Assembly (NCBI GenBank): GCA_016931315.1
Contig: JAFGFB010000214.1
Location: 8,353-72,352 of the forward strand
Direction: 5' to 3'
From: Anaerolineae bacterium
Lineage (GTDB): Bacteria > Chloroflexota > Anaerolineae > B4-G1 > SLSP01
DNA length: 64,000 nucleotides
Shown: one piece after another, positions 1-64,000 of the stretch
How the letters are laid out: each line of letters starts with the position of its first letter
How positions within the stretch are numbered: the first letter of the stretch is position 1
Translations under genes and position numbers: made by a program
Notes under the pieces: generated by a model
The model's input: the letters and a program-made list of their open reading frames with translations, nothing else
Databases searched by the model: none
Told to the model about the DNA's origin: nothing

Positions 1-11
1 GGTACGGACGG

Positions 12-1889
12 ATGACTTTCCGGCTGGAAACCATGAATCCAGCCGTTGGCGAAGCTGAAACGCGCTCTGCGCTGCTCCTGGTCCAGGCGCTACGCAACAC
101 ACAGGTTGCGGGACGTCCAGCACTAGACGCGTGGGCTGACCTCTACGACCCTACAGCCTTCCTCGTTGGGCGCAGCGATGATCTCACGGCGTTGGATTAT
201 ATCCCCGTGATTGACGCGGTCTACGGCGAGAACCCGCCGCTCGTGACCCTGGCGGATGACGCACAATTGCAAAGCTTTATCGTCGCGGCTGACGCACTCC
301 CCTCCCCACGCATCCTTGGACTGGTCATCGCTGTCACCGATGATGAAACCCAGGCAACAAAGGGGTTGCGCTTTATGGGACAACGCTTTGTACCAGATGC
401 CTATATTTTCCGCCAACTCATCTACCGCAACGTCGGCACCGACACCGACCGGCGGGGGCTGCCCAAAGGTCTTGATGTTTTCGCTGCGATGGGCTCCGAA
501 CGCGCCTATGAGCTTCTTGACGCCATGGGGGAAACCCACTACGCGAATTATATCGGTCAAATGGAGAAGATGCGCACCTGGACCGGCAATCTGACGACCG
601 AGGACTGGGCTGAAACCGTCTACAACACCTGGCTCTACACCTTCTATCCCCTCCTCGAAAAGCCTGGCACAGGCACCCCCACCTTCATGCAATCCACCGC
701 CTGGCTCGATAAGCAGTTGCATACAAGCCTGGGTAGCTGGGCCGAACTCAAACACGATACCATCCTCTATGCGAAACAGACCTACGCCGAGCTGGGAGGC
801 GGCTGGATGCCCACCCCACCCGACCCACTGCCTGCGCGCGGCTATGTCGAACCGGTCCCAGAGTTCTATGCACGACTTGCCGCTCTGGCAGCGATGACCC
901 GTGATGGGCTTGCCTCCCGCAGCTTGCTGGGTGAACAGGATGCCGATAGCCTGACACACATCGAAGAACTCGCGCTAGCGCTCAAGCAAATGGCGGAACA
1001 GGAGCTCACCGGTGCTCCCCTCTCCGAGGAAGAACACGAGCGCATCCGCTATTACGGCGGCGAACTAGAGCATCTGGTCATGGCTTCCGCGGATCAGCCG
1101 GAAGATGCCCCAATGGGGACCCCCTATATGGAGGAAGAACCGCAAGCCGCCATCATCGCCGATGTCGCAACCGATCCCGACCCGCAAGGTCTTGGCATCC
1201 CTGAGCCGGTGGTGCTGGAAGTCGCAGTCGGGCGCATCAACGAACTGCATGTCGTTGTCCCGCTGATCGAGGAAGATGGCAGCATCCGCCTGCAAGTCGC
1301 CAAGGGCGGTATCTTCTCCTATTACGAATTCCCCTGGCCCGCATCCGATCGCCTCACCGATGAGAAATGGCAAACAATGCTGGATACCGGGGCAGCACCG
1401 GAACCGCCCGAATGGATCAGCAGTTTCTTCACCTCGGAAGGTGAATACCACGACCTCCAGAGCGCGCTGTATAACTTCCAACGCGCCTTGGTCAGCACCA
1501 TGTTCTACCTGGATACAGAATATCTTACATCAGAGTATCAACAGCTGGCACGTGGAGCGGCACTGGACGCTATCACTGCTGAGGTCAATGCGCTACAGGC
1601 TCAGAAGCGCTTCGAGGGGCGGCAATGGGTAGACACGGATTACCGCTCTTTTGACCGGCAATCCGCCAATCTGGCGGTCGTAACCGTGCGCGAGACCTGG
1701 CAAGACACCCTCTACGCCTACAATGGTGCGCAGCATCCCGCAGAAACGGGCGACGAAGGCGACATGCTGAAAACCGGAGAACGTGGTCCCTATACCTTGG
1801 ATATCACCTACACGCTCGAACGGGGCACAGATGGCAGATGGGTTGTGACCCGCATCGCGATGACAGACCAGCGTCCCTCGTGGCAATAG
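12..1889 (+). CDS. DUF3160-like protein; the frame is open to the window edge, so the N-terminus may lie upstream
   Basis: 625-aa ORF. The motif pattern RFMGQRFVPDAYIF ... SWAELKHDTILYAKQ is recalled from the DUF3160 family. The next gene starts 12 nt downstream. Confidence 0.5.
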   Translation: MTFRLETMNPAVGEAETRSALLLVQALRNTQVAGRPALDAWADLYDPTAFLVGRSDDLTALDYIPVIDAVYGENPPLVTLADDAQLQSFIVAADALPSPRILGLVIAVTDDETQATKGLRFMGQRFVPDAYIFRQLIYRNVGTDTDRRGLPKGLDVFAAMGSERAYELLDAMGETHYANYIGQMEKMRTWTGNLTTEDWAETVYNTWLYTFYPLLEKPGTGTPTFMQSTAWLDKQLHTSLGSWAELKHDTILYAKQTYAELGGGWMPTPPDPLPARGYVEPVPEFYARLAALAAMTRDGLASRSLLGEQDADSLTHIEELALALKQMAEQELTGAPLSEEEHERIRYYGGELEHLVMASADQPEDAPMGTPYMEEEPQAAIIADVATDPDPQGLGIPEPVVLEVAVGRINELHVVVPLIEEDGSIRLQVAKGGIFSYYEFPWPASDRLTDEKWQTMLDTGAAPEPPEWISSFFTSEGEYHDLQSALYNFQRALVSTMFYLDTEYLTSEYQQLARGAALDAITAEVNALQAQKRFEGRQWVDTDYRSFDRQSANLAVVTVRETWQDTLYAYNGAQHPAETGDEGDMLKTGERGPYTLDITYTLERGTDGRWVVTRIAMTDQRPSWQ

Positions 1890-1901
1890 AACGAGACGGC
1901 G

Positions 1902-2585
1902 ATGACATTGCGCCATCAACGCGGCGGCATAGCGACTCTGGCGCTGGTGGCTATGCTAACAACAATCTGGTTGATCCACCTGCCGTCCCAAGAACGGCAG
2001 GTGGGTTTCACCTGCAACCCACAGTCATGCCACCAAACCGCTGTGCCGCAAGAAAACCCAGGCACTCCCTTCATGAAAGGCGCCATTGACCTCACCGGCG
2101 ATGGCGAACCAGAGATGATTCAACTCGAAGGGCATGAGATTCGTGTCTTACAAAATGGCGCAGAAATCTGGCATAGCGACCCAGAGTGGCAGGTAGTGGA
2201 TGTCGCGCTGGGCGACCCCAACGATAATGGACGCTATGAAATCCTTGCGGCACTCTGGAAGCCAAACGACGCGGGCGAACGCCTCAATCACCCGTACATC
2301 ATCGCCCATCGCGGCGGAACGATGAAACTTATTTGGGGAGGTTCAGCGGTTACGCATCCCATCCACGAGCTGCTGTTGGCGGACGTAGATGGCGATGGCG
2401 TCCAGGAGCTATGTGTACTGGAATCAGCCCAACCAGGCGATAGCTCCAACACATCTCAACGCACGCTCTCGGTGTGGGACTGGCATGGTTGGGGCTTCAG
2501 CCTGCGCTGGCGCAGCGAACCGGGGCATTACCACAACCTCGGGGTAACGGAGGAAAACACCATCGTCATCACCTCGAGAGAATGA
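1902..2585 (+). CDS. membrane-anchored FG-GAP/VCBS-like repeat protein
   Basis: ATG at 1902. N-terminal hydrophobic anchor (LALVAMLTTIWLI). Two DxDGDG-type loops (DLTGDGEPE, DVDGDGVQE) typical of FG-GAP/VCBS repeats. Confidence 0.5.
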   Translation: MTLRHQRGGIATLALVAMLTTIWLIHLPSQERQVGFTCNPQSCHQTAVPQENPGTPFMKGAIDLTGDGEPEMIQLEGHEIRVLQNGAEIWHSDPEWQVVDVALGDPNDNGRYEILAALWKPNDAGERLNHPYIIAHRGGTMKLIWGGSAVTHPIHELLLADVDGDGVQELCVLESAQPGDSSNTSQRTLSVWDWHGWGFSLRWRSEPGHYHNLGVTEENTIVITSRE

Positions 2586-2596
2586 AACGAGCTCGT

Positions 2597-3022
2597 TCAA
2601 TGGCGGCGACGGAGAGCAGCGTTATCCACCACCATGAACTCACGGCGACGGCGCACCTCTACCGGATCCAGGGTTGCCAACAGATTGAGCAAAGTGTCCA
2701 GGTCAAAGGGTTTGACCATGTAGATATCGCAATCGGAAGCCTGCGCGCGCTTGAGCGTGGTATCATCATCCTCAACCGTGGCAATGATGATGACGACATT
2801 TGAATCCCGTTCCCGAATTTGACGGGCCACTTCCAGTCCGCTCATATCCGGAAGGTTCACGTCCAGTAACGCAATCGCATAGCTCTTCTGATTGGCTAGA
2901 GCCAGAGCTTGCCTGCCGGTGCTGGCACAATCCCCCCAAAAACCACGGGTACGAATGGCAACATCAAGCAATACCCGATTACCTTCATCATCATCAAGAA
3001 TCAATATACGTCGAGGTGACAT
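2597..3022 (-). CDS. stand-alone response-regulator receiver (CheY-like, no output domain)
   Basis: Receiver motifs ILILDDD, ALLDVNLPDMSG and MVKPF. ATG at 3022 with AGGAGA about 10 nt upstream. The ORF-track start at 3052 is a TTG extension. Confidence 0.85.
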   Translation of the reverse strand: MSPRRILILDDDEGNRVLLDVAIRTRGFWGDCASTGRQALALANQKSYAIALLDVNLPDMSGLEVARQIRERDSNVVIIIATVEDDDTTLKRAQASDCDIYMVKPFDLDTLLNLLATLDPVEVRRRREFMVVDNAALRRRH

Positions 3023-3036
3023 CAGAGCAGATTCTC

Positions 3037-3444
3037 CTAGCGGGTTTCCCAAACACGCTCGCCATTGAGTAAACGTGCAATTTGTGTCGAAAAGCGATCA
3101 AAGTTGAAGGGCTTTCCAAGAAAGCCATCAAAACCCAAGGCGGCAGCATGGTCTACATCCTTTGACATCACATTAGCCGAAGCTGCTACAATCCGCGTAC
3201 CGCTGAATTGAGGTTGCTCACGCAACCATGCATAAACAGAAAACCCATCCTCACCCGGCATCTGCAAATCCAACAGCACGAGATCAATCTTGGGCCATTT
3301 CCGCACTGCGTCCCGCACCTCTTCACCACTTCCGCAACATACAATCTCACCGACGCCAGCAATCAAGAGCAACTTGCGCACCAATGCGGAGTTCAACAAA
3401 TCATCCTCAACCACCAACACAACAGCAGATTCCAGGTCAGGCAT
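3037..3444 (-). CDS. stand-alone response-regulator receiver
   Basis: Motifs VLVVEDD, LVLLDLQMPGEDG and LGKPF. The ATG at 3444 overlaps the kinase stop by 8 nt (ATGCCTGA). The longer ORF-track N-terminus is Cys/Arg-rich and unlikely to be real. Confidence 0.85.
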   Translation of the reverse strand: MPDLESAVVLVVEDDLLNSALVRKLLLIAGVGEIVCCGSGEEVRDAVRKWPKIDLVLLDLQMPGEDGFSVYAWLREQPQFSGTRIVAASANVMSKDVDHAAALGFDGFLGKPFNFDRFSTQIARLLNGERVWETR

Positions 3445-4879
3445 AGTTTCCCTCTGAGGAGTCTGGCATGCTGGCGTCAGCAACAGGAAGGGTAAAGAAG
3501 AACTGCGTTCCAACGCCCAACTGGCTCTCGAGCCACATACGCCCCCCTTGCATCTCAATCAACCGCTTGCTCAACGGAATGCCCAGGCCTGTACCCTCAA
3601 CATGGTGTGCATTCCCCACCTGTTGGTATTCCGCAAAAACCTTATCAAAATCATCCTCAGCAATCCCGATTCCCGTGTCCTGGATAGAAATGCAAACTTC
3701 GGAGGCGTTCTGACAATGCGCATGTAGAGTAATGCTCCCCTCATCGGTAAACTTTGCCGCATTACCAAGCAAATTGAGCAATACCTGACGCACGCGCTTA
3801 GGATCCGCCCAAACCAACGGCAAATCCTCCTCAATATCTTGCTCCAGAGCCAAACCCTTATCACGGCTCAGCCCCACAGCCGTAGACATCACTCCTTTGA
3901 ACACCCCGGTCAAGACAAGCGCCTCAGGATGAATTTCCAGCTTGCCCGCTTCAACTTTGGCAAGATCCAAGATATCATTGATTAGTCCCAGAAGGTGCTC
4001 ACCGCTCAAACGGACATACTCGAGATAAGTGCGCTGTTCCTCAACCACTTCACCCGCGTATCCATCACCGACGATGCGGGTAAAATTGATGATGGCATTG
4101 AGCGGTGAACGCAACTCGTGGCTCATATTCGCCACAAACTGAGTTTTGAGGCGATTTGCCTCATCAGCCACCTGACGCGCCTCTTCCAGCGAAACATTCG
4201 TCGCCTGCAGCTGCTCATTGAGCCAATCCCGCGCCGCAAGCGCCTTGCGCAGCTCCTCACGGTTACGCCAAAGTTCCTCAGCACGCTCCTGAGAGCGCCG
4301 ATAGCTTTCCATCGCCCAAGCCATTGAATCGTAAAGACTACCCGAGGTCAGCTTGGCAATTGCCGCTGCGATAGCTACCAGAAACAGCGCGCCAATATCA
4401 TAATTGGAATCACGGACAATGAGGGCATAGCCCAGAATCCATATACCTCCAGCTATGGTAAGCCCAAGGGCTTGCAGGGGGGGCAGTAACAAACCCGCAA
4501 GAGAGGCAACCAACACCATCACAAAGGGGGCAATGACACGCATAGCCTGCGCACCCAAGAGCATCGCCATGACGATGGCGACAATGAAAGACACCACAAA
4601 GGTCAATGCCGCCCGGTCATAATCCTGCCTATCATCTAACAGCTTTTGCGTGATACGCGCCCCCAGAACTATGGACAGCAGGGGAACCAAACTATACAAA
4701 CGTTCAATCAGGCCGTAAGAAGCATCGGAAGCTACCGACAGAGCGAACGCAACCAATGCCATCACCGGTGCGCCCAACAGGGTAGCTCGCGTCATCACCC
4801 TCAACTGATGAACGCGCTCCTCGCGAATATCGGGGCGTTTTTCTGGCGATAGAGCGCCAGGAGCTGATAACATCGTCAT
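3437..4879 (-). CDS. multi-pass membrane sensor histidine kinase (HisKA + HATPase_c)
   Basis: H-box FVANMSHELRSPLNAI. N, G1 and G2 boxes (NLLGNAAKF, DTGIGI, GTGLGIPLS). About 6 predicted TM helices N-terminally. The start is uncertain: TTG at 4927, ATG at 4879 or 4873. Confidence 0.9.
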   Translation of the reverse strand: MTMLSAPGALSPEKRPDIREERVHQLRVMTRATLLGAPVMALVAFALSVASDASYGLIERLYSLVPLLSIVLGARITQKLLDDRQDYDRAALTFVVSFIVAIVMAMLLGAQAMRVIAPFVMVLVASLAGLLLPPLQALGLTIAGGIWILGYALIVRDSNYDIGALFLVAIAAAIAKLTSGSLYDSMAWAMESYRRSQERAEELWRNREELRKALAARDWLNEQLQATNVSLEEARQVADEANRLKTQFVANMSHELRSPLNAIINFTRIVGDGYAGEVVEEQRTYLEYVRLSGEHLLGLINDILDLAKVEAGKLEIHPEALVLTGVFKGVMSTAVGLSRDKGLALEQDIEEDLPLVWADPKRVRQVLLNLLGNAAKFTDEGSITLHAHCQNASEVCISIQDTGIGIAEDDFDKVFAEYQQVGNAHHVEGTGLGIPLSKRLIEMQGGRMWLESQLGVGTQFFFTLPVADASMPDSSEGNYA

Positions 4880-5060
4880 AACCGACAAACGTTCGTATAA
4901 GAAATGATCACAACAATCATACCGCAATTATACAAAAGGAACAAAGAAAGGCAAGCGCATAACTGTTCAGACTTCCGTCGTGGGGCGTAAATTTCGGGCT
5001 TTAGCCGCTCTTGGTTGTGACAAGTGAGATAACACTGAACAGTTACGCAAGCGCAAAAAC

Positions 5061-5200
5061 AGGGCATAGGACAGATTATTGGGAAAAATCAAAAGTAGGC
5101 AAATACCTTCTCTTTGATTGATTTTTGGCGCTGGGGCTTTGCCCCAGCGCCAAAAATCAATTTTCTTCGAGATTTTCACCCCCGTTTTGAAACGCCCCCC
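5061..5200 (-). repeat. dispersed intergenic repeat, copy A (reverse orientation), with a perfect 20-bp stem hairpin at 5118-5160
   Basis: The reverse complement aligns with 17136-17262 and 56490-56653. Shared head GGGGGYGCGTTTCAAAACGGGGG, a GATTTTT...AAAAATC hairpin, and tail TTTTCCCAAWAATCTRTYCTATGCCC. Confidence 0.8.
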
Positions 5201-5216
5201 AATGATGTTACAACTT

Positions 5217-5244
5217 TTGGGAAGTAGCCGCTTTAGGATATAAT
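5217..5244 (+). promoter_or_regulatory. candidate sigma70-type promoter (TTGGGA-N16-TATAAT) giving a leaderless helicase-operon mRNA
   Basis: The consensus TATAAT at 5239-5244 ends 7 nt before the ATG at 5252. There is no Shine-Dalgarno sequence in between. Confidence 0.35.
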
Positions 5245-5251
5245 AGGCGCT

Positions 5252-7372
5252 ATGGAATTCTCGACTGTCCAACAAGGGCTGATCCAGGCGCCACTCGACC
5301 GAAAAATCTTCGTTAGCGGCCCCGCAGGCGCCGGCAAGACCACAGCGGGAGTGGGTCGGCTACAATGGCTACTCGCTAACCGTGTGCCGGCTCAGAGCAT
5401 CCTCGTGCTCACCCCGCAGCGGACGCTGGCTTTTCCCTACGACACGGCCCGCCACATGCCGCAATTGCGACCGGGCGGCACAGTAAATCTCGCTACCATA
5501 GGCGCCCTGGCACGACGAATGGCAGACCTGTTCTGGCCCCTCGCTGCCGAAGAAGCCGGATTCACCCATCCAGATACCCGCCCTATTTTCCTCACCCTGG
5601 AAACAGCTCAATACTTCATGGCCCGAATCGTCGGTCCGCTGGTGGAAGAGCAAGGCTACTTTGAATCCATCGCGATTGACCGCAATCGCCTCTATAGCCA
5701 GATCATTGATAATCTCAACAAAGCCGCCGTAGTGGGTTTCGCCATCACCGATATTGCGCCACGCCTCAAATCTGCATGGGTAGGAGAGAAAGCGCAACTT
5801 CGCATCTATGACGAAGCACAAGACTGCGCCATCCGTTTCCGGCACTATTGCCTCGAACATAATCTACTCGATTTCTCCCTGCAGCTGGAAATCTTCGTCA
5901 AACATCTGTGGACCGAGCCGTTATGCCGCAATTATCTGCTGGAACAATACCCCAACCTCATCGTGGACAATCTTGAAGAGGACACCCCTGTCGCCCACGA
6001 AATCCTGCAGGATTGGCTGCCACACACCACCTCGGCGCTGTTGATCTACGACGAGGGCGGAGGGCATCGCTCTTTCCTTGGGGCTGATCCGGTAAGCGCA
6101 GCCACATTAGCGTCACTCTGTGATGAACGGTTGCATTTCAGCGCTTCCTTTGTCGTCACAGAACCCATCAATGCCCTGGCCAAGGCACTCGAGAAAGCAA
6201 TCTCCCCACAGAAGGCGACCGAAGGCCAGGGAAGAGAAAAGGCTGCCGTAACACAAGGCTCAAGCCTACGAAGCGCTTTGCACTACGACCTGCATCGCTT
6301 TCATCCAGAGATGCTAGACTGGGCTGCGGACACCATTGCCGAATTAGTACACCATAAAGGCGTGCCTCCGGCAGAAATCGCCGTGCTCTCGCCCTTTCTC
6401 TCAGATGCATTACGTTTCGCGATGTCCAACCGCCTGGAACAGCGCGACATCGCCGTGCGCTCACAACGGCCTTCACGCGCTTTGCGCGAAGAACCTGCCG
6501 CACAGGCGTTGCTTACGCTGGCAGCATTGGCGCACCCCGAGTGGGGTAGTTGCCCCTCACGCCATGATGTGGCAACTACCCTCACCTGCGTCATCGAAGC
6601 GCTAGACCTGGTTCGTGCCCAGCTGCTCACAGATATTCTCTATCGCACCAAAGGCAGTTGTCCCCGTCTGGAGCCTTTCGCCGGGCTAAAAACTGAGGTG
6701 CAACAGCGAATTACCTACCTGTTGGGGGGACGGTATGAGGCGCTGCGTTTGTGGTTGGAGCATTACAACGAGGCGCCCTCCACAGAACTGGATCATTGCC
6801 TGAGCCGATTGTTCGGCGAGATTCTCTCACAACCGGGTTATCGCTTTCACCAAGACTATCATGCAGCGCGAGTGGCTGCCAATCTTATCGAATCAGTGCA
6901 AAAATTCCGGTGGATTGCCGGTGCTCTGCCAGGGGAAAAACCGCCAGCACAAGAATACGTCGAGCTGGTGCGTGATGGTGTCATGGCGGCACAATACATT
7001 CGAGATTGGGAGGCAGACCAGGCAGATGCTGTGTTGCTGGCGCCGGCTTTTACCTTCCTGATGAGCAACCGCCCCGTAGAAGTACAATTCTGGCTCAACG
7101 TGGGCAGCGCCGGTTGGTGGGAACGCCTCTACCAACCCCTGACACACCCCCATGTCCTGAGTCGTCACTGGCAGGCAGGTAGACTGTGGCTGGATTCGGA
7201 TGAGGTCGCGGCGCGCCAGGAAACGCTGGACCGCCTCACCCAAGGATTGTTGCGCCGCTGTCGCCATGCCCTGTATTTGGGCCTCAGCGAGCTGGGCGAA
7301 GATGGCTACGAACAACAAGGCGCACTGCTGATGGCCATTCAGCGCGTATTGCGTGAGAACCACGGAACATAG
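5252..7372 (+). CDS. AddB/UvrD-like P-loop helicase-related subunit (degenerate motifs, no nuclease domain)
   Basis: Walker A SGPAGAGKTT near the N-terminus and a DNLEED Walker-B-like motif. 706 aa. Its stop overlaps the start of the next helicase gene (TAGTG). Confidence 0.55.
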   Translation: MEFSTVQQGLIQAPLDRKIFVSGPAGAGKTTAGVGRLQWLLANRVPAQSILVLTPQRTLAFPYDTARHMPQLRPGGTVNLATIGALARRMADLFWPLAAEEAGFTHPDTRPIFLTLETAQYFMARIVGPLVEEQGYFESIAIDRNRLYSQIIDNLNKAAVVGFAITDIAPRLKSAWVGEKAQLRIYDEAQDCAIRFRHYCLEHNLLDFSLQLEIFVKHLWTEPLCRNYLLEQYPNLIVDNLEEDTPVAHEILQDWLPHTTSALLIYDEGGGHRSFLGADPVSAATLASLCDERLHFSASFVVTEPINALAKALEKAISPQKATEGQGREKAAVTQGSSLRSALHYDLHRFHPEMLDWAADTIAELVHHKGVPPAEIAVLSPFLSDALRFAMSNRLEQRDIAVRSQRPSRALREEPAAQALLTLAALAHPEWGSCPSRHDVATTLTCVIEALDLVRAQLLTDILYRTKGSCPRLEPFAGLKTEVQQRITYLLGGRYEALRLWLEHYNEAPSTELDHCLSRLFGEILSQPGYRFHQDYHAARVAANLIESVQKFRWIAGALPGEKPPAQEYVELVRDGVMAAQYIRDWEADQADAVLLAPAFTFLMSNRPVEVQFWLNVGSAGWWERLYQPLTHPHVLSRHWQAGRLWLDSDEVAARQETLDRLTQGLLRRCRHALYLGLSELGEDGYEQQGALLMAIQRVLRENHGT

Positions 7373-9660
7373 TGCAAATGGAATTCCAGCCCCGATCAGC
7401 ACAAAAAGCCGTACTTGCCTATAGAGGCGGGAAAATTGGCGTTGCCGCGGTGCCAGGTAGCGGCAAGACATGGACACTTTCACGTCTGGCTGCCGACCTG
7501 ATTGCCGAAGGCTATGTGGGCGATGACCAGGAAATACTTGTCGTTACGCTGGTAAATTCCGCAGTCTCCAACTTCGCTTCACGAGTGGGGAGTTTTGTCC
7601 AGGAAGCGGGCCTGCTGCCCAATTTGGGCTATCGCGTTCGAACCCTCCACGGTTTATGCCACGATATTGTCCGTGAACGCCCCGCGCTTGCAGGGCTGGC
7701 GAATGATTTCCAAATCATTGATGAGCGTGAAGCAGAAGAAGTCCTGCGCGATGCTGCTGAAGCCTGGCTACGAGCGCACCCTCAAGCGTTGGATGATTAC
7801 CTGCTGCCAGATATGGATGAATCCAAGGCCGGCTGGATACGCCGCGAGCAGCTTCCTCCAATGGTCGTGAGTCTGGCGACGAGTTTTATCAAAAAAGCCA
7901 AGGACCTGCAGTTCACGCCTGCGGAATTGCGGTATTATCTGGACCACTTCGATATGTCGTTACCCCTGGTAGAGATGGGGGCGGAAATCTATACAGATTA
8001 TCAGCGCGCACTGAGCTATCGCGGCAAAGTTGACTTCGACGATCTCATCCGCCTGGCGCTGCAAGCCCTGCAGCTCGACCCCGAATTTTTACTGCGATTA
8101 CGGCGGCGCTGGCCCTTTATCCTCGAGGATGAGGCCCAAGACAGCAGCCGCCTGCAAGAAAGCATTCTGCGCTTATTGTGTGGGGCAGAAGGGAATTGGG
8201 TACGCGTTGGAGACCCCAATCAAGCCATCTATGAAACCTTCACGACTGCAAACCCGCGTTATCTGCATGATTTTATAGAAGAGAAAGATGTTACCGGTAT
8301 GAATCTGCCGGACTCTGGACGCTCGACACGAAGCATCATTGACCTGGCAAACCAGCTCAGTGATTGGACGCAAACCTCCCATCCCGTTACGCGTGTGCGC
8401 GGCGCGCTCTCGTTACCCAAAATCAGAGCAGTGCCTGCCAACGACCCACAGCCTAACCCACAGGACGCGCCTGAGCGGATACTCCTCAGCCTGAAGCGTT
8501 TTACACCGCAAGAAGAGATAGAAGCCGTGATTACATCGGTCTCGCGCTGGGTTGCAACACAAGCCGAATGTACTGATGTGAGTGAGCGCGAAACTTGCGC
8601 CATCCTCGTGCCCCGCAATCAACGTGGCTTTGAAATCGTAGAAGCCCTCAAACAACAAGAGATTCCGTATATTGAATTACTCCGAAGCACCCGCTCCACG
8701 CGCGAGACCGCCGGCGCGCTGGGCAATATCATCGCCTATCTCGCAGACCCAACATCAACCACAAAACTCGCGACCACGTACCGGGTATGGCGACGTCAGG
8801 ACCGGCAAAATGGGGAACTTAAGGCACAACTCGAGTGGGTCAACCGTCAACTACATAAATGCCGGCAGGTGGAGGATTTCCTATGGCCCCGTGCCGGGCG
8901 TGATTGGCTCGAGACACTCGATCTGGAAACAGAACACCCCCAGATACATACACAGCTATTGGAATTCCGTGCCCAAGTGCAACGCTGGCAAGCTGCCGCC
9001 AACCTTCCCATTGACCAACTCATCCTTACCCTGGCGCAAGACCTGTGCACTGAGCCTGCGGACCTGGCAATTGCGCACAAATTGGCGCTGGTCGTCCGCC
9101 GCGCCGCCAATCAACATCCCGAGTGGCGTCTACCTGAGCTCACGCAGGAGCTTGCCGTCATCGCCAGAAATGAGCGGAAATTCCTCGGGCTGAGCGAAGA
9201 TGATACGGGCTTCGAACCACAGAAATATCGCGGGCAAGTGGTCGTCTCCACCGTCCACAAAGCCAAAGGTCTGGAATGGGATCGCGTCTATCTGATGTCG
9301 GTAAGTACGTACGACTATCCTTCGGCGCTGGCAGGCGATAGTTTCATATCCGAGAAATGGTATGTCCGGGACAAACTCAACCTGGAAGCAGAAGCATTGG
9401 CACAATTGCAAGCCTTACGCGATGATCCGACGCTCTTCTTCTACGATGAGGGGCAGCCCACCCAAGGGGCGCGCTATGACTACGCGGCAGAACGCGTGCG
9501 CCTCTTTTACGTCGGCATCACGCGGGCGAAAAAGGCGCTTGTGGTGACCTGGAACACCGGAAAACGAGGGGACCAACATCCGGCGGCGCCCCTGATTGCG
9601 TTAGAAACATGGTGGCAAGAACATCTTCAAAGCCAGGAAGCCACGTCGCTGGACGCATGA
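7372..9660 (+). CDS. UvrD/Rep/AddA-family SF1 DNA helicase
   Basis: AVPGSGKT (motif I), ILEDEAQD (motif II), VSTVHKAKGLEWDRVYL (motif V) and YVGITRAKKALVV (motif VI). GTG at 7372, or ATG at 7378. Confidence 0.9.
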   Translation: MQMEFQPRSAQKAVLAYRGGKIGVAAVPGSGKTWTLSRLAADLIAEGYVGDDQEILVVTLVNSAVSNFASRVGSFVQEAGLLPNLGYRVRTLHGLCHDIVRERPALAGLANDFQIIDEREAEEVLRDAAEAWLRAHPQALDDYLLPDMDESKAGWIRREQLPPMVVSLATSFIKKAKDLQFTPAELRYYLDHFDMSLPLVEMGAEIYTDYQRALSYRGKVDFDDLIRLALQALQLDPEFLLRLRRRWPFILEDEAQDSSRLQESILRLLCGAEGNWVRVGDPNQAIYETFTTANPRYLHDFIEEKDVTGMNLPDSGRSTRSIIDLANQLSDWTQTSHPVTRVRGALSLPKIRAVPANDPQPNPQDAPERILLSLKRFTPQEEIEAVITSVSRWVATQAECTDVSERETCAILVPRNQRGFEIVEALKQQEIPYIELLRSTRSTRETAGALGNIIAYLADPTSTTKLATTYRVWRRQDRQNGELKAQLEWVNRQLHKCRQVEDFLWPRAGRDWLETLDLETEHPQIHTQLLEFRAQVQRWQAAANLPIDQLILTLAQDLCTEPADLAIAHKLALVVRRAANQHPEWRLPELTQELAVIARNERKFLGLSEDDTGFEPQKYRGQVVVSTVHKAKGLEWDRVYLMSVSTYDYPSALAGDSFISEKWYVRDKLNLEAEALAQLQALRDDPTLFFYDEGQPTQGARYDYAAERVRLFYVGITRAKKALVVTWNTGKRGDQHPAAPLIALETWWQEHLQSQEATSLDA

Positions 9661-9679
9661 TAAGCTATGAGGAGTTAGT

Positions 9680-10534
9680 GTGATTCGCAATAACACGACC
9701 CAACTTGCACCCAATTTCCAATTCAGCCAATCGAGCCTGCAAGATTACGTCGAGTGTAAGCGACGCTTTCAGCTGCGGTATATTGAACGGGTCGCGTGGC
9801 CGGCAGTGCAAGCACAACCCATTCTCGAACATGAAGCACGGTTAGCCAATGGCCAGGCCTTTCACCGGTTGGTACAGCAGCAGTTACTCGGCATCCCCGA
9901 AACCCGGCTGACGCCCGTTGATGACGATTTGCGCCGTTGGTGGCAAGCCTATTTGGAAACACGCCCGGCAGACATCGAGGGACGCCGCTACATCGAAATC
10001 GCTCTAGCAGCCACGATTGCGGACCAACGTCTTGTCGCGCAGTATGACCTGGTAGTCATCACCCCGCAGTCAGCACAAATCTTCGATTGGAAAACTTCCA
10101 CCCACCCGGAAAAGCCCGAAACAACACGCCGGCTCTTCGAACGAATGCAAACGCGTGTATATCGCTATCTGCTCGTCCGTGCTGGCGCTGACCTGAACGA
10201 CGGACAATCTATTGCCCCAGAACAGGTCACCATGACCTATTGGTTTGCAGAAACACCCGAAGAGCCGGTGCATTTCGCCTATAATGCCGATCAATTTGCA
10301 GCCGACGAACGGGTTCTGACGTCTCTCATCACCGAAATCCAGATGCAGGAACTGAATAGCCCCTGGGAACTCACAACCCAGGAGAGAACATGCGCGTTCT
10401 GCCCTTATCGCTCTTTGTGTGAACGTGGCGTCGAAGCTGGCGAAACGCAAGCAGGGGACGAGGTCGAGATCGAGTTATCAACACCAGGTATTCTGGATCT
10501 GGACCTCGATCAGATTGCAGAAATCCCCTTCTGA
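9680..10534 (+). CDS. PD-(D/E)XK nuclease with Cas4/AddB-type 4-Cys Fe-S cluster signature
   Basis: GTG start with GAGGAG 5 nt upstream. Motifs YDLVV, FDWKT (D-x-K), QTRVY (QxxxY), an N-terminal Cys (YVECKRRF), and C-terminal [10 protein letters not shown] (C-x2-C-x5-C). Confidence 0.8.
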
Positions 10535-10548
10535 CAAGGTTGGAGATT

Positions 10549-10575
10549 TTGATTCAGTCACAAATCGTATATAAT
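10549..10575 (+). promoter_or_regulatory. candidate sigma70-type promoter for gpmA (TTGATT-N15-TATAAT)
   Basis: Near-consensus hexamers about 60 nt upstream of the gpmA ATG. An alternative -35 offset gives a 17-nt spacer. Confidence 0.45.
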
Positions 10576-10632
10576 CCAGGTACCAAGAAGTTTAGTCATT
10601 CACAAACAGCATATTCCAGGAGGTTGACCACA

Positions 10633-11379
10633 ATGTACAAAGTCGTATTGCTACGTCATGGCGAAAGTGTTTGGAACCAGGAAAACCTTTTCACCGGCTG
10701 GACGGATGTAGACCTCTCCGAAAAAGGTGTCAAAGAGGCGCACACTGCCGGAAAAACCCTACGCGCTGAAGGCTACACCTTCGACGTCGCTTTCACCTCG
10801 GTGCTCAAACGCGCTATCCGCACCCTCTGGATCACCCTGGATGAAATGGATCTGATGTGGATTCCCGTTCACCGGCATTGGCGGCTAAATGAACGGCACT
10901 ACGGCGCGCTTCAGGGGCTGAACAAAGCCGAGACTGCCGCGAAATATGGCGACGAGCAGGTCCTTATCTGGCGACGCAGTTACGATATCCGTCCCCCGGC
11001 GCTGGACCCCGCCGATGAACGCTGGCCCGGGCATGATCGCCGCTACGCGGACCTCAAGCCCGAAGAATTGCCGGTTCACGAATGCCTCAAAGACACCGTG
11101 GAGCGCTTCCTCCCCTACTGGCTCGATACCATTGCCCCCGTGGTTAAGTCTGACAAGCGCGTCGTCATCGCCGCACACGGCAATAGTCTCCGTGCACTTG
11201 TAAAATATCTCGATGACATCTCCGATGAGACCATTCTCAAACTCAACATCCCTACCGGCGTCCCCCTCGTCTATGAGCTGGATGAGCATCTCAAGCCCAT
11301 CACCCATTACTACCTCGGCGATCCTGAGGCTATCGCTGCAGCTCAGCAAGCCGTAGCTAATCAAGGAAAGGCAAAATAA
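10633..11379 (+). CDS. gpmA: 2,3-bisphosphoglycerate-dependent phosphoglycerate mutase
   Basis: [29 protein letters not shown] is the canonical dPGM N-terminus (RHGE catalytic His). [10 protein letters not shown] provides the second His. GGAGG RBS upstream of the ATG at 10633. Confidence 0.95.
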
Positions 11380-11397
11380 CACTCCATACCCTCGCAT

Positions 11398-11430
11398 AAA
11401 ACGTGAACTGCTCCTTGCAGCTCACGTTTT
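11398..11430 (+). terminator. intrinsic terminator hairpin after gpmA
   Basis: AAAACGTGAACTGC-tcctt-GCAGCTCACGTTTT forms a 14-bp stem with one mismatch, an A-tract/T-tract flank and a T-run at the 3' end. Confidence 0.6.
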
Positions 11431-13758
11431 ATGCTTTGGAAATGTGATACTCCCGTGTACGAATGGCTAGCCCCTAAACCAATTACGGTTCCCCCAGCGT
11501 TGCGCGCCTTTGTCGGTGGGCATCCTCTGATTGCGGAGACCCTGGCGCGACGCGGTATCACCACGGCAGAAGCGGCTCAAGCCTTCATGGATCCGCGAGC
11601 AGTTTCGCCTGCCTCAGCGCTAGATTTTCCTGACATGGAACGTGCCGTAACGCGAATCGAAGAGGCAATTCGCAAGGGAGAACGCATCTGCGTCTGGGGT
11701 GACTTTGATGTGGATGGGCAAACCGCGACCACCTTGCTTGTAACAACGCTTCGTGAACTTGGCGCAGATGTTATACATCACATCCCCGTGCGCGAAATTG
11801 AATCTCATGGCGTGAACGTGCCGCAATTGACGCGCGTCATAGACCTGGGCGCACAATTACTGCTCACCTGTGATACCGGCATTGATGCTTACGAATCGAT
11901 AGCGTATGCGAATGATCGCGGAGTGTCATTCATCATCACCGATCATCATGAACTACCGGAAGGCGCTCTCCCCCCCGCATACGCTATCATCAATCCACAC
12001 TTACTGCCGAATACACACACACTCGCTACCCTGCCCGGTGTAGGTGTGGCCTATAAACTTGCCGAGGCACTCTATGCACGGGCTGGACGCCCTGAAGCGG
12101 CGCACCAGTACCTCGATCTGGTCGCCCTGGGCATCGTTGCGGATGTGGCGCAGATAACGGGAGATACGCGCTATCTGTTGCAGCTTGGCTTATCCGCGTT
12201 GCGGGAAACATCACGGTTGGGCCTTCAGGAAATGTTCAAACTGGCTCAGGTGCTTCCGGCGCAAATCAATGAGGAGACCATCGGCTTTGTCATCGGACCC
12301 CGACTCAATGCACTGGGGCGTCTGGATGATGCCAATATCATTGTGGATTTTCTGAGCACCAGCGACCAGGCACAGGCTCGCATTCTCGCCGAGCAATTGG
12401 AAAAACTCAATAACGATCGCCGACGTCTCTGCGCTGATGTTGAAACTGCCGCAGAGGCAGAGATAGCGCATAATCCCTCACTATTGGAATATGAAGCGCT
12501 CGTATTGGCGCACAGCCAATGGCCCACCGGCGTTGTGGGCATAGTGGCTAGCCGCCTGGCAGAACGTTACAACCGCCCCACAGTTCTGCTCTCAGCGCCA
12601 GCAAACGAGGTTGCGCGTGGTTCAGCGCGTTCTGTGCCAGGGTGCAATATTACAGAAGCCATCGCTACCCAACGCACACTGCTAGAACGCTTTGGTGGAC
12701 ATGCACAGGCCGCAGGAGTGGCATTAGCGCAGGATAATATCCCGACCTTCCGGCGCGGATTATCGCGGGCGGTCAAAGAACAACGCGGCACAGCTTCATC
12801 AGAGCAACCCTTACAGATTGATGGCATTGTACCATTCGCCGATCTTTCCCTGGCATTGGTGGATGATCTGGAAAGGCTAGCGCCATTTGGTGCGGGAAAT
12901 CCGCCATTGACGCTGGCAACACGCAATGTGCGTGCACAGAGTGTCAATCAGATTGGACGTAACGGCGACCACCTGGCAATCACCATCGAGGATGGTAGCG
13001 GAACTCCGCAACGGGTCATCTGGTGGCGCGCCCAACAAGAAGACGTACCGGCAGAGACATTTGACCTGGCTTATACCGTACGAGCCAATACCTTTAGGGG
13101 TGAAAGACGGTTGCAGATCGAATGGCTCGATGCACGCCTGGTACAAGCACCTCTGCCCGCGGCTCTACAACCCACCGAGATTCCACATCGTGTGATTGAA
13201 GACTATCGCCGCGAGCCACATCCTCAGGTATTGCTCACACCCTGGCTGACAAGGGAAGGTACACAAATCTGGGCGGAAGGTAATACGTACGATGGCGCAA
13301 AGACGCGCTCGCAATTAGAGTCCGGTTCGGTGCTTATCCTCTGGAGCATCCCTCCAGGCCCAGAGGAATTAGCAACAGCGCTTGCAATAGTCAGCCCGCA
13401 TGAAGTAGCAGTATTCAGCAACGACCCCGACCTCGATACACAAAACAAGTTCATCAAGCGGTTAGCCGGCCTGATCAACTACGCATTGAATCACAAAGAG
13501 GGGAAGATTTCTGTGGCAGCACTAGCGGCAGCGATGGCACATCGCAAAAAAACTGTACGACTTGGGCTGGCCTGGATGGCAGCCTACGGCGCACTGACGA
13601 TAGTCCACGATGCTGGGAATATCATCACCGTAACGCACAATGGTACCCAAGACCCTTCAGCATTGGCACAGTTGACAGTAGAATTGCAGGCGATGTTAGA
13701 AGAAACAGCGGCCTACCGCCGTCATTTTGCGCGTACTGGTGTAGAGATTCTGTTATAG
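11431..13758 (+). CDS. recJ: single-stranded-DNA-specific exonuclease RecJ
   Basis: DHH-family motifs DFDVDGQT, TCDTG and ITDHH, plus DHHA1 GGHAQAAG. The ATG at 11431 abuts the terminator hairpin, so an in-frame GTG at 11455 is an alternative start. Confidence 0.9.
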   Translation: MLWKCDTPVYEWLAPKPITVPPALRAFVGGHPLIAETLARRGITTAEAAQAFMDPRAVSPASALDFPDMERAVTRIEEAIRKGERICVWGDFDVDGQTATTLLVTTLRELGADVIHHIPVREIESHGVNVPQLTRVIDLGAQLLLTCDTGIDAYESIAYANDRGVSFIITDHHELPEGALPPAYAIINPHLLPNTHTLATLPGVGVAYKLAEALYARAGRPEAAHQYLDLVALGIVADVAQITGDTRYLLQLGLSALRETSRLGLQEMFKLAQVLPAQINEETIGFVIGPRLNALGRLDDANIIVDFLSTSDQAQARILAEQLEKLNNDRRRLCADVETAAEAEIAHNPSLLEYEALVLAHSQWPTGVVGIVASRLAERYNRPTVLLSAPANEVARGSARSVPGCNITEAIATQRTLLERFGGHAQAAGVALAQDNIPTFRRGLSRAVKEQRGTASSEQPLQIDGIVPFADLSLALVDDLERLAPFGAGNPPLTLATRNVRAQSVNQIGRNGDHLAITIEDGSGTPQRVIWWRAQQEDVPAETFDLAYTVRANTFRGERRLQIEWLDARLVQAPLPAALQPTEIPHRVIEDYRREPHPQVLLTPWLTREGTQIWAEGNTYDGAKTRSQLESGSVLILWSIPPGPEELATALAIVSPHEVAVFSNDPDLDTQNKFIKRLAGLINYALNHKEGKISVAALAAAMAHRKKTVRLGLAWMAAYGALTIVHDAGNIITVTHNGTQDPSALAQLTVELQAMLEETAAYRRHFARTGVEILL

Positions 13759-13781
13759 GCAATCCCGTATAAACCCGGAAT

Positions 13782-14972
13782 TCATGATTGCTGCAGCTCG
13801 CTTGCTCGCTTAACAGCGTCAGAGCCAAAACGCTCTCGCACCGCGTCGAGCGCCTCCTGAAGTTTGCGATGCTTATCCGAGGGCAGCCCCCATAATCCCA
13901 ACTGCTGTGCCGGTTCGCACAAACCGCTTACCCCAACCCCGATAAGGCGCACAGGCCGTCCGTCAATCCAGGTTTTATCGAAGAGCATTATGGCGGCTAC
14001 TACAATTTCGGCATCAAGATCGGTTGGCTCCTCAAGTGTGACCTGACGTGTGATAGTGGTGAAATCTGCCCAACGCAACTTCAAACGCACCGTGTTCCCG
14101 CGCACCCCAGCCTGTCGCAGCCGGCGCCCCACCCCCTCCACAAGATGGCGCAATGTCCGGCGCAACAATTCCCCGTCGCTAACATCATGCTCAAAAGTGG
14201 TCTCATGGCTTACAGATTTGATCTCATGTTCAATGCTGACAGGACGCTCATCCTCGCCGCGGGCACGCTGGGCTAAATCACGGCCATGCTCTCCAAAGCG
14301 CCGAATTAAGTCGTCGGGAGACCAGCGCGCAAGATCGCCAATCGTAGCGAGTCCCAGGGCGGTAAGCTGTAGTGCAGTCTTAGGACCCACCCCCCAGAGC
14401 TCCGCAACAGGCAAAGGCGCGAGGAAAGCAGCCTCCTCTCCAGGAGGCACAACCGTAATCGCCATCGGCGCCCCAGTTCCTCTCGCACGGCTTTTGCCCA
14501 CATTATTGGCAATTTTGGCAACCAGTTTATTCGTTGCCACGCCTATTGAGCACGGTAGATTCAAATCATCCCAAATGGCAGATTGGAGCTCGCGCGCCAG
14601 AGTCTCAGCAGTCGCCCGCAAATCGCTAACATCGAGAAAGGCTTCATCAATCGAGATTTGCTCGACGAGGTCAGACAGGTTCCCACAATGCGCCATCACC
14701 CTGTCAGAAAAAGCAGCATACGCACTGTGGCGCCCATGGACAACAATGAGATTTGGGCATAGCCGTAACGCCTGCCCCATGGGCATAGCCGAGCGAATGC
14801 CAAGCCGCCGGGCAGCATAAGAGCATGAGGCGACAACACCGCGCTGCTCAGGCAAGCCCCCCACAGCGAAGGGCGTGCCTTTTAGCGTGGGATCACGCAA
14901 TTCCTCGACAGAACAAAAGAAAGCGTCGAGGTCCAAATGCAAAATCTTCCGAGGCATTGACGTTATGCTCAT
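13782..14972 (-). CDS. dinB: DNA polymerase IV (Y-family)
   Basis: ILHLDLDAFFCSVE, SIDEAFLDVS and LWGVGPKT motifs. ATG at 14972. Confidence 0.93.
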   Translation of the reverse strand: MSITSMPRKILHLDLDAFFCSVEELRDPTLKGTPFAVGGLPEQRGVVASCSYAARRLGIRSAMPMGQALRLCPNLIVVHGRHSAYAAFSDRVMAHCGNLSDLVEQISIDEAFLDVSDLRATAETLARELQSAIWDDLNLPCSIGVATNKLVAKIANNVGKSRARGTGAPMAITVVPPGEEAAFLAPLPVAELWGVGPKTALQLTALGLATIGDLARWSPDDLIRRFGEHGRDLAQRARGEDERPVSIEHEIKSVSHETTFEHDVSDGELLRRTLRHLVEGVGRRLRQAGVRGNTVRLKLRWADFTTITRQVTLEEPTDLDAEIVVAAIMLFDKTWIDGRPVRLIGVGVSGLCEPAQQLGLWGLPSDKHRKLQEALDAVRERFGSDAVKRASELQQS

Positions 14973-14984
14973 CGAATGTAACGG

Positions 14985-15992
14985 CTAAGCATACCCCTTA
15001 CCAGAGCGCAATAACGGCATAAGATAACGGATATACTCATCCAGGCATTCAGGATCACCATTCAGTGGTTGAAACAGAACGGAATCCACACCTGCGGCAA
15101 CCAGGCGCTCAATGGAAGCCCCGACCTGTTCCGGCGTTCCAGAAGCGGTAAAAGTATCCAACCAGGTATCGGGCATAGCACGTGCAAGGTCTTCTCCAGA
15201 GTGTGTGTCCAGGTAAGCGGCGACTTCAGCGCCAATACCTGACTCGGCAACCTGCACATCTGCCCACGGTAGCCGCGCCGCGAGCGCCCGTCGTGCGGCA
15301 TCCCGCGCTATTTTCCCATCAAGACTCACTTTCACATCCAGATAGGCAACAACCCGGTGTTGGCTGCGCCCGCTTTCTGACATGCCGGCACGAATATGTT
15401 CCCGCGCCCATCGCGTGTAGGCAGGCGAAGACATGCCGGTCAAAATAGTACCATCGCCAATGCGACCCGCCAGCCTGAGCGTCCTCTCACGCATGGCGCC
15501 GACATACAAAGGCGGAACAACCTCTGGCACTACCTGCATCTGCACCTGATCCAAATTCACCTGCTCGCCCTGGAGGGTAACAGAATCACCCCGCAACAAA
15601 CGCCGCACAACAGTGATGGTCTCAGCTACAGCTTTCAAGGATGATTTAGGCGCCGCGCCAATTTGTGCCATCCAGGAACCAACGCCATGCCCAAAGCCGG
15701 GCAGAATCCGCCCTGGAAAGGCGCGCGCCAACGTCGTCAGTTCCATCGCCGCGAACAAGGGGTTATAAGCTGTGGCAGGCAGCAGCCCAATGCCCACCTT
15801 GATTTGCCGGGTTGCAGAGAGCGCCAGCGCAGCAGAAGTGAGGGCGCCGGGAAGGAAACAATCATCCCACAACCACAGTTCATCAAAACCGGCAGCCTCC
15901 GCGCGGCGCGAGAAATCCGCCAGCTGCTCTGAAGGGAAGCGGGGGTGAAAAATCACGCCGAAAGCTGGAGAAGATGATGGGGGAGTTAGCAT
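14985..15992 (-). CDS. luciferase-like monooxygenase (LLM) family oxidoreductase, possibly F420-dependent
   Basis: GVIFHP...AEAAGFDELWLWDD and a TIM-barrel LLM pattern. ATG at 15992 is preceded by GGAGG. The ORF-track 5' extension to 16148 is R-rich and lacks an RBS. Confidence 0.7.
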   Translation of the reverse strand: MLTPPSSSPAFGVIFHPRFPSEQLADFSRRAEAAGFDELWLWDDCFLPGALTSAALALSATRQIKVGIGLLPATAYNPLFAAMELTTLARAFPGRILPGFGHGVGSWMAQIGAAPKSSLKAVAETITVVRRLLRGDSVTLQGEQVNLDQVQMQVVPEVVPPLYVGAMRERTLRLAGRIGDGTILTGMSSPAYTRWAREHIRAGMSESGRSQHRVVAYLDVKVSLDGKIARDAARRALAARLPWADVQVAESGIGAEVAAYLDTHSGEDLARAMPDTWLDTFTASGTPEQVGASIERLVAAGVDSVLFQPLNGDPECLDEYIRYLMPLLRSGKGYA

Positions 15993-16128
15993 ATTCACTG
16001 TCGAACCTCCAACCACAAAAAAATGCCGTTCAAAAGGTCGCCTTGGCGGCTCAATGCCAAGCCTTCGAACAATCAGCCGATGTCGCCGCAATAGTTGCCG
16101 GATAGGTTCTTTGCCAGGGGAGCTAGAG

Positions 16129-16173
16129 CCATGCGTATTCTGGAGCACGTTGCGCGCCCCAGAATACGCATGG
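16129..16173. repeat. perfect 15-bp inverted repeat (CCATGCGTATTCTGG-N15-CCAGAATACGCATGG)
   Basis: Read directly. It lies between the AIM24 stop (16258) and the LLM start (15992), and is followed by a second small inverted repeat, CTCTTG-N9-CAAGAG. Confidence 0.7.
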
Positions 16174-16257
16174 AAGATTCTCTTGCGAGAGAGACAAGAG
16201 CCACCAACACGCCAGAGGTGAATACCCCCCTCCGGCGCACAAGCAACATCAGCGCTA

Positions 16258-17040
16258 TTACTGTTGCAGCAATCCCGAAAGCCCGCGGATCACCGAACCT
16301 TCATCCGAGCCTTTTCCGCCCTGCGAAGGCGCCGACGCCAGGATACGATCCGCCAGGCGCGAGAAGGGCAACGATTGCAGCCACACGCGCCCCGTCCCTT
16401 GCAACGTAGCGAGGAACAACCCCTCACCACCGAAAAGCATGGACTTGAGATTCCCCGCGCGTTGAATATCATAGCTGATGCCGGTCTCGAAAGCCACAAT
16501 ACAGCCGGTATCTACGAGCAATTTCTGCCCCTGAAGTCGCTTTTCAATGATCGTACCACCAGCGTGGATGAAAACCATACCATCGCCGCGCAACCGCTGC
16601 AGGATAAAGCCTTCGCCGCCGAAAAACCCCGCGCCGAGCTTCTTGTTAAGAGTAATGCTGATCTCAGTGCCCAATGCCGCGGCTAGAAAAGCATCTTTCT
16701 GACAGATCAGCTCCCCATGCGCCTCATCCAGGTCAATGGCAATAATCTTACCCGGGTACGGAGCAGCAAACGCCAGGCGTCGCTTGAATTCCGACGCATT
16801 GGTAAAATGGGTCATAAAAAGTGATTCCCCGGTCAGCATCCGTTTGCCAACGCTGAGGACTTTGTCCATCATGCCCTGCGGACGGGAGCCATCACCCATT
16901 CGTGTTTCAAAGATAATCCCCTCATCCATGTACATCATAACGCCGGCTTCAGCAATGACCGTCTCACGGGGATCAAGCTCCACCTCAACGAATTGCATAT
17001 CATCGCCATACACCTGATAATCAACCTCGTGACTGTGCAT
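16258..17040 (-). CDS. AIM24/TIGR00266 (DUF124) family protein
   Basis: N-terminus [35 protein letters not shown] and ...GGEGLFL... are typical of the family. GAGGAGG RBS. Confidence 0.8.
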
Positions 17041-17135
17041 CGGTCTTCCTCCTCATGAAATTTGCTGTCAAGAGATGCAAATCCCTGACATTCATTATAC
17101 GTCTAAATCCCCACAGCGTTGCATTGCAGGACGGT

Positions 17136-17262
17136 GGGGGTGCGTTTCAAAACGGGGGTGAAAATCTCAGGCGATTTTTCGCGGCGTAGCTTTGTCCCGC
17201 CGCGAAAAATCACTCAAAGAAAGGCATTTGCATGATAATGAACTCGCTTTTTCCCAAAAACT
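17136..17262 (+). repeat. dispersed intergenic repeat, copy B1 (forward), hairpin 17173-17211
   Basis: Head GGGGGTGCGTTTCAAAACGGGGGTGAAAATCTC, a 14-bp perfect stem GATTTTTCGCGGCG/CGCCGCGAAAAATC, and tail ...GGCATTTGC...CTTTTTCCCAAAAA. Confidence 0.8.
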
Positions 17263-17281
17263 GAAACACACTCATTGTGGA

Positions 17282-17400
17282 AGGGTATAGGATAGATTGT
17301 CGGGAAAACTGGAAGAGGTCGTGCAAACAGACGAAGAGGATCCTTTTTATGTTTTGGACGCGGCGCCGAGTACGGCGCCGCGTCCAAAATCACTTTTTCC
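17282..17400 (-). repeat. dispersed intergenic repeat, copy B2 (reverse, head-truncated), hairpin 17352-17389
   Basis: AGGGTATAGGATAGATTGTCGGGAAAAC aligns with 5061-5088. It has a perfect 17-bp stem TTTTGGACGCGGCGCCG-agta-CGGCGCCGCGTCCAAAA and lacks the GCGTTTCAAAAC head. Confidence 0.7.
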
Positions 17401-17674
17401 TCAAACAGGCATGCCATGCCTGATATGAACTGTTATGCGGTCAATAATCTGTCGTATACCCATTGTAGAACGGTAGGTGAATTTCATGCCGAGGACGACA
17501 ATCTCAGACGCTCCCACGGGGCGCACAAGAAAATGAATTCTTTGCAGCGGGGCAATCTTTGTTTTTATCCCCAGGTCGAAATGCACCCGGCGGCAAAGGG
17601 GTGTGACGAACGTCATTGTAGAAATACTGTACCCAGGATATGCTGTAGATATAGAACTTCCGAAGGAGGGCGCC

Positions 17675-18382
17675 ATGTTAGCAATGATGCTCTTGGCTCA
17701 TTTGATAGGTGACTATATACTGCAATTCAATGCGCTGGTTCGATGGAAGACACGTTCACTTTTGGGCGTTCTCGCGCATGGAGCTATTGTCACCGTGGTA
17801 ACAGTGCTCGCAGCACTGACGGTTAAACCTGCGTGGTGGCCCTATGCACTGCTCATTGGGGCAAGCCATACCCTGATAGATATCGTGCGTGCCAGGCTGA
17901 TAGTCGCCCAAAATCCAGGGCTTGACCTGCTCTACTTTCTGCTCGATCAGGCTGCACATCTTGGCATCATCGTTGCTGTGACCTTCTGGAGCGAGGCGCC
18001 GACACCCTCCCCCGCCTGGTTCAGCCCTCAGGCGATTGCCCTCGCCGCAGGATTGCTTTTTTTGCTGCAACCAGCATGGGTATTGTTGCGGTTCCTCGTT
18101 CGCGGCGTGTGGGGCGAATCCGCCGCGCCTCCGCTGGGTGCAGGCGAAAAGTACTTCCCGATGTTAGAGCGCCTTGCGATCGCACTGCTGGCGCTCACCG
18201 GAATGGGATACCTGATTCCGCTAGCGTTGCTGCCGGGGCGAATTGAACGCCTGCAAGGGCAAGAACATAACATCATGATTTTGATACGCAGCGGGGACTC
18301 CTGGATTGAAAGCGCCTTGAGCATTCTCTGTGCCCTCGGCGTAGGGCTGGGGTTGCGATATCTGGGATTGGCTGCTTTCTAG
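17675..18382 (+). CDS. DUF3307-like integral membrane protein
   Basis: LLAHLIGDYILQ N-terminal motif and about 7 hydrophobic helices. The ATG at 17675 has GAAGGAGGG 4-5 nt upstream. The ORF-track GTG at 17603 has no RBS. Confidence 0.6.
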   Translation: MLAMMLLAHLIGDYILQFNALVRWKTRSLLGVLAHGAIVTVVTVLAALTVKPAWWPYALLIGASHTLIDIVRARLIVAQNPGLDLLYFLLDQAAHLGIIVAVTFWSEAPTPSPAWFSPQAIALAAGLLFLLQPAWVLLRFLVRGVWGESAAPPLGAGEKYFPMLERLAIALLALTGMGYLIPLALLPGRIERLQGQEHNIMILIRSGDSWIESALSILCALGVGLGLRYLGLAAF

Positions 18383-18418
18383 TGTGGGTGTTTTTGATTT
18401 GGCGCAGGAGGGTTGAAA

Positions 18419-19168
18419 ATGGGCACAATAGGGCTACAATGGAATCTGCTTCCGGGCGCGGTACCCACAAGCACGAGGACTTGTCGGGATAACACGATGG
18501 GGACTACAGACACAGTCGAATTGCTGTCATTGCTGCATCCGCTGCCACTCTTCCGCGGCTTGAGTGCGCAGGAGATGCGAATTTTGCTGGCTGAGGCACG
18601 CCATCGCATCTTCCAGGTTGAGCAGCTTATCTTCGCACAAGACGAAGCCGGGGAAACCTGCCACATCATTATACAAGGACGCGTGCGCATTTTTGTCATC
18701 GGCGAAGATGGTCGAGAACTCTCCATGCGAATTCTAGGTCCTGGCGAAATCATTGGCGAGATGGCGCTTTTCGAGAACCTGCCACGCTCCGCAAGCGTGG
18801 TCTCCCTGGATGAAACGCATACCCTCGAACTTGACCAGGAAGCGTTGATGCGTTGCCTGCGCCGCTGCCCCGCGTTAGCCCTGAGCCTGTTGCAGGCTTT
18901 GAGCGCCCGCCTGCGCCACACAACCGAGGAGGCTGAAGGGTTAGCATCACAGCCTGTACCAGAGCGCCTGCTAAGGCGCCTGCAACAGCTGGCAAATAGC
19001 TCCGGCGTTCGCGTCCATGATGGACTTCGCATCGCTTTGCCGATGACCCAGCAAGAGCTCGCTACGCTAATCGGCACAAGCCGCGAGAGCGTCAATCGCG
19101 CCCTCGTGCGCCTGAAACAACAAGGTGCTATTCGCGTAGAAGGCGGGTGGATTATTCTTCTCGATTGA
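18419..19168 (+). CDS. Crp/Fnr-family transcriptional regulator (cNMP-binding + HTH)
   Basis: cNMP-binding pattern LFRGLS...GEIIGEMALFE..PRSASV, and HTH TQQELATLIGTSRESVNRAL. AGGAGGG RBS before the ATG at 18419. The 3' end overlaps the convergent S8 gene by 17 nt. Confidence 0.9.
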   Translation: MGTIGLQWNLLPGAVPTSTRTCRDNTMGTTDTVELLSLLHPLPLFRGLSAQEMRILLAEARHRIFQVEQLIFAQDEAGETCHIIIQGRVRIFVIGEDGRELSMRILGPGEIIGEMALFENLPRSASVVSLDETHTLELDQEALMRCLRRCPALALSLLQALSARLRHTTEEAEGLASQPVPERLLRRLQQLANSSGVRVHDGLRIALPMTQQELATLIGTSRESVNRALVRLKQQGAIRVEGGWIILLD

Positions 19169-21578
19169 TCACAGGTTCGCCACACCGGGAGCAGAAACGA
19201 CTGTTAGGCCGTAGTTCGGCTCCACAACGACGGCAGTAATGCACCGGTGCTTTGAAATCCAGAGGCGAACCACAAGCCGCACAAAAACGCGCGCCCGGTC
19301 GCGCCCGCGCCCCGCACACCGGGCAGACTGGGGTCGCAACCGGCTTCACCGCAGATGGGGGTTGTGGGCCTTCAGGCGGCTTAGGCACCGAACCAACTCG
19401 CTCCGTCGCCGGCAACTCGAGCGATGCCGGAGGTAAGGGCTGCGGTGCGGGCCGAACAGGGGGCGTCCGGGGCGGCATAGCTGGGCTTGCGGGCCCCGGT
19501 CGTGCAGCCCCTGGGCTTGCAGGCGGCGGATAGGACGGACGCAACGGTTGATAGGGCATGGCACGCTGGGCGGGGGTCCGCCCACTGCGTACCACAATGA
19601 CCACGGCAGCCAACAAGAAACCCGCTCCGGTACACCCCAAACCACCTATGAACAAACCCCAGAGTACCGTCCCGGCGTTGGAAGAACCTTCTTCCAACGG
19701 GCTTTCTTCAGGTATCTCTAGCGTGACAAATGCCACAGCTGTAGCAGTGGCGGTGGGCGGGAGAGGCGTTGTAGCAACAGGATCGGATACCGCTTCTGCA
19801 GTAGGGGTGGGTGGCAATACCAGGCCCGGTACGGCTGCAGGCAATTGTAGGCGACCATGTCCAAAACCTGTATCTGGACCTGTTGGGCCAAAATCCAACG
19901 CATTGACCAGCAAGTAATCTTTCACCTGTTCGCGAGTAAAACCCGGGTTTGCCTCCCAAACCAGCGCTGCTGCTCCCGCAACATGTGGGGTGGAAGCCGA
20001 AGTCCCATCAAACCCAGACTCCCCATAGGTCGCGCCAGAAACCCCCGCAGGTGCGGACATATCGGGCTTCAGCCGTCCATCCGTCGTAGGTCCCTGAGAA
20101 CTATAACTTGCCAGGCGATCGTTCCACCAGTTTGTAGCCCCCACAGTGAGCGCGTTCGCAGCATCGCCGGGCGAGCTGACACTATATGCGGATGAGGACT
20201 GCCCCACTTCTGCATTTGACCCATGAACAAAGATATCCAAAGTCACGGGCTGAGTGACATTGAATGCCTGCACAGCGGCGTAGACGGTGTCACCATCTGT
20301 GCGCACCCACGCCACCTCAGCCGGTCTCTGCCCCAGCGTGCCGTCCTGCGGTTCTTCCGAAGTTGCCAGCACAGTCCCCTGATCATCCACAATCACCAAT
20401 TCCAAATCTTGCACGGGTCGCTGCCAGTCATCCTCCCATACCAGATAGACTTCGACTTCATCGAGGCTATAAACAGGTAAAACCTCATCACCAACGGAGA
20501 ATTCGTGATAACCATCCCCATCTTCATCGGCGAAAATTCCACGATGATGTGTGAGAGCCTCATTGCCAGCAGAGTTTACCCAGAGAATGCCCTCGGCAGC
20601 GGTCTCGTCCACCAGATGCGTCCCCCACCCGGTTCCATCTCTGGGACTAACCACAGCGCCAACCGAGTGGGAAATGATATTGACCTGTTGCGTACGCAAC
20701 CATTCCACCGCTTCGCCGAGCGCAGCGTCCGAGCCATCATACCAGGCGAAAAAAAGAGTCGCCTCTGGGGCGACCTCATGAATGATTTCAGCGCAGGCGG
20801 CGCCATGGACTTCTGCGGCATCATACCAACCAAAGGTCTGCAACGTCACATTCGCAGGCAATTCGGTGCCGAGCAGCGCTTCGTAGCCCGCGAACCCCAA
20901 ATCCAGCACGCCGATGCGCAGGCCAGCCCCCGTAAAACCCGCAGCGTGCCACGCATCTGCACCTACCAGACTCACACCCTCACCGAGAATGTCACCTTGA
21001 GGATTCAGACTCTCCGGCTTGCGAGTCTCAGGCAAACGCACAGCGATGACATGCTCTAATTGCGTGAGTTGTTGAAAAACCGAGGCAGTATCCTCGCCGG
21101 CTTCCTGTGAGAGAAACTGTTCCTCAATGAGCGCCAATGGAACAGAGACATTGACCCGGTCACGGTAGGCACTGACAACATCAATGCCAGCCGCGCGCAA
21201 TTCCTCAGTCAGAGCGGTATTGTCCTCGGTGTCCAACACCAGGGTTACCCGCAGATTAAGCCCATCGGGTGTGAACAACCCACGCTCCTGCGCAAGCGCC
21301 GCCGCCGCCTCGCGACCTCCCGTCTGATAGGCAACCAAAAATTCCTTGTAGACCGCATCCAGTTGCGCATCATTCAGCAGCGGTGCAATCTGAGGATACT
21401 TTTCTGCCAGTTCTGTCAATGATGGCAACGGGGTCAGGTCAGTCAAATCAGGGACTTCTGACAAGGATATCTGAGGCAACAGAACATTCGGCCTAAGAAA
21501 GAAAAACAAGGCTATAGCCGTACCCAGAAGGATAACGCCACCCCCTAGCAGCAATACGAGCATTGATTTCTTTTTCAT
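19152..21578 (-). CDS. bitopic S8 (subtilisin-like) serine protease with a cytoplasmic Pro-rich tail and two C-terminal zinc ribbons
   Basis: Catalytic triad contexts GVLDLGF (Asp), HGAACAEI (His) and GTSASTPHVAGAAAL (Ser). N-terminal signal anchor and a second TM (LFIGGLGCTGAGFLLAAVVIVV). Ribbons CPVCGARARPGARFCAACG and CRRCGAELRPNSRFCSRCG. ATG at 21578. Confidence 0.9.
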   Translation of the reverse strand: MKKKSMLVLLLGGGVILLGTAIALFFFLRPNVLLPQISLSEVPDLTDLTPLPSLTELAEKYPQIAPLLNDAQLDAVYKEFLVAYQTGGREAAAALAQERGLFTPDGLNLRVTLVLDTEDNTALTEELRAAGIDVVSAYRDRVNVSVPLALIEEQFLSQEAGEDTASVFQQLTQLEHVIAVRLPETRKPESLNPQGDILGEGVSLVGADAWHAAGFTGAGLRIGVLDLGFAGYEALLGTELPANVTLQTFGWYDAAEVHGAACAEIIHEVAPEATLFFAWYDGSDAALGEAVEWLRTQQVNIISHSVGAVVSPRDGTGWGTHLVDETAAEGILWVNSAGNEALTHHRGIFADEDGDGYHEFSVGDEVLPVYSLDEVEVYLVWEDDWQRPVQDLELVIVDDQGTVLATSEEPQDGTLGQRPAEVAWVRTDGDTVYAAVQAFNVTQPVTLDIFVHGSNAEVGQSSSAYSVSSPGDAANALTVGATNWWNDRLASYSSQGPTTDGRLKPDMSAPAGVSGATYGESGFDGTSASTPHVAGAAALVWEANPGFTREQVKDYLLVNALDFGPTGPDTGFGHGRLQLPAAVPGLVLPPTPTAEAVSDPVATTPLPPTATATAVAFVTLEIPEESPLEEGSSNAGTVLWGLFIGGLGCTGAGFLLAAVVIVVRSGRTPAQRAMPYQPLRPSYPPPASPGAARPGPASPAMPPRTPPVRPAPQPLPPASLELPATERVGSVPKPPEGPQPPSAVKPVATPVCPVCGARARPGARFCAACGSPLDFKAPVHYCRRCGAELRPNSRFCSRCGEPVINREE

Positions 21579-21596
21579 GAACCTGATCACCTGCCA

Positions 21597-22628
21597 TCAA
21601 AAAGCTATACCAATAACGATTTCCGATGATGTGCGCCGGTCAAGGTAGGGTGAACTCTCTTGTACTTCGAAAGTAACACCCGCCCACACACGAGCGATAC
21701 CCACACGCCTGCCTTCAAGTCGAAACACCACCGTCTGTTCAGCGCCAGGCTCTAGCAACCCCGCTTGTTCAATGACCAGTGGTCCCACAGCTTCTGAAGC
21801 AACCAGCAGATCATCCCAAGACCCCTCTAGCGAATAGCGCATTCGCCCCAGGGCCACTTCACCAGTATTGACCAACGTCACCGTAAACAACACCGGTTCA
21901 CCAATGCGCACCGCCTGTGCTGAAGCGGTCAACACCACCCTGGCATCCGAAAGGCCAGAAGGTGTGATAGGAACAGTTGCCGTTAAGGTAGGTGTTGGCA
22001 GGGATAATGTCTGCGTGAGCGTAGCTATGGGTAAGGGCGCATCCAGTGTGGATGTGGGCAATAATACGGGAGGCAAAGCAGGTGGAGTTATCGTAGGGTT
22101 GGGCAAAGCGGTTTGTAGTGGAGCATCAGGAGTGTCCATTGCCGCCGGTGTGATTGTGGCTTGTTCAGCCCCCCCCACAAAGGGCAAGCGACCCTGGCGT
22201 AACCACGTTGCCATCGTCACTAACGCAAGAACGACACACCCTAAGAATATCAGCCCCCCCAATACAATCCACAGCGTTTGCGGTGTGCGAGTCGCTGGCG
22301 CAGGCACCGGCATCAAGCCATAATCCGGCACGACTGCAGGCTCTGAGCGCAACGCCGCATTTCCTGCCGCTTCAACTGAAGCGCGCTCGGCTGGAGACGA
22401 TGGTGGCGAGGCGACTTTGGGCGTTGAAGCATCAAGGGCAGCCCCACACCGGGGACAAAAGCGCCCCCCCGCTTTCACAGTTGCGCCACAAGCGGGGCAG
22501 ACTACCGAAGGCGGCGTCCCATCCGGTGCTGGGGGGGCACTCGCTGGAGTCACCGCAAGCGGATAACCACACTTGCGACAGAAGCGCACCTCTGGGCGAT
22601 TTTCAGTGCCGCAATTTGAACACCGCAT
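21597..22628 (-). CDS. double zinc-ribbon / TM / CARDB-DUF11-like Ig-fold protein
   Basis: MRCSNCGTENRPEVRFCRKCG and CPACGATVKAGGRFCPRCG, one TM, then an extracytoplasmic beta-rich domain (GEPVLFTVTLVNTGEVAL). AGGAGGG RBS. Confidence 0.75.
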   Translation of the reverse strand: MRCSNCGTENRPEVRFCRKCGYPLAVTPASAPPAPDGTPPSVVCPACGATVKAGGRFCPRCGAALDASTPKVASPPSSPAERASVEAAGNAALRSEPAVVPDYGLMPVPAPATRTPQTLWIVLGGLIFLGCVVLALVTMATWLRQGRLPFVGGAEQATITPAAMDTPDAPLQTALPNPTITPPALPPVLLPTSTLDAPLPIATLTQTLSLPTPTLTATVPITPSGLSDARVVLTASAQAVRIGEPVLFTVTLVNTGEVALGRMRYSLEGSWDDLLVASEAVGPLVIEQAGLLEPGAEQTVVFRLEGRRVGIARVWAGVTFEVQESSPYLDRRTSSEIVIGIAF

Positions 22629-22651
22629 CGCAATCCCTCCTATGTCACCTG

Positions 22652-23179
22652 CTACTCACGTTGTGCCAGATAGAGTCGCAACGATGTCTCATCGCTGGCA
22701 ACCGCCACCACTTCAAGCCCTTTCGAACCGACGCGTCCCACTAACTCTGTGTTCACAATATCATTCATTTCGTCCATAACACTACCTGGAACCAGGCGCA
22801 GCAGCGAGAGCCGCCCCATCTTCACATGCAACAATTGCACAGCCATACCGCCAGCCCCATCAGCGCGAAAAGCCACAGCGCCACGCGCCACGGGCTTGAA
22901 AGGGCCGGCTGCCAGCTGTACACCAAAGGTCGCTGCACCACCAGGCTGCATGTCCACATTCCCGGCAGTCAACGCATTGCTGGATTCCAGCATTACGCGA
23001 TTGATATACGTCTCCTCAATGATAACTTCCATATCATAGGCTGGCAACGGAGGTAAAGGCCCCACCGTAGATTCTTTGTCCAAAACTCTAACCAGGAGCC
23101 AGCCCCCCACAACACCGGCTACCAGGCCCAGAAACACGCCCCCCAGCAACAACAACCCTGATTTCAGCTGTGTGTTCAT
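22652..23179 (-). CDS. membrane-anchored DUF2993/LmeA-like protein (low-confidence family call)
   Basis: N-terminal TM followed by a beta-rich domain paralogous to the C-terminus of the upstream gene (shared E.Y.N....D.QP...T.DE..L.L pattern). Confidence 0.45.
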   Translation of the reverse strand: MNTQLKSGLLLLGGVFLGLVAGVVGGWLLVRVLDKESTVGPLPPLPAYDMEVIIEETYINRVMLESSNALTAGNVDMQPGGAATFGVQLAAGPFKPVARGAVAFRADGAGGMAVQLLHVKMGRLSLLRLVPGSVMDEMNDIVNTELVGRVGSKGLEVVAVASDETSLRLYLAQRE

Positions 23180-23193
23180 GCCTGTACTCCAGG

Positions 23194-24045
23194 TTATAAT
23201 CGCGCTTTGAGGATGATGTGCTCTTCATCCGTTGTAATATCCAACAACCGCGAACCCTCACCAAGTTCGTTTTCCAGTTGTTCGCGCAAGGCACGGGTGA
23301 AATTTTTACCTAACGTGACCTCATCCATATTCAGGAATTGCATAAGGTCGCTCCCGCCGGCGACAATGTCTTCGATACTCACCACGATTTCACCATCCAC
23401 AACAGAGAGCCGCGCCATGATTTTGAGCTCCAGGGAAACAAAAACCAGGTCGAAGTTCGCTGTAGTCATAAGAAGATTGTTGGGTTGAACATCCAGAGAT
23501 GCGTCCTTCAAACCCTTCTCGGGCAGAATTGCAACAAGGTTCTCGTTCAGATAAGCTTCGCGTACCAGGATGGTAATATCGTGTCCATTCGGATCGCCAA
23601 GGATCGCAGCAGGAGGTGTATCGTTCAGCCCCGGTAGCAACCCCAATGCCAACACACCACAACAGCTCAGACAAAACATCAATCCCAGAGCCACCAACGC
23701 TAACCACCATCCCACAATACTGCGCTCTGCACGCTTAGCATTTGCAGGCTTTGATAGCCCAGAGCCAACCAGTTTCACAGGAGGGCGTATTGCATCGCGA
23801 TCTGCAGAAACGGGAACGGGCGCTGCTGGTTGAACAGGTTGGTGCTCCTGCGGTGACGCTGACCCCGGGCGTGGTGTACACTCATGACCACAACGCGCAC
23901 AGAAGCGTGCACCCGGCTTTAGCGCCGCGCCACATACAGGACAAGTCAATATTACAGGAGGCGATGCACCCTGCAATACATGTCCACAACGCTTGCAGAA
24001 ACGCGCATCCTCACGGTTTTCGAAACCGCACTGCGGGCATTGCAT
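23194..24045 (-). CDS. double zinc-ribbon / TM / DUF2993-like protein
   Basis: MQCPQCGFENREDARFCKRCG and CPVCGAALKPGARFCARCG, one TM (WWLALVALGLMFCLSCCGVLALGLL), and a C-terminal domain like gene 22652-23179. ATG at 24045 with AAGGGGG RBS. Confidence 0.75.
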   Translation of the reverse strand: MQCPQCGFENREDARFCKRCGHVLQGASPPVILTCPVCGAALKPGARFCARCGHECTPRPGSASPQEHQPVQPAAPVPVSADRDAIRPPVKLVGSGLSKPANAKRAERSIVGWWLALVALGLMFCLSCCGVLALGLLPGLNDTPPAAILGDPNGHDITILVREAYLNENLVAILPEKGLKDASLDVQPNNLLMTTANFDLVFVSLELKIMARLSVVDGEIVVSIEDIVAGGSDLMQFLNMDEVTLGKNFTRALREQLENELGEGSRLLDITTDEEHIILKARL

Positions 24046-24071
24046 CGGACGCCCCCTTTCTATAGAAAACC

Positions 24072-25820
24072 TCAATCCGAAATCGTCCAGTCCAGGTCTG
24101 ACTGGAAATCCACCTCGAACTCCGAAACCAGATCATTACCCTCACAATCTTGCGTTAGCAAATCGTACGTTCCCGGAGTGAAAAAGAATACCCGCTGCCC
24201 CCCTCCGGAATCAATAGACTCACTCTCGCCAAGCCAATCATCACCCCAAGAATCCGCCGTAGTCGAGGAAATGTAAACATAGCAGATTTCATCGCTGGAA
24301 TCATTGATCAGATGCAGCGAAACTAATCCCATGCCGCCCACATCCAACGTAGTATCCTGGCTAATCTTCCAGGCAGTAGCAAGCACCACATCATCGCAAT
24401 CGCTAAGCTTGACATCATAGGTACCCGCCGGAACATCAAATACCCGCGAATCACCTGAATAGATCAGATCTTCCTCGCCAAGCCAGTCTTCACCCCAGCT
24501 GTCACTATCAGAAGCGGAGATTTGAACATAGCAGACGTCATAATCGCTGTAATTAGCAACGGTGAGCTGGAAAGCCCCGGCAGAGGGAACAGTGGTGAGT
24601 TCCGGTTCCGTGGGAGCCACAGTCGGAGAAGGCGCGCGCGACGTAGGCGTCTGCAATTCCGGCAGTGGAGTCGGATTCACACGAGTAACGGCAGTAGCGG
24701 TAGGCATCTCAGTCGGGCTAGCGAAAAAGCCACTTCCGCGAATCAGGAACAGCGCACCGCAAACGACACTTGCGCCAAGAATGAGCACGCCAAGTCCTCC
24801 AATAATCCAAACCCAGGGGGAGAGTCGTTTTTTGGGTGGGGCATCCCGGCCCCCAGGCATAGCAGCAGCCGAATTATTGCCCACTGACAATGGAGAATGG
24901 CCCGACACCCCTGGCGCCGGAGGGGGAGTGCTGACCGGTTGATAAACCGGGCTAACTGCAGCCGGAATAGTAGCCGGAAAAGGTTGCGCCACGCGCTGAC
25001 TCACCAGAGCATCCGTCATCGCAGCCGCCGTGGGGAAACGGCGATCCAATTGAAGTTCCATCGCCCGCGAAATAATCGCTTCCAGAGAGGGCGAAATCTG
25101 CCCATTAATAGCGCGTGGCGTCTTAAAAGCGCCTGGCATTGCCATGCGCTGCGTGGCTGTTGCCGGCGCCTGCCCGGTAAGCGCATGATAGAGTGTCGCC
25201 CCAAGGCTATAGAGGTCACTGCGGGCATCCGTATGGCTACTATGGGTATCATACTGCTCCGGCGGCGCATATTCCGGCGTACCCATACCGCGCATAATCG
25301 TCTGCGTACGTGGATCATTCGGATTCCACAGCTTCACCAAACCAAAATCCACCAACACCGCTTTACCGGTCGCATGAATGATCACATTCTGAGGTTTGAT
25401 ATCGCGATGAATGATGCCTTCCGCATGACAGTATGCCAGAGCATCCAGCAACTGCCTGCCCCACGCAACAACTTGCGCTTCGGATTGTGCCCCTTCGCGC
25501 AGCAGTTTATCCGCCAGGCTCTCGCCCAGCACAAAATCCATCACCAGATAGGCATTGCTACCCTCTTCAAAGAAATCGGTCACCCGTACCAGATTGGGAT
25601 GATTGAGTCGCGCAAGAATCGTCGCTTCCTGACGGAATTGGTCGCGTAAACCGGCGAGCGTAGCCTGATCCAAACCGGGTTGGGGGCGCATTTCCTTAAG
25701 CGCAACCGCGACATTCAAACGCGTATCCCAGGCGCGATAAACCGCTCCCATACCGCCCTCACCCAACAGGGCCACAATGCGATAACGTTCCTGCAATAAT
25801 TGTCCAGGCTCAAGTGCCAT
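24072..25820 (-). CDS. Ser/Thr protein kinase K1 (family A) with TM and two tandem Cys/Trp-motif ectodomains
   Basis: GEGGMGAVY, VALKEM, HRDIKPQN, DFGLVK and GTPEYAPPE. TM WVWIIGGLGVLILGASVVCGALFLI. GGAGG RBS. Confidence 0.95.
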   Translation of the reverse strand: MALEPGQLLQERYRIVALLGEGGMGAVYRAWDTRLNVAVALKEMRPQPGLDQATLAGLRDQFRQEATILARLNHPNLVRVTDFFEEGSNAYLVMDFVLGESLADKLLREGAQSEAQVVAWGRQLLDALAYCHAEGIIHRDIKPQNVIIHATGKAVLVDFGLVKLWNPNDPRTQTIMRGMGTPEYAPPEQYDTHSSHTDARSDLYSLGATLYHALTGQAPATATQRMAMPGAFKTPRAINGQISPSLEAIISRAMELQLDRRFPTAAAMTDALVSQRVAQPFPATIPAAVSPVYQPVSTPPPAPGVSGHSPLSVGNNSAAAMPGGRDAPPKKRLSPWVWIIGGLGVLILGASVVCGALFLIRGSGFFASPTEMPTATAVTRVNPTPLPELQTPTSRAPSPTVAPTEPELTTVPSAGAFQLTVANYSDYDVCYVQISASDSDSWGEDWLGEEDLIYSGDSRVFDVPAGTYDVKLSDCDDVVLATAWKISQDTTLDVGGMGLVSLHLINDSSDEICYVYISSTTADSWGDDWLGESESIDSGGGQRVFFFTPGTYDLLTQDCEGNDLVSEFEVDFQSDLDWTISD

Positions 25821-25943
25821 AAAAAAAGCCTCCAGGTAGTATTTCAGCGCGAGAATCAGGACTAAAAGCCCGTAAATCTATAAGTTCCCGTTTTTACTGG
25901 AAAAACACACCGAATTCGGGAAGTTTTACTTTTCGGAACCCTG

Positions 25944-25992
25944 GTTTGGTTTTTCACCAAACATCTCAAAAACCGGTGTGCTTTTTGAGATG
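25944..25992 (-). terminator. two tandem AT-rich hairpins immediately after the K2 stop (candidate terminator)
   Basis: CATCTCAAAAA-N9-TTTTTGAGATG (11-bp stem) followed on the minus strand by GTTTGGT-gaaaa-ACCAAAC. The stems are AT-rich, so this is not a textbook terminator. Confidence 0.35.
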
Positions 25993-25997
25993 GCCCC

Positions 25998-27977
25998 TCA
26001 ATCATAAAACACGCCAAGCTCGTCCAGGTAAATCGCACCACGACTGGCTGAACCATCGGGAACACCATCAAGCACAAAAGCGAAAAATTGCGCCGGGAAA
26101 TCTAGCTGACCATTGTTCGTCCCAGCAATGGGACCATTGGGCCAACCAGCGCTATCGTCAAAACGCGCCGTCATCTGGCGCCAACCTTGATGTGACACCC
26201 GCCCAAACGTGTATTGGCGTATTTCACCAGCGCTATCCTTCACCCAGGCATTCAGGAAATGGCTTGAGCCATCACCATAAACCCAGGCCGTTAACCCTTT
26301 TGGCTGTCCACCCAATGAGATAGATGGATTGGCGCGAAAAACCACATAGTTCCGTTCTACTGCAGGGAAATCATACTCCAGTTTGCCAGATGAACCAGAA
26401 CGCACCTGCTCACCGGAGCGAGTCAACGTGCCAAAAGGCTCATCCCCGCGGCGCCAATCAATATCGCGGTCAAAATCCAGAAGCACGCCAGGGCGCGCGG
26501 GTGCAGAAGTGGCCGTAGGAGGGGCGACAGTAGCAGTTGCCGGGCGTGGTGTGGCGGTAGGTGCAAGCGTTGGCGCCGGCGTATCGGTGGGCGAGGGAGT
26601 CGAAGTGGGGGCAGATGTTGAAGTTGCAGCTGAGACCAAGGTTGGCGCTGCTGTGACATTAACCGGCGCCGGCGTCGCCGTAAATGTCAATGGAACCGAA
26701 GTTGCAGTTGCTGTTGCCTCGGCAATGAGGGTCATCTCAGAAGTCGGAGAACCCGGGAGCGTCCCACCGAAGAATTGGGCCAGAGGACCCACCCCCTCTG
26801 TTCCCGCATACACCAATCCCAAGCCTGCAATCAACAGCAGAATCAACCCCATAAGCGCCAAGTACAGGCCCGTTTTGCGATGTGCGGAGGCGACAGGAGC
26901 CCCTGCAGGAGCAGCAGGGGCAATACCTGCAGGTCCAACCCCATAAGGATAGCCATTCTGTCCCTGGGATAGGGGTTTCTGCGGCGGAATACCTTGAGAT
27001 GGCGCCGTTGGTGGCGGATAGTGCGTCAGACCATACGCAGGCGGTGGCGTTGCGACCGGTTGAGGATAAGGCGTCGTTGCCGGCGGCGTCGTTGCCGGCG
27101 GCTTCGGCATCGGCGGCGCCGTTGCCGGTGAGGGGGGACGTGCAACCGCGCGTCCTTTGCTGCGCAGCGCCTGGGCCATCGCCGCCGCCGATGGGAAACG
27201 GTATTCCACTGTCAATTCCAACGCCTGCAAGATGGCAGCATCCGTGGTAGCAGACAATTGCTGATTGAGAAGACGCGGGGGCTGGAAAGCAGCCCGCCGG
27301 GCAATGCGTTGCGTTGCTGTCGGCGGAGCCTGTCCGGTCAAGGCGTGATAGAGTGTCGCGCCGAGACTGTAAATATCGCTACGCGGATCGGTATGGCCGG
27401 ATTGCGTATCATATTGTTCCGGAGGGGCATATTCAGGTGTACCCAGCCCGCGCATGACGGTCTGAGTACGAGGATCAGTGGGGTTCCATAACTTCACCAG
27501 GCCAAAATCCACCAGAATAGCACGACCATCAGGCCGAATGATCACGTTCTGCGGTTTGATATCGCGGTGAATGATACCCTGCTCATGACAATACTCGAGC
27601 GCATCAAGCAATTGCTCAGCCCAGGTAAGCACCTGCACTTCGGGAAGTGCCCCCTGATGCTTGATAATGCCATCGAGGCTCTCTCCCTGAACAAAATCCA
27701 TCACCAGATAGGCATTCGGGCCTTCAAGGAAAAAGTCGGTCACACGCACCAAATAGGGATGGCTAAGCCGGGCCAGGACAGTCGCTTCCTGATAGAATTG
27801 CTCACGCAAGCGCTCCAGTAAAGCGGGCTCAGTTCCCGGTTGCGCCAGCATCTCTTTGAGCGCGATCGCGACATTCAACCGCGTATCCCAGGCGCGATAG
27901 ACCGCCCCCATCCCACCCTGCCCCAAGAGTGCAATCACGCGATAACGATTCTGTAATAGCTGCCCTGGTTGAAGCAT
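25998..27977 (-). CDS. Ser/Thr protein kinase K2 (family A) with TM, PT-rich linker and a beta-sandwich (CBM-like) ectodomain
   Basis: GQGGMGAVY, IALKEM, HRDIKPQN, DFGLVK and TPEYAPPE. ATG at 27977 with AAGGAAGGGG upstream. The ORF-track start at 28007 is a TTG. Confidence 0.95.
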   Translation of the reverse strand: MLQPGQLLQNRYRVIALLGQGGMGAVYRAWDTRLNVAIALKEMLAQPGTEPALLERLREQFYQEATVLARLSHPYLVRVTDFFLEGPNAYLVMDFVQGESLDGIIKHQGALPEVQVLTWAEQLLDALEYCHEQGIIHRDIKPQNVIIRPDGRAILVDFGLVKLWNPTDPRTQTVMRGLGTPEYAPPEQYDTQSGHTDPRSDIYSLGATLYHALTGQAPPTATQRIARRAAFQPPRLLNQQLSATTDAAILQALELTVEYRFPSAAAMAQALRSKGRAVARPPSPATAPPMPKPPATTPPATTPYPQPVATPPPAYGLTHYPPPTAPSQGIPPQKPLSQGQNGYPYGVGPAGIAPAAPAGAPVASAHRKTGLYLALMGLILLLIAGLGLVYAGTEGVGPLAQFFGGTLPGSPTSEMTLIAEATATATSVPLTFTATPAPVNVTAAPTLVSAATSTSAPTSTPSPTDTPAPTLAPTATPRPATATVAPPTATSAPARPGVLLDFDRDIDWRRGDEPFGTLTRSGEQVRSGSSGKLEYDFPAVERNYVVFRANPSISLGGQPKGLTAWVYGDGSSHFLNAWVKDSAGEIRQYTFGRVSHQGWRQMTARFDDSAGWPNGPIAGTNNGQLDFPAQFFAFVLDGVPDGSASRGAIYLDELGVFYD

Positions 27978-28016
27978 ATACCCCTTCCTTTCAACACGCG
28001 CTTGCAAAACCCCAAA

Positions 28017-29534
28017 TCAGGCGCCTTTTCCCCGCCACACAAGCCATGCGAAAAGTTCCATGGCTACCGCCCCCACCACCGAAGCTCCCAACAGCGCCAT
28101 AAAGACCGCACCGCCCCCCGTGCTCGCACGGAGAGCTGCCCCGCCAACAGAGGTCACCAGAATATGCGCGGCGCCAGCGCGCCAGGGTTTACGCCCCATC
28201 GCTGCCCATGCCAGAGGCGCTGCAAACGCATAAGAGGGAAGGTGATTCCACAGGAAAGGCATCTTTGCAACAATGGGACCTAATACCCAGGCAGCCCCGG
28301 CTGCCACCACCACTAGCCCCACCAATAGCCCAATCTGTTGCGCGGGAGTGAGTTTTCGCATTAACTTGCGTGTGGAAATCACCAGGCGCTGAGTGGGTCG
28401 CGCCCCGCCTGACGGAGGCGCAACAGCGGCAGCCGCCCCCGTTTTGGGAAGCGTGAGAGCCTGAAAGATTGTGTCACCCACAAACCAACCTATAGCGGCA
28501 AGCAACAAAGCCCCGATGGTGAGTCCAATGATTTGTACCAGGTCGGTGGACCTGGAGAAAAGCAAGAGTTGTACCGCCAACATACCCATTACCGCCATAA
28601 CTAAAGCGGTTGCCAACTCCCAACGCCACTGTGAGGGTCGCGTCGGACGTGTTGCAGCGCCGCCGGTTTCCCTATCCTGCCGGCGCGGTTCCGGCTCCAC
28701 CTGCGGTACTGCGCCGCCTAGCGCCATGCGCATCGCCTGAACGTGCGGGAAGCGACGGTTGGGGTCAAGCGCCAGCGCCTGCAACAATGCAGTCTCCGTC
28801 TTCGATTGCAAACGCAACCCCAGGGTCCGGGGCGGGGCAAGCGTATCACCATCAGTGAAGCGGGCCATAGCCGAAGGCGGTTCCTGTCTCGTAAGTGCAT
28901 GGTAGAGCGTGGCGCCCAGGCTGTAGATATCACTGCGTGGCTCGGTATGCCACCCACGCATACCGAAATGCTCAGGAGATGCATATTCACGCGTACCCAT
29001 ACCCGCGATGATACGCTGCGTTTGGGGGTTATGAGGATCCCATAGCTTCACCAATCCAAAATCCACCAACACTGCCCGTCCATCCGCACAGATGATAATA
29101 TTTTGCGGTTTAATGTCACGGTGCAGAATGCGACGTTGATGACAAGCCTCCAAAGCATCCAACAGCTGCATCGCCCAACGCAATACCTGTGCCTCAGGGA
29201 GCGCCCCGTGGCGATCAATCAAGGTCGCTAAATTCTCCCCCTCAATAAAATCCATCACCAGATAATCGCGCCCGCCCCATTCAAAGAAATCCGTCACACG
29301 GGGGAGATTGGGGTGCACTATACCCGCAAGCACCAGCGCTTCCTGTTGAAACTGTTCCCGAAATTGCGCCAGCTCCTGCGGTACAGTCGAAGGGTCGGGG
29401 ACCATTTCTTTCAGCGCCACAGGGATGTTCAACGTGAGATCCCATGCACGGTAGACCGCCCCCATCCCTCCTTGACCGAGCAATCGCGCCACGCGATAAC
29501 GGTTATTCACAATCTGCCCTGTATTGAGTCGCAT
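28017..29534 (-). CDS. Ser/Thr protein kinase K3 (family A) fused to a C-terminal polytopic (about 5-6 TM) membrane domain
   Basis: GQGGMGAVY, VALKEM, HRDIKPQN and DFGLVK. Multiple hydrophobic helices after residue ~300. Confidence 0.93.
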   Translation of the reverse strand: MRLNTGQIVNNRYRVARLLGQGGMGAVYRAWDLTLNIPVALKEMVPDPSTVPQELAQFREQFQQEALVLAGIVHPNLPRVTDFFEWGGRDYLVMDFIEGENLATLIDRHGALPEAQVLRWAMQLLDALEACHQRRILHRDIKPQNIIICADGRAVLVDFGLVKLWDPHNPQTQRIIAGMGTREYASPEHFGMRGWHTEPRSDIYSLGATLYHALTRQEPPSAMARFTDGDTLAPPRTLGLRLQSKTETALLQALALDPNRRFPHVQAMRMALGGAVPQVEPEPRRQDRETGGAATRPTRPSQWRWELATALVMAVMGMLAVQLLLFSRSTDLVQIIGLTIGALLLAAIGWFVGDTIFQALTLPKTGAAAAVAPPSGGARPTQRLVISTRKLMRKLTPAQQIGLLVGLVVVAAGAAWVLGPIVAKMPFLWNHLPSYAFAAPLAWAAMGRKPWRAGAAHILVTSVGGAALRASTGGGAVFMALLGASVVGAVAMELFAWLVWRGKGA

Positions 29535-29559
29535 AGGTCACCTTCCCCGAAATATGCAA

Positions 29560-31656
29560 TCAAGTATCAGCATCCAGGCCTGGATCAAGCGCCAGAGCGC
29601 GTTGCCGGGAGGTTTCCGCCTTAGCAGAATCCCCTAGAGCCTGCCAGCACGTGCTCAAACCCAGATGTGCTGCGGGTAGGCCCGGGTTGAGCGCAATGCT
29701 CCTCTCATACGCCTCAAGCGCCTCACGCCAACGGCCCCAATCCGCATAGAGTTCACCCACAAAGAACTCTGCCAGCGCATGTCGCGAATCCAAACGAAGC
29801 GTATCGTGGAAATTCCGCATCGCCCAACGCTGACTGCCTTTCTTGTAATTGAGCACCCCTTTAAGAAATTCCAACTCTGCCGTAGGCAAACTCTCCTGCT
29901 GAAGCAGGTCTTGCACCAAAGGCTCAGCCTCAGACAGTTTTCCTCCCAATAGATAGCAGACAGCCAAACGACCACGGAAAATCGGGTCCTGCGAACGGGT
30001 TCGAAGCAAATGCTCGAAATTCGCCGCAGCATCACTGTAGCGTCCCAAACTAAAGGCCGTATCTGCGGCCAATGTTGCCAGGTCAACATCACCAGGTTGC
30101 AATCCCAAAGCTTGCTCCAGATGTTCCAATGCCGCTGCAGGGCGCTTCATAGTGAGCGCCGTCTTACCCAAAGCGACGTGAAGCTCGGGTGACTGCGGAT
30201 ACTTTTCAAGCCCCTTTTCTAATGCCGCAAGAGCAGCATCGAGGTCTTGAGACTGTGTATGGGCTTTCCCTAGGGCCACGTAGATCTCAACTGACTGCGC
30301 TTCAACCTGCAATGCAGATTCAAATGCAGCCACAGCTTCCTTGAAACGCCCGGCTTGAAAATGCTGCAAGCCTTCTGCAGCAAAATCCGGTGGCGCAGGT
30401 GGAGTTACAGCAACCTCCTCAACAGCGATTGGAGCTGACACAGGAGCTGCTGGAACAGATGATGCCTGGAGCTCGGAATCCGGGGGTCCAGTGATGGGCA
30501 AAGATGCTCCGCACTTAGCACAGAAACGTGCGCCAGAGCGATACGGGGTGGCGCAGTTAGGGCAACGATGACTGGTATCCATAGTCTTGCCGCATTGAGG
30601 ACAAAAACGTGCCCCTAACCGCACCAACGCACCACATTGTGGGCAAGTTACCCCAGGTGAGGAGCTGCCGCCAACCGTGGAAGAGCGTTGCGGCGTAACT
30701 GCCGTGGGTGGTTTGCTACTTTCACTACGCGAGGGCGGAGGTGGTGTGTGTTGCGAGGCTATGGGTGCAATCAATGGTCGCCGTATTACCGCAACGCTGG
30801 AGCGTCGCGTGACCGGGCGCCCCGCAACCGTTTGGAGAGCAGCTAACATCTCGCCCGCATCGCGGAAACGCTGGGCAACGTTCACCGACATTGCCTGCAA
30901 TACCACCTTCTCAAGAACAGAGTTCACCTTCGAGTTCAACTGTGAAGGCGGAGTGAGCGCTGCTCCACGCATCAAACGCTCGAAACTATCAGCGGGTGGC
31001 GTAAGCGTAAGGACACAATAAAGCGTGGCGCCAAGGGCGTATACATCCGAGCGTGTATCCGTGCCCCCTCCCAGACCATATTGCTCTGGTGGAGAGAAAC
31101 CTTGCGATACCGCTTTTGCCATCACCTGCGTCTTAGCTTTGGGATCAATCTTGGCAATGCCGAAATCCACCAGCACGGCACGATCCTTCTGGGTGAGGCG
31201 AACATTATTCGGTTTGATATCACGATGAATGATAGGAGGTTGCTGTTGATGCAAGTACCCTACCGCATCACAAACCTGAATCATCCAATCTATCGCCTTA
31301 TCTATCGGGAAATGGCGACGTTGTTTCTCTGCATCTATCACCAAGTCGAGCAAATCCCGTCCGGCAATGTAATCCATCACAAGATAATAACTACGCCCCT
31401 CACCGAAGAAATCCGAAACACGCACCAGACCGGGATGGTCGAGCGCCGCAAGCACTTGTGCTTCCTGTTTGAAGAGTTGCTGAGCCGACTCTGAAGGGTC
31501 ACTGAGTTCTTTCACTGCGACCTGGCGCCCGCGCAAACGCAGGTCTTCCGCCAGGTAAACGGAACCATAACCGCCAGAACCCAGCTTCTTGACGATCTGA
31601 TACCGCCCCTGCAGAGCATGCCCTAATGGTAGAGTTGGCAATCCATGTTGCATCAT
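29560..31656 (-). CDS. soluble Ser/Thr protein kinase K4 (family B) with two zinc ribbons and C-terminal TPR repeats
   Basis: GSGGYGSVY, VAVKEL, HRDIKPNN and DFGIAK. Ribbons CPQCGALVRLGARFCPQCG and CPNCATPYRSGARFCAKCG. About 7 TPR-like A..A...AL...P repeats. No TM seen. Confidence 0.93.
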   Translation of the reverse strand: MMQHGLPTLPLGHALQGRYQIVKKLGSGGYGSVYLAEDLRLRGRQVAVKELSDPSESAQQLFKQEAQVLAALDHPGLVRVSDFFGEGRSYYLVMDYIAGRDLLDLVIDAEKQRRHFPIDKAIDWMIQVCDAVGYLHQQQPPIIHRDIKPNNVRLTQKDRAVLVDFGIAKIDPKAKTQVMAKAVSQGFSPPEQYGLGGGTDTRSDVYALGATLYCVLTLTPPADSFERLMRGAALTPPSQLNSKVNSVLEKVVLQAMSVNVAQRFRDAGEMLAALQTVAGRPVTRRSSVAVIRRPLIAPIASQHTPPPPSRSESSKPPTAVTPQRSSTVGGSSSPGVTCPQCGALVRLGARFCPQCGKTMDTSHRCPNCATPYRSGARFCAKCGASLPITGPPDSELQASSVPAAPVSAPIAVEEVAVTPPAPPDFAAEGLQHFQAGRFKEAVAAFESALQVEAQSVEIYVALGKAHTQSQDLDAALAALEKGLEKYPQSPELHVALGKTALTMKRPAAALEHLEQALGLQPGDVDLATLAADTAFSLGRYSDAAANFEHLLRTRSQDPIFRGRLAVCYLLGGKLSEAEPLVQDLLQQESLPTAELEFLKGVLNYKKGSQRWAMRNFHDTLRLDSRHALAEFFVGELYADWGRWREALEAYERSIALNPGLPAAHLGLSTCWQALGDSAKAETSRQRALALDPGLDADT

Positions 31657-31669
31657 GCGCAGTACCCGT

Positions 31670-33076
31670 TTAAGAACTCAGCTCAGAGTGAAATTTGGCC
31701 AGAGCCGTATCAACTCCCGGAAGATCGCCCTCAATCAGGGCAATGCGGGCGCCATCAAGCACCCGATAGGCACGCATCTCTTCCGGCGTTCCTCGAAAGT
31801 TACCAAACAACTGCTCATAAGCAGTAGTAACCGCATCCACCGCTTCTACCAGAGTTTCGGGCTCGAAAGTAACTTCGGCATGATGCTCTGCCAGGCTCGC
31901 CTTCCAATCAGATTCCAATGCCGGCAATGATTTGCCATAAACACCACTATAATCACCGGTAGGATAGAGTTGCGCGAATTTCTCAGGCCCATACACATCC
32001 AGCAAATATTGGACAAAACATCCCGCAGCATAGTAATTCTCTAAATCTCGAATGTGCCCCTGAAAACTCAGGTTTGCTGAAACACGCGGCAGCACTCCAG
32101 CAAGATCATAGGCCGCACAGAAGACCCGGAGAGGTAAATGCCCCTCCCCAGCTACAGCACTCATACCTGTGGAAACTGCAGCGCCTTCACTCAACATCGC
32201 CGAAACTGGTCGCCCAAAGACGTTCCAGGCATATAAATGCGTAAGTTCATGGGTGGCGATATATTGTTGATCAGCCGGGCTACCGGTGCCATCATGAAGG
32301 AAAAAATAGCGTCGAGATGCAGAGACACTGAATCCACGCAGAGCTTGATTGGGAGCAGCGAAAATCGAGCCTGCCACATAGACATCAAAAGACCCGACCA
32401 AAGGCTGCGCAAAAGTTTGTTCAATATACCCCAATCCCCGCGTCACCATAGCCGCTGTGGCAGCAGCATTCTGCGCCGGGTAGGTTCCTGGAGCAAAATG
32501 CAAGGTAAAACGTTCCATTGCCATGGTCTCTGGATATTCTGCAGCAAGATCCCCTTCAATGGCTGAGGGCACCCACACTTCAACCGTGGATGGTGTTGAC
32601 AGTGGAGTATCCGTTACGGTAGACACTGGCGGTGACGTCGGTGTTGAGACGATCACACCAGCCAAAGGGATAGTAAGCACTTGTCCAGGCCAGATTGTCT
32701 CACCGATAATGTTACTTGCCATTGAAAGCGCTTCGACACTCACCTCGAAACGCGTGGAGAGCTCCCAAAGAGTATCGTCAGGCTGCACAGTATAAGTGAG
32801 AATCTTTGCAGGCTCAAGAGTTGGCTCAGATTCCAGTCTGACCGTCGTCGGGGCAACTTCCGGTGATAACATCGGCGTGGGCGTGACGGTCTCCTCGATT
32901 ACGGGCACAACAGCCTCCGTAACCACCAACGTGGCAGAAGGTGGTAGTGATGTTGCGATAGGCGCGGCGCCAGAACGGCCCAGGACAAACACAAGCGCCA
33001 ATATCACAAGGCCAAGCCCCAATGCCGCACCCAGCCCGATTAAAACATCCCGTTTGGAAATTGTCTGCAAATTCAA
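31670..33076 (-). CDS. membrane-anchored LysM + peptidase-MA-like (HExxH) protein
   Basis: LysM YTVQPDDTLWELSTRFEVSVEALSMASNI...GQVLTIP, and metallopeptidase motif ATHELTHLYAW. The start was moved to the TTG at 33076 (AAGGA 9 nt upstream) because the ORF-track start at 33232 overlaps K5 by 143 nt. The start is uncertain. Confidence 0.7.
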   Translation of the reverse strand: MNLQTISKRDVLIGLGAALGLGLVILALVFVLGRSGAAPIATSLPPSATLVVTEAVVPVIEETVTPTPMLSPEVAPTTVRLESEPTLEPAKILTYTVQPDDTLWELSTRFEVSVEALSMASNIIGETIWPGQVLTIPLAGVIVSTPTSPPVSTVTDTPLSTPSTVEVWVPSAIEGDLAAEYPETMAMERFTLHFAPGTYPAQNAAATAAMVTRGLGYIEQTFAQPLVGSFDVYVAGSIFAAPNQALRGFSVSASRRYFFLHDGTGSPADQQYIATHELTHLYAWNVFGRPVSAMLSEGAAVSTGMSAVAGEGHLPLRVFCAAYDLAGVLPRVSANLSFQGHIRDLENYYAAGCFVQYLLDVYGPEKFAQLYPTGDYSGVYGKSLPALESDWKASLAEHHAEVTFEPETLVEAVDAVTTAYEQLFGNFRGTPEEMRAYRVLDGARIALIEGDLPGVDTALAKFHSELSS

Positions 33077-33089
33077 GATCGATATTCCT

Positions 33090-35075
33090 TCATTTTGACC
33101 AACTCGGCGCCCAATGTTGATCACTTTCAAGAAGTGTACGTCGTCGCCCACCGTTATTGTCCACAACCTCGATGCCATTATCCGAATTGAAGGCAATCCA
33201 ACCTTCAGAGGACCATGTTGGACGTCCTGCATGAAAGCCGGTCACAATCTGTACTGGCGCGCCGCCATAGGTCGAGAGCCGCCAGATAGTATCAGCGGTA
33301 ACACTGCCAGGAGCGGTTGTGGAGTGATAGATGAGATATTCCCCATCGGGTGACCAGGCGGGCCAGCGGCAATTCACGGCAGACTGCGTCATTTGGGTGG
33401 TTCGATCACTCTGGAAATCATAGATGTAAATCTGCCAGTTCCCACTGCGCTGCGACATGAAAGCCAGCTGCGCCCCGCTTGGTGAGAAAACCGGCGCACG
33501 GCCCTGCCCCGCAACGCTGTATGCGCCACCGCCATCCACCCGCATCACCTGCAACGCGCCATCAGCATTGCGATCTCCATCAGTTGGATTGACGCGGTAG
33601 GCGATATGTTCACCAAGCGGCGACCAATCCGGCTCGCGCTCATCGGTAAGAGCATCCGTGGTCAAGCGTACTGGTGTCCCACCCGTGACACTCACCTTCC
33701 AGATATCATAGGAGCCTTCGCAATTGGATTGATAGACGATCCAATTGCCATCTGGAGACCAGGCTGGCTCAGCCTCATCGCAAGTACGACAAGCCACACA
33801 CAACGCATTGCGCCCATCGGCATCAGCGACGTAAATATCCGTATTGCCAACATTGCCCTTTACGTATGTCAATCGCAGCGGAAGGGACACAGGGACAGCC
33901 TGCGTGGCAGTCTCCGTGGGTGATAATGCCGTTTCGCGGGGCGGAGATGTTAGCGTTGGGGGGCGGGGAGTGACTACAATCGGCTGTTCCAAAGCTGGTG
34001 TGTTAACCACTGGCAATGGTGTGTCCAAAACCGCCGGAGCTGTAGGTAGTTCTGGCGAAAGCTGCAATGCTAAAGAGCCATTCGACCCTCGAAGCAGCCT
34101 AATCCCCAGAATCACTCCGCCGATCAGCACCAGAATCAGGAAACCCAAACCCAAACCAATCCAAATACCGGACCGCGAGGCCGGGATCGCAGCCACTTTG
34201 GCAGAACTGGCATTTTGCATCAATGCCGTTCGCATAGGAGGACTTTGGGCCGGCACACGTGCAGTAAACAAGTCCCCGCAAAACTCCCGCACACTACCAT
34301 AGCGGAGATGTGGCTGCAATTGTAGCGCGCGCCCCAGAGCCTCAATCAGATGGGGTGGCAAATTCGCCTGCAAGGAGCTCGGATCAGGCAGCGGGAAAGG
34401 TGTAACAGCACTGACAGGATTGTACCCCGTCACCAGCTGATGTAATAACACACCCAGGCTGTAAATATCAGAACGCGGGTCGGTTTGCCCCATCCCACCG
34501 TATTGTTCCGGTGCGGCATATCCTGGTGTACCCAGATTTACGGTATCCTGTGTGCGTCCGCTCTTGAAGAAGCGTGCAACGCCGAAATCAATCAGTTTGA
34601 CCTGTCCCTTCTCATCGAGCATGACATTGCCGGGCTTGAGATCACGAAAAACAACCGGTGGTTGTTGACCGTGCAGGTAATCAAGCACCTCACAAAGCTG
34701 GCGCGTAATGCGCAACGCTTCATCAAGCGGGAAACGTGCGCCTGGAACACGCCCTAGACGCGATTCGAGTGTCTCACCCTGAATGTACTCCATCACAAGA
34801 TACCAATTTCCCCCCTCAGGAAAGAAATCCGTGACGTTGGTAAGCCCTGGATGATGCAGATTTGCCAGCATCTGCGCCTCCTGGCGAAACGCCTGAATGG
34901 CCCAATTACGATCACCAGGAGCCAATTGCGCAGGAGACATTTCTTTGATCGCGCACTGACGCCCCGCCAAACGGGTGTCGTCCGCCAGGTAGACGGTTCC
35001 CATCCCCCCACCGCCAATCCGGCGTTGGACGCGATAACGATTTTGTAGGATTACGCCCGTCTCAAGCATCGCCAT
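33090..35075 (-). CDS. Ser/Thr protein kinase K5 (family B) with TM and a TolB-like PD40 beta-propeller ectodomain
   Basis: GGGGMGTVY, CAIKEM, FRDLKPGN and DFGVAR. TM IWIGLGLGFLILVLIGGVILGI. Repeated ...P.WSPDG..I.Y.S pattern (PD40/WD40-like). Confidence 0.93.
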   Translation of the reverse strand: MAMLETGVILQNRYRVQRRIGGGGMGTVYLADDTRLAGRQCAIKEMSPAQLAPGDRNWAIQAFRQEAQMLANLHHPGLTNVTDFFPEGGNWYLVMEYIQGETLESRLGRVPGARFPLDEALRITRQLCEVLDYLHGQQPPVVFRDLKPGNVMLDEKGQVKLIDFGVARFFKSGRTQDTVNLGTPGYAAPEQYGGMGQTDPRSDIYSLGVLLHQLVTGYNPVSAVTPFPLPDPSSLQANLPPHLIEALGRALQLQPHLRYGSVREFCGDLFTARVPAQSPPMRTALMQNASSAKVAAIPASRSGIWIGLGLGFLILVLIGGVILGIRLLRGSNGSLALQLSPELPTAPAVLDTPLPVVNTPALEQPIVVTPRPPTLTSPPRETALSPTETATQAVPVSLPLRLTYVKGNVGNTDIYVADADGRNALCVACRTCDEAEPAWSPDGNWIVYQSNCEGSYDIWKVSVTGGTPVRLTTDALTDEREPDWSPLGEHIAYRVNPTDGDRNADGALQVMRVDGGGAYSVAGQGRAPVFSPSGAQLAFMSQRSGNWQIYIYDFQSDRTTQMTQSAVNCRWPAWSPDGEYLIYHSTTAPGSVTADTIWRLSTYGGAPVQIVTGFHAGRPTWSSEGWIAFNSDNGIEVVDNNGGRRRTLLESDQHWAPSWSK

Positions 35076-35141
35076 TCACTCAAGAGACTAATAATAGCAT
35101 AGGAATACAAAGAACCATTATCCATTCTATGACCGTGGAAT

Positions 35142-35579
35142 TCATCGCTCCGGGCACGGTGGCATCTTGAGAACATTCCCAGGGTGGATGACATAACCCT
35201 TTATGGCATCATTCCAGGCAAGATTGTTAAGCGTCGCCACCTGCTCAGAATATTGCCTGAGAGCATCATCAAGAGTCACTAAAGCCCAATTCTGCGGGCA
35301 ATAACGACGGCAAACGGCGTATAGACTCTCACCCGATTGAACAATGATCTGCTGCTGCGGCGCCAGAGTTGAGGTTGGCGGCAAAATATCCGGGGGTGCC
35401 GACGTCGGGGTTTCTGGCATCGGAGTAGCTGTAATTGGTGACTGTGGCAGCGGAGTAACCGCAGCTTCTCCGCCCAGCCAATCTGCAAGAGCATGAGCAC
35501 CCCACCCCAAAAGCAAACCCAACACTGCCAATCCCACCAATGCCCCGATTAATAGAAACTGTGATTTTGACCTAAACAT
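35142..35579 (-). CDS. small membrane-anchored LysM-like protein
   Basis: ATG at 35579 (GGAG upstream), a TM anchor, a PT linker, then IIVQSGESLYAVCRRY...GYVIHPGNVLKMP, which resembles a LysM domain. Confidence 0.5.
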   Translation of the reverse strand: MFRSKSQFLLIGALVGLAVLGLLLGWGAHALADWLGGEAAVTPLPQSPITATPMPETPTSAPPDILPPTSTLAPQQQIIVQSGESLYAVCRRYCPQNWALVTLDDALRQYSEQVATLNNLAWNDAIKGYVIHPGNVLKMPPCPER

Positions 35580-35601
35580 TCTTGATTTTCTCCGCACAGA
35601 A

Positions 35602-37734
35602 TCATTCCATCTCCACCACAATTACCGAGATATTGTCCTCACCACCCGCCGCATTCGCAGCCGCTATCAGAGCGTCACAGGCTTGCTGTGGGCTACGCGC
35701 CGTTTCAACAAGGTGTTGAATCTCAGTATCCAGCACCATCTCCCACAGACCATCGCAGCACAGAATCAATCGGTCCCCACGCAATAATACCATCGTGAAG
35801 GTATCTACTTCCACTTCCTCTTGTTGCCCCAGGGAGCGGAAAATTTGATTGCGTTGGGGGTGGCTGCGCACTTGCTCCTGTGTAATCACGTGCGCCTGCA
35901 CCAACCGTGCAACCAGGGAATGATCCTGGGTAATCTGTCGTAATTGCCCTTCTCGCAGCAAGTAAGTGCGGCTGTCACCCACGTTGGCAATCGTAGCGAT
36001 ATTCCCAATGACTAGCGCCGCAGTGACTGTAGACCCCATATTGCTCTGCTGAGCACTGGCATGGCGGGCAAGGACTTTGTTCGCCGCCTGAACCGCTTCC
36101 TTGAGCAAATTCCCAGGTATATTCTCAGTGGTCAGTTTTCGAGTCTCTTTGCGCAAATCAGGGAGCACCTTGCTCTTGAGAATCCACTCGGTTACAACCT
36201 GGTAAACCATACGACTGGCGACATCACCAGCATCGTGCCCCCCCATCCCATCCGCCACCATATAGAAACCGATGGGTACAGCTCCTCCCTGTTGGGCTTT
36301 ATCAAAAGTAAAGGTAACCACCGAATCTTCGTTGCGCGCATGTTTGCGTCCCGGATCGGTTGCCTGCCCATGAATAGGTTTGAGTGGACGTCCCATCGCA
36401 GGGGCCGGCGCCATCGAAAGGCCCGCCAACATTGCCGCCACTGTCGGAAATTGCCCCTGCAAGGCAGCCTCGATGATCCCGCGGTGCTCTTCGGGTACGG
36501 CCTCCAACGCACCCGCAATGGGTGGTGCGCCTGTCGTGAGATAGCCGAGAGTCTGCCCTAAAAATGCGATATCGCGGGCCACCTGTGCCCGACCACCATC
36601 GTGTGCCGAAAGCGGAACACAAGCGCTGATATCTGCTACTTTCACGGACCCATCGCCGCCAAAGGTCACCAGACGCTCCAGATTTTCCAACAATGAGGCT
36701 GTTGCCGGGGTGAAAGCAAGGCCTTGCTGATGCAAGTAGATCAGTACACGCCCTATCGGTCCCAGCATCATGAGCGCGTCCTCTGGCGAACGTGTGCGCC
36801 GCCCACGCACCAGCACCCCCCACCGCCCTGGATGCTCCACAATAGTATACACTGCCTGCTGAAAAGCAAGACTATCACGGTGAAAGAGAATATCAGGGTG
36901 ACCAGCACGTCCCAGGGCAAGGGCTGCGGTTCCGACCGCGGTTCCGACCGCCGCATCAGGCGGCACATTCGCCTCACCAGAGACACGGCGTTCATGAATC
37001 AGGACAGTATTCAGAGGCGTCGAGCAGTGGGTACACAATCCGTTAGCAGGAAACTGTGGGTGGAGGGTGTGGCATGCAGCATTCGGACAGAGCAGGTCAA
37101 TCGCATCGTAATATATCGAGTAACTCAACTCCCGCGTCGTGAGAATATGGTAGCGCTGTGCAAAAATCGCCCCTGGAGTGAAGGGCTTGATGCCCCCACC
37201 GGGCACACCCCCACCCGGGGCGCCTGCAGGTGTGGTAATGATTCGATCCGGGAACGCGGATGACGATGCTCCCGGCGATGCAGGTTGCGGCGTGGCAGGT
37301 GGTACAGATTGCAGCGCAGATGGCCCCGCGGGCAAGGGTCTTGGCGGCGGCGGCGCAGTCGGCACGGTAGTTATGCGAGGAGCTGAGGCCGGTGAAGCCG
37401 GCGCGGGAACCTCCGGCGCTGATGCAGGCTGCTGAGCAGCTTGCTCGACCAAAACACTAGTGCGCGGCTGTCTGCGTGCAGGTGGAGCGGATTCAGCCGG
37501 CACACGCTTAGGTCTGCCCAAAATACCGCGAAATTCCTGCAGCACCCGCCCTAAAATCGCGTCACCACCAGAAGAGGCGCTTGGGGCTCCAGATTTTCCA
37601 GAGCAGCGCCTGCCATCTTCTGCAATATCCAACCTGGCGCCGCATTGGCTACAAAACCAACGTTCACCCGGTGCCGGAGGACTTGCCTCGACATTTTCCG
37701 CGCCGCATCGTGGACACACTTTCTTATAGGGCAT
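35602..37734 (-). CDS. zinc-ribbon / pseudokinase-like / PP2C phosphatase fusion (copy a)
   Basis: N-terminal CPRCG...CSQCG. A central kinase-like region (YLHQQGLAF..., VKVADIS) lacks the G-loop, VAIK Lys, HRD and DFG, and has an inserted CPNAAC...CTHC ribbon. C-terminal PP2C motifs: MVADGMGGHDAGDVAS, GDSRTYLL, CCDGLWEMV and GGEDNISVIVV. Confidence 0.85.
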   Translation of the reverse strand: MPYKKVCPRCGAENVEASPPAPGERWFCSQCGARLDIAEDGRRCSGKSGAPSASSGGDAILGRVLQEFRGILGRPKRVPAESAPPARRQPRTSVLVEQAAQQPASAPEVPAPASPASAPRITTVPTAPPPPRPLPAGPSALQSVPPATPQPASPGASSSAFPDRIITTPAGAPGGGVPGGGIKPFTPGAIFAQRYHILTTRELSYSIYYDAIDLLCPNAACHTLHPQFPANGLCTHCSTPLNTVLIHERRVSGEANVPPDAAVGTAVGTAALALGRAGHPDILFHRDSLAFQQAVYTIVEHPGRWGVLVRGRRTRSPEDALMMLGPIGRVLIYLHQQGLAFTPATASLLENLERLVTFGGDGSVKVADISACVPLSAHDGGRAQVARDIAFLGQTLGYLTTGAPPIAGALEAVPEEHRGIIEAALQGQFPTVAAMLAGLSMAPAPAMGRPLKPIHGQATDPGRKHARNEDSVVTFTFDKAQQGGAVPIGFYMVADGMGGHDAGDVASRMVYQVVTEWILKSKVLPDLRKETRKLTTENIPGNLLKEAVQAANKVLARHASAQQSNMGSTVTAALVIGNIATIANVGDSRTYLLREGQLRQITQDHSLVARLVQAHVITQEQVRSHPQRNQIFRSLGQQEEVEVDTFTMVLLRGDRLILCCDGLWEMVLDTEIQHLVETARSPQQACDALIAAANAAGGEDNISVIVVEME

Positions 37735-39461
37735 TAGCGTTTACTCCACTTTCCGTCTGCAAACAACAGATAAATCGTGCCTGTATCCATCCGCAGAATT
37801 GCGCCACGTTCAAAGTCCTGCAACGTGGCATCAAAACCACGTTCGAGATCCATCGCCGAACCAAGCCCATCGCGCACGGCAGCATTAGAGCACCAAACCT
37901 TGCCAAAACCCCGCAGCGGCGTGGGCGGCGTCGTCTCAGTTCCACAAGTGTAAATGGAATCCCCATCACGCCAGGTATTGGCAAATCCCTGCCATGGTCC
38001 TCCCTGATACACAGCATAAATGCGATCACTGTCCTCGCGCCAGAGCATCAAACCCTTCTCAAAATCCTCTATGGCCAACCAACTGGAATGTGCGTCATTT
38101 GTGGCGCAACCCAAGCCAGCCTGTTCCGAGCGCCAGATATCTGCAAAGGGACCGGTAACCTCAGGACAAGCGGGAGTAGGCGTTGCAGCCGACGTTGCAG
38201 TCGCAGCCGACGTTGCGGTCGCAGCTGGCGCTGTGGTCGGAGTTGGCAGCGGGGTTTCGGCGGGAAATGGCGTGGGAACCGTTGTTGCGGCCGCAACCGT
38301 TGTAGCCGTGGGAGGTTCAATGAGCGGTGGTACCTCAGTTACTTGCGCTACGGTAGGTGCTGCCGCTATTTCAGTTACCACGACCTCCGTTGGAGTAATG
38401 CCCCCTACCAACATTGGCGTTCCGCGTTCACGCTCAAGCAGATTAGCCAACGTAAGCCCAGCCAACACTAACACAACCAGTACCGCGAGTACCGCCACCA
38501 GGCCCTTCCAGGGAAAGACGCGCGCTGACGGCGCCGATACAGCAGCTGCATATGGAGGACTGGCATGGGGTGTGCCCCCCGGTCCCATAACGGCGGTATT
38601 GGCAAATACCCCGGGAGGCGAATGAACCAGACTTCCCCATTGTTGCAACGCCATCCGGACCTCTGTCGCGGTCTGAAAACGCGCCTCAGGGCGCAATTCC
38701 AACATTCGCAGCAGAATGGCTTCAAGATATGAACTTACCTGCGGATTGAGGTGTCTCACAGGCACCAATGTCGCCGGGTTGACAATTCGCATCGTTGCCG
38801 TAGGCGGAGTCTGCCCGGTAAGCGCATGATATAGGGTCGCGCCAAGGCTGTAGATGTCACTACGCGCATCCGTAAAACCTGCCTGAGAATCATACTGCTC
38901 AGGAGGAGCATACTCTGGCGTTCCCATCGAGCGAATCACCGTGCGCGTCCGTGGATCGCCGGAATTCCAAAGTTTGACCAGCCCAAAGTCCACCAAAATC
39001 ACATAACCATCGGGGCGCACAATCACATTCTGCGGCTTAATATCGCGGTGAATAATGCCCTTCTCATGACAATACGTTAAAGCGTCAAGCAACTGATCCG
39101 CCCAGGCAAGCACCTGAGATTCTGGCAGACAGCCCTCCCTCGCTATGCGGGCAGCGAGACTCTCACCCTCAATGAAATCCATCACCAGATAAGCGTTTCC
39201 GTCTTCCTCAAAGAAATCGGTCACCCGAACCAGATGCGGATGGCTGAGATTCGCCAGCACTGCCGCCTCTTGCTGAAACTGCTGCTGTAATTGCGCCAGA
39301 ATCTGCCCATTGATATCGGATTGCGGTATCATCTCCTTCACGGCGCGCGGCGCATTCAGCCGCATGTCCCAAACACGATAAACGGCCCCCATTCCACCCT
39401 GTCCGAGCAGGCGAGCCACGCGATAGCGCCCTTGGAGTACATCACCGATGTTCAGACTCAT
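37734..39461 (-). CDS. Ser/Thr protein kinase K6 (family A) with TM, PT linker and a Cys-containing ectodomain
   Basis: GQGGMGAVY, RAVKEM, HRDIKPQN, DFGLVK and TPEYAPPE. The stop overlaps the downstream ATG (TAATG). GGGAGG RBS. Confidence 0.95.
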   Translation of the reverse strand: MSLNIGDVLQGRYRVARLLGQGGMGAVYRVWDMRLNAPRAVKEMIPQSDINGQILAQLQQQFQQEAAVLANLSHPHLVRVTDFFEEDGNAYLVMDFIEGESLAARIAREGCLPESQVLAWADQLLDALTYCHEKGIIHRDIKPQNVIVRPDGYVILVDFGLVKLWNSGDPRTRTVIRSMGTPEYAPPEQYDSQAGFTDARSDIYSLGATLYHALTGQTPPTATMRIVNPATLVPVRHLNPQVSSYLEAILLRMLELRPEARFQTATEVRMALQQWGSLVHSPPGVFANTAVMGPGGTPHASPPYAAAVSAPSARVFPWKGLVAVLAVLVVLVLAGLTLANLLERERGTPMLVGGITPTEVVVTEIAAAPTVAQVTEVPPLIEPPTATTVAAATTVPTPFPAETPLPTPTTAPAATATSAATATSAATPTPACPEVTGPFADIWRSEQAGLGCATNDAHSSWLAIEDFEKGLMLWREDSDRIYAVYQGGPWQGFANTWRDGDSIYTCGTETTPPTPLRGFGKVWCSNAAVRDGLGSAMDLERGFDATLQDFERGAILRMDTGTIYLLFADGKWSKR

Positions 39462-39531
39462 CGCAGCCTCCCGGTGACAGAGAAGACATAGCAGAACTTA
39501 AGAAAAATGGTCAACTGGACTACGCTCCTCC

Positions 39532-40170
39532 TCACCCCGGCGGGACCAGTCCCACCACATGCTCGATCTGTGTCAGCTGGTTAAGAATCGCACCAGGGCG
39601 GCTCGCCTGCGCCCGCAGCAGAGTCAACGGCACGGCAATTTCGATGCGATTACCGGAAGTGCTGAGCACTTTCACACCCATCTCTTGCAGCCGGGCAACA
39701 ACCGGCGCCGTGTCCTCCGTATCCAGCGCTAAGGCAGCCCTCATCTCCCCCGCGTCAGTCAGAATACCATGCTGACGGGCATAGTTGAGCACACTCTGTT
39801 GCCCTCCCTGTTGGTAGATCACCAGCAAATCTTTGTACACTGGTTGTACTTCAGGGTTATCTAGCAACAGCGCAATCTCAGGATACTGCGCCCGAAGCTG
39901 CTCAATCGAAGGCGTTGCCGTAGGGCGCGGTGTGCTCGTCGGCGTCGGGGTTGAAGTTGATTTGGGGGTAGAAGTAGGTAATACGACCAGCGTTGTGGGT
40001 GTTGGAGAGGGCGGCAAAGTGGCAGTAGGGGCCAACGTCGGCGTCACGGTAGGAATATCCGGCAACACCGGCGTCGCGGAAGAGGTGCAACCGACCAACA
40101 CTATCAGCACCAGCCCCAATCCTCCCAGTCGATACCTAACATAAGCTCGCTTGTTTCTGTTACCTATCAT
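39532..40170 (-). CDS. lipoprotein paralogous to the N-terminal (pro-domain-like) region of the S8 protease
   Basis: Lipobox LIVLVGC followed by a PT-rich linker. The C-terminal ~120 aa align with S8 residues ~59-188 (YP.IA.LL......VYK..LV.YQ.GG ... LDTED......L...G..V.S....R....VPL.L ... QLTQ.EHV). Confidence 0.7.
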   Translation of the reverse strand: MIGNRNKRAYVRYRLGGLGLVLIVLVGCTSSATPVLPDIPTVTPTLAPTATLPPSPTPTTLVVLPTSTPKSTSTPTPTSTPRPTATPSIEQLRAQYPEIALLLDNPEVQPVYKDLLVIYQQGGQQSVLNYARQHGILTDAGEMRAALALDTEDTAPVVARLQEMGVKVLSTSGNRIEIAVPLTLLRAQASRPGAILNQLTQIEHVVGLVPPG

Positions 40171-40195
40171 CCTTCCACCCTTGCCTTATCTCCAA

Positions 40196-42982
40196 TCAGC
40201 GTACATCCTGGCGCCGTAACACCCACGCCGTTCCCAGGCCGAATACCAGACTGAAAATCGCCAGAATTCCCCAGACGCGCAGCAGATGTGCCGTCGTGCG
40301 CGCATAACTGATGCCGAAGGTCACTCCGCCGATAATATCCACCGGCTCGGCTTCGATGGTGACGGATTCACGCACTGTCTCAGTGACGGTGCGCAACTCA
40401 TGCACCATCACCTCCGGCACAGAGATGGGGATGGTCTGCGTGATTCCTGGCTGCACTTGTACTTCCAACAACCGTGTGGCGGTAATCACCGTTACCGGTT
40501 CCCAATCCGCCGCAGGTTTCTCCACGTCAAAGGCGACCTCAGCCGTCATCGGATCAAGATGTACTCGCGTGCGGCTCAGATCACTGAGACGATCCATATC
40601 CACCGACCCGCCCAGCCCTTCCAGCGTCCAGCGCGTCAGCGTCAGCGCCGAGAGCTCCTTGGTGGCGCCCGGCAATTCAAAAAGCGTGCCAGTGAAGATC
40701 AGCTGGAAGAAGAGCAGCATGAATAGAATATAGATCACGGTATTGGTGTTGGGGACCAGCACTGAGATAAACAACCCTATGTGAATCGCCGCAAGCGTGG
40801 CGAGGAACAGGGTGATGAACATCTCTACCGGCGCGGGGAGAAACACCCCCATAGCAGGAAGGCGGACTTTGAGCGCGATGACCAACAACAACAGCCCGCA
40901 TTGCAACAGCGCAAAGGTCCCGATGACCAGAACCTTCGAGAGCAGATACGGCCCGATGCGCACTGTCACCATGCGCTCCCGTCGGTAGATGGAGCGTTCT
41001 TTCACGATCTCGTAGCCCGACGCAAAGAGTCCCAACAACACACCAGCAAATGCCAACAGAAAAAGCAGATTCAGGCTGTTCGTTACGATGCTATAGGTGG
41101 CACTCGAAGCTCCCGTTGCCAGCTCCGCCGCCAGCTGCCGTTCGATCTCGCCCAGGGTGTCCCCCTGCAACCACTGCGGCCCCGCCACCAGCAGAATCAA
41201 ACCGCCGACCAGGGGCATCACCGCCAAGAGCACTGCCAGTAGCACACGATCACGCAACACTAGGTTGAGATAACGCCGGGTCAGCACACCCAACTGGCGC
41301 AGGGGATTGACCTTCGACCCCCTTGTCTGCGCCTCCCCGTCCGAGGCGCCTTCCGCCGGGGTTGCCACACGCTGCTGGCGCTGTACGATATAGCGCCGGT
41401 AGGTATCCGACTCTCGATAGCGTTTTTCCCAATCCACAGCTTTCTGGTGGGCGCGCTGTGGATCCGCATCATCCAGCCGGTCATAGACATCGGAAAAATC
41501 ACCGGTAGCGACCTCGAAGAAGGTGAAAGCCTCCTCCGGAGGTCCAAAGTAGGCCAGGCGGCCGTGAGCGAGAAAGCAAACATGATCACATTGGCTGATG
41601 TTCGCCGTGGCGTGCGTCACCAGCACCACCGTCCGTCCTCCATCGGCGAGATGGCGCAGTGTGTACATCATCTTCTTCTCCAGGCCCGGATCGAGGCCCG
41701 ATGTCGGCTCATCGAGAAAGAAAAGCCGTGGCTCCGCCAAGAGCTCCACGGCGATGCTCACCCGCTTGCGTTGCCCGCCGCTGAGGCTGCTCACAACTTG
41801 CTCGCTCTGGCCCCCCATACCAACATCTTGCAAGACCTGCTCGACGCGCTGCGCCAGCTCCGCCGCGGTGGTATCGGGGGGCAGGCGGAGCTGCGCGGCA
41901 TAACGCAACACATCCAGCACCGTCAAGTCTTTGTGGATAATATCATCCTGCGGCACATAGCCAATCATGGTGCGATAGAGGTCGAACTGCTGATAGAGAT
42001 CATCGCCATTGACGAGCACCTGTCCATGTTGCGCACGGACCACACCACTGAGAGCCTTCATCAACGTGCTCTTGCCCGCACCGCTAGTGCCTACCAGGGC
42101 CACAAACTCCCGTGGATGAATGGTAAGACTGATGTCATCGAGAATGCGCTTCGTGCGCTCACCCTTCCCCACCTCGCGCACTAACTGCACGCCATCGAGG
42201 CGAACTCCACCCGCAGCGACATACTGCTGGAGCTTACCTGCGCTGTAGACGAGACTAAAGGGACCAATCTGAACCACATCCCGTTCTCGCAACAGATAGG
42301 GACGTTCGATCCGCTGTCCGTTAACAAAAGTACCGTTAGTACTGTTGAGATCAGTCAACACCGAGCCCTGCGGCCCGGCCGTAATACTAGCGTGGCGCCA
42401 TGAAACAAGCGGCGCCTGCAAAGGAATACCTGATTGCGGATCTCGCCCTAGTGTCAACGCCCCTTCCGGCGCAAGGACCAGCGAACCCATCCTTTGCGGA
42501 CCTTGCAGCGCAGTCGATGCGCCCAGCATGAAAGTGAGGCTGGCGGAATTGCCCTGGAGATCACCGATGCGCAGAATATCACCGTGGTTCAGAACGGCAC
42601 TCTGAACACGACGCCCGTTGAGAAAAGTACCGTTGGTACTGCCGAGATCCACATACTGCCATTGAGTACCCTGGCCCTCCAGTCGCCCGTGGTACCCCGA
42701 AACATAGGGAGATGGTAGCACCAGACCATTGGAAGGAGCGCGTCCGATAGTGACCGTTGTTTCCGTGAGGGTTAACTCATAGGGAGGCTGCCCCAACAAG
42801 CGAATGATGAGACGAGGCATCGTCACAGGCACGGCTTCTGCTGGCGCAGCGCTGCGGAGCGTCGGGGTGGCTTCCACGCCATCCGGCATAGGACCCGTGA
42901 CGCGCTCCTGCCCACACACCGGGCAGAAACGCGCCTTGGGGTTACGCAACTCACCGCCGCAGAAACGACAAAATTGGGGCAT
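40196..42982 (-). CDS. zinc-ribbon / 2x FHA / ABC ATPase / ABC-2 permease fusion (Rv1747-like FHA-ABC transporter)
   Basis: CRFCGGELRNPKARFCPVCG. FHA1 TIGRAPSNGLVL...YHGRL...GSTNGTFLNG. FHA2 LTLGRDP...WRHASI...NSTNGTFVNG. Walker A GTSGAGKST, signature LSGGQRKR and Walker B LFFLDEPTSGLD. About 6 TM C-terminally. Confidence 0.93.
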   Translation of the reverse strand: MPQFCRFCGGELRNPKARFCPVCGQERVTGPMPDGVEATPTLRSAAPAEAVPVTMPRLIIRLLGQPPYELTLTETTVTIGRAPSNGLVLPSPYVSGYHGRLEGQGTQWQYVDLGSTNGTFLNGRRVQSAVLNHGDILRIGDLQGNSASLTFMLGASTALQGPQRMGSLVLAPEGALTLGRDPQSGIPLQAPLVSWRHASITAGPQGSVLTDLNSTNGTFVNGQRIERPYLLRERDVVQIGPFSLVYSAGKLQQYVAAGGVRLDGVQLVREVGKGERTKRILDDISLTIHPREFVALVGTSGAGKSTLMKALSGVVRAQHGQVLVNGDDLYQQFDLYRTMIGYVPQDDIIHKDLTVLDVLRYAAQLRLPPDTTAAELAQRVEQVLQDVGMGGQSEQVVSSLSGGQRKRVSIAVELLAEPRLFFLDEPTSGLDPGLEKKMMYTLRHLADGGRTVVLVTHATANISQCDHVCFLAHGRLAYFGPPEEAFTFFEVATGDFSDVYDRLDDADPQRAHQKAVDWEKRYRESDTYRRYIVQRQQRVATPAEGASDGEAQTRGSKVNPLRQLGVLTRRYLNLVLRDRVLLAVLLAVMPLVGGLILLVAGPQWLQGDTLGEIERQLAAELATGASSATYSIVTNSLNLLFLLAFAGVLLGLFASGYEIVKERSIYRRERMVTVRIGPYLLSKVLVIGTFALLQCGLLLLVIALKVRLPAMGVFLPAPVEMFITLFLATLAAIHIGLFISVLVPNTNTVIYILFMLLFFQLIFTGTLFELPGATKELSALTLTRWTLEGLGGSVDMDRLSDLSRTRVHLDPMTAEVAFDVEKPAADWEPVTVITATRLLEVQVQPGITQTIPISVPEVMVHELRTVTETVRESVTIEAEPVDIIGGVTFGISYARTTAHLLRVWGILAIFSLVFGLGTAWVLRRQDVR

Positions 42983-43093
42983 GTTAGCGGCTCCTCTTTA
43001 CGAAAATCCGTATTTGCAAGACTGATATTGCGAGTTTTGCCCCGACAAGCAACCAGGGCAACTCTGTAAAAACGGCTGCAGCAGCATCTGCAT

Positions 43094-45988
43094 CTATGGC
43101 AGTTGCCTCTCCTTCTCTCTAATAGTAGGAGTCTGCCAAATGATGTCAGAGGCAACATTGCCATCCCCATTACGTAACATGGTATAATTAATCGTCACGG
43201 TGTAAGAATTGAAAGCTTCACCGTAGGCCGTACAATCCGCATCCTGACAAACCCACATCCACCAGGCATAGGTACGCCCAGAGGGCCATCCAGGAGGTAA
43301 GCTGGTAATAAGAATCTGACTGACATAGCCAAGATCATTAGTGTATGCCCCGTTATCCGTCACGCTATCATAGAAGAAAACTCGATAATGGTCGGAAGCA
43401 AAGCCACGCGCACCCCACTGGAAAGTTGCCGGCAACGTAACAGTAGCTCCATTAGCCGGCGACTGCAGCGTAACATCCTTGATATCGAAATTGCCGCCCA
43501 ACACCGAGGTCGTCCCTGTGTAAGAAGTTATATCGGCTCCATACCAGCCCCACAAACGACCATTCGCTGTGCCACTAGGATTATCATAAAGCACATAATA
43601 GCGTTGGCCAGAGCTGAGTGCGGGGATACCAGTGAAATTATACTTGCCAGCCGCGTCAGTGGTTACGGTAGCTCGCGTGGACCAGGAACTGCCATTGAAA
43701 TACCGCAACTGCAAAGATACGCCGCTCACCGGTACCCCACCCAAGTTAACCTGTCCGTAGATTCCAGGAACCACACCGGGCTGGTAATTGCGAACCACCA
43801 GTGGTAGATAGACCGCTGCCGCCCCGCGTACCAGGGTAAACTCCCATGCCCCCCGCCCGTTCGTGCCAGCAAACGCCTTGACCGGTGACGAAGCCACTAC
43901 AGCCATAGAGCGAATGCGACGTTCTTGCAGACCGGAATTGATCCACTTCCAATTTGTACTGCCAGAAGGGGTGTAATAAGCACCCTGAGTATACAATCCT
44001 GCAAAGACTTCACCGCTTCCCGGCGCAATTGCCAGCGCCCTTACATAATCATTTGCCAGCCCCGTATTCATGGCAGTCCAACTGGCGCCATAATTTGTGC
44101 TGCGATAGGCTTGATACGCGCCGGCATAAGCCAATCCAGCAGTGTTGGGGGAACAAGCCACAGCATAGGTATAATTGGCATACGGTCCCGTCATGCCACT
44201 GGCGCGAGTTACCCAGGAAACACCCCCATTGCTATAATACAATCCACCGCCATAAGTTGCAGCAAGCAACTGCCCCGTATTCATGAACTCGCATAAACGC
44301 AGGACAATCCCGTCCGTCAAACCCGTTGCCGTATTCCAGGTTAGGCCACCGTCATTGCTGTATTGGATTCCGTTATAGGTCGCAGCAACCAGTTTGTTGG
44401 TATCTCCCTGGATAGACTCGATATCAAAGGAGATGTAGCTGGGGTAACTTCGACTCACCTCGTACCAGGAATTGCCCTGATCCCAGCTTTTGAGCACGCC
44501 CCAGTCGCTGTAAAACGTACCGGCATAGAGAATCGTCCCCGTTGGTCCCTGCGTCGCCTCAAGAGAATACACATAGGGAACACCGTAAATGGCGTGCCAC
44601 GTCGCCCCCTGATCATAGCTGCGAAACATTCCGGCGCCCCAAGTTGCAGCGTAGAGGGTGCTGGCGTTATTGACATCTTGTGTGATATCCAGCACGAAGG
44701 TACCCTCCATACCAGTGCCTTTCAGCGCAAAGGCGCTGGCAGCGCTCGCACGTTTATAAACGCCACCATAGGGAAAGCGGTTCGCGCCAACCCACACCTG
44801 ATCTGCTGAGGTCGGATGAACCGCCAAACCCTCCACATAATAGGTGGGAAAAGTGTCATCGGCATTGGCCCAGGTAATGCCGCCATCGGCGCTGCGGTAG
44901 ACCCACGTATACCCTCCAGCATAGACAATGTTGGGGTTACTCTTAGAGAAAGCCACCGAGAAAACAGCGGTATCCGAGACGCCGGTATTGACCGGGGACC
45001 AATTTGCGCCGCCATCAGAAGTGCGGAAAAGCCCGCCGCCGGAGGTTCCAACCACCACAATGTTGGCGTTAGTGGGATGAATTGCCACAGCAATCACAGT
45101 GTTGTTGATAGTTCCTACACCGACCTCGCTCCAAGAGCTGCCACCGTTAGTAGTGCGATAGTAGCCTCCGCTAGTTGTCCAATCGCCAAAGGAGGCATAA
45201 CGCACATTGTTGTTGGAAGGCGCAAAGGTGTAGGTCCGCGCACTGCCAGTCCCCAGTGTGATCTTGGTCCACGAAGTACCGCCGTTAGTGCTACGATAAA
45301 GCCCGTTCCCATCATCCACACAAGCATAAATATCGTTGCGATTTGAAGGATTGATGGTCACCCGGCGCACCGCGGTGCGCGCCCACGTGATGGGGGCAGC
45401 AATCTCGTTACGCAAGGTCGCATCTGGATGAAAGAGATTGCTCGGACCTCCAGCGATTACCTCGGGAGGGGGTAATACACCATCACTGTCCGCCTTCAGT
45501 TGCGTGGGTCGCAGGGGATCTGCAAGTCGAGTCCAAGTCGCGCCGCTATCGCTAGATTTGAGCAAACCGTATCCCCAGGTCCCAATAATCAGAACTTTGG
45601 GGTCCACAGGGTCAATGGCAAGTCCACTTATCACCAGGTCGCCATACCCGCCCAGACCGCCATTAGCGGCCGACCACGTCTCGCCACCATCAACACTGCG
45701 GTAAACACCCTGATTTGTCCCAGCATAAACCACATTGGGGTTGGTTGAATCAACCACAATTTGTGTCACCATGGGAGCCTCAGTGGCTTCCAGATTATAC
45801 CGGGGACCCCGCCAGGTCCAGAAATCAATACCTTGAATGCTAATCGGGTTAGCTAAGGGCGTCGAATCAGATGTCAAGCACTGCGTTTCTGGGGGGGGAA
45901 GTTTCTCCGCTCGCACTGCTGCTGGCAACACAAGCAAAACGCACAGAAAGATTAAAGAAATCACCGTGACACGCTTCAACACAGACAT
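43094..45988 (-). CDS. secreted BNR/sortilin-type (S-x-D-G-G-x-T-W) multi-propeller protein with a C-terminal carboxypeptidase-regulatory-like domain
   Basis: Signal peptide MSVLKRVTVISLIFLCVLLVLPAAVRA from the ATG at 45988 (AAGGAGGGAG RBS). At least 10 copies of S.DGG.TW/SW motifs. TTDAAGKYNFTGI suggests a CarboxypepD_reg-like fold. Confidence 0.8.
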   Translation of the reverse strand: MSVLKRVTVISLIFLCVLLVLPAAVRAEKLPPPETQCLTSDSTPLANPISIQGIDFWTWRGPRYNLEATEAPMVTQIVVDSTNPNVVYAGTNQGVYRSVDGGETWSAANGGLGGYGDLVISGLAIDPVDPKVLIIGTWGYGLLKSSDSGATWTRLADPLRPTQLKADSDGVLPPPEVIAGGPSNLFHPDATLRNEIAAPITWARTAVRRVTINPSNRNDIYACVDDGNGLYRSTNGGTSWTKITLGTGSARTYTFAPSNNNVRYASFGDWTTSGGYYRTTNGGSSWSEVGVGTINNTVIAVAIHPTNANIVVVGTSGGGLFRTSDGGANWSPVNTGVSDTAVFSVAFSKSNPNIVYAGGYTWVYRSADGGITWANADDTFPTYYVEGLAVHPTSADQVWVGANRFPYGGVYKRASAASAFALKGTGMEGTFVLDITQDVNNASTLYAATWGAGMFRSYDQGATWHAIYGVPYVYSLEATQGPTGTILYAGTFYSDWGVLKSWDQGNSWYEVSRSYPSYISFDIESIQGDTNKLVAATYNGIQYSNDGGLTWNTATGLTDGIVLRLCEFMNTGQLLAATYGGGLYYSNGGVSWVTRASGMTGPYANYTYAVACSPNTAGLAYAGAYQAYRSTNYGASWTAMNTGLANDYVRALAIAPGSGEVFAGLYTQGAYYTPSGSTNWKWINSGLQERRIRSMAVVASSPVKAFAGTNGRGAWEFTLVRGAAAVYLPLVVRNYQPGVVPGIYGQVNLGGVPVSGVSLQLRYFNGSSWSTRATVTTDAAGKYNFTGIPALSSGQRYYVLYDNPSGTANGRLWGWYGADITSYTGTTSVLGGNFDIKDVTLQSPANGATVTLPATFQWGARGFASDHYRVFFYDSVTDNGAYTNDLGYVSQILITSLPPGWPSGRTYAWWMWVCQDADCTAYGEAFNSYTVTINYTMLRNGDGNVASDIIWQTPTIREKERQLP

Positions 45989-46107
45989 GATCTCCCTCCT
46001 TAGAAGACTGCCTTGCCAACTGCGCCCCCGCGAGAGTGCCTGCAAGCACTCAGCCGAAAGGGCGTATTTGTAACCTTATTAAAGAATCGGCAGAAGTCGC
46101 CGCAATA

Positions 46108-47940
46108 TCATAACGGCGGCGGAGGGGGTGGCGGTGTTGTCGGCTCAGGCGTCGGCTCTTGAGTCGGCGGTTGTGTCGGTTCTTGGGTCGGCGGTTGGGT
46201 GGGCTCCTGCGTCGGTGGTTGAGTTGGCTCCTGCGTCGGCGGTTGAGTAGGTTCCTGCGTCGGCTGCTGTGTAGGGGCTTGCGTTGGAGGTGGAGTCGTT
46301 GGTGCGGCTGTTGGGCGGGGTGTCGTCGTGGCAGATGGGCGCTCAACCACCCGGAAAGACCGTGAGCTACTTTCGGCTACAACATTCCATGTACCGCCAG
46401 CCTGCCGTTCTACCGCCACCAGCCATGTGTAGGTTCCTAGTGCGAGGCTCCGCTCTGCAGCGGTGAAACGATAAACCAATGCGGCCTCGGGATTGTTGAA
46501 CTGCTGCCGCAGCACTTCCTGACCAGCAGAATTCTCCACAATCACAACAAAGCGCTGATCAAACGCCAAACGCTGCGACCACTGCCAGGTCAATTCAATA
46601 GCAGAAGTCGGATAATAGCCCTGGTTATCCGGTGGCCCTGTAAGTTCCGGTGGCGGAAGAAGCGCTTCCGTTGCCGTGGGAAGCGGTGTGATAGTAGGTG
46701 TAGGTTGAGCAGTCGGGCTTGCCGTGGCAGTAGCCGTTGCCCGCGCAGTTGCCGTGGCAGTCGGGCTTAGGTAGAGGGTTGGTGTTGCTGTAGGCGTTGC
46801 CTTTTCCCTACCCCATAGTCCCAAACGGGCTGCACGAACTGCACCCCCAGCAATAAACAATACCAGGACCAACGCAGCCAACACCCAAATCCATTTCGGG
46901 AATCCGCCTGCTTTAGGCATCGCCTCCCGCGGAACAACGGGCGCTGCCGCACGCGGTGACGCAGGTACTACCGCGGCCTGCCGCGGCACAACCTGCGGTT
47001 GCCCTGGTCCTATAGCAGCACCCGCAGCAGCACGGGGATCCATTTGGGCTGTACCCCCAGGCTCTTTGCTCGCAGGACGAGGCCCCGTATCGGTCTGCGG
47101 AGTCCAGGCACGCACCGAAACCCCCAATCCCGCGGCCATCTCCACAGCACTCTGCCAGCGTTGGGCGCGCGAGAGCTCTAAAGATCGAAAAATCGCCGCT
47201 TGTGTGCGCTGGCTCACCCCTTTCACCTGACCCCACACGCGGAGGAACTGCTCGGGGTCTGCCATGCGCAGCGTTGCTGTGGGTGGTGCATGTCCAGTGA
47301 GGGCGTGATACAACGTAGCTCCTGTGCTGTAAACATCACTACGGCCATCTGTGTGCCCGGCGCCCGCATCGTATTGCTCCGGTGGTGAGTATTCCGGGGT
47401 TCCCATCCCGCGCATGATAGTCTTGGTGCTCGGGTCAGCCGGATTCCAAAGTTTCACCAAACCGAAATCTACTAACACGGCGTGTCCATCGGGACGAATG
47501 ATAACGTTCTGCGGTTTTACATCCCGATGGATGATGCCACGACTATGACAATAAGCCAGCGCATCCAACAACTCAGCCGCCCAGGCAAGCGCTTGGTTCT
47601 CTGGAATCGCCCCCCAGCTCTCGATGTACTGCGCCAGACTATGTCCACTGACAAAGTCCATCACCAGATAGGCATTGCCATTCTCCTCGAAGAAATCAGT
47701 GACGCGCACCAGATTGGGGTGCTGGAGCCGGGCAAGCACCAACGCCTCTTGCTGAAATTGCTGACGCAGCTGCGCCAGAGTCGAGGCATCCAGGTCGGGT
47801 TGGGGGAACATCTCTTTGAGAGCGACCAACACATTGAGGCGCGTATCCACCGCGCGGTAAACCGCGCCCATACCACCTTGTCCCAAGGGCAATTCCACCC
47901 GGTAACGCCCCTGCAAAAAATCATCAGGTTTCAAAACCAT
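46108..47940 (-). CDS. Ser/Thr protein kinase K7 (family A) with TM, an ectodomain and a PTQE/PTQP repeat tail
   Basis: GQGGMGAVY, VALKEM, HRDVKPQN, DFGLVK and TPEYSPPE. ATG at 47940 with a GGAG RBS. The ORF-track 25-aa extension is Cys/Trp-rich. Confidence 0.95.
   Translation of the reverse strand: MVLKPDDFLQGRYRVELPLGQGGMGAVYRAVDTRLNVLVALKEMFPQPDLDASTLAQLRQQFQQEALVLARLQHPNLVRVTDFFEENGNAYLVMDFVSGHSLAQYIESWGAIPENQALAWAAELLDALAYCHSRGIIHRDVKPQNVIIRPDGHAVLVDFGLVKLWNPADPSTKTIMRGMGTPEYSPPEQYDAGAGHTDGRSDVYSTGATLYHALTGHAPPTATLRMADPEQFLRVWGQVKGVSQRTQAAIFRSLELSRAQRWQSAVEMAAGLGVSVRAWTPQTDTGPRPASKEPGGTAQMDPRAAAGAAIGPGQPQVVPRQAAVVPASPRAAAPVVPREAMPKAGGFPKWIWVLAALVLVLFIAGGAVRAARLGLWGREKATPTATPTLYLSPTATATARATATATASPTAQPTPTITPLPTATEALLPPPELTGPPDNQGYYPTSAIELTWQWSQRLAFDQRFVVIVENSAGQEVLRQQFNNPEAALVYRFTAAERSLALGTYTWLVAVERQAGGTWNVVAESSSRSFRVVERPSATTTPRPTAAPTTPPPTQAPTQQPTQEPTQPPTQEPTQPPTQEPTQPPTQEPTQPPTQEPTPEPTTPPPPPPPL
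46138..46287 (-). repeat. in-frame 12/24-nt tandem repeat encoding (PTQE-PTQP)n
   Basis: The peptide PTQAPTQQPTQEPTQPPTQEPTQPPTQEPTQPPTQEPTQPPTQEPTPEPT is followed by TPPPPPPPL. The DNA units are similar but not identical, with synonymous differences. Confidence 0.85.
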
Positions 47941-48092
47941 AAAAGGCTCCTTCGACTGGCAGGAAAAGGCAATCCAAGATGCGGAACAAGTTATGTCACA
48001 CAGATTGTGCCACAAATCACTATAGATGCACTGGTCGAGCAGCTAACCTGCTTCGATTCCGTGATGTTTATTGCGCCTGAACCGGCGACGCT

Positions 48093-49013
48093 TTAGATTT
48101 GGAAAGTCGTTTTGATACGCCCGAACCTTACCTCGTCACCACTGGCCAGAGCTTGGGGTTGCCGTGGTACAAGCTTTTGTTGGTTGACGAAGGTGAAATT
48201 GGTGCTGTTGAGGTCCTCGATGAAGAAACGCTCACCCTGAACTAAAATCCGGGCATGCTGCCGGGAAACACCGCCCTCATCCCCGCCATAATCAGTGAGA
48301 TCAATATCGGGGAATACACCACTGACCGGGTCTTCCCTCCCAATAATGACCTCGTTTTTTCCAACCGGGAAAGGCAACGCTGTATTTGAACCTGAGATAA
48401 GCAAACGCCCACGCACTGCTACTGGCGGAGCGATATAAGGTGCAGGCTGCGGCGCAACGGGCTGAGGAAAGCCTGCTCCCCCAGGCTCAGGCGCCGGGTA
48501 AACGGCTTGACCTGGCTGCGCAATCATGGTGGGCGCATACTCGCCAGGCACGGCCGGCGCGCCAGCAACTGGCGGCGCATAAGCCGCCGGCAGGGGAGGC
48601 GGAACCGCAGCAGCGCCCACGGCCGTAGCAGGAACTGCCTGTACAGGCGCCCCGCACATATCGCAAAAAGCACTATCAGGCTCAAGAGCCGCGCCACAAT
48701 TTGGACACGTTCGCCCACCCGCTGCCGCAGCAGCGAGCGGAAGTCCGCTATCCGGCGTGGCAAAACTACCTGGCATAGCCGGAAGACTGCCGACCGCAGA
48801 GCCACAGCTATTGCAAAACTGCTCACCTGGCGCTATCTGAGCGCCACATACAGGACACAGAGAGGCAGCTACTGTAGGAATCCCCCCTGGAATCCCCCCC
48901 GCAGCAGGATTAGCCATTCCAGCTACTGGCGGTCCACTCAGCGCCGCACCACATTCATCACAGAATGCAGCACCGTCCGGTTGCTGCGAGCCACAATTTG
49001 AGCAAATGACCAT
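48093..49013 (-). CDS. triple zinc-ribbon + C-terminal FHA protein
   Basis: CSNCGSQQPDGAAFCDECG, CPVCGAQIAPGEQFCNSCG and CPNCGAALEPDSAFCDMCG. FHA VIIGRED...SRQHARI...DLNSTNFTFVN. ATG at 49013 with GAAGGAGGGGG upstream. Confidence 0.9.
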   Translation of the reverse strand: MVICSNCGSQQPDGAAFCDECGAALSGPPVAGMANPAAGGIPGGIPTVAASLCPVCGAQIAPGEQFCNSCGSAVGSLPAMPGSFATPDSGLPLAAAAAGGRTCPNCGAALEPDSAFCDMCGAPVQAVPATAVGAAAVPPPLPAAYAPPVAGAPAVPGEYAPTMIAQPGQAVYPAPEPGGAGFPQPVAPQPAPYIAPPVAVRGRLLISGSNTALPFPVGKNEVIIGREDPVSGVFPDIDLTDYGGDEGGVSRQHARILVQGERFFIEDLNSTNFTFVNQQKLVPRQPQALASGDEVRFGRIKTTFQI

Positions 49014-49064
49014 CGCCCCCTCCTTCAACTTAAAACAACGAGATCCTTACCCGGCCAGTTTGGG

Positions 49065-50324
49065 CTAATCGTCGAGTTTCTGTGTCAATTTCCGCGTCTC
49101 ATAGCGCAGTTTCTTAGTGCCATGTGCGGAAAGGCCCTGCCCCTGCTCCAATCGGTCAGCCTCCCGACGAGCAACATCAGCCAGTTCTGGCTCACCCAGA
49201 TCGAGCAACCGGGTTGCGGCAGCCCGCAGCTTCTGTGTCGCCCCCGCAATATTGCCGGCTGCAGCCTCGTCCAGCGCCCGTGTTTGCAGTTTGTGCGCCG
49301 TGACCTTTTCCACAACGTTCAAGACAGCGGCATGGCTGGCAGCGGTTTCCATTGAATCTCCAGAAAACGCCAGGACCACATCAGTTTTAACCTTCTCATG
49401 AGTTAATCCTAACGACGCCACATCATAGGCAATCTCCGCTTGTGCCAATCGGTACTTTCCAGCAGGCAGCGGAGGGATCAATAATTCAACAAGGACACTT
49501 TGCCCTTTCCCGCATTCCATATCCCCTAACGTAACCTGCACATCCCGCGCCGAAACTGCGCGCTGCCCAAGCAGACTAATCATTGGCGTTACACGCCACA
49601 CTGCACGCGGAGTCACACCTTCTGCTAAACGCAACAGCAGTAGCGCATTCTGAACCACACTGCGCTGTGCGCTACGCACTTGCCGCTGAAATGTGCTTAA
49701 AATGGCTTCTGGTTGCCCCTCGGGAATGAAATCGGATACCCCGCCACTGTTTTGTGCAAGCGCATCCAGCAGCGTCTCATTCCACCCCTCACCCAATCCC
49801 AACGCAGAGATGGCTATGTTGCGCTGCGCAGCCTCGGCTGCAAGCGACAGACATTCCCGCTCATCACCGTAAGTCTCGCCATCGGTGAGCAATAGCATAC
49901 GACTGACACGATCTGCACCCACACCCTTGATAAGCTCATCCAATCCAGCGCGTATTCCGCGCGCAATCTTTGTGCCGCCTTCAGCACGGATTTTGTCAAT
50001 ACGCGCTTTGAGGACAGCCGAATCGTTGACCAGTTGACTGGGCAACACTACTTGTACCGAATCATCAAAAACCACAACGGAAACAAGGTCGTGTTCCGTC
50101 ATCTCATCAATGGCAAGGCGCGCTGCAGCCTTAAGGTTCTCAATCTTGGTTCCACTCATGGAACCACTATGATCCAGCACAAGGCAGAAATTGAGGGGCA
50201 TTTGTATGGATGCCAGCACATCAGCGGGCATAACCGTCATCAGCACATAGACTAATTGTTGCCCGTCGGTGACGGGAAACACCGTCTTATTCGTCTGCAC
50301 CATCAGGGAAATCTCGTCAGACAT
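49065..50324 (-). CDS. cytoplasmic vWA-domain protein with an intact MIDAS (TerY-like) and a helical C-terminal domain
   Basis: LVLDHSGSMSG (DxSxS), GGTKIARG and LLLTDGETYGD. No signal peptide. The start overlaps the upstream PP2C stop by 8 nt (ATGTCTGA). GGGGAGG RBS. Confidence 0.9.
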   Translation of the reverse strand: MSDEISLMVQTNKTVFPVTDGQQLVYVLMTVMPADVLASIQMPLNFCLVLDHSGSMSGTKIENLKAAARLAIDEMTEHDLVSVVVFDDSVQVVLPSQLVNDSAVLKARIDKIRAEGGTKIARGIRAGLDELIKGVGADRVSRMLLLTDGETYGDERECLSLAAEAAQRNIAISALGLGEGWNETLLDALAQNSGGVSDFIPEGQPEAILSTFQRQVRSAQRSVVQNALLLLRLAEGVTPRAVWRVTPMISLLGQRAVSARDVQVTLGDMECGKGQSVLVELLIPPLPAGKYRLAQAEIAYDVASLGLTHEKVKTDVVLAFSGDSMETAASHAAVLNVVEKVTAHKLQTRALDEAAAGNIAGATQKLRAAATRLLDLGEPELADVARREADRLEQGQGLSAHGTKKLRYETRKLTQKLDD

Positions 50325-51438
50325 TCCAACCTCCCCAGTAACGTTGCAACAACGTCAGAAATGATGGAATTGCTGCCGCAGGAGCAGTTTCAGATGCAGG
50401 CGAATACATCCCCCAGCCAATGACGAGCATGGCAGCGAAAATCACAAACGCGATGACGAGCAGCGCAATCAATAGTGCCCGTCTGCGAGATGGCTCCAGT
50501 TGGGCAAGGTCCTCTCGCAGGGCGGCAACGTAACCCGGCATCGAGGCAGGTCGCAGTTTTACAGGCGCAGTCGCTGCTGCGCCACCCACACGCGCCAGAA
50601 CTACTGAAATGTTATCATAACCGCCCTGAACATTAGCCATCTCGATCAAGCGCTCTACTGCGCGGCGTGGAACACTGCCCGACACCGTCCGAACGATCTC
50701 AGCCTCGGGCACCATATCATAGAGGCCATCAGAACATAAGACGACCATATCGCCCGGCGCCAGCGACACTGGGCGGAACACATCGACCATCACTGAAACA
50801 GCAGCTCCAAGGGCGCGTGTCAGCACGCTGGCATCAGGGTCATTCGCCACCTCTGCTTGTGCAATCGCGCCCCGCTCGGCTTTTTGCTGCGCCAGGGTAT
50901 GGTCACGACTTTGTTGATACAACACACCATCGCGGAGGAGATACGCGCGGCTATCACCCACATTCGCAAGGTACAATTGCCCTTCATGTACGATGGCAGC
51001 CACCATGGTGCTCCCTGCCTGCGTGGCTCCGATCTCTTTTAGATAGCGATGCAATGCAACATTGGTTTGCTCAATCGCCTCGCGTAAGTCACCAGTGAGG
51101 TCTTGTCCGGGTAGCGCATAATAACGCTCAGCAACAAGACGGATGGCCCATTGACTTGCTGCGCTGCCAACCTGTTCGCCACCAATGCCATCGGCAACTA
51201 ACAGCAACTGCCCCTTGCGTGCCAGTAGATCGGCAGAGGGGCTGTAAAAACGCTTGCCGTCCATCGGATCCGGGTAAATGGCATCCTCGTTGACGGCACG
51301 TTCGCGTCCCACATCAGTTGCGCCACATACGTCCAGGCCCAACAGCTGAGGATTTGAACGGCGTGAGTCGAGCACGCTGCCCGGTTGCCCACTAGATGGC
51401 GCCGCCAATCCGGCGGCTTCAGCAGATACCATCGTCAT
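50317..51438 (-). CDS. PP2C Ser/Thr phosphatase with a C-terminal TM anchor (PstP-like)
   Basis: LVADGIGGEQVGSAAS, GDSRAYLL, LCSDGLYDMV and GGYDNISVVL. TM ALLIALLVIAFVIFAAMLVIGWG. Confidence 0.92.
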   Translation of the reverse strand: MTMVSAEAAGLAAPSSGQPGSVLDSRRSNPQLLGLDVCGATDVGRERAVNEDAIYPDPMDGKRFYSPSADLLARKGQLLLVADGIGGEQVGSAASQWAIRLVAERYYALPGQDLTGDLREAIEQTNVALHRYLKEIGATQAGSTMVAAIVHEGQLYLANVGDSRAYLLRDGVLYQQSRDHTLAQQKAERGAIAQAEVANDPDASVLTRALGAAVSVMVDVFRPVSLAPGDMVVLCSDGLYDMVPEAEIVRTVSGSVPRRAVERLIEMANVQGGYDNISVVLARVGGAAATAPVKLRPASMPGYVAALREDLAQLEPSRRRALLIALLVIAFVIFAAMLVIGWGMYSPASETAPAAAIPSFLTLLQRYWGGWNV

Positions 51439-51547
51439 TCACCCTTTCCAACAAGAAGACATCAACCATAACCTCAATACAGTCCTCAGCCATTCACCCG
51501 CGTGCCTGCCATTGGCCCAGCCGGTTGGCTTGGTCTACAGGCCCGGC

Positions 51548-53641
51548 CTACAGGCCCGGCTTCCAGGGATTCGGTGGTCTCCCAGACGCAGGTAAATCGT
51601 CCGCCCGAACGGTTGGGCCATAACCAGGCGGCGATCCACCCGGAGGGCCTTCCATTTGCGGAATGTCAGCAGACACGTCATCCGCAGACACCGTCGGCCC
51701 ATAGGGGGATGAGCCTGCAGCCGCTTGAGTTGGAGGAACCGATCCGGCGGAGTAAGCGTTGCCTGAGGGCGCCTGCCCTTCGATACTGACCCGCCGCGTC
51801 TCGCCTCCCAGGCGTTTGAACTGAAGTTGTGTATTCCCCACTTTGATGATGGCATCCGGTTGCAAAGGCACCGGTTGTGAGGGACGCAACTGTAACCCGT
51901 TAAGGAAAGTTCCATTCGTGCTGCCCTCGTCCACAATGAAGACCTGGTTTTGCTCTTGCCGAATGGAGAAATGCGGATTGGAGATAAATTGATCAAAGAG
52001 TGGGAAATCACAGTTCTGGGCATCACGACCGACCTTGACCTGTGGCGATGCTAAGCGGTACTCCTGCCCCACAGATGAACCGTGAACGACCACCAGCTTA
52101 CCGTAAGCAGGTCCCGCTGCACTCAGGCGCTGAGTCATCTTGCTGATAGCACCCGCCGCAGGTGCAACGACTTTGCGCGCAATCTCACCACGTGTCTTGA
52201 TCAGGAGAATCAGCAATATTAACAGCCCCAACAACAAAAATCCCAGGACCACGATAATCCACCAGTTTTGCTTGACCGTCTCTTTGGTCTCCTCGACCAC
52301 GGTGACTTCTTCCGCTTCCCAGGTAACCCGCACATTGACCGGTTGACTTGCCATCTCGACATCGAGATAAGGATCTGTGGCCCGGGCCAGGAAGGTGATG
52401 TCACGGGATTGAATCTCGCGCGTGGGAGTCACGAGATTGCTCACCTGCCACTCAAATGGATAATCTGGCGCGCTGCTGGAGGCGCCGATGAGCGCACCAT
52501 TCGCATAATAGGACACCGTATCCGGATTGCGGGTCTCGGCATCAGGAAATTCCATTGCCACACTAAGAGTCACGCCACGTTCAAGAAAGCCGTCTATCGT
52601 TTTGGAGAAGGGCACGGTAATAGACGTCTCAGGCGGTGTGTTTAGGCTGAGGCGTGGTGTCCGCAGCTTCGAAGCAACCGTTGTCTCTGTAAAGGCATCG
52701 CCTATGACTGTCCCTTGCACCTGCACCCGCACTTTGTAATCACCCTGAGGCTTGATAACTGGGAAACGCAACCTGTAAGCGCCACGTAGTGTTACTAAGT
52801 CATCAAAGAGGCTCAGTGTAGCTTCGCTGTTGCTCGGCTCGTGCGCAGCATAGCGACCATGAGTCTGCGTCGCCATTGCCTGAAGGTTATCCTCGTCGGT
52901 CGCCCCACCCCCCATACGCACGGCGTACAACAAAATTCCAGATTGCAGGCATTTGTTGATGATTACCGTTTCATAAGCTTCACTGCTAAACTGGCGATCA
53001 ATGCCGTCGGAAAACACGACAATGACAGCCCTACGGCTATTGAGCTGCGCCTGTACCTGCGCGTTGGGATTCTGAGTCAACCACTCGATAGCACGATCAA
53101 TGCCATCATACATTGGCGTGACCTCGGGAACCACTTCTGCACGCAGGGCATCAAATTCGTTACGTATCGAGTTAGGATCCCGATCCGTGAAAGGAATCAA
53201 CGGTGTCAAGCCACCCGCATCACGACCACGGATACCCACCAACGCGACCATATCGGCATTGGGCGATCCATCCACAACCAACCGATCAAGCAATGCCCCC
53301 GACAGGTCCATTGCCTGACCGATGCGTGGGTCGTTCTTGCGCGCGATGCCGCCGCGATCGACGACCAACACAACGGCAACGCCGCCAGTCTCAGAGGTGA
53401 CGCCGGTCAGCGGAATAGCTTCACCCGAAAGCTGCAACGCGAAATTATCAGCCGTGAGATCGGGCAGGCTACGACCCACATTCGGGTCTAAAACCGAAAC
53501 CAGTATCTCTGCATTAGGTCCCGGTGATGGTTCCCCCAGAACACGGAGCACCGGCCCCTGACCCTGAGCGCCAATTTCAAGAGCCAGCAATAGTAGCATA
53601 AACAGATAGAAGACTACCTTTATGGGACGTAGCCTCTTCAT
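51548..53641 (-). CDS. signal peptide / extracytoplasmic vWA-like (degenerate MIDAS) + Ig-like region / TM / cytoplasmic FHA / PG-rich tail
   Basis: Signal peptide MKRLRPIKVVFYLFMLLLLALEIGAQG. vWA-like VVLVVDRGG...VIVVFSDGID. TM WWIIVVLGFLLLGLLILLILLI. FHA VKVGRDAQ...NPHFSI...EGSTNGTFLNG. GAGGAGGAAG RBS. Confidence 0.85.
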   Translation of the reverse strand: MKRLRPIKVVFYLFMLLLLALEIGAQGQGPVLRVLGEPSPGPNAEILVSVLDPNVGRSLPDLTADNFALQLSGEAIPLTGVTSETGGVAVVLVVDRGGIARKNDPRIGQAMDLSGALLDRLVVDGSPNADMVALVGIRGRDAGGLTPLIPFTDRDPNSIRNEFDALRAEVVPEVTPMYDGIDRAIEWLTQNPNAQVQAQLNSRRAVIVVFSDGIDRQFSSEAYETVIINKCLQSGILLYAVRMGGGATDEDNLQAMATQTHGRYAAHEPSNSEATLSLFDDLVTLRGAYRLRFPVIKPQGDYKVRVQVQGTVIGDAFTETTVASKLRTPRLSLNTPPETSITVPFSKTIDGFLERGVTLSVAMEFPDAETRNPDTVSYYANGALIGASSSAPDYPFEWQVSNLVTPTREIQSRDITFLARATDPYLDVEMASQPVNVRVTWEAEEVTVVEETKETVKQNWWIIVVLGFLLLGLLILLILLIKTRGEIARKVVAPAAGAISKMTQRLSAAGPAYGKLVVVHGSSVGQEYRLASPQVKVGRDAQNCDFPLFDQFISNPHFSIRQEQNQVFIVDEGSTNGTFLNGLQLRPSQPVPLQPDAIIKVGNTQLQFKRLGGETRRVSIEGQAPSGNAYSAGSVPPTQAAAGSSPYGPTVSADDVSADIPQMEGPPGGSPPGYGPTVRADDLPASGRPPNPWKPGL

Positions 53642-53735
53642 GACACTTCCTCCTCTAATAAATCACTTAACAAAGAACGCCAATGATCAACCGCCGAGCC
53701 TAAGTGAGACCAGCTTCGTAACACTCGAGAATTTC

Positions 53736-55544
53736 TCAAGCGCCCATCTGCACAATGAGCACGGTGATATTGTCCTCTCCGCCAGCCTCATTCGCTGCCT
53801 TGACTAATAAGTCACAAGCCTCTTGAGGAGAGGCTGCTGCGTGCCAGATCTGCCAGATATCTTTGTCGGATATCATGCCACTCAAACCATCAGAACACAA
53901 AAGCAAGGCTGCACCAGAATCCAGCAGCTGCTCAAAGAGATCCACCTCGACCTTGGAGCGATCTCCGATGACGCGATAAATCACATTGCGTTGTGGATGA
54001 TGAGCCGCTTCATCGCGAGTGATCTGCCCCGTAGCGACCAATCGCTCCACTAACGAATGGTCAACCGAGACCTGGCGAATACCATCAGCATCCAGAAAAT
54101 AACAGCGGCTATCCCCAACATTGGCAATCAACGCCCGTCCGCCGCGCACCAGGGCTGCCACCAAGGTGTTCCCCATATCATTGCCAGCAGCGGTTCGTTG
54201 CTCGTAGACTGCCTGATTGGCAGCCTGCACCGCCCCGGTCAGCCAATTGCGCCATTCGGGAAACGGTTTTGCCGTCGCCAGGAGCGGTAGCAGGTCCACA
54301 CTGGCACGCTGGGCTAAAACACGCGCCGTCAGCTCGCTGGCAACGTCACCCGCCTCGTGCCCGCCCATACCATCTGCAACCACGAATAATCCAACCGGTT
54401 CACTAACCGACTTAAATACGGAAGCAAATTCCAGGGTCAGCAGACTATCCTCGTTTAACGACCGCACACGTCCCACATCGGAACGCCGCCCCACCACCAG
54501 CGTCGCACTGGTGGGATGGCGCAATTCATCCAGGCAAGCTTCCAGTTCCGCAGTAAATGTCTCCGCCATCAGAACCTGCGGCGTATTAATTCCCTGATAC
54601 AACAATGTTTTCAGGCGTGACGAGAACGCCATGTCCGTAGTGAGTTGCTTCTGCCCAGTCATCAAGTACAACAATACTGTCGCCAATCCTTGAACATCTC
54701 GGGAGAGAATCTCGTTAAGCGCCTCACCCGTCGAGCGCTGCGCCGGTGGAATGATTTGCGCGCGGTTCAGATTGGTCCACAATGGGAGCTTGCCATCAAA
54801 AACGATGTGGTTAGGACTGATAGTCTGTAACGTGATCTGATGCCGATGCAGGTAGGTCAGCGCCTGACCCAGAGCAATGCCCCATGTCAAAACCGTGTTG
54901 ACCTCCTGTGGTATTTGCAAGACAGCTGCTGAAGGCAATGGGAACTCAGGCGCCACGCGGTATTGACGCGGCGATCCATAAGGCGCCTCATTGAAAATCG
55001 CGATGGAGAGCCGAAGACCGGGGTGCTGCAAACGCAGCGCTAACAGCTGCGCTTCTTGTGCGAAGGCCTGGGGGTCAGCACTCTCATGAAGACGATAGCG
55101 CAAATTAAGTGGGGCGGTGTTAGTGCGCTCTGCACCGCAGCTCTCGCAGTAACGCTCTTCAGCGGACTCAGAAGCAACCCCGCAATGCTCACAAACCCAA
55201 ACTGGCACACGATCCACTACCAGGTATTCGTTGATCTGCGCACTGGTGGATTGTACGGCCAAAACCGCATAGCGGTCCTGAAACAACAGCGCCCCTTCAG
55301 GCAATGGCGCAAAAGCCGCACTGAGGTTGGGCAAGGGAACCGTTACGGATTCATTCGTTGCCGGTTCATGGGTCACGGAGGGTGATGAATCATCTTGCGG
55401 AACTGTATCTGGCACCATTGGCGCTGTCTGTGGTCCGGAATTCATAGCGGCGGGAGCAGATTCTTCAGACCCAAGGTCGTTGCCACATTGAAGGCAAAAC
55501 CGCGCACCAGCACGATTCTCAAAACCGCATTGTGGACACTTCAT
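53736..55544 (-). CDS. zinc-ribbon / pseudokinase-like / PP2C phosphatase fusion (copy b)
   Basis: MKCPQCGFENRAGARFCLQCG. A kinase-like region with an inserted CEHCG...CESCG ribbon; YLHRHQITLQTISPNHIVF replaces HRD and there is no DFG. PP2C motifs VVADGMGGHEAGDVAS, GDSRCYFL, LCSDGLSGMI and GGEDNITVLIV. Confidence 0.85.
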   Translation of the reverse strand: MKCPQCGFENRAGARFCLQCGNDLGSEESAPAAMNSGPQTAPMVPDTVPQDDSSPSVTHEPATNESVTVPLPNLSAAFAPLPEGALLFQDRYAVLAVQSTSAQINEYLVVDRVPVWVCEHCGVASESAEERYCESCGAERTNTAPLNLRYRLHESADPQAFAQEAQLLALRLQHPGLRLSIAIFNEAPYGSPRQYRVAPEFPLPSAAVLQIPQEVNTVLTWGIALGQALTYLHRHQITLQTISPNHIVFDGKLPLWTNLNRAQIIPPAQRSTGEALNEILSRDVQGLATVLLYLMTGQKQLTTDMAFSSRLKTLLYQGINTPQVLMAETFTAELEACLDELRHPTSATLVVGRRSDVGRVRSLNEDSLLTLEFASVFKSVSEPVGLFVVADGMGGHEAGDVASELTARVLAQRASVDLLPLLATAKPFPEWRNWLTGAVQAANQAVYEQRTAAGNDMGNTLVAALVRGGRALIANVGDSRCYFLDADGIRQVSVDHSLVERLVATGQITRDEAAHHPQRNVIYRVIGDRSKVEVDLFEQLLDSGAALLLCSDGLSGMISDKDIWQIWHAAASPQEACDLLVKAANEAGGEDNITVLIVQMGA

Positions 55545-55547
55545 GAC

Positions 55548-56408
55548 TCAGCCCCCCTTTCCCGCACGGAAGGTGAAGATGACAGCGCCGAGAGCCAACT
55601 TCCAACCATCATGCAACAGATTACGTCCGGTGCGCTGCGCATTGACATAGATACCATTCGCAGAATTCAAATCTGTTACAATCCAATCTTCCCCTTTTCG
55701 AGAAATACGCGCATGATGCTGAGACACAGTCTCCCAGTTGGGGAAAGTGGGACCAATGACCAAGCCGTTATCCGTCGCACGCCCAATAGTGACACCTTCA
55801 GGATTCAGCTCGTAGGTCCGCACCTGCCCCTCGGTATCTGTATAAGTCAGGCTGGCAGGGGCTGGCGCTGTTGGCGGGGCGGATGGTTTCAGTGGTGTAA
55901 TAGGACGGGTCCCCGTACGCTTGGGTCGGCGGCGCTTTCGTCTGAAAAACCACACAAGGAGCAAGCCTAAAAATAGCAACCCCAAGAATCCAACCATAAT
56001 CCCGGCAAAAAGCACAGGATGCTGTAAAAACCAATCCCCCAAGCCACCGGGCTCAGGCGTTGGAGATGCAATTGGAGGCTTGGGCTCCGAGGCATCTGTG
56101 GGCGCCGGCGCTTTGGTAGGCGTGACCTGAGATGTCGGTGTTGGCGTGGGTGTAACCGTCGAAGTTGCTGTTGGAGTCAGCGTAGAAGTAGCTGTCAAAA
56201 AGGACTCAGAAATTGGAGTGGTAACTGTCATTGTCGGCGTCAAAGTAATAGAGGGTGTGGTAGTTATCTGTGCCGATTGCGCAATGGGTAATGCAACTGG
56301 CGGCGCCAATGGTGCGGCCCAAGCCCCAAGTGGTAACATCAGAATTCCTGGCAATAACAGGGATAGGCCAACCGTGATAAGGTAAACCCCAATTTGTTTG
56401 CGTTTCAT
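55548..56408 (-). CDS. signal peptide / PT-rich ectodomain / TM / cytoplasmic FHA protein (FhaB/FipA-like topology)
   Basis: FHA VTIGRATDNGLVI...SQHHARI...DLNSANGIYVN. TM VLFAGIMVGFLGLLFLGLLLVWFF. ATG at 56408 (AAAGGTGAG RBS). The stop lies 3 nt before the next ATG. Confidence 0.88.
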   Translation of the reverse strand: MKRKQIGVYLITVGLSLLLPGILMLPLGAWAAPLAPPVALPIAQSAQITTTPSITLTPTMTVTTPISESFLTATSTLTPTATSTVTPTPTPTSQVTPTKAPAPTDASEPKPPIASPTPEPGGLGDWFLQHPVLFAGIMVGFLGLLFLGLLLVWFFRRKRRRPKRTGTRPITPLKPSAPPTAPAPASLTYTDTEGQVRTYELNPEGVTIGRATDNGLVIGPTFPNWETVSQHHARISRKGEDWIVTDLNSANGIYVNAQRTGRNLLHDGWKLALGAVIFTFRAGKGG

Positions 56409-56489
56409 AGCACTCACCTTTGAGGAAGAAGGAACTTTACATTCTAACTATACAGCAGTTAAGCCCTTTATGCAAGCGAAAGAAGTTTT

Positions 56490-56653
56490 GGGGGTGCGTT
56501 TCAAAACGGGGGCGACGATCTCAAACGCCCCTACAGTGCGTAGAATAAAATCGATTTTTGGCGGCGAGACAAAGCCCCGCCGCCAAAAATCAATCAAATT
56601 TCGTCTGTAGGCTCAGCCTCTTCAAGTTTTCCCCAAAAATCTATTCTATGCCC
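56490..56653 (+). repeat. dispersed intergenic repeat, copy C (forward), hairpin 56553-56591
   Basis: Head GGGGGTGCGTTTCAAAACGGGGGCGACGATCTC, a ~30-nt insertion, a 14-bp perfect stem GATTTTTGGCGGCG/CGCCGCCAAAAATC, and tail TTTTCCCCAAAAATCTATTCTATGCCC. Confidence 0.8.
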
Positions 56654-56661
56654 ACATGCAG

Positions 56662-56689
56662 TTGATATTAAGAGCAAATATGTTAATAT
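56662..56689 (+). promoter_or_regulatory. candidate sigma70-type promoter (TTGATA-N16-TAATAT) giving a leaderless GT39 mRNA
   Basis: The -10 hexamer ends 7 nt before the ATG at 56697. The intervening TCTTTCC has no Shine-Dalgarno sequence. Confidence 0.4.
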
Positions 56690-56696
56690 TCTTTCC

Positions 56697-58586
56697 ATGA
56701 ACACTCGAGTTCAACGGTTTTTCACTCTGATATTGCTATTGCTTGTGGCTTTTGGCCTGCGCATGTATGCAATTGACCGGCAGGATATCTGGGGTGACGA
56801 AGCTTATAGCATTTGGTTTAGCCGTCAACCATGGGCGCAAGTCATTGCAAGTGATACAGATCCACACCCACCTGGACATCCTGTGGTACTTGCTTTATGG
56901 CTACGCGCGACAGGTATTACTCCACTAGCCGTACGCACGCTCTCAGCGCTTCAGAACTTCCTTATCATCCCGATCGTCTATATACTGGGGAAACGGTCTT
57001 TTGGAAACCAGACAGCATTTCTTGCCGCAACTTTTGCGGCAATATCACCGGGACTGCTTTATCACGCCCAAGAAACACGGATGTATAGCCAGGTAGCTCT
57101 GTTTATGGGCCTCGCGTGCTACTTTTTCCTGCGGTTACTAGAACCTCGCCCTCCACGAGCTGGTTGGTGGGGTTATGTTATCACCGCACTGGCTGCTGGA
57201 TATACCCACTACTACGCCTTCTTTGTCATCGTAGCGCAGAATCTGATCATGGGATTGCATCTCTATCGTAACCTTCACGTTGCACGGCAAAAGCACTGGA
57301 AGACATTCTGGCGGTGGTGTGGCACACAGTTGATACTGATTGCTGCATATGTACCATGGGTTCTGGTACAGCAAGACTTCCTAAGCGGCAAAGCCAGCTA
57401 CCGCATCACGGAATGGACGCTGGCAACGCTGACAAAGATCACACAAGAAACCTTTACTGGTATTGGCGCAGGGCTTGCCCTCACACCCACTACAGCACAA
57501 GCCGTGATGCTGCCTATGGCAGTAACCGGAGCTATCGGCATGCTTAGCCTGCTGCAGGCAAAGATGCCCGCTCGCGCAATAGCGGCATTCCTATGGATTC
57601 CAGTAGGCATTGCCTGGATCGTAAATCCGCTGATGCCTTTCTTCTTTCCCCGCTATCTGTTGGTCGTTGCCCCCGCATTTTATCTATTGCTTGCGGCAGG
57701 AGTTACCTTGCTAACTCGACTATGGCGTCCATTGGGTTTAATCAGCATCGCGGCACTGCTATTAGGCAGTAGCATAGGCACACACGCCTATTATGTAGAC
57801 AAACTACATATACGAGGACGTTACGGACAAATGATGAACTACATTGCGGAGCATGCGCAAGAAGGCGACGCACTGCTATGGACAAACTCATTGCAGGTCC
57901 GCATTCTTGAATACTACCAACCGCGAGGTTTAGCGTCCTATTTCATCACGGCTAGTAATCCACCTACGGCTCCACAAACTGGAGAGACGCTGGAAACTAT
58001 CGTGGCAAAACATCCGCGATTATGGCTGGTCCGTTTCGGGAATCAAGCCGAGTATGATCCAATTGACATTATAAATACCTGGCTCGCCACCCATACTAGC
58101 AAAGCACACTTCAGCACTTGGGATGGTTCAGATCTGGCACTCTACATCTCGCACAGCAACACAACTACACTTGTTAACCCGATTCAATTCACACTGGGTG
58201 AAACAATTTCTCTCAGCGATTATAGCGTAAGCGCTAATTCACTTGCACCAGGGGACACACTGATCCTTACACTTTACTGGAGCACCCACAGTCCTATCAC
58301 ATCGCGCTATACAGTCTTTACCCATCTGCTCGATTCCACCGGAACTCTGTGGGCACAAATGGATAGTGAACCGCTAGGAGGAAGTCTGCCTACAGACCGT
58401 TGGCCCATTGATAGCCGCATTCAAGACAATTATGCCCTGATGGTTCCCGCAAGTACCCCACCGGGAACCTATACACTTCAAGTGGGAATGTATGTATTGG
58501 AAACTGGGATCCGGCTACCAGTACAGGAAACCGGTCAGGATCATATCATCCTGCAAACGATTGAAGTACAATCTAACACATATTGA
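56697..58586 (+). CDS. GT39/ArnT-like (PMT_2) membrane glycosyltransferase
   Basis: About 11 TM helices. The first-loop motif DIWGDEAYS (DE) is typical of GT-C GT39/GT83 enzymes. A soluble beta-rich C-terminal domain follows. Confidence 0.75.
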   Translation: MNTRVQRFFTLILLLLVAFGLRMYAIDRQDIWGDEAYSIWFSRQPWAQVIASDTDPHPPGHPVVLALWLRATGITPLAVRTLSALQNFLIIPIVYILGKRSFGNQTAFLAATFAAISPGLLYHAQETRMYSQVALFMGLACYFFLRLLEPRPPRAGWWGYVITALAAGYTHYYAFFVIVAQNLIMGLHLYRNLHVARQKHWKTFWRWCGTQLILIAAYVPWVLVQQDFLSGKASYRITEWTLATLTKITQETFTGIGAGLALTPTTAQAVMLPMAVTGAIGMLSLLQAKMPARAIAAFLWIPVGIAWIVNPLMPFFFPRYLLVVAPAFYLLLAAGVTLLTRLWRPLGLISIAALLLGSSIGTHAYYVDKLHIRGRYGQMMNYIAEHAQEGDALLWTNSLQVRILEYYQPRGLASYFITASNPPTAPQTGETLETIVAKHPRLWLVRFGNQAEYDPIDIINTWLATHTSKAHFSTWDGSDLALYISHSNTTTLVNPIQFTLGETISLSDYSVSANSLAPGDTLILTLYWSTHSPITSRYTVFTHLLDSTGTLWAQMDSEPLGGSLPTDRWPIDSRIQDNYALMVPASTPPGTYTLQVGMYVLETGIRLPVQETGQDHIILQTIEVQSNTY

Positions 58587-58735
58587 TCCAAACCTGCGCC
58601 ACAGTAATGAAAGTAGCAAATAGGCATGTAAGTGGGCGCCCCAAAGCGCACGCTGTGCTCAGCGCTAACACTTCTAACATAAACGGAGTAAGCCACAGAC
58701 ACTGCGTTTAGGGTTACCGGATCCTGAGGGCTGAT

Positions 58736-61267
58736 TTAATACCGCTGGTCCAGTGGAGAGGGTCGCCGCACCTCAGATAGGGATACTTCTCCCTCACCAC
58801 TTAGCAGGCGCTCCAGGTAGCTGCGTCGGCGCGCCCACCAACGTGCAAGCAACAACCTCCAGAACAAGCCTCTCCAGGCATGCAACGCTTCCTGATGCTC
58901 TGCTGATCCCAGGGGCGAGGTAGTATACCATTCTCGCACATACAGCGTGATCAATGAGCGCAGCTGTTCAATCGCTGCCGGCAACATCCAGGTTGCCGCT
59001 TTTTTGCCCTCAGCCAACTCGGTCAGCCGAAGCTCCATGCGCTCCAAGAACTGATATGGGGTATCGCCTGAGAGCTCCCCGATTCCGAGTTTACTGGCGC
59101 GCCTTCGCAGGCGATGGTACAACGCCGTCACCGCATTTGCAGGTAACTGCAAGCGCAACACGAGGTATTCAACCTGGCTGGCAATAATGACACCCAGAAC
59201 AGCCCCGACCAAGAGCAACGGAATCCCCCAATACCACTGGGCGAGTGCCCGTTGCAACGGGGAGGGAGGAGGTCGCAGGGACTCTTCCAAAGCAGGCCAT
59301 TCACTCGGCTCAGGCTGCGCTGAACGTTGCAGCGAAGAGCGTCCACTGGTTGGCTCAAATGGGATCCATCCGTAACCCGTAAAGTAAACCTCGACCCAGG
59401 CGTGGGCATCCGCTTCGGTGACAAAATAAGCCGCCTGAAACGAATCGTAAGTACCAGAGGCATAGCCCACAGCCAGGCGAGCGGGTAAACCGGCCGCGCG
59501 CGCCAGCACCACCATAGAAGAGGCAAAGTAATCACAATAGCCGCGCTTTGCCACAAACAGAAAATAGTCTACCACATCCGCACCCGCCGCCGGCAAGGGC
59601 ACATTCAAAGTATAGGGATATGTGGAGCGCAGGTAGGTTTCAATGGCAACCGCCCGATCATAAGGCGTTGGAGCAGTCGCGGTAAGATCCCGCGCCAGTC
59701 CCAAGACCCGATCCGGAACGGAATCAGGTAATGTAAGGTAACGCTCTGTAATCCATGGGGGGTAGGAAGGATACACCTCACGGAGTTGCTCGGCACTCAC
59801 CATGGGCACGAGAGAATCCGCGCGATAGGTCTCGCCCATAGTTGTCGCCGCAAAAGGGTCACCGGAAACACGCCAGGCAACCTGATAGGCTTGATCCACG
59901 GCAACCATCTGCCCGGCAGTATGAACCAGGCTGCCTACCTCACGAAGCACGCGCACATGCTGTCGCAACACACGATGGTAAGGCAGTTCAATATACGATG
60001 TTACACCAGGCTCATAATCTACCACCGCATACGCCGAAGTATTCCATCCCTGACCGTTGTAGACATCGTAAGTGATACTACGCCAATAATACGGTATTGG
60101 AGTCACACCAGGAGGCAATGTCTGCATCTGCGGCAGTTCAAAGGTACGGATTTCCATCACCAGGTTCTCGCGCAGTTCCGGTCCGGTCCCCAGTAAATGC
60201 CGCCTGGGCAACCCGCCTGCACTCGCGCGCGCTAACTCTGGCGCGCGATTGGGGCGTGGACGCTGCTCCACTCCCAACGACTCAGCCACAGCCCCAGTCT
60301 CCTCACTCTGCTTCTGCGTGAGCTCACGCACCTGTTCTACAATCTTCTCAATGGAAATACTTGGTACGATGAACGCCAGAAGCACTAGAGCGACTGTGAT
60401 CAAGGCTGCCACACCGAGCACTTCGGCGCGAATATCGCGTGAAAAGTCAATATCGACCAGTTGCCAATGACTTTCGCGATTACGATGCGCCGTTACTGCC
60501 ATCAAAATCAGCGCCCACCCCATAAGAAACACCAACGAGGCAATCTGACCCCAGGCATACGAAAGTACAGTTGCCAGCAATACCCCTAATGGAGCTATCG
60601 CAGCGAGCGCCTGCTGGCGACGGCGCAACACCCACCCCGCCCACAATGCTGCCAACCATAGCAACACACCCCAGATAAGTGTCGCTGCCACAGGGTCATA
60701 AGTCGGTTCACCCCGGAAAAACGCCCCTAACCATTGAGCCGCCCGAGTGAACAATGTGACCGTTGCCGCGCTCAAATCCCCGGCACTCTGCGCCAACAGC
60801 CCGGGGTCGGGTGCGGGGCGCCCCACCGGCGTTAGCCCCAACCAGGCTGGCGCTCGCAGGGTGAAGTTCGACCACAATGCACGCGCACTATCCACAAGGT
60901 AGGGACCTAAACGTTGAAGTAAAGCCCAGAACAACAAATCCAGGCGCCCCACGCGCACAAACACGAGAAAAATGCCAGAAAACACGGCTATGATCCCGGA
61001 AAGCCACGGTCTGAGCTTGACAGCGCCCAGGAACCAACCAAAGAACAGCGCCAGAATCCCAACTAACCAAAGCAGAGGGAATTCCAGTCCACGCACCACA
61101 CCGGCAATTCCGCTGGCAACACTTCCCAAAATTGCCAATGCCAGGGCCAAAACGGCCAGGTTCCACAGACCAATCCTCTGCATCAGAGGCTGGAACAACC
61201 GTATCAACAGCGAGGGTTTATCCCGCTCCTGATCGCGCGATGGCGTCACCTTACCATAGCTACTCAT
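58736..61267 (-). CDS. transglutaminase-like membrane protein (TgpA-like; N-terminal polytopic domain, TGase core, DUF4129-like tail)
   Basis: TGase core RGYCDYFASSMVVLARAAGLPARLAVGY ... DAHAWVEVYFTGYGWIPFEPT (Cys-His-Asp). Its start overlaps the DUF58 stop by 4 nt (ATGA). Confidence 0.88.
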   Translation of the reverse strand: MSSYGKVTPSRDQERDKPSLLIRLFQPLMQRIGLWNLAVLALALAILGSVASGIAGVVRGLEFPLLWLVGILALFFGWFLGAVKLRPWLSGIIAVFSGIFLVFVRVGRLDLLFWALLQRLGPYLVDSARALWSNFTLRAPAWLGLTPVGRPAPDPGLLAQSAGDLSAATVTLFTRAAQWLGAFFRGEPTYDPVAATLIWGVLLWLAALWAGWVLRRRQQALAAIAPLGVLLATVLSYAWGQIASLVFLMGWALILMAVTAHRNRESHWQLVDIDFSRDIRAEVLGVAALITVALVLLAFIVPSISIEKIVEQVRELTQKQSEETGAVAESLGVEQRPRPNRAPELARASAGGLPRRHLLGTGPELRENLVMEIRTFELPQMQTLPPGVTPIPYYWRSITYDVYNGQGWNTSAYAVVDYEPGVTSYIELPYHRVLRQHVRVLREVGSLVHTAGQMVAVDQAYQVAWRVSGDPFAATTMGETYRADSLVPMVSAEQLREVYPSYPPWITERYLTLPDSVPDRVLGLARDLTATAPTPYDRAVAIETYLRSTYPYTLNVPLPAAGADVVDYFLFVAKRGYCDYFASSMVVLARAAGLPARLAVGYASGTYDSFQAAYFVTEADAHAWVEVYFTGYGWIPFEPTSGRSSLQRSAQPEPSEWPALEESLRPPPSPLQRALAQWYWGIPLLLVGAVLGVIIASQVEYLVLRLQLPANAVTALYHRLRRRASKLGIGELSGDTPYQFLERMELRLTELAEGKKAATWMLPAAIEQLRSLITLYVREWYTTSPLGSAEHQEALHAWRGLFWRLLLARWWARRRSYLERLLSGEGEVSLSEVRRPSPLDQRY

Positions 61268-62565
61268 GATAACGCTCTCCAGGGACTATCGGAGGTGGAA
61301 CGTTGCACAGGCACCGCTTTGCCCGTCCCCAACACCTTCCATTCCCACTGCCCTTGGGTGCCCGGATGCGCTTTGGGGTGATCCAAAAGATCCTGGCTGA
61401 TTATGGCATTGGCAACCCCGAGCTGATTCAGTGTCGCGCGCGCCGCTGCCGTGTCGCCCGCTCCCCCAAAGGAAACTGGATCCATCAACAACACTGTGGG
61501 CACAACATTGTGTCGCAGCAATGGGATAAGTGTTTCAAGCCACAAGCCCTCAACAGCCGCCGTGATGATGATCAAGGTCGTACGTTGCCCCAGAGATGGT
61601 CGCACACGCTGCAGCAGTTCCGCCAGAGACCGTCTGCCACGGTTGACCAATGCCAGGGTGCGCAGAATTTCCCAGCGCTGTCCTTCGCCGCTCCGAGGCG
61701 GAAGCCACACCAGATCTTCCCCATGTGCCAACAATCCAACCGCCCGACGAGCGCGCAGACCGCGATCCGCTAATGAAGCTGCCAGGATAACCCCAAGTTC
61801 ATCTGTGGAATCCTCGCCCTCGCCCACCTGAACACGGGCATCCATGTCAAGGAGAATCCACCAATCTCCAGCTGGCATACCATCGAACAGACGGACAAAG
61901 AGTTCGTCGCGACGCGCGGAGAGCTTCCAGTGAATCCAACGCCGGCTATCGCCAGGATAGTATGGCCGCGCGCTGGAAGCACTAACTATACGATCCTGAG
62001 CGTCTGCCCGTGGGCGGCCCTCGCCGGAGCGCCCACCCGGCGCCACTTCGATCGTCGGCAAAGGCACGATAGGGGGTAACACCAATAGCGGCAACGAGGC
62101 GGGGTAATGCAAGGTGACGGTGTATACGCCAAAGGGATCCCCGGTAAGGACCTCGGTGGGGCCCAGATAGAACAAACCGCGCCGCGAACACAAAGATTCG
62201 CGGTGCCAGCGAATGGAACTGCGACTGGCAACACCCGTACCACGGCTCGCTCGATAGCCCGGCAACGTTGAAAGATCGCGCACTTCTATCCAGAGAGCGG
62301 GCAAAGAGGCATCGTTGACCAAGTTGAAACGCTCAATCAAGCGATCTCCAACTTGCGCCCAACCAAAACGCATTTCGCGCGTAAGTGAGAGTTTTTTGCG
62401 CAGCGAATAAGCCCAGTAAGCGCTGATCGCCCACAATCCGCCTAACCCCACCAGCAGCGCCATCCAGCCCTTATAAGGGGTGAAGATTTGCATCAGGATT
62501 AAGATACTGACCAACACTGGCAATAGCCAGTTATTCAGCTTGAGGATTGGCTTTTCAGGTTTCAT
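61264..62565 (-). CDS. DUF58 (vWA-fold-like) protein
   Basis: Two N-terminal TM helices, a YYPGDSRRWIHWKLSARRDELFV motif (the RxY.PGD..R.IhWk.sAr pattern of DUF58), and a position between MoxR and the TGase. Confidence 0.8.
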   Translation of the reverse strand: MKPEKPILKLNNWLLPVLVSILILMQIFTPYKGWMALLVGLGGLWAISAYWAYSLRKKLSLTREMRFGWAQVGDRLIERFNLVNDASLPALWIEVRDLSTLPGYRASRGTGVASRSSIRWHRESLCSRRGLFYLGPTEVLTGDPFGVYTVTLHYPASLPLLVLPPIVPLPTIEVAPGGRSGEGRPRADAQDRIVSASSARPYYPGDSRRWIHWKLSARRDELFVRLFDGMPAGDWWILLDMDARVQVGEGEDSTDELGVILAASLADRGLRARRAVGLLAHGEDLVWLPPRSGEGQRWEILRTLALVNRGRRSLAELLQRVRPSLGQRTTLIIITAAVEGLWLETLIPLLRHNVVPTVLLMDPVSFGGAGDTAAARATLNQLGVANAIISQDLLDHPKAHPGTQGQWEWKVLGTGKAVPVQRSTSDSPWRALS

Positions 62566-62611
62566 CGCAGGTCACAATTTGCCGAACAGGTCCGGATTAC
62601 TCCGGCGTCAA

Positions 62612-63595
62612 TTACCGATGCGAAGAAGCGCTCTCCGGAACTGGCACTTCTTCCAGCAACTGAGTGACAATAGTTTCAGCCTTTAGTTCGCGCAAGCGCG
62701 CCCCTGGAGCAAGAATCAAGCGGTGCGCCAGCGCCGGAAGCGCCAAAGCTTTGACATCATCAGGCAAAACATAGTCCCGACCCTGCAGCGCCGCCCGCGC
62801 CTGCCCGCCACGGAAGAGCGCCAGGCTTCCCCGCGGGCTGGCCCCCAGATAGACATCGGCATGATCGCGAGTGCGTCGCACCAGGCGAACGATATACTCG
62901 CGCAAGGATTGGCTCACATGCACGCTCTTGATAGCTTCTTGTGCAGCAAGCAATGCCTCTACCGTAACCACAGGCGAGAGCGATTCCACTGGATGCTGGA
63001 ACTGCTGTTGGCTCAGGATTTCCATCTCGTCCCATAGCGCGGGGTAGCCCAAACTGATACGGAAGAAAAAGCGATCCAGTTGAGCCTCTGGCAATGGAAA
63101 AGTACCTTCATACTCAATGGGGTTCTGGGTGGCTAAAACCATGAAAGGCTCAGGCAAGATATGCGTAACGCCATCTACCGTCACCTGACGCTCCTCCATT
63201 GCTTCCAACAATGCAGATTGGGTTTTGGGAGTAGCCCGGTTGATTTCATCCACCAACAGGATTTGTGACATGATTGCACCTGGTTGGTACTCAAATTGAC
63301 GCGTCGCCTGATTGAAGACAGAAACCCCCGTCACATCGCTAGGCAACATATCAGGCGTGAACTGAATTCGTCCAAAAGCGCAATCCGTTGATAGTGCCAA
63401 TGATCGAGCCAACATGGTCTTTCCGACACCAGGTACGTCTTCAATCAACAAATGTCCCTGGCTCAATAAGCCAATCACCACCAGCTCCACTGTCGCCTGC
63501 TTACCAATAATCACATGATTGATATTGGCTACGACTTGCTTCGCCAGATTTTGCACTGCAGCGAGATCGCCTGGAGAATTCACCTGTGCCATCAT
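62612..63595 (-). CDS. MoxR-family AAA+ ATPase
   Basis: Walker A DVPGVGKT, Walker [24 protein letters not shown], and [34 protein letters not shown]. Confidence 0.93.
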
Positions 63596-63765
63596 ACCCT
63601 CCCTGATTGCATTGTTGTTTCACGCAAAGCAACACCAACCATCCGCCAACCTGTTAGCAGTAATGAATTTTCAGAAAATCAATAAGAGAGCTTGAAAGTT
63701 CATGATCACTAACCACTTTCATAAAGAAAACCTGTCTAGACACAAAAAGGTTCACTCTTTTACCC

Positions 63766-64000
63766 TCAATCTCGCCCGGCGCTCCCGGCGATAACCAGAC
63801 CACCCAGAATCAACCCTCCACCCACCAGCACAATCCATGTGGGAGCTTCAGCCAAAATTACCCAGGCCAGGATAGCAGAGCCTATCGGCTCCATTAAAAC
63901 AGCCAAAGAGACATAAGTGGCGGATAAATGCCCCAACGACCAATTCAGCGATGAATGACCAATGATTTGAGGGAAAAGCGCCAGCAACACCAACCAGAGC
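63766..64000 (-). CDS. EamA/DMT-family transporter, C-terminal part (gene runs off the window)
   Basis: Hydrophobic C-terminus ...SSLNWSLGHLSATYVSLAVLMEPIGSAILAWVILAE... is typical of an EamA repeat. The frame is open to position 64000. Confidence 0.6.
   Translation of the reverse strand, partial: LWLVLLALFPQIIGHSSLNWSLGHLSATYVSLAVLMEPIGSAILAWVILAEAPTWIVLVGGGLILGGLVIAGSAGRD

Follow-up and report, generated by a model that had tools for sequence, protein, structure and literature searches.

It is reasonably likely that a chromosomal array recurring in separate Anaerolineae lineages encodes a membrane-associated Ser/Thr phospho-signalling network with cell-envelope outputs. In the uncultured Anaerolineae MAG studied here, this array spans 37 kb (19152-56417) of the window, by which we mean the whole 64,000-nucleotide stretch of DNA analysed. 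It consists of 23 consecutive ORFs (g1 to g23), all on the minus strand, which cover ~98% of the interval. The initial annotation had described this co-oriented block, and the ORF layout confirms it, down to the three junctions quoted (TAATG at 37734, ATGTCTGA at 50317-50324 and a 3-nt gap at 55545-55547). Its statement that the gaps are mostly under 30 nt holds, counting from the longest ORFs, for 13 of 22 junctions, but the other nine measure 36-177 nt. The true gaps at g17 and g9 are probably larger, the likely starts being downstream; for g17, a start-codon scan points to the ATG at codon 26 as the probable start.

What do these genes encode? Pfam searches recover the same signalling content that had been read from the letters: seven Hanks kinases (g5, g6, g7, g8, g10, g13 and g17), three PP2C phosphatases, of which g12 and g22 are fusions to a pseudokinase and g20 is membrane-bound, five FHA domains in four proteins (two in g15, one each in g18, g21 and g23), all intact, and two vWA proteins (g19 and g21). 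Cytoplasmic zinc ribbons are found in eight array proteins. The kinase motifs had been called intact throughout; this is true of six kinases, which carry the G-loop, VAxK, HRD, DFG and PE motifs, but g10 has FRD for HRD. The array had also not been recognised as a described system. A reading of it as something without known counterparts is not supported, as its parts map onto known modules, namely ArnA/ArnB, Rv1747/PknF, a Deinococcus operon and TerY-P-like triads (PMC11090510).

Four of the kinases form a paralog group. The receptor kinase g17 (46108..48015; Pkinase E 4e-47) has the typical motifs, a cytoplasmic kinase domain, one transmembrane helix and an ectodomain of unknown fold, and its orthologs come after g18 in six related loci (L002, L003, L006, L013, L031 and L043). 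The receptor kinase g13 (37734..39461; E 1e-49) is the kinase closest to the exporter g15, and its ortholog in L165 (56% identity over 99% of the length) keeps this position. The other two are g6 (25998..28007), a receptor kinase with an FlaA-like segment in its ectodomain (E 8e-7), and the receptor kinase g5 (24072..25820; E 6e-49). Kinase domains within the group share 59-69% identity, the g5-g6 pair standing at 69%; these are recent paralogs, and the density of the array therefore stems partly from local duplication. The receptor kinase g10 (33090..35075) carries an extracytoplasmic PD40 beta-propeller; its ortholog in L165 shares 43% identity with it along 100% of the length, and a kinase-PD40 protein is also found at this position in L078 and L080. 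Downstream, g8 (29560..31656) is a soluble kinase (no transmembrane helix in the scan) followed by a double zinc ribbon and TPR repeats, and g7 (28017..29534) is a kinase with a four-helix membrane domain. L082 and L161 contain kinase-DZR orthologs of g8 (58% identity) directly followed by orthologs of g7 (58% identity over 99% of the length).

The phosphatases include two unusual fusions. The soluble g22 (53736..55544) combines a zinc ribbon, a kinase-like region and PP2C. Comparison of the g22-family profile with the kinase profile gave an hhalign probability of 98.2% (E 4e-14) over residues 74-321, a region that has no G-loop, HRD or DFG motif and contains a CxxC..CxxC ribbon insert. Its paralog g12 (35602..37734) has the same arrangement, including the ribbon insert, and aligns with the g22 family over residues 182-709 (hhalign probability 100%, E 2e-72); it belongs to a separate ortholog family (47-60% identity), some members of which have a precomputed Pkinase match. 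Both g12 and g22 have a kinase-like fold, and the PP2C domains of both score above the NCBIfam Stp1/IreP cut-off. The third phosphatase, g20 (50317..51438; PP2C E 4.7e-17), retains the metal-binding Asp motifs and has a C-terminal transmembrane anchor (322-340), a topology like that of PstP. Around g21, the g22 ortholog lies immediately upstream in 38 of 40 loci and the g20 ortholog downstream in 24 of 32.

How would the phosphorylation marks be read? The gene at the head of the array, g23 (55548..56417), encodes a membrane-anchored FHA protein (E 2.8e-14) with an N-terminal signal or transmembrane segment, ~110 residues outside, a transmembrane helix (140-158) and a cytoplasmic FHA domain in which the pThr-binding residues (GR, SxxH and NG) are intact. 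It resembles FhaB/FipA, with a match below the NCBIfam cut-off, and in 23 of 31 loci an ortholog of it precedes g22-g21 on the upstream side. The receptor-like g21 (51548..53641), defined by Pfam, family alignment and an AF2 model (pLDDT 77), has a signal peptide, a beta-sandwich, a vWA domain with a degenerate MIDAS (DRGG), two Ig-like domains, a transmembrane helix, a cytoplasmic FHA domain and a disordered tail; Foldseek relates it to adhesin-type vWA domains (ITIH1, SpaC and TRAP) and to FHA domains. About 50 orthologs are present in Anaerolineae/Thermoflexales MAGs. The soluble proteins g18 and g19 are a zinc ribbon-FHA and vWA pair of the ArnA/ArnB type. In Sulfolobus, the ribbon's target is the unphosphorylated form, and that of the FHA domain is the phosphorylated helical bundle (PMC6509490, PMC12852372). 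The AF2 model of g19 (49065..50324; pLDDT 87, pTM 0.84) predicts an ArnB fold, with a vWA domain plus a beta-sandwich and, at the C-terminus, a bundle of four helices. Foldseek matches (4fx5, E 3e-29; ArnB 8s05_A, E 2e-25; 5a8j, E 2e-20) and a sequence match to 8s05_A (E 1.7e-10) agree with this assignment. The MIDAS of g19 is canonical (DHSGS), and in its family (64-67% identity, >100 clusters) five threonines of the helical bundle are invariant (T342, T348, T363, T371 and T410). Its partner g18 (48093..49028) has three zinc ribbons and a C-terminal FHA domain with intact binding residues, and matches ArnA (5a8i and 8s05_C) across ribbon and FHA (E 2e-5 to 3e-5). Orthologs of g18 are near those of g21 in 17 of 18 loci, and in only 9 of 18 does g19 come after g21. 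As a group, g17-g20 resemble the vWA-STPK-FHA-PP2C operon of Deinococcus, which provides an experimental precedent (bioRxiv 10.64898/2026.01.23.701218).

The remaining members were said to be envelope or export proteins. The FHA-linked ABC transporter is indeed present: g15 (40196..42982) has an N-terminal CxxC..CxxC ribbon, two FHA domains, an ABC ATPase (ABC_tran) and an ABC-2 permease (ABC2_membrane). Together with g13 it resembles Rv1747/PknF, the experimental precedent for FHA-regulated ABC export (PMC3138270), but in g15 a short linker joins the FHA domains, in contrast to the phospho-acceptor linker found in Rv1747. Orthologs (39-65% identity) were found in L011, L017, L079, L082, L161, L164 and L165. 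The neighbouring lipoprotein g14 (39532..40170; LVGC lipobox), whose orthologs adjoin g15 in L011, L017, L165 and L078, is pro-domain-like as proposed: over residues 87-208 it shares 36% identity (E 1e-25) with residues 56-184 of g1, ahead of the catalytic domain. The latter protein (19152..21590) is the expected transmembrane S8 protease, in which a transmembrane helix, the pro-region and an extracytoplasmic subtilase domain with an intact D/H/S triad precede a second helix and a cytoplasmic double zinc ribbon; its best NCBIfam match is mycosin, below the cut-off. Orthologs (51-54% identity) sit directly upstream of g23/g22 in L011, L017, L018, L020 and L043, as do partial g1-like ORFs in L014 and L021. 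Orthologs of g2 (21597..22628), a protein with a cytoplasmic double zinc ribbon, a transmembrane helix (119-137) and a Thr/Pro-rich ectodomain, lie upstream of g1 in L011, L018, L020 and L079. The BNR propeller protein is g16 (43094..46045), N-terminally anchored and extracytoplasmic (Sortilin-Vps10 E 1.3e-22, plus BNR); it is a lineage-specific addition, with orthologs seen in no loci but those of two near relatives, L002 and L006. Two of the earlier assignments hold in part. For the LysM peptidase g9 (31670..33232), membrane anchoring and LysM (E 2e-10) are clear, but for the possible metallopeptidase domain the basis is an HELTH motif together with a Peptidase_MA_2 match below threshold (E 0.017). 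An M14-LysM peptidase occupies this position in L078, L080, L161 and L165. Of the DUF2993-like proteins, only g4 (23194..24075) qualifies, through a sub-threshold LmeA match (E 0.014) in the ectodomain that follows its cytoplasmic double zinc ribbon and transmembrane helix. Its orthologs in L017, L082 and L161 share 40-42% identity with it along 96% of the length and are always followed by orthologs (41-44% identity) of g3 (22652..23179), a small protein anchored by an N-terminal helix (15-33) and without a Pfam match. The small single-pass membrane protein g11 (35142..35621) has a weakly LysM-like C-terminus (E 0.002, below the cut-off), and its orthologs directly follow g12 in L081, L162, L164 and L165.

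Is the array a chance pile-up? Comparison with other loci shows that it is not: tens of other genomes contain homologous blocks of genes. Five co-oriented blocks, g23-g22-g21-(kinase)-g20-g19-g18-g17, g15-g14-g13, g12-g11-g10-g9-g8-g7, g4-g3 and g2-g1, are found again in Anaerolineae/Thermoflexales MAGs at 40-60% identity, often adjacent and in differing order. Orthologs scattered across related genomes had been named as the observation that would speak against a cluster; orthologous blocks are instead syntenic across Anaerolineae. L165 keeps g15-g14-g13-g12-g11-g10-(M14-LysM)-g8 at ~50% identity, and L082 and L161 keep g12-g10-g8-g7-g4-g3-g15. Other loci bring together g4-g3-g15-g14-kinase-g1-g22-g21 (L017) or g15-g14-g2-g1-g23-g22-g21 (L011). 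A single contig holds g15, g12, g2 and g1 (L079), and it may hold a g21 homolog too, by the proxy that one is recorded on a contig of equal length. The array is a set of about five blocks of variable order and does not form a single fixed unit of 23 genes. In most genomes the g23-g17 block occurs by itself; g1 adjoins it in only ~7 of ~23 loci with enough flank. Two MAGs hold two paralogous copies each of the g23-g21 block, so that modules can duplicate and work independently.

In the leader upstream of g23, a terminator scan found a perfect minus-strand hairpin (56549..56595; 20-bp stem, then a T run); it lies downstream of a promoter-like site (56671-56643) and ahead of the start of g23. The leader has a fold z-score of -4.5 and no Rfam family match, and the hairpin may act as an attenuator or as an insulator. 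The window has related palindromes at 5122-5156 and 17194-17209.

Could the array be a vWA/FHA-regulated conflict system, the alternative raised at the outset? This reading is not supported. PADLOC returned only generic kinase, ABC and PP2C matches, with no defence-system assignment and no match to any vWA or FHA protein, and the flanks hold housekeeping genes for DNA repair and metabolism and lack mobile elements. GC content is uniform. The most likely role is control of the cell envelope, not defence against phage. The envelope-directed reading gains support because nearly all array proteins are membrane-anchored with ectodomains, because orthologous arrays in relatives include peptidoglycan enzymes (M14, LysM, YkuD and GH3) as well as SH3_3, and because, as had been noted, rodA, pbpA and ftsW are absent among the array genes (Pfam).

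How might the parts work together? The writers would be the seven kinases, predicted to comprise five single-pass receptors with differing ectodomains, one four-helix membrane kinase and one soluble ribbon-TPR kinase, which would sense extracytoplasmic cues and phosphorylate threonines of array-encoded partners. The five canonical FHA domains, in g21, g23, the ArnA-like g18 and the exporter g15, would bind these marks on the membrane's inner side, and the three PP2Cs, predicted to be active, would take them off. In g12 and g22 the fused pseudokinase probably docks the phosphatase onto kinases, and zinc ribbons may likewise serve as docking modules. By analogy with Sulfolobus, g19 and g18 probably form a phosphorylation-switched complex. 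Candidate outputs are an FHA-gated exporter of Rv1747 type (g15) with the LmeA-like partner g4-g3, the membrane protease g1 with g14 as a pro-region lipoprotein acting in trans, and peptidoglycan binding or trimming, by g9 and g11 here and by M14, YkuD and GH3 enzymes in relatives. The physiological output would act on the cell envelope, and the array is best seen as class-wide, modular and envelope-directed, built from known kinds of module whose wiring we infer.

The 23 consecutive ORFs g1–g23 (jointly, the array), all on the minus strand at 19152-56417, probably encode an envelope-directed phospho-signalling network. They are transcribed in the direction g23 (55548-56417) to g1 (19152-21590), and about 98% of the span lies within ORFs. 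How tightly are these genes packed? The initial annotation gave three junctions correctly to the base: TAATG at 37734, ATGTCTGA at 50317-50324 and a spacing of 3 nt at 55545-55547. Its description of the spacing as mostly below 30 nt applies to 13 of the 22 junctions, which are 30 nt or shorter or overlap, but not to the other nine, which measure 36-177 nt (36 nt between g18 and g19). At NCBI, g21 is identical to MBN1921972.1 and g19 to MBN1921970.1 (both "MAG: ... [Anaerolineae bacterium]"). The longest g9 ORF runs 143 nt into the end of g10 (33090-33232), so the true start of g9 is probably downstream. Just past g1, a 268-aa ORF at 18379-19185 (minus strand) has no Pfam match, is mirrored by a 251-aa ORF on the plus strand and is perhaps not a gene. 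Scans for promoters and terminators across 19-57 kb gave counts equal to the shuffled expectation, thus internal transcription units are neither defined nor excluded; the leader hairpin of g23 alone was exceptional. This hairpin (56549-56595, minus strand) combines a perfectly paired stem of 20 bp with a T run and is preceded by a promoter-like site and followed by the start of g23; folding of the leader gives a z-score of -4.5. Possible roles are those of an attenuator, of an insulator or of a palindrome bound by a protein. GC-rich palindromic hairpins with A/T-run flanks and the core TTTTTGGCGGCGrGrC have five matches, compared with 0.24 expected by chance, every one in a divergent intergenic region (the g23 leader, but also 5122-5156 and 17194-17209). 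An Rfam scan of the whole window at gathering threshold returned zero matches.

A Pfam search of all 23 proteins bears out the domain tally of the initial annotation. Kinase domains are found in seven proteins (g5, g6, g7, g8, g10, g13 and g17); six of them keep the G-loop, VAxK, HRD, DFG and PE motifs, while g10, which had been counted among the intact ones, reads FRD for HRD. PP2C phosphatase domains are present in g12, g20 and g22, with the metal-binding aspartates in place in g20. The five FHA (phosphothreonine reader) domains are distributed over four proteins, two in g15 and one each in g18, g21 and g23, and all five keep the binding signature GR, SxxH, N-x-T-N-G/F. The vWA proteins are g19 and g21. 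Among the remaining members, g1 is a subtilase of family S8 that keeps its D/H/S triad and ends in a double zinc ribbon, g15 has the order FHA-FHA-ABC_tran-ABC2_membrane with six predicted transmembrane (TM) segments, g9 carries LysM, g10 a PD40 propeller, and g16 is a Sortilin/BNR propeller. A feature barely mentioned in the initial annotation is the recurrence of cytoplasmic CxxC-x10-CxxC zinc ribbons, of the same Pfam families, in eight proteins (g1, g2, g4, g8, g12, g15, g18 and g22).

Where are these proteins located? By hydropathy scan nearly all of them are predicted to be membrane-anchored, the soluble ones being only g8, g12, g18, g19 and g22. Five kinases have a cytoplasmic kinase domain, one TM helix and an ectodomain, and g7 has four helices. 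The protease g1 runs TM, ectodomain, TM and cytoplasmic ribbon; g2 and g4 have a ribbon, a TM helix and an ectodomain; g20 is a PP2C with a C-terminal TM helix; and g14 is a lipoprotein. The predicted order in g21 is signal peptide, ectodomain, TM helix and FHA, and g23 is similar but smaller. The AF2 model of g21 (pLDDT 77) consists of a beta-sandwich, a vWA domain, two Ig-like domains, the TM helix and the FHA domain, and its Foldseek matches are adhesin-type vWA ectodomains and FHA domains. The MIDAS of g21 is degenerate (DRGG), and invariantly so across its family.

Some of the accessory proteins can be assigned less firmly. The lipoprotein g14 is paralogous to the pro-region of g1 (E 1e-25), and this likeness suggests a trans-acting inhibitor or chaperone of the g1 protease. 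The best NCBIfam match of g1 itself is mycosin-like, far below cut-off; since EccC and WXG genes are also absent from the window, a type VII secretion (T7SS) locus was rejected. DUF2993-like proteins had been reported in the plural, which is not supported: the g4 ectodomain gives a sub-threshold LmeA/DUF2993 match, and g2 and g4 have in common only the ribbon and the TM helix. For g9, there is a sub-threshold match to an MA-clan peptidase together with a HELTH motif; its identification as an M14 peptidase was rejected because it shares LysM alone with the M14-LysM protein at the same position in a related array (L161; handles of this kind denote comparative loci in other Anaerolineae, Thermoflexales or Chloroflexota MAGs).

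Two of the phosphatases, g12 and g22, are paralogs. Both pass the NCBIfam Stp1/IreP equivalog cut-off of 230 bits (237.1 bits for g12 and 245.8 for g22), with an N-terminal ribbon and pseudokinase extension that falls outside this family. A profile of 23 g22 orthologs aligns with a profile of the array kinases over g22 residues 74-321 (hhalign probability 98.2%, E 4e-14), and the kinase-like region lacks the G-loop, HRD and DFG motifs and has a CxxC..CxxC ribbon inserted in the N-lobe. When g12 was compared with the kinase profile as a single sequence, hhalign aligned only low-complexity Pro-rich sequence. Its kinase-like nature is therefore established via the g22 family, to which it aligns over residues 182-709 (E 2e-72); in addition, some members of its own ortholog family (47-60% identical) have a precomputed Pkinase match. 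On this profile evidence g12 and g22 have a kinase-like fold, and the count of two pseudokinase-PP2C fusions plus one membrane PP2C was correct.

Does any part of the array resemble a characterised system? One likeness is that of g18 and g19 to ArnA and ArnB of Sulfolobus acidocaldarius. Like ArnA, g18 combines zinc ribbon and FHA (the GR, SxxH and NxT residues are present), and its sequence matches ArnA over both parts. Like ArnB, g19 has a vWA domain with an intact MIDAS, a beta-sandwich and a C-terminal helical bundle, and the sequences match too. The AF2 model of g19 (pLDDT 87, pTM 0.84) has these three elements in the same order, the bundle being of four helices, and adopts an ArnB fold: Foldseek placed ArnB of the ArnAB complex (8s05_A, E 2e-25, TM 0.65/0.71) and an ArnB paralog (5a8j, E 2e-20) behind the actual top match, an uncharacterised actinobacterial protein (4fx5, E 3e-29), with Sec23/24 further behind. 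The MIDAS residues D51-H-S53-G-S55 are invariant in the family alignment A5, and of all the array proteins g19 is conserved best (64-67% identity across more than 100 clusters), with invariant threonines in the bundle. In Sulfolobus, the ArnA ribbon binds unphosphorylated ArnB, and once ArnC has phosphorylated the bundle the FHA domain binds it (PMC6509490, PMC12852372); the phosphorylated region of ArnB is equivalent to the threonine-bearing bundle of g19. The archaeal pair works with the kinases ArnC/ArnD and a phosphatase, and here g18 and g19 adjoin, with the Hanks kinase g17 and the phosphatase g20 alongside. The differences are that the array is bacterial, that g18 has three ribbons instead of one, that the phosphatase is PP2C and not PP2A, that there is no archaellum, and that the pair sits in a far larger array with seven more ribbon-bearing proteins. 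The same four activities (g19, g17, g18 and g20) are matched by the Deinococcus radiodurans genes DRA0331-DRA0334, which encode a vWA protein, a transmembrane STPK, an FHA protein and a KI-FHA-PP2C, and for which antagonism between FHA and phosphatase on the kinases has been found experimentally (bioRxiv 10.64898/2026.01.23.701218). However, the Deinococcus phosphatase docks via KI-FHA, in place of which g20 has a membrane anchor and g12 and g22 have a pseudokinase, and the Deinococcus operon comprises four genes and is tied to the DNA-damage response and not to envelope proteins.

A second likeness concerns g15. As in Rv1747 of Mycobacterium tuberculosis, one polypeptide joins a pair of FHA domains at the N-terminus to an ABC ATPase and an ABC-2 permease. 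Rv1747 is positively regulated by PknF phosphorylation, which its FHA domains read (PMC3138270), and the counterpart of PknF, the Hanks kinase g13, is one gene away from g15. The order g15-g14-g13 is kept in L165, and g15 is also accompanied by a kinase in L079 and L164. Unlike Rv1747, g15 has an extra N-terminal zinc ribbon, and the lipoprotein gene g14 intervenes before the kinase. In Rv1747 a long disordered linker between the FHA domains carries the phospho-acceptor threonines, whereas the g15 linker has only ~35 residues, so acceptor sites, if any, must be elsewhere. A PDB sequence search with g15 returned generic ABC ATPases only and no Rv1747 chain, and the comparison therefore rests on architecture and literature.

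The initial annotation had set the array apart from the actinobacterial fhaA-fhaB-pstP-rodA-pbpA-pknA-pknB cluster. Could it nevertheless be the Chloroflexota counterpart of that division/elongation cluster, directly regulating septation or wall-synthesis proteins encoded elsewhere? Both loci have co-oriented FHA proteins, a membrane PP2C (g20 has the topology of PstP) and receptor kinases, which in actinobacteria control the envelope. In g21 and g23 the part made up of TM helix and FHA is similar to FhaB/FipA, but the scores of 68.6 and 60.3 bits against NF049868 (E 6e-19 and 2e-16) are below the cut-off of 125. The peptidoglycan enzymes of orthologous arrays could also be read in this way: M14 carboxypeptidases (free and kinase-fused), LysM, YkuD L,D-transpeptidase, GH3 hydrolase and SH3_3 (examples at L165:14422-18631, L078:11674-13551 and L163:4420-5721). 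Against it, rodA, pbpA and ftsW are absent by Pfam from all 23 proteins, as had been stated, and SEDS and class B PBP genes are absent from the flanks as well; Pfam found no PASTA domain in the kinases and no FhaA-type DUF3662 in the array. The actinobacterial cluster has no vWA, ribbon, ABC or S8 components, which the array has along with many more kinases. We regard this reading as highly improbable.

To what extent is the array conserved? A genome scan with the g21-family alignment recovered ~50 true orthologous loci in Anaerolineae, Thermoflexales and other Chloroflexota MAGs (27-92% identity), whose ORFs were compared with the window proteins by blastp; the counts that follow are of loci with enough flank. 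Orthologs of g22 lie immediately upstream of the g21 ortholog in 38 of 40 loci and those of g23 upstream in 23 of 31; downstream are g20 (24/32), g18 (17/18) and g19 (9/18). Between the g21 and g20 orthologs, 23 of 36 loci have an additional atypical kinase of ~420 aa, here called kinX, with NLD for HRD, one TM helix and a Thr/Pro-rich tail (L011:12058-13344 and L043:7321-8673, for example). It is missing from the window (g21-g20 gap 51439-51547) and from the close relatives of the window, and two MAGs hold both kinX-less and kinX-type copies of the block. A g1-like ORF is found just upstream of g23/g22 in seven loci, full-length (51-54% identity) in L011, L017, L018, L020 and L043 and partial in L014 and L021. 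Ahead of g1, four of them (L011, L017, L018, L020) carry subsets of g2, a g5/g13-like kinase, g14, g15, g3 and g4, thus the same genes are linked in a different order.

The middle of the array is conserved as well, as the contexts of g12 orthologs revealed. A metagenome scan with the g12 alignment was of limited use, as the back-translated patterns hit motifs common to PP2Cs in general: of 80 loci, L081 and L082 were informative and the other 78 had unrelated PP2Cs. In L165, from a different organism of the same sample (~54% identical), the order is g15-g14-g13-(NERD-FHA)-(ribbon-kinase)-g12-g11-g10-(kinase-M14)-(M14-LysM)-(YkuD)-g8; L082 and L161 keep g12-g10-(M14-LysM)-g8-g7-g4-g3-g15; and one 56-kb contig (L079) has a g18-like gene, g15, g14, an ArnB-like vWA gene, g12, several kinases, g2 and g1. 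The comparative loci indicate that the array consists of about five blocks (g23-g17, g15-g13, g12-g7, g4-g3 and g2-g1), while g16 is confined to near relatives. The expected conservation of gene order was thus found, in that the blocks are syntenic in other Anaerolineae, though permuted. A NERD-FHA protein adjoins the g12 ortholog in L078, L080, L162, L164 and L165 (e.g. L165:6940-8037 and L164:5408-6823), and a second ArnB-like vWA protein, 34-41% identical to g19, is also present in L078, L080 and L164; L079 has the vWA alone. The two constitute a second ArnA/ArnB-like pair, with NERD replacing the zinc ribbon, and both genes are absent from the window.

This block structure raises the question of whether the array is a unit at all. 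It might instead be a loose "kinome island", in which the ArnAB-like quartet and the Rv1747-like pair, as well as the sets around the pseudokinase-PP2Cs and the S8 protease, are independent Ser/Thr cassettes, each with a pathway of its own. Genes duplicated in place, a common strand or replication context and a loosely constrained gene order would then be the only reasons for their proximity. The kinases g5, g6, g13 and g17 are paralogs with 59-69% identity; g12 and g22 are paralogs of each other; block order varies; g23-g17 stands alone in most genomes; some g12 orthologs are found in small contexts followed by unrelated genes (L162, L163); and two MAGs have two paralogous g23-g21 blocks each. 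All of this fits separate cassettes. However, after rearrangement the blocks often adjoin again, in several lineages with 40-60% identity and always co-oriented, one type of ribbon is found on eight otherwise unrelated proteins, and tight or overlapping junctions span different cassettes (g5/g4, g12/g11, g13/g12 and g15/g14). We consider a set of independent cassettes possible, but rather unlikely.

What surrounds the array? On one side, a DNA-repair neighbourhood (5252-14972) includes RecJ, a histidine phosphatase and an AddAB/AdnAB-like set, in which a PD-(D/E)XK nuclease comes after two UvrD-like helicases; DinB (DNA polymerase IV) is encoded on the opposite strand. This flank also has AIM24 and a luciferase-like oxidoreductase. 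On the other side is a MoxR (AAA_3)-DUF58-transglutaminase/DUF4129 operon (58736-63595, minus strand), which adjoins g23 on its upstream side in three near relatives (L002, L004 and L006); in the window, a plus-strand PMT_2-type glycosyltransferase gene (56697-58586) separates the two. The flanking genes are housekeeping genes, and no integrase or transposase was found in the flanks. A prophage or mobile island was rejected, given the uniform GC content of array and flanks together with the lack of an integrase. Two relatives have extra genes: L079 has an EAD7-CHAT (caspase-like) protein between the g2 and g1 orthologs (L079:17817-19145), and L163 has WXG100, an RHS/YD toxin and a DDE transposase between two copies of the g12 ortholog (L163:12817-17225 and 18141-19259). 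These are sporadic links to conflict genes, seen in these two only.

Is the array then a conflict or anti-phage system, of the TerY-P kind or of Aravind's "ternary system" kind, with an effector (protease or transporter) that would be armed through phosphorylation when a phage infects? TerY-P by definition unites a TerY-like vWA protein and a PP2C with a kinase that has a ribbon or OB fold fused to its C-terminus (PMC11090510), and in the array vWA, PP2C and kinase genes occur together with zinc ribbons, g8 being a kinase with a C-terminal double ribbon. The theme of kinase(ZnR)-PP2C-vWA is known from conflict neighbourhoods (Kaur et al., PMC7159879), and the EAD7-CHAT and WXG100-RHS neighbours and the MoxR-DUF58-transglutaminase operon upstream could be taken in the same sense. 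But the kinase beside the vWA/PP2C pair, g17, is a receptor kinase with TM helix and ectodomain and no ribbon, and g8 is 15 kb away. PADLOC (E <= 0.001) matched no model of any system, TerY-P included, to the vWA proteins g19 and g21, and none to g18 or g23 either; the kinases, PP2Cs and the ABC protein gave generic matches only, those of the kinases being to generic STK models (PD-T4-6, mad6, MkoA) that are uninformative on defence. Effectors of the nuclease, Ter, HEPN, restriction or NTPase kind are absent from the array, as are Ter, restriction and CoCoNuT genes from the window. The housekeeping flanks without integrase or transposase also speak against defence, and core proteins with 45-67% identity across many Chloroflexota MAGs are more typical of vertically kept machinery than of patchy islands. 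Finally, the components are mostly extracytoplasmic or membrane proteins linked to peptidoglycan enzymes. A role in defence is very unlikely.

We thus favour an envelope-directed network, because PADLOC has no system match, the gene set departs from the TerY-P definition, the flanks are housekeeping and orthologous arrays contain peptidoglycan enzymes. How might it operate? The receptor kinases would place phosphothreonine marks on array partners, the FHA domains of g21, g23, g18 and g15 would read these marks at the membrane, and g20 together with the pseudokinase-targeted g12 and g22 would remove them. By analogy with Sulfolobus, g18/g19 may act as a kinase-dependent switch of the ArnAB type, going from a loose complex held by the ribbon to a tight one held by the FHA domain; the neighbouring kinase g17 and PP2C g20 and the invariant threonines of the g19 bundle support this indirectly. 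The effects of the network would be exerted by the g15 exporter together with g4-g3, by the g1 protease together with g14, and by proteins that bind or trim the wall. A bolder version, which we put forward as a doubtful speculation, would make the array a bacterial "phospho-signalosome" built around vWA hubs of the ArnB/Sec23-24 fold, with the shared ribbon as the tag by which its eight bearers (the protease g1, the exporter g15, the PP2Cs g12 and g22, the kinase g8, the single-pass membrane proteins g2 and g4 and the ArnA-like g18) would dock onto a hub that is not phosphorylated. Once the receptor kinases had phosphorylated threonines, the hub would turn to partners bound through FHA domains. 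In this way the sensing of peptidoglycan would be linked, along a multicellular filament, to the export of lipids, to proteolysis and to trimming of the wall. If true, the "core motif" of ArnAB and Sec23-24 would be extended from archaea and eukaryotes to a bacterial adaptor role resembling that of membrane cargo adaptors.

Full-text literature searches returned no paper that deals with both Anaerolineae and this kind of signalling. The nearest published work consists of the studies cited above on ArnAB, Rv1747/PknF and Deinococcus, the theme of Kaur et al. and the observation that ribbon-PP2C fusions are common in Chloroflexota (PMC12088040). Taken as a whole, the array appears to be undescribed, each element being of a known kind. 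It is a good lead and not a new category, as all its parts are known domains or modules with predicted functions. It supplies testable bacterial cases of an ArnA/ArnB-type switch, of pseudokinase-targeted PP2Cs and of an FHA-gated ABC exporter outside actinobacteria, and the one type of ribbon on eight proteins suggests a shared docking code. To our knowledge, experiments on an ArnA/ArnB-type switch have so far been confined to Sulfolobus. The filamentous Anaerolineae abound in digesters, sediments and wastewater; they are hard to culture and, as far as we know, have hardly been studied at the molecular level. For these organisms, a recurring array of kinases, phosphatases, FHA and vWA proteins would be an obvious starting point for work on how the filament senses and remodels its envelope.

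Follow-up and report, generated by a model that had tools for sequence, protein, structure and literature searches.

The closest described system to the locus reported here is the ArnA/ArnB pair of Sulfolobus. In the ArnA/ArnB cocrystal, the zinc ribbon of ArnA docks on the β-sandwich/C-terminal domain of ArnB through a small and weak contact (~500-570 Å2), a layout that is found in cis in Sec23/24, and for this pair it has been shown that the ribbon tether is followed by a takeover of binding by the FHA domain after phosphorylation (PMC12852372). Promoter binding in vitro was reported for S. islandicus ArnA and ArnB (PMC10470591), and no DNA binding was found for S. acidocaldarius ArnA/ArnB in a 2026 study (PMC12852372). 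A ribbon pair followed by a transmembrane (TM) helix and an ectodomain is a common architecture already described in Gram-positive-type bacteria, and the ribbon-TM-YARHG proteins were proposed by the Pfam authors to be membrane-tethered transcription factors (PMC3355149).

Here we describe a ~37-kb membrane-associated Ser/Thr-phosphosignalling island (19152-56417, minus strand) in an Anaerolineae (Chloroflexota) MAG, into which zinc ribbons appear to have been recruited repeatedly. All positions refer to the window, the whole 64,000-nucleotide stretch of DNA that was analysed, and all genes and ribbons located below are on its minus strand.

Results

A regular-expression search of the called proteins and a six-frame scan of the window recovered 15 canonical CxxC(G)-x9-17-CxxC(G) ribbons and one degenerate copy, which align readily with one another, in 8 of the 23 minus-strand cluster genes. 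This is in agreement with an earlier note on this DNA, which had counted about 16 copies in eight cluster proteins; the CxxC...CxxC elements are confined to the eight genes that it named. As the note had also claimed, no ribbon was found by regular expression in the flanking genes (0 of 20 ORFs; P = 0.004, Fisher’s exact test, window alone). When the residues of the window proteins were shuffled, 0.04 matches were obtained on average and never more than 2, so the 15 observed ribbons are not due to chance. Two further claims of the note hold as well: in the membrane proteins each ribbon is predicted to share its side with the cytoplasmic domains, and the linkers adjoining the ribbons contain 26-55% Pro+Ala, versus 18% in the window proteome.

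The enrichment of ribbons in the cluster is real and is conserved among relatives. When 24 related Chloroflexota loci were compared, with homology labels assigned after ribbon masking, ribbons were present in 54 of 162 cluster ORFs versus 1 of 168 flanking ORFs. The earlier note had asked whether the ribbon might be a generic lineage-wide decoration; compared between cluster and flanking genes, in the window and the 24 related loci, the ribbons are concentrated in the cluster. The same orthologues carry them across Anaerolineae and Caldilineales: the ZnR-FHA protein in 19 of 23 cases (purpose-built HMM), the pseudokinase-PP2C copy b in 7 of 8, with both ribbons kept, and the FHA-ABC transporter in 4 of 6. 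Ribbons on the S8 protease tail are found in the orthologues of loci L006, L034, L035 and L026. In the related loci, ribbons were never found on vWA orthologues (0 of 26), nor on the vWA-FHA, PP2C-TM or TM-FHA proteins.

Judged by profile scores, the ribbons are unremarkable Cys4 zinc ribbons, a motif already catalogued as PF13240/PF12773, and they probably bind zinc. The earlier note had proposed a comparison with these generic families; the ribbons did not prove distinct, and those of six of the eight tagged proteins exceed the Pfam gathering cut-offs. Pfam missed the ribbon of the FHA-ABC transporter and the N-terminal one of 35602-37734, which only the regular expression and the purpose-built HMM recovered. 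FHA or kinase domains are present on only 6 of the 150 best-scoring ribbon proteins worldwide, which indicates that the module is also used outside such signalling. At two loci, L029 and L032, independent ribbon-tagged proteins occur in FHA/kinase neighbourhoods.

The ribbons had been regarded as one uniform tag with RFC common to all. By charge and sequence, they fall into at least two classes, each of them conserved. The acidic class (A/L-F-C-D/E-x-C-G) is found in the ZnR-FHA protein only, whose ribbons have a mean charge of -1.9 and contain RFC in 0 of 40 cases; in the window they read AFC or QFC. The basic RFC class is found on the protease tail, the two ribbon-TM proteins, the kinases, the FHA-ABC transporter and the PP2C proteins, and these remaining terminal ribbons carry charges of +2 to +5 with a near-invariant RFC.

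The ribbons located below were placed by regular expression, alignment and six-frame scan, except where stated. The earlier note had described three genes at 19152-24045 as ribbon-TM-ectodomain receptors; three ribbon genes are indeed present, together with a fourth that has no ribbon. The first is a membrane-anchored S8 subtilase (19152..21590; Pfam Peptidase_S8, 3.7e-32; Zn_Ribbon_1, 53.7 bits; DZR), in which an N-terminal signal anchor is followed by an ecto S8 domain, TM2 (residues 642-660), a Pro-rich cytoplasmic tail and, C-terminal to TM2, two basic ribbons, S8_a (CPVCGARARPGARFCAAC; 19272..19325) and S8_b (CRRCGAELRPNSRFCSRC; 19182..19235). ZnR-TM-A (21597..22628; Zn_Ribbon_1, 54.1 bits; DZR) consists of two basic N-terminal ribbons (CSNCGTENRPEVRFCRKC, 22569..22622; CPACGATVKAGGRFCPRC, 22446..22499), a Pro/Ala linker, a single predicted TM helix (residues 119-137) and a ~200-aa ectodomain, for which profile search found nothing beyond a sub-threshold DUF7507 match. 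A similar DZR protein occupies the equivalent position in L035. The ribbonless gene (22652..23179) encodes a 175-aa single-TM protein that matched no Pfam family; its relatives always lie directly after ZnR-TM-B, including a conserved 175/183-aa neighbour in L034 and L035. ZnR-TM-B itself (23194..24045, also given as 23194-24075; DZR, 47.5 bits) has two basic ribbons (CPQCGFENREDARFCKRC, 23986..24039; CPVCGAALKPGARFCARC, 23890..23943) N-terminal to its single TM helix, with a hypervariable linker between, and an AF2 model suggests a ~130-aa α+β ectodomain. The modelled ectodomain has no significant structural match in the PDB, so that a receptor role is putative, and a weak match to LmeA was found (E = 0.009). 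This family is narrow (Anaerolineae, 16 clusters); both ribbons are kept in all members, and their residues are invariant among orthologues, next to the hypervariable linker.

Four other tagged genes encode kinase, phosphatase and transporter proteins. A soluble protein (29560..31656; Pfam Pkinase; Zn_Ribbon_1, 51.9 bits; TPR) has a Ser/Thr kinase domain followed by two basic ribbons, K4_a (CPQCGALVRLGARFCPQC; 30592..30645) and K4_b (CPNCATPYRSGARFCAKC; 30511..30564), and then TPR repeats, a layout identical in its L034 orthologue. Two proteins combine a ribbon, a degenerate kinase-like domain and a PP2C phosphatase. Copy a (35602..37734; Pfam PP2C; NCBIfam Stp1 PP2C, 237 bits) has a long-looped ribbon at its N terminus (CPRCGAENVEASPPAPGERWFCSQC; 37642..37716) and, embedded in the kinase-like N-lobe, the degenerate copy (CPNAAC...CTHC, of the form CxxxxC...CxxC; 37018..37089, by alignment and hhalign). 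Copy b (53736..55544; Pfam PP2C; Zn_Ribbon_1, 28.8 bits) has a basic N-terminal ribbon (CPQCGFENRAGARFCLQC; 55485..55538) and an acidic one embedded in its kinase-like domain (CEHCGVASESAEERYCESC; 55137..55193). That the middle regions of both proteins are kinase-like, as the note had read them, is corroborated by hhalign (probability 97.8%). The transporter (40196..42982) joins one basic N-terminal ribbon (CRFCGGELRNPKARFCPVC; 42914..42970), kept in the orthologues of L004, L005 and L007, to two FHA domains, an ABC ATPase and an ABC-2 permease (Pfam FHA, two stretches; ABC_tran; ABC2_membrane).

The remaining tagged protein, ZnR-FHA (48093..49013, also given as 48093-49028; Zn_Ribbon_1, 76.6 bits, three stretches; FHA), is ArnA-like: its three ribbons are followed by a disordered linker rich in Pro and Ala and, at the C terminus, an FHA domain. 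Ribbons ZF_a (CSNCGSQQPDGAAFCDEC; 48951..49004) and ZF_b (CPVCGAQIAPGEQFCNSC; 48804..48857) are of the acidic class, as is ZF_c (CPNCGAALEPDSAFCDMC; 48654..48707), which was located by six-frame scan and by its alignment with the zinc finger of ArnA (CNLCGYENDDDALFCIKC). The match to ArnA in the PDB (8s05_C, E = 6e-6) runs from this third ribbon through the FHA domain. Directly upstream of ZnR-FHA, in 23 of 23 loci, lies a gene for a ribbonless protein with a vWA domain, a β-sandwich and a C-terminal helical bundle (49065..50324), which matches ArnB by sequence (8s05_A, E = 1.7e-10); 5a8i and 5a8j are also among the sequence matches of the pair. An AF2 model of the vWA protein (pLDDT 87, pTM 0.83) aligned by Foldseek with ArnB 8s05_A over its full length (~425 columns; TM 0.66/0.71, E = 5.5e-25), and 4fx5 (TM 0.78) and ArnE 5a8j were matched as well. 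MIDAS residues are conserved, as are seven Thr in the helical bundle. These matches identify ZnR-FHA as a homologue of Sulfolobus ArnA, and the vWA protein next to it as a homologue of ArnB.

Discussion

Taken as a whole, these results are best explained, with a probability of roughly 0.5, by ribbons recruited as protein tethers round an ArnA/ArnB-like core. The conserved core of the island would then correspond, in bacteria, to the ArnA/ArnB switch of archaea, with eukaryote-like kinases and PP2C phosphatases alongside. A role of the ribbon as a docking handle is plausible. Since the ArnA ribbon has been seen docked on ArnB, docking by acidic ribbons has a structural precedent, which extends to that class only, and the vWA protein is the candidate partner. 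By homology, acidic ribbons would tether the FHA protein to the vWA protein weakly and independently of phosphorylation; kinases would then phosphorylate the conserved helical-bundle threonines, and the FHA domain would take over binding. Going beyond that precedent, the basic aRFCxxCG ribbons might dock as analogous small protein-protein tethers. On their flexible cytoplasmic linkers, they could hold the S8 protease, the two ribbon-TM proteins, the kinases, the FHA-ABC transporter and the pseudokinase-PP2C proteins in one membrane-proximal assembly.

The basic ribbons could instead be small, stable, Arg/Lys-rich cytoplasmic caps without partners, abundant because the island has many membrane proteins, and serving either to fix the N-in/C-in topology of single-pass proteins (positive-inside rule) or to bind anionic lipid head groups. 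Their net charge of +2 to +5, the invariant Arg and the constant cytoplasmic position beside a flexible linker fit such caps, as do the generic occurrence of the ribbon pair-TM-ectodomain architecture in Gram-positive-type bacteria and the 48,726 cluster representatives that match the double-ribbon profile. Among the closest double ribbons, picked blind to context, three of seven lie in neighbourhoods without a kinase, FHA or vWA gene. However, basic ribbons are also carried by proteins without TM helices (the kinase-TPR and both pseudokinase-PP2C proteins), many of the island's other membrane proteins carry no ribbon (five TM kinases, PP2C-TM, TM-FHA, vWA-FHA, LysM and BNR), ~95 residues separate the S8 ribbons from the membrane, and invariance among orthologues extends beyond Cys to surface residues. 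We regard caps as unlikely.

It is more doubtful that the ribbons have no common function and persist as neutral or structural appendages spread by local duplication and domain shuffling within an island that evolves fast. The island is indeed rich in paralogues (7 kinases, 3 PP2C and 5 FHA proteins), ribbons of different proteins are alike (CPQCGFENR..ARFC is shared by the first ribbon of ZnR-TM-B and the N-terminal ribbon of pseudokinase-PP2C copy b), and ZnR-FHA has 1, 2 or 3 ribbons depending on lineage. Nevertheless, ribbon position and class are kept per orthologue over identities of 84% to ~37%, a range in which the adjoining linkers diverge freely, and the three ZnR-FHA ribbons have individual signatures that are preserved from genus to genus.

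In mycobacterial PknG, rubredoxin-like CxxCG pairs have been proposed as redox or zinc sensors, and the Cys4 sites here might similarly switch the kinase, phosphatase, protease and transporter domains that they adjoin, two being embedded in kinase-like N-lobes at the expected β3 place. This seems improbable, as 30-150 disordered residues or the membrane separate most ribbons from any enzyme domain and two tagged proteins lack any enzyme domain on the cytoplasmic side. Least probable is nucleic-acid binding, with the tagged proteins acting as RNA binders or as transcription factors tethered to the membrane: nucleic acids are frequent ligands of zinc ribbons, the RFC class is basic, and the YARHG proposal and the S. 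islandicus promoter binding point the same way, but in ArnA the ribbon is already engaged by ArnB, no DNA binding was found for the S. acidocaldarius proteins, the ArnA-like protein of this island has acidic ribbons, the tagged proteins have no other DNA-binding domain in Pfam, and gene regulation is hard to square with tags on kinases, an ABC transporter and the tail of a protease.

Against the tether reading stand the small, weak ArnA-ArnB contact, the double ribbons in neighbourhoods that lack signalling genes, the uses of the module outside such signalling and, for the basic class, a difference from ArnA. The residue before the conserved Phe is Leu in ArnA and Ala in most ZnR-FHA ribbons, in contrast to an invariant Arg in the basic class. 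With this small or hydrophobic residue replaced by Arg, the basic ribbons may make no use of an ArnB-type site.

Ribbons are confined to eight genes of the island

The island is a single minus-strand block (genes 19152-56417) that holds seven Pkinase proteins, three PP2C, five FHA and two vWA proteins, together with an S8 protease and LysM and BNR/sortilin proteins. DNA-repair and housekeeping genes lie on its left flank, and PMT_2 followed by a transglutaminase/DUF58/MoxR operon lies on its right flank. Cys4 zinc ribbons were searched for with the pattern CxxC-x5-22-CxxC, by regular expression on all called proteins and by a six-frame scan of the window. Both searches confine them to the eight minus-strand genes for which a common docking tag had been proposed, with a total of 15 canonical ribbons and one degenerate copy. 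Two ribbons each are found in the S8 protease (19152-21590), the two ribbon-TM proteins ZnR-TM-A (21597-22628) and ZnR-TM-B (23194-24075), the kinase-TPR protein (29560-31656) and pseudokinase-PP2C b (53736-55544). The FHA-ABC transporter (40196-42982) has one ribbon, the ribbon-FHA protein ZnR-FHA (48093-49028) has three, and pseudokinase-PP2C a (35602-37734) has one plus a degenerate CxxxxC...CxxC. When residues are shuffled within proteins, 0.04 matches are expected on average, compared with the 15 observed. In the alignment, all 16 copies fit C-P-x-C-G-x(5-6)-[AG]-R-F-C-x-x-C-G cleanly, except that the three ribbons of ZnR-FHA are without the Arg; the 'RFC' consensus put forward in the earlier note is therefore not universal.

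None of the 20 flanking ORFs of the window has a ribbon. Hydropathy places the ribbons of all the membrane proteins on the side bearing the cytoplasmic domains, and the linkers beside the ribbons are 26-55% Pro+Ala (18% overall), both as anticipated. ZnR-TM-A and ZnR-TM-B consist of an N-terminal ribbon pair, one TM helix and a C-terminal ectodomain, as judged by Pfam, hydropathy and an AF2 model. The interval 19152-24045, described earlier as three ribbon genes, does contain these genes, and it also contains a 175-aa TM protein without a ribbon.

Several features at and around the island were noted along the way. A 268-aa ORF with 15 Cys (18379-19185, minus strand) was rejected as spurious, being antisense to a Crp-family regulator (18413-19168, plus strand) and having no family match. 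A Crp/cNMP-binding regulator is found at the island border in the window and in two related loci (L026 and L035). Taken from the first available start codon, the LysM ORF (33090-35075, minus strand) shares ~140 nt with the kinase-PD40 gene upstream of it (31670-33232), and the true start of the LysM gene is probably further downstream. On the right, the adjoining operon (58736-63595, minus strand) encodes a transglutaminase (+DUF4129), DUF58 and a MoxR AAA_3 protein; transglutaminase and/or DUF58 homologues also adjoin related clusters in L003, L004 and L013, and the operon may be functionally part of the system. On the left, the AddAB-like set at 5252-11379 (plus strand), a two-subunit UvrD-like helicase and PD-(D/E)XK nuclease followed by a histidine phosphatase and RecJ, is ordinary housekeeping. 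A known anti-phage defence system was also considered and rejected: PADLOC matches only the generic subtilase and PP2C.

The ribbons belong to generic families and fall into two classes

The ribbons are assigned by Pfam to PF13240 (Zn_Ribbon_1) and PF12773 (DZR), with 28.8-76.6 bits against cut-offs of 25-27, and the gathering cut-off is exceeded in six of the eight proteins. Pfam reports nothing at E ≤ 0.01 for two ribbons, that of the FHA-ABC transporter and the N-terminal one of the protein at 35602-37734. The motif is not distinct from the generic families, contrary to what had been entertained, and zinc binding is predicted. A double-ribbon profile was built from four window proteins and searched against 1.84 billion cluster representatives, of which 48,726 match at E ≤ 1e-3. 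The best 150 of these are arrays of 3-16 ribbons, and FHA or kinase domains occur in 6 of the 150; since summed scores favour multi-ribbon arrays, these best matches say little about the typical partners of a ribbon. Tandem arrays of up to 16 ribbons of the same type are among them (e.g., P0173, a database protein of 1317 aa). A word-indexed protein search with the same profile returned only fragments of ≤118 aa.

Instead of the single uniform tag envisaged in the earlier note, at least two ribbon classes are seen. The ribbons of ZnR-FHA orthologues are acidic (mean charge -1.9), with the signature A/L-F-C-[DEN]-x-C-G-A and 'RFC' in 0 of 40, and each of the three positions has a signature of its own that is kept across genera. 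The terminal ribbons of all the other proteins are basic (+2 to +5), with a near-invariant a-R-F-C-x-x-C-G, so that the basic class is spread over seven island proteins other than ZnR-FHA. The embedded ribbon of pseudokinase-PP2C b is acidic (E-R-Y-C-E-S-C-G).

Ribbons are enriched in related clusters and kept on the same orthologues

Relatives of the vWA protein (49065-50324) were found at 24 Chloroflexota loci, with 32-84% identity. ORFs were called at these loci, and an HMM made from the 16 ribbons was used to find ribbons in them. Orthologue labels were assigned with the ribbons masked, since ribbon homology could otherwise widen the cluster span and make the comparison circular. With this precaution, 54 of 162 ORFs within cluster spans carry a ribbon, against 1 of 168 outside, and this one borders a cluster; without masking, the enrichment has a Fisher P of ~5e-20. 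Ribbons are retained in 19 of 23 ZnR-FHA orthologues, in 7 of 8 orthologues of pseudokinase-PP2C b (with both positions kept) and in 4 of 6 FHA-ABC orthologues, and they recur on the S8 tail of orthologues. Among the 24 loci, none of the 26 vWA protein orthologues has a ribbon, nor do any of the vWA-FHA, PP2C-TM and TM-FHA proteins. Because ribbons are enriched in the clusters and sit on the same orthologues, a lineage-wide decoration, which would have spoken against the docking proposal, is not borne out at the sampled loci and their flanking genes.

L034 and L035 share the gene order of the sub-module at 19152-24045 and keep every ribbon; the order is kinases, ZnR-TM-B, 175-aa TM protein, an optional ZnR-TM-A and S8-ribbon. 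The ZnR-TM-B family is narrow (16 clusters), and within it the ribbon residues are invariant and the linker is hypervariable. The constant neighbour of ZnR-TM-B, the 175-aa TM protein (22652-23179, minus strand), is faintly similar to it. In L035, where the sub-module has a relative of 44% identity, an FHA-GAF-guanylate-cyclase gene (7652-9247) lies between the 183-aa TM protein and the ZnR-TM-A-like gene; this insertion hints at a cyclic-nucleotide link.

The copy number on ZnR-FHA varies: close Anaerolineae have three ribbons, Caldilineales two and Villigracilis-type loci one. The suggested covariation of ribbon copy number with kinase number does not reach significance, and neither does that of ribbons with the ribbon number on ZnR-FHA (each with rho ~0.5 and P = 0.08-0.11, over 13 non-independent loci). 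Minimal systems (L018-L025) comprise a kinase, a PP2C, a vWA protein, a ribbon-FHA protein and ORFs of 80 and 238 aa, with a single ribbon on the ArnA-like protein only; expanded systems have two or three ribbons on this protein and basic ribbons on accessory proteins, a trend that is not statistically significant. A second ribbon-rich signalling cluster was found on an unrelated contig (L029, 1-11157), with FHA-FHA-ABC, a 96-aa double ribbon, Pkinase-TPR, ribbon-YARHG, FHA, DZR-Lectin_C and TPR-NADase_transloc.

ZnR-FHA and the vWA protein are homologous to ArnA and ArnB

By sequence, the vWA protein matches the PDB entries 8s05_A (E = 1.7e-10) and 5a8j, and ZnR-FHA matches 8s05_C (E = 6.1e-6) and 5a8i. 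The alignment of ZnR-FHA with ArnA runs from the third ribbon (TCPNCGAALEPDSAFCDMCGA against KCNLCGYENDDDALFCIKCGA in ArnA), spans the linker and extends into the FHA domain. The layout is of the ArnA type, with N-terminal ribbons, a long disordered linker (55% Pro+Ala) and a C-terminal FHA domain recognized by Pfam. ZnR-FHA lies directly downstream of the vWA gene in the window and in all 23 loci with sequence there. The AF2 model of the vWA protein (pLDDT 87, pTM 0.83) consists of N-terminal strands, a vWA domain, a beta-sandwich and a C-terminal helical bundle. Its best Foldseek match is 4fx5 (TM 0.78); ArnB (8s05) is matched with E = 5.5e-25 and TM 0.66/0.71 over ~425 columns, followed by ArnE (5a8j) and then Sec23/24. 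The MIDAS motif (DxSxS...T...D) is intact, with D51, S53, S55, T118 and D148 invariant in 41 homologues, and the helical bundle has seven invariant or near-invariant Thr between residues 332 and 418 in the same set.

Kinase-like regions and an unmatched ectodomain

In each of the two ribbon-PP2C proteins (35602-37734 and 53736-55544, minus strand), the middle region is kinase-like (hhalign 97.8%, E = 1e-12 against the window kinases) and has a degenerate HRD loop, which bears out the designation as pseudokinases. The embedded ribbon occupies the place of the beta3 strand, which carries the conserved VAIK lysine. Pfam and PDB sequence searches with these regions gave nothing except a spurious designed-repeat match. 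In ZnR-TM-B, the ectodomain is modelled as an alpha+beta fold (pLDDT 66-86, AF2); Foldseek found no PDB match to it at E < 0.2, and Pfam gives a match to the phospholipid-binding LmeA family below threshold.

Possible roles of the ribbons

In the Sulfolobus cocrystal, the ArnA ribbon is docked on the beta-sandwich and C-terminal domains of ArnB through a weak interface of ~500-570 Å2, and after phosphorylation by ArnC the FHA domain of ArnA binds the helical bundle of ArnB (PMC12852372). The best-supported reading, by homology with this complex, is that the acidic ribbons would act as tethers between the FHA adaptor and the ArnB-like vWA protein. For the basic ribbons, the best-supported reading is likewise that they may serve as analogous tethers, by which the protease, transporter, kinases, phosphatases and ribbon-TM proteins would be held in one membrane-proximal assembly controlled by phosphorylation. 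Two points speak against extending the ArnA precedent to this class. Next to the Phe of the contacting hairpin it has an invariant Arg, at a position filled by Leu in ArnA and by Ala in most ZnR-FHA ribbons. In addition, of the seven closest double ribbons picked blind to context, three have no signalling genes around them, and four have kinase/FHA(/vWA) neighbourhoods.

Ribbons could instead have spread neutrally by domain shuffling, and if docking is not borne out, the finding would come down to the lineage-specific accumulation of a generic domain. They might also act as lipid-binding or topogenic caps, or as redox or zinc switches. Nucleic-acid binding, already disfavoured in the earlier note, is the weakest of these alternatives; for ribbon-TM-YARHG proteins, a membrane-tethered transcription factor has been the guess of the authors who described them (PMC3355149).

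The tether reading could be carried further. The ArnB-like vWA protein might be a hub, either by itself or jointly with the FHA adaptor and its three acidic ribbons. It would read the basic 'RFC' ribbons as client tags and so bring the tagged proteins (protease, transporter, kinases, phosphatases and ribbon-TM proteins) together in a phosphorylation-controlled membrane assembly. We regard such a hub as unlikely. If it exists, bacteria would have an in-trans counterpart of the zinc-finger/trunk logic of Sec23/24, where the recruitment of a membrane protein is decided by a tag on its cytoplasmic tail.

Few domain annotations of unknown role are as frequent on bacterial membrane and signalling proteins as the small PF13240/DZR ribbons, and their function on membrane proteins has only been guessed at in the literature found (PMC3355149). 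The island connects such ribbons to ArnA-ArnB, the one case with a solved complex. With this link and a basic class on seven partner proteins, the docking-tag question becomes directly testable on a defined set.

Comparison with known systems

The domain itself, the ribbon-TM architecture and the ArnA/ArnB switch are already known. In our literature search we found no paper on this type of cluster, and no description of a bacterial pair of the ArnA/ArnB type whose acidic ribbon is triplicated and which forms the core of a multi-kinase island, or of basic ribbons as a second conserved class on seven accessory proteins. Kaur et al. 2020, on conflict systems, mention ribbons on other components and do not describe the island. 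A ribbon pair followed by a TM helix and an ectodomain is a frequent architecture, described for 73 YARHG proteins (PMC3355149). ZnR-TM-A and ZnR-TM-B have exactly this layout, but their ectodomains are not YARHG by Pfam, and the island ribbons also occur on a protease C-tail, a transporter, kinases and phosphatases, grouped in one island. The ribbon-PP2C proteins share the order of N-terminal ribbons and C-terminal PP2C with NCBIfam PRK14559 ('serine/threonine phosphatase', 642 aa), but they score 102-119 bits, far under the equivalog cut-off of 374, and differ in their degenerate kinase-like middle with its embedded ribbon. Rv1747 of Mycobacterium tuberculosis has an FHA-FHA-ABC exporter architecture, and the transporter at 40196-42982 likewise combines a pair of FHA domains with an ABC ATPase and an ABC-2 permease; it differs by an extra N-terminal basic ribbon, which is kept in Anaerolineae orthologues. 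FraH, a ribbon-FHA protein, is a suggested analogy.

The vWA model partially matches the COPII core proteins Sec23 and Sec24 (TM 0.5-0.59), and in both Sec23/Sec24 and ArnA/ArnB a zinc ribbon lies against the beta-sandwich/helical region. Sec23/24 have the same ribbon in cis (PMC12852372), whereas the vWA protein is without a Cys4 ribbon, which would come in trans from another protein. It also ends at the helical bundle, without a gelsolin domain, and there is no evidence here for a coat or cargo function.

The closest system is ArnA/ArnB of Sulfolobus (8S05, 5A8I, 5A8J), which has the same pair, a vWA protein and then a ribbon-linker-FHA protein. The fold of vWA, beta-sandwich and helical bundle is alike over the full length, the FHA-proximal ribbon of ZnR-FHA is also acidic ('A/L-F-C-x-x-C-G-A'), and both systems have eukaryote-like kinases and a Ser/Thr phosphatase. 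However, the host is bacterial (Chloroflexota) here and crenarchaeal there, the phosphatases are PP2C rather than PP2A, and there is no archaellum here. Whereas ArnA has one ribbon, ZnR-FHA has three, and the pair belongs to an island of 23 genes, seven of them for kinases, in which seven other proteins bear ribbons of the basic class. An ArnA/ArnB-like pair is thus present in Chloroflexota, with its ribbon triplicated.

Follow-up and report, generated by a model that had tools for sequence, protein, structure and literature searches.

The gene located at 35602..37734 (minus strand; open reading frame list) in the 64,000-nt stretch of Anaerolineae DNA analysed here (hereafter the window) encodes a 710-aa protein that joins a PP2C phosphatase domain to a kinase fold deprived of most of its catalytic residues. 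From the N- to the C-terminus the product is composed of a predicted zinc ribbon, a linker, a kinase-like region and a PP2C domain. This order had been proposed in a sequence-only reading of the locus and all four parts were found in place, their identities being considered nearly certain. The best overall explanation, to which we give an even chance, is that a competent PP2C carries a dead kinase as its docking module; the dead kinase is probably used to find the kinases or targets that are to be switched off.

The central domain (aa 186-450; 36385..37179, minus strand) was delineated by profile comparison, hhalign and AF2/Foldseek. Used as a single sequence it had no match in Pfam, and a phmmer search of the protein against PDB sequences returned matches to the PP2C part only. 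A scan of aa ca. 186-450 against Pfam and NCBIfam was likewise without match, with no Pkinase at E<=0.1, and one relative (P0027) scores 19.5 bits with Pkinase, against a PF00069 gathering threshold of 31.7 bits. Single-sequence searches thus showed nothing kinase-like, and the relationship emerged only with a family profile. Built from 27 sequences of the region, this profile gave 814 matches among PDB sequences at E<=1, of which the best 60 are all protein kinases (NEK1, 2.1e-10; StkP, 4.7e-9), and hhalign aligned the profile to the seven kinases encoded in the window, which served as reference set, with 99% probability (E 3.8e-18). The AF2 model of the domain (pLDDT 91.2, pTM 0.88) gave 1827 Foldseek matches in the PDB at E<=1e-3; the best 50 of these are again all protein kinases, with M. 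tuberculosis PknB at the top (1mru_A, E 6.5e-10, TM 0.57). When the domain profile was run over 1.84 billion proteins, the weaker matches corresponded to bona fide Pkinase proteins. One weak match, P0029, was discarded as spurious, being a eukaryote-type RING-finger protein matched via its Cys motifs. The kinase-like character of this region, which had been put forward as open to refutation by profile or structure searches, was thus recovered in each of the three comparisons, and on profiles and predicted structure the region is a protein-kinase (Hanks / ePK) fold.

A pseudokinase is defined as a kinase fold without at least one of the VAIK Lys, the HRD Asp and the DFG Asp (PMC12599244; bioRxiv 10.1101/2025.01.12.632604). 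The domain combines the fold with the loss of the Lys and of the HRD Asp and, as aligned and modelled, is a pseudokinase in this sense. The β3 Lys is replaced by His247 (H47/R14/K1 in this column across 62 members of the family) and the HRD Asp by Pro343, within F341-T342-P343, in a column that reads E20/P8/G8/D7 in the family; proper alignment did not, then, bring back either of these residues. Several close relatives have H-S-E for H-R-D, and the HRD-Asp column is acidic (Glu or Asp) in 27 of the 62 members. The Gly-rich loop GxGxxG is lost, hhalign aligning it to E-L-S-Y-S-I, and no Gly is conserved there in the family; the αC Glu column holds an Ala in the 710-aa protein and is unconserved elsewhere, the αC helix containing no acidic residue; and in the profile-profile alignment the position of the catalytic-loop Asn is occupied by R354. 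A gap of ca. 24 aa further removes the activation segment with its P+1 loop and APE, only ca. 19 residues separating D368 from D388, and the αG region is shortened by ca. 11 aa (profile-profile alignment). The DFG Asp is kept, as D368 of V-A-D-I-S, in 58/62 members, as are the αF Asp (D388) and E353 (56/62). The catalytic motifs are degraded patchwise across the family. The equivalences that had been read from the sequence agree with the profile-profile alignment, in which RYHIL forms β1, YLHQQGLAF takes the place of YLH..IIHRD and VKVADIS that of the DFG region. The accompanying statement that none of the catalytic residues is present stands for the Lys, the αC Glu, the HRD Asp, the Asn and the Gly-loop and has to be withdrawn for the DFG Asp.

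At the C-spine positions of the N-lobe, Val and Ala are replaced by the bulkier Tyr208 and Leu245. Because of these residues and of the missing Gly-loop, the domain probably does not bind ATP. These data bear on the view that the domain is an atypical but active kinase, relying on Asp368, Glu353, His/Arg247 and, in close relatives, H-S-E, so that the protein would be a bifunctional kinase-phosphatase comparable to the Pseudomonas proteins composed of PP2C and kinase. The retained DFG Asp and the acidic residue found at the HRD-Asp column in many members speak for such an activity, kinases active without the canonical Lys, such as WNK, do exist (cited in PMC12599244), and a recognised Pkinase domain has been described in some PP2C proteins (PMC12088040; PMC1262709). 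Nevertheless, this view is regarded as very improbable, given F-T-P at the HRD position of the 710-aa protein, the absence of a Gly-loop and of an αC acidic residue, the deletion of the activation segment and the bulkier C-spine residues, with which the adenine pocket may be filled.

The pseudokinase is interrupted by the second of two predicted zinc ribbons, as had been noticed from the letters alone. This ribbon (aa 214-240; 37015..37095, minus strand; Cys pattern and alignments) comprises C216, C221, C234 and C237, lies in the β2-β3 loop of the N-lobe and is modelled with an AF2 pLDDT of 96-98; its four Cys are found in 48-55 of 62 relatives. The N-terminal ribbon (aa 5-35; 37630..37722, minus strand) was recognised from its Cys pattern (C7, C10, C28, C31), and the corresponding CxxC...CxxC is conserved in 51/62 relatives. 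Pfam matches to ribbons in the 710-aa protein are weak and sub-threshold, with four Cys present at both predicted sites (such ribbons typically having two CxxC knuckles about 15-20 residues apart), and DZR/Zn_Ribbon_1 matches at E<=1e-3 occur in 24 of the 58 proteins scanned. The N-terminal ribbon is followed by a linker (aa 46-185; 37180..37599, minus strand) defined by composition, in which Pro, Ala and Gly account for 69 of the 140 residues and which is probably disordered; in relatives the distance from ribbon to kinase-like domain ranges from 34 to 193 aa.

The C-terminal part of the protein (aa 451-710; 35605..36384, minus strand) is a PP2C (PPM) domain of the Stp1/PstP/tPphA type based on Pfam, PDB and NCBIfam. 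It had been described as complete, which is confirmed by a PF00481 match at E 4.6e-20 and by the presence of all motifs (RxxNED, DGMGGH, GDSR, DH, DG, DN). The C-terminal 255 aa match tPphA, PstP and Stp1 in the PDB with E-values of 1e-33 to 1e-30, and their score of 237.1 bits with the NCBIfam model Stp1_PP2C_phos (NF033484) exceeds the cutoff of 230. N468, D470, D495, G496, D587, D604, H605, D661, D700 and N701, which include all metal-binding residues, are invariant in 58/58 members, and the domain is predicted to be a catalytically competent Ser/Thr phosphatase of the Stp1/PstP type. No membrane segment is predicted in the 710-aa protein and no FHA match was found in it with Pfam. Two other candidates were set aside: NCBIfam NF011149, a 642-aa phosphatase model, matches through the PP2C part only, and the cyanobacterial HltA/PhsP are unrelated, being GAF-PP2C proteins of the RsbU group.

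The PP2C domain also contains a flexible loop, P525-x-L-x3-T531-R-K-L534 (36133..36162, minus strand), identified by conservation and pLDDT. It corresponds to a 9-aa insertion relative to tPphA and carries a T-x-x-L motif in which the Thr is found in 54/58 members and the Leu at +3 in 51/58, for a pLDDT of 60-64. FHA domains prefer pT-x-x-L, and FHA genes are present both in the window (40196-42982, 48093-49028, 51548-53641 and 55548-56417) and in related loci. The protein could accordingly be viewed as a scaffold whose linker or T531-x-x-L534 would be phosphorylated by the neighbouring kinases, the FHA proteins of the cluster being recruited afterwards, in a way reminiscent of the MviN pseudokinase of M. 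tuberculosis, to which FhaA is recruited once PknB has phosphorylated it (PMC12599244). The T-x-x-L is located in the PP2C and not in the pseudokinase, however, so that such a scaffold does not explain why the kinase fold has been retained, and we consider it rather unlikely. Scaffolding and docking are compatible and do not exclude each other.

Ca. 60 relatives sharing the ribbon / linker / pseudokinase / PP2C architecture were collected. The 29 loci to which a taxon could be assigned all belong to Chloroflexota, a count that covers these loci and leaves the divergent members P0013-P0055 (Logan contigs) outside it. The pattern used in searching for related loci (HPG[RQH]WG..) samples the close subfamily only; the word-indexed homologue search gave one match with the single sequence and one with the 27-sequence profile. 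Members of the family are currently annotated as 'SpoIIE family phosphatase' or 'PrpC' only. The dN/dS ratio is 0.033 for the PP2C and 0.089 for the pseudokinase, which is under purifying selection, and reaches 0.21 in the linker, where constraint is weakest among the long segments of the gene. That the pseudokinase might be a decaying remnant of an ancestral kinase-phosphatase fusion, now serving as a spacer only, would be in line with the patchwork degradation of its motifs and with two orthologues that are apparently frameshifted in MAG assemblies. This is, however, already contradicted by selection and conservation: the domain evolves under more constraint than the true linker, is confidently folded in AF2 (pLDDT 91), has been kept in ca. 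60 divergent sequences and displays the near-invariant non-catalytic residues Y208, Y209, W305 and L245. The chance that it is such a relic is regarded as minimal.

The genomic context ties the gene closely to a kinase. The start codon is an ATG (37734-37732; ...GGAGtaaacgcTAATGcc), and base 37734 is common to this ATG and to the TAA (37736-37734) that ends the upstream open reading frame 37734..39461, an overlap (TAATG) that had been pointed out before and that is shared by the three orthologous loci closest to this one (L002, L003 and L005). The junction (37732..37747, minus strand) comprises GGAG at 37747-37744, a 9-nt spacer and TAATG at 37736-37732. The upstream partner (37734..39461, minus strand) is a Hanks Ser/Thr kinase of 575 aa (Pfam Pkinase, E 1e-49) and is apparently active, since the GQGGMG, AVKE, HRDIKPQN, DFG and PE motifs are all present in its sequence, as had been stated; it further displays a TM-like hydrophobic stretch and a C-terminal Cys-containing domain. 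Downstream lies a gene whose small product has a hydrophobic stretch at its N-terminus and contains a LysM-like domain (35142..35579, minus strand; weak LysM Pfam match). Its longest open reading frame extends to 35621, the probable true start being the internal ATG that gives 35142..35579. Homologues of this small protein follow the fusion gene immediately in at least 14 loci, and the kinase, the pseudokinase-PP2C and the LysM protein form a compact single operon. A paralogue of the fusion gene occurs elsewhere in the window (53736..55544).

In 27/31 loci the fusion gene is immediately preceded by a kinase gene, and the same arrangement, with 13-nt gaps, is seen in the distant members L031 and L033. 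When these 27 kinases are matched to those of other loci, 23 find another upstream kinase as their best match, although upstream kinases make up only 30% of the kinase set. Compared over their kinase domains, upstream kinases are on average 0.51 identical to one another and 0.46 identical to the other kinases, and which kinase occupies the upstream position varies from one sub-clade to the next.

We propose that the pseudokinase would act as a non-catalytic recognition module for the phosphatase to which it is fused. It would bring the phosphatase to the co-expressed kinase by docking on the latter's kinase domain, perhaps also to paralogues of that kinase in the cluster, or else to their phospho-substrates, so that each kinase module would carry its own eraser. 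This docking mechanism is put forward with slightly less than even confidence. It is favoured indirectly, through synteny, by the TAATG overlap with its GGAG and the recurrent kinase gene upstream, and also by the AF2 model of pseudokinase plus PP2C, in which pLDDT is 87.9 with a pTM of 0.57: no confident interdomain interface, and therefore no fixed intramolecular one, is predicted, which leaves the surface of the pseudokinase free for partners. The low pTM may reflect only the shallow alignment of 32 sequences. Against docking, the αG region, which provides front-to-front contacts between kinases, is shortened, the upstream kinase differs from one sub-clade to another, and the residues of the PknB back-to-back dimer, which we take to be R10, L33 and D76, are not clearly kept. 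Indeed, at the corresponding positions the Arg is kept in 38/62 members, the Asp76-equivalent column appears variable by eye and the L33 loop holds the ribbon insertion.

The near-invariant D368 and E353, together with His/Arg247, could alternatively mark a site for a ligand or metal, in which case the domain would not serve docking alone. The protein would then be an intramolecular sensor or regulator, in which a pocket binds a small ligand or metal via His/Arg247, Glu353 and Asp368, or in which a conformational change gates the PP2C allosterically, a parallel being offered by the N-terminal regulatory domains of RsbU, SpoIIE and the GAF-PP2C protein HltA. Conservation at these positions, with a β3 residue that is always His, Arg or Lys, exceeds what a docking scaffold alone requires, the last helix of the pseudokinase and the first strand of the PP2C are only ca. 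10 residues apart, and bacterial PP2Cs often carry a regulatory domain at their N-terminus (PMC9430166). The absence of confident interdomain packing in AF2 does not favour such a sensor; nucleotide is an unlikely ligand, because the Gly-loop is gone and the adenine-contact positions are now Tyr and Leu; and the conserved adjacency to a kinase gene is left unexplained. Overall, we would give this regulatory role a chance of somewhat more than one in five.

The docking proposal can be carried further, although more tentatively. The pseudokinase might specifically heterodimerise with the catalytic domain of the kinase that is translated just before it, the dead partner carrying the phosphatase that resets the live one, while the ribbons and the T531-x-x-L loop would add further control, e.g. 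through FHA recruitment. Such a self-contained writer / eraser / reader unit would have been duplicated and diversified in Chloroflexota. This specific version is possible and is placed well short of an even chance, at about three in ten.

Bacterial pseudokinases are few and almost untested, and the present family, which is invisible to Pfam and NCBIfam and annotated as a phosphatase only, therefore adds a pseudokinase lineage that had been hidden from these databases. If the heterodimer reading is true, it would represent an eighth bacterial pseudokinase family and, as far as found, the first one fused to a PP2C. It also offers a testable answer to the question of how a PP2C of little intrinsic specificity is paired with particular kinases where a genome encodes many. 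Natural variation within the family, in which the inserted ribbon may be present or absent and HRD may read HSE or FTP, and the compact operon together make the system well suited to biochemical dissection.

The searchable literature bears out the earlier remark that this architecture was not recognised as characterised. The protein resembles Stp1, PstP and tPphA in having the same type of PP2C with all metal-binding residues and in being encoded beside Hanks kinases and FHA proteins, and pstP of M. tuberculosis sits in a comparable cluster. PstP is not known to carry any extra part beyond a membrane anchor. The fusion protein differs from these three phosphatases by its 450-aa N-terminal extension, made of two predicted ribbons and the pseudokinase, and its conserved T-x-x-L loop is absent from tPphA.

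Seven families of bacterial pseudokinases have been catalogued, namely ActPs1, ActPs2, ActPs3 (MviN), GLW, CP1, DYD and DLHK (PMC12599244), in an atlas that covers sequences homologous to PF00069, which the present domain does not match. One parallel is with ActPs3, whose hallmarks are the loss of all three catalytic motifs, an activation-loop deletion, a C-terminal TM segment and occurrence in Actinobacteria (PMC12599244): a Hanks fold with degraded motifs, the activation-loop deletion and bulky residues in the ATP pocket are shared, and MviN is likewise found in a context of kinase and FHA proteins (PMC12599244). Unlike ActPs3/MviN, the domain described here keeps the DFG Asp, which is missing in 98-100% of ActPs1, ActPs2, ActPs3 and GLW members, has no TM segment, bears a ribbon insertion and is directly followed by a PP2C; it occurs in Chloroflexota, whereas the catalogued families belong to Actinobacteria or Proteobacteria. 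None of the marks of GLW, ActPs1, ActPs2, CP1, DYD and DLHK (GLW for HRD; β3 Arg, HRD-Asn and DFG deletion; COG3899; DEAD-like helicase/DNA2) was seen in the fusion protein, and in the atlas descriptions none of the seven families is associated with a phosphatase. By these published descriptions, none of the seven fits.

Among phosphatases, 90% of the bacterial PP2Cs surveyed are without any other domain (PMC12088040). In Pseudomonas and Deinococcus, composites are known that, as here, hold a PP2C and a Hanks fold in one polypeptide (Krupa and Srinivasan 2005, PMC1262709; PMC12088040), but there the PP2C is N-terminal to a Pfam-recognised and presumably active kinase, whereas in the fusion protein the order is reversed and the fold is dead and invisible to Pfam. 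The plant KAPP and the Deinococcus DRA0334 KI-FHA-PP2C protein share the logic proposed here, a PP2C combined with a non-catalytic module that recognises a partner kinase, and DRA0334 lies in a VWA / kinase / FHA / PP2C operon (bioRxiv 10.64898/2026.01.23.701218) resembling the loci of the fusion gene. Their module is an FHA domain that binds phosphothreonine and is N-terminal to the PP2C, while the fusion protein has a dead kinase fold and no FHA, so that the resemblance is functional only. Finally, the kinetoplastid 'kinatases' differ in being eukaryotic, in having an unrelated phosphatase of the DSP/PTP fold and in combining two pseudokinase domains with LRRs and no zinc ribbons (PMC2175518), but they too associate a pseudokinase with an active phosphatase, and they have been proposed to act in scaffolding or targeting (PMC2175518).

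The fusion gene is an ORF of 710 aa located at 35602..37734 on the minus strand, directly behind an ORF (37734..39461) that encodes a Hanks kinase (Pfam Pkinase, E 1e-49) and in whose sequence all catalytic motifs (GQGGMG, AVKE, QQEA, HRDIKPQN, DFG and PE) are present, as predicted for the active kinase K6 of the sequence-only reading. The minus-strand junction between the two reads GGAG-taaacgc-TAATG-cc, with the GGAG 9 nt 5' of the fusion-gene ATG, and base 37734 is common to the kinase TAA (37736-37734) and to this ATG (37734-37732), so that the proposed sharing of stop and start is confirmed. In the product, Cys pairs occur at positions 7/10 and 28/31 and again at 216/221 and 234/237, Pro, Ala and Gly make up about half of the residues of aa 46-185, and the kinase-like middle is followed by a C-terminal PP2C (Pfam, E 4.6e-20) that matches the bacterial PP2C structures tPphA, Stp1 and PstP with E of 1e-33 to 1e-30 and scores above the NCBIfam Stp1_PP2C_phos cutoff. 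The earlier description of a four-part protein coupled to a kinase is thus correct.

Single-sequence searches of Pfam and NCBIfam gave no match on aa 186-450, and every PDB match obtained with the fusion protein as a single sequence was a PP2C, with none for the kinase-like middle. A two-sequence profile of the domain retrieved 57 matches from 1.84 billion representative proteins, ca. 36 of which have the same C-terminal PP2C according to local HMM searches, the weaker ones being bona fide Pkinase proteins. Searching PDB sequences with a 27-sequence alignment of the domain yielded 814 matches at E<=1, the best 60 of which are all protein kinases; NEK1 (2.1e-10), StkP (4.7e-9), RSK2, PAK1 and PknE are among the matches. 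Profile-profile alignment with the seven kinases of the window gave 99% probability (E 3.8e-18), and the AlphaFold2 model built on the 27 sequences (pLDDT 91.2, pTM 0.88) has its secondary structures in kinase order. With this model, Foldseek found 1827 PDB matches at E<=1e-3, the first being M. tuberculosis PknB (1mru_A) and the best 50 all kinases. The profile and Foldseek searches, set beforehand as the test of a kinase-like central region, listed kinases only, and the kinase fold of aa 186-450 is regarded as settled; the structural interpretation of a dead kinase fold fused to a PP2C is supported.

Residues were assigned by profile-profile alignment with the window kinases and from a 62-member family alignment. 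The Gly-rich loop position reads E-L-S-Y-S-I, and the N-lobe C-spine Val and Ala are replaced by the bulkier Tyr208 (Tyr in 58/62 members) and Leu245 (Leu in 59/62). The β3 Lys is His247 (47 His, 14 Arg and one Lys in the family), no conservation is seen in the αC Glu column, acidic residues are absent from the predicted αC helix (aa 266-276), and HRD corresponds to F341-T342-P343, with a family Asp column of E20/P8/G8/D7 and H-S-E in close relatives. The catalytic Asn aligns with Arg354, next to a Glu353 conserved in 56/62 members; the activation segment is short by ca. 24 residues, APE included, and ca. 11 residues are absent at the expected αG site. The DFG Asp (D368, 58/62) and the αF Asp (D388, 53/62) are kept. 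The claim that none of the catalytic residues remain therefore holds for the β3 Lys, HRD Asp, catalytic Asn and Gly-rich loop but not for D368, and overstates the loss. By the usual definition the domain is a predicted pseudokinase, and because of the active-site substitutions its pocket would be unable to hold ATP; that it acts as an active atypical kinase is unlikely, in view of F-T-P at the HRD site, the lost Gly-rich loop, the αC helix free of acidic residues, the bulkier C-spine residues and the missing part of the activation segment. The second ribbon does interrupt the kinase-like region, being placed in the β2-β3 loop (pLDDT 96-98), and is found in most relatives (48-55/62) but not all. 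In the PP2C, which had been called complete, the ten metal-binding and catalytic PPM positions checked (N468, D470, D495, G496, D587, D604, H605, D661, D700 and N701) are invariant in 58/58 relatives, and selection acts to keep this predicted phosphatase active.

For each GTDB species one genome was scanned with a sequence pattern that samples the close subfamily only; the 29 loci obtained all belong to MAGs of Chloroflexota (Anaerolineae, Thermoflexia and Chloroflexia), the closest having 87% identity in the kinase-like domain. Comparison with this nearest orthologue gave dN/dS values of 0.089 (pseudokinase), 0.033 (PP2C) and 0.21 (linker); the dead kinase domain is not decaying, and a functionless relic is unlikely. 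The N-terminal ribbon occurs in 51/62 family members and linker length ranges from 34 to 193 aa; the only names given to relatives in source databases are "SpoIIE family protein phosphatase" and "PrpC". In two loci the orthologue is split into two overlapping ORFs, with the break inside the PP2C (L001, 10001-11879) or inside the pseudokinase (L005, 5482-7580); these frameshifts could stem from misassembly or could mark real pseudogenes.

In 27/31 loci the gene immediately upstream, on the same strand, encodes a Hanks kinase, the 1-nt overlap recurring in the three closest loci and 13-nt gaps being found in two distant members. For 23 of the 27 upstream kinases the most similar kinase domain at any other locus likewise belongs to an upstream kinase, a figure inflated by genome relatedness and to be read against the 30% share of upstream kinases in the set. 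Their sensor part differs from clade to clade. The sequences show that the PP2C looks active, that the kinase fold is dead yet constrained, and that the gene is stably coupled to that of a live kinase. We infer that the pseudokinase is a recognition module, which would deliver the phosphatase to the product of the preceding kinase gene or to the substrates of that kinase. When the pseudokinase and PP2C were modelled together (pLDDT 87.9, pTM 0.57), each domain was confident and their mutual arrangement was not, which argues against a fixed intramolecular clamp, shallow as the alignment is, and favours a recognition module. The residues that we take to form the PknB dimer interface are not clearly conserved in the family, which, with the shortened αG region, speaks against a simple PknB-style dimer. 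The main rival to recognition is an allosteric or ligand-sensing role, suggested by the near-invariance of His/Arg247, Glu353 and Asp368.

Within the PP2C, a loop at 36133..36162 (minus strand; aa 525-534) reads P-x-L-x3-T531-R-K-L534, with Thr531 in 54/58 relatives and Leu at +3 in 51/58. This loop has low model confidence (pLDDT ~60) and forms a 9-aa insertion that is absent from tPphA. Encoded among many genes for kinases and FHA proteins, this T-x-x-L motif may serve for phosphorylation or FHA docking, an idea compatible with both the recognition and the allosteric readings.

The wider neighbourhood of the loci contains more kinases, FHA proteins, an FHA-ABC transporter, VWA proteins and zinc-ribbon proteins, and one strand of the window itself encodes seven kinases, three PP2Cs and at least five proteins with FHA domains. 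Directly downstream of the fusion gene, 35142..35621 (minus strand) encodes a small protein in which a hydrophobic N-terminal stretch and a Pro-rich spacer precede a LysM-like domain; taken at its longest, the ORF has a 20-nt overlap with the PP2C stop, but translation more probably starts at an internal ATG (35579). A LysM-like small gene occupies this 3' position in at least 14 loci, hinting at a possible cell-wall-linked signal. The product of 40196..42982 (minus strand, 928 aa) combines an N-terminal zinc ribbon, two FHA domains and an ABC transporter (ATPase and ABC-2 membrane domain), and its gene is conserved upstream of the kinase and phosphatase genes in several loci (L001, L002, L004, L014 and L031). 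The longest ORFs of 31670..33232 (LysM/peptidase-like) and 33090..35075 (PD40 β-propeller kinase), both on the minus strand, overlap by 143 nt, and the downstream gene probably starts later than its first ATG. Outside the signalling cluster lie DNA-repair genes (7372..14972; UvrD-like helicase, PD-(D/E)XK nuclease, RecJ and DinB/IMS polymerase) and a histidine kinase (3437..4927).

A second, more divergent paralogue of 602 aa (53736..55544, minus strand) has the same architecture, with an N-terminal ribbon, a kinase-like domain bearing an inserted CxxC...CxxC ribbon, and a PP2C at aa 352-600. Its kinase-like region matches the family profile on aa 80-310 (E 6.7e-21) and the window-kinase HMM (E 1e-8). 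It has decayed in a different pattern: by eye, an αC Glu (FAQEAQ) and a catalytic-loop Asn (SPNHIVF) are kept, whereas Lys (RLHE), HRD Asp (LQT) and, it seems, DFG Asp (WTNL) are lost. The paralogue gene comes after an FHA gene (55548..56417) and not after a kinase. The third PP2C gene (50317..51438, minus strand, 373 aa) is without pseudokinase and adjoins a VWA gene (49065..50324); Zn-ribbon/FHA genes (48093..49028 and 51548..53641) and another kinase (46108..48015) are found nearby. Three proteins weakly matched by the domain profile (P0026, P0035 and P0053; ca. 1160-1195 aa) have an N-terminal kinase-like region that lacks HRD and is missed by Pfam, followed by an active-type Pkinase at about aa 320-525; these are putative tandem pseudokinase-kinase proteins in a JAK-like arrangement, with prokaryote-type sequences.

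The phosphatase half of the fusion protein is an ordinary PP2C of the Stp1/PstP type. A 2025 survey of bacterial PP2Cs lists Chloroflexota proteins that combine zinc-ribbon/DZR + PP2C, and Pkinase + PP2C proteins chiefly from Pseudomonadota (PMC12088040), and an older one described a Pseudomonas PP2C N-terminal to a kinase domain (PMC1262709); neither notes a kinase fold, invisible to Pfam, in the Chloroflexota proteins. Seven pseudokinase families (ActPs1-3, GLW, CP1, DYD and DLHK) are distinguished in the atlas of bacterial Ser/Thr kinases and in its review, none of them linked to a phosphatase (PMC12599244). Compared by their published descriptions, none has the motif pattern found here, ActPs3/MviN being the nearest in spirit with its activation-loop deletion, filled pocket and FHA partner; set apart from the seven by these descriptions, the fusion protein represents a new, previously unannotated pseudokinase family. 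The closest functional analogues are KAPP and a Deinococcus KI-FHA-PP2C, in which recognition is by an FHA domain and not by a kinase fold, and the kinetoplastid "kinatases", in which pseudokinases are joined to a phosphatase of unrelated fold (PMC2175518). Pseudokinase-PP2C is a new fusion within the known logic of phosphatases with targeting modules.
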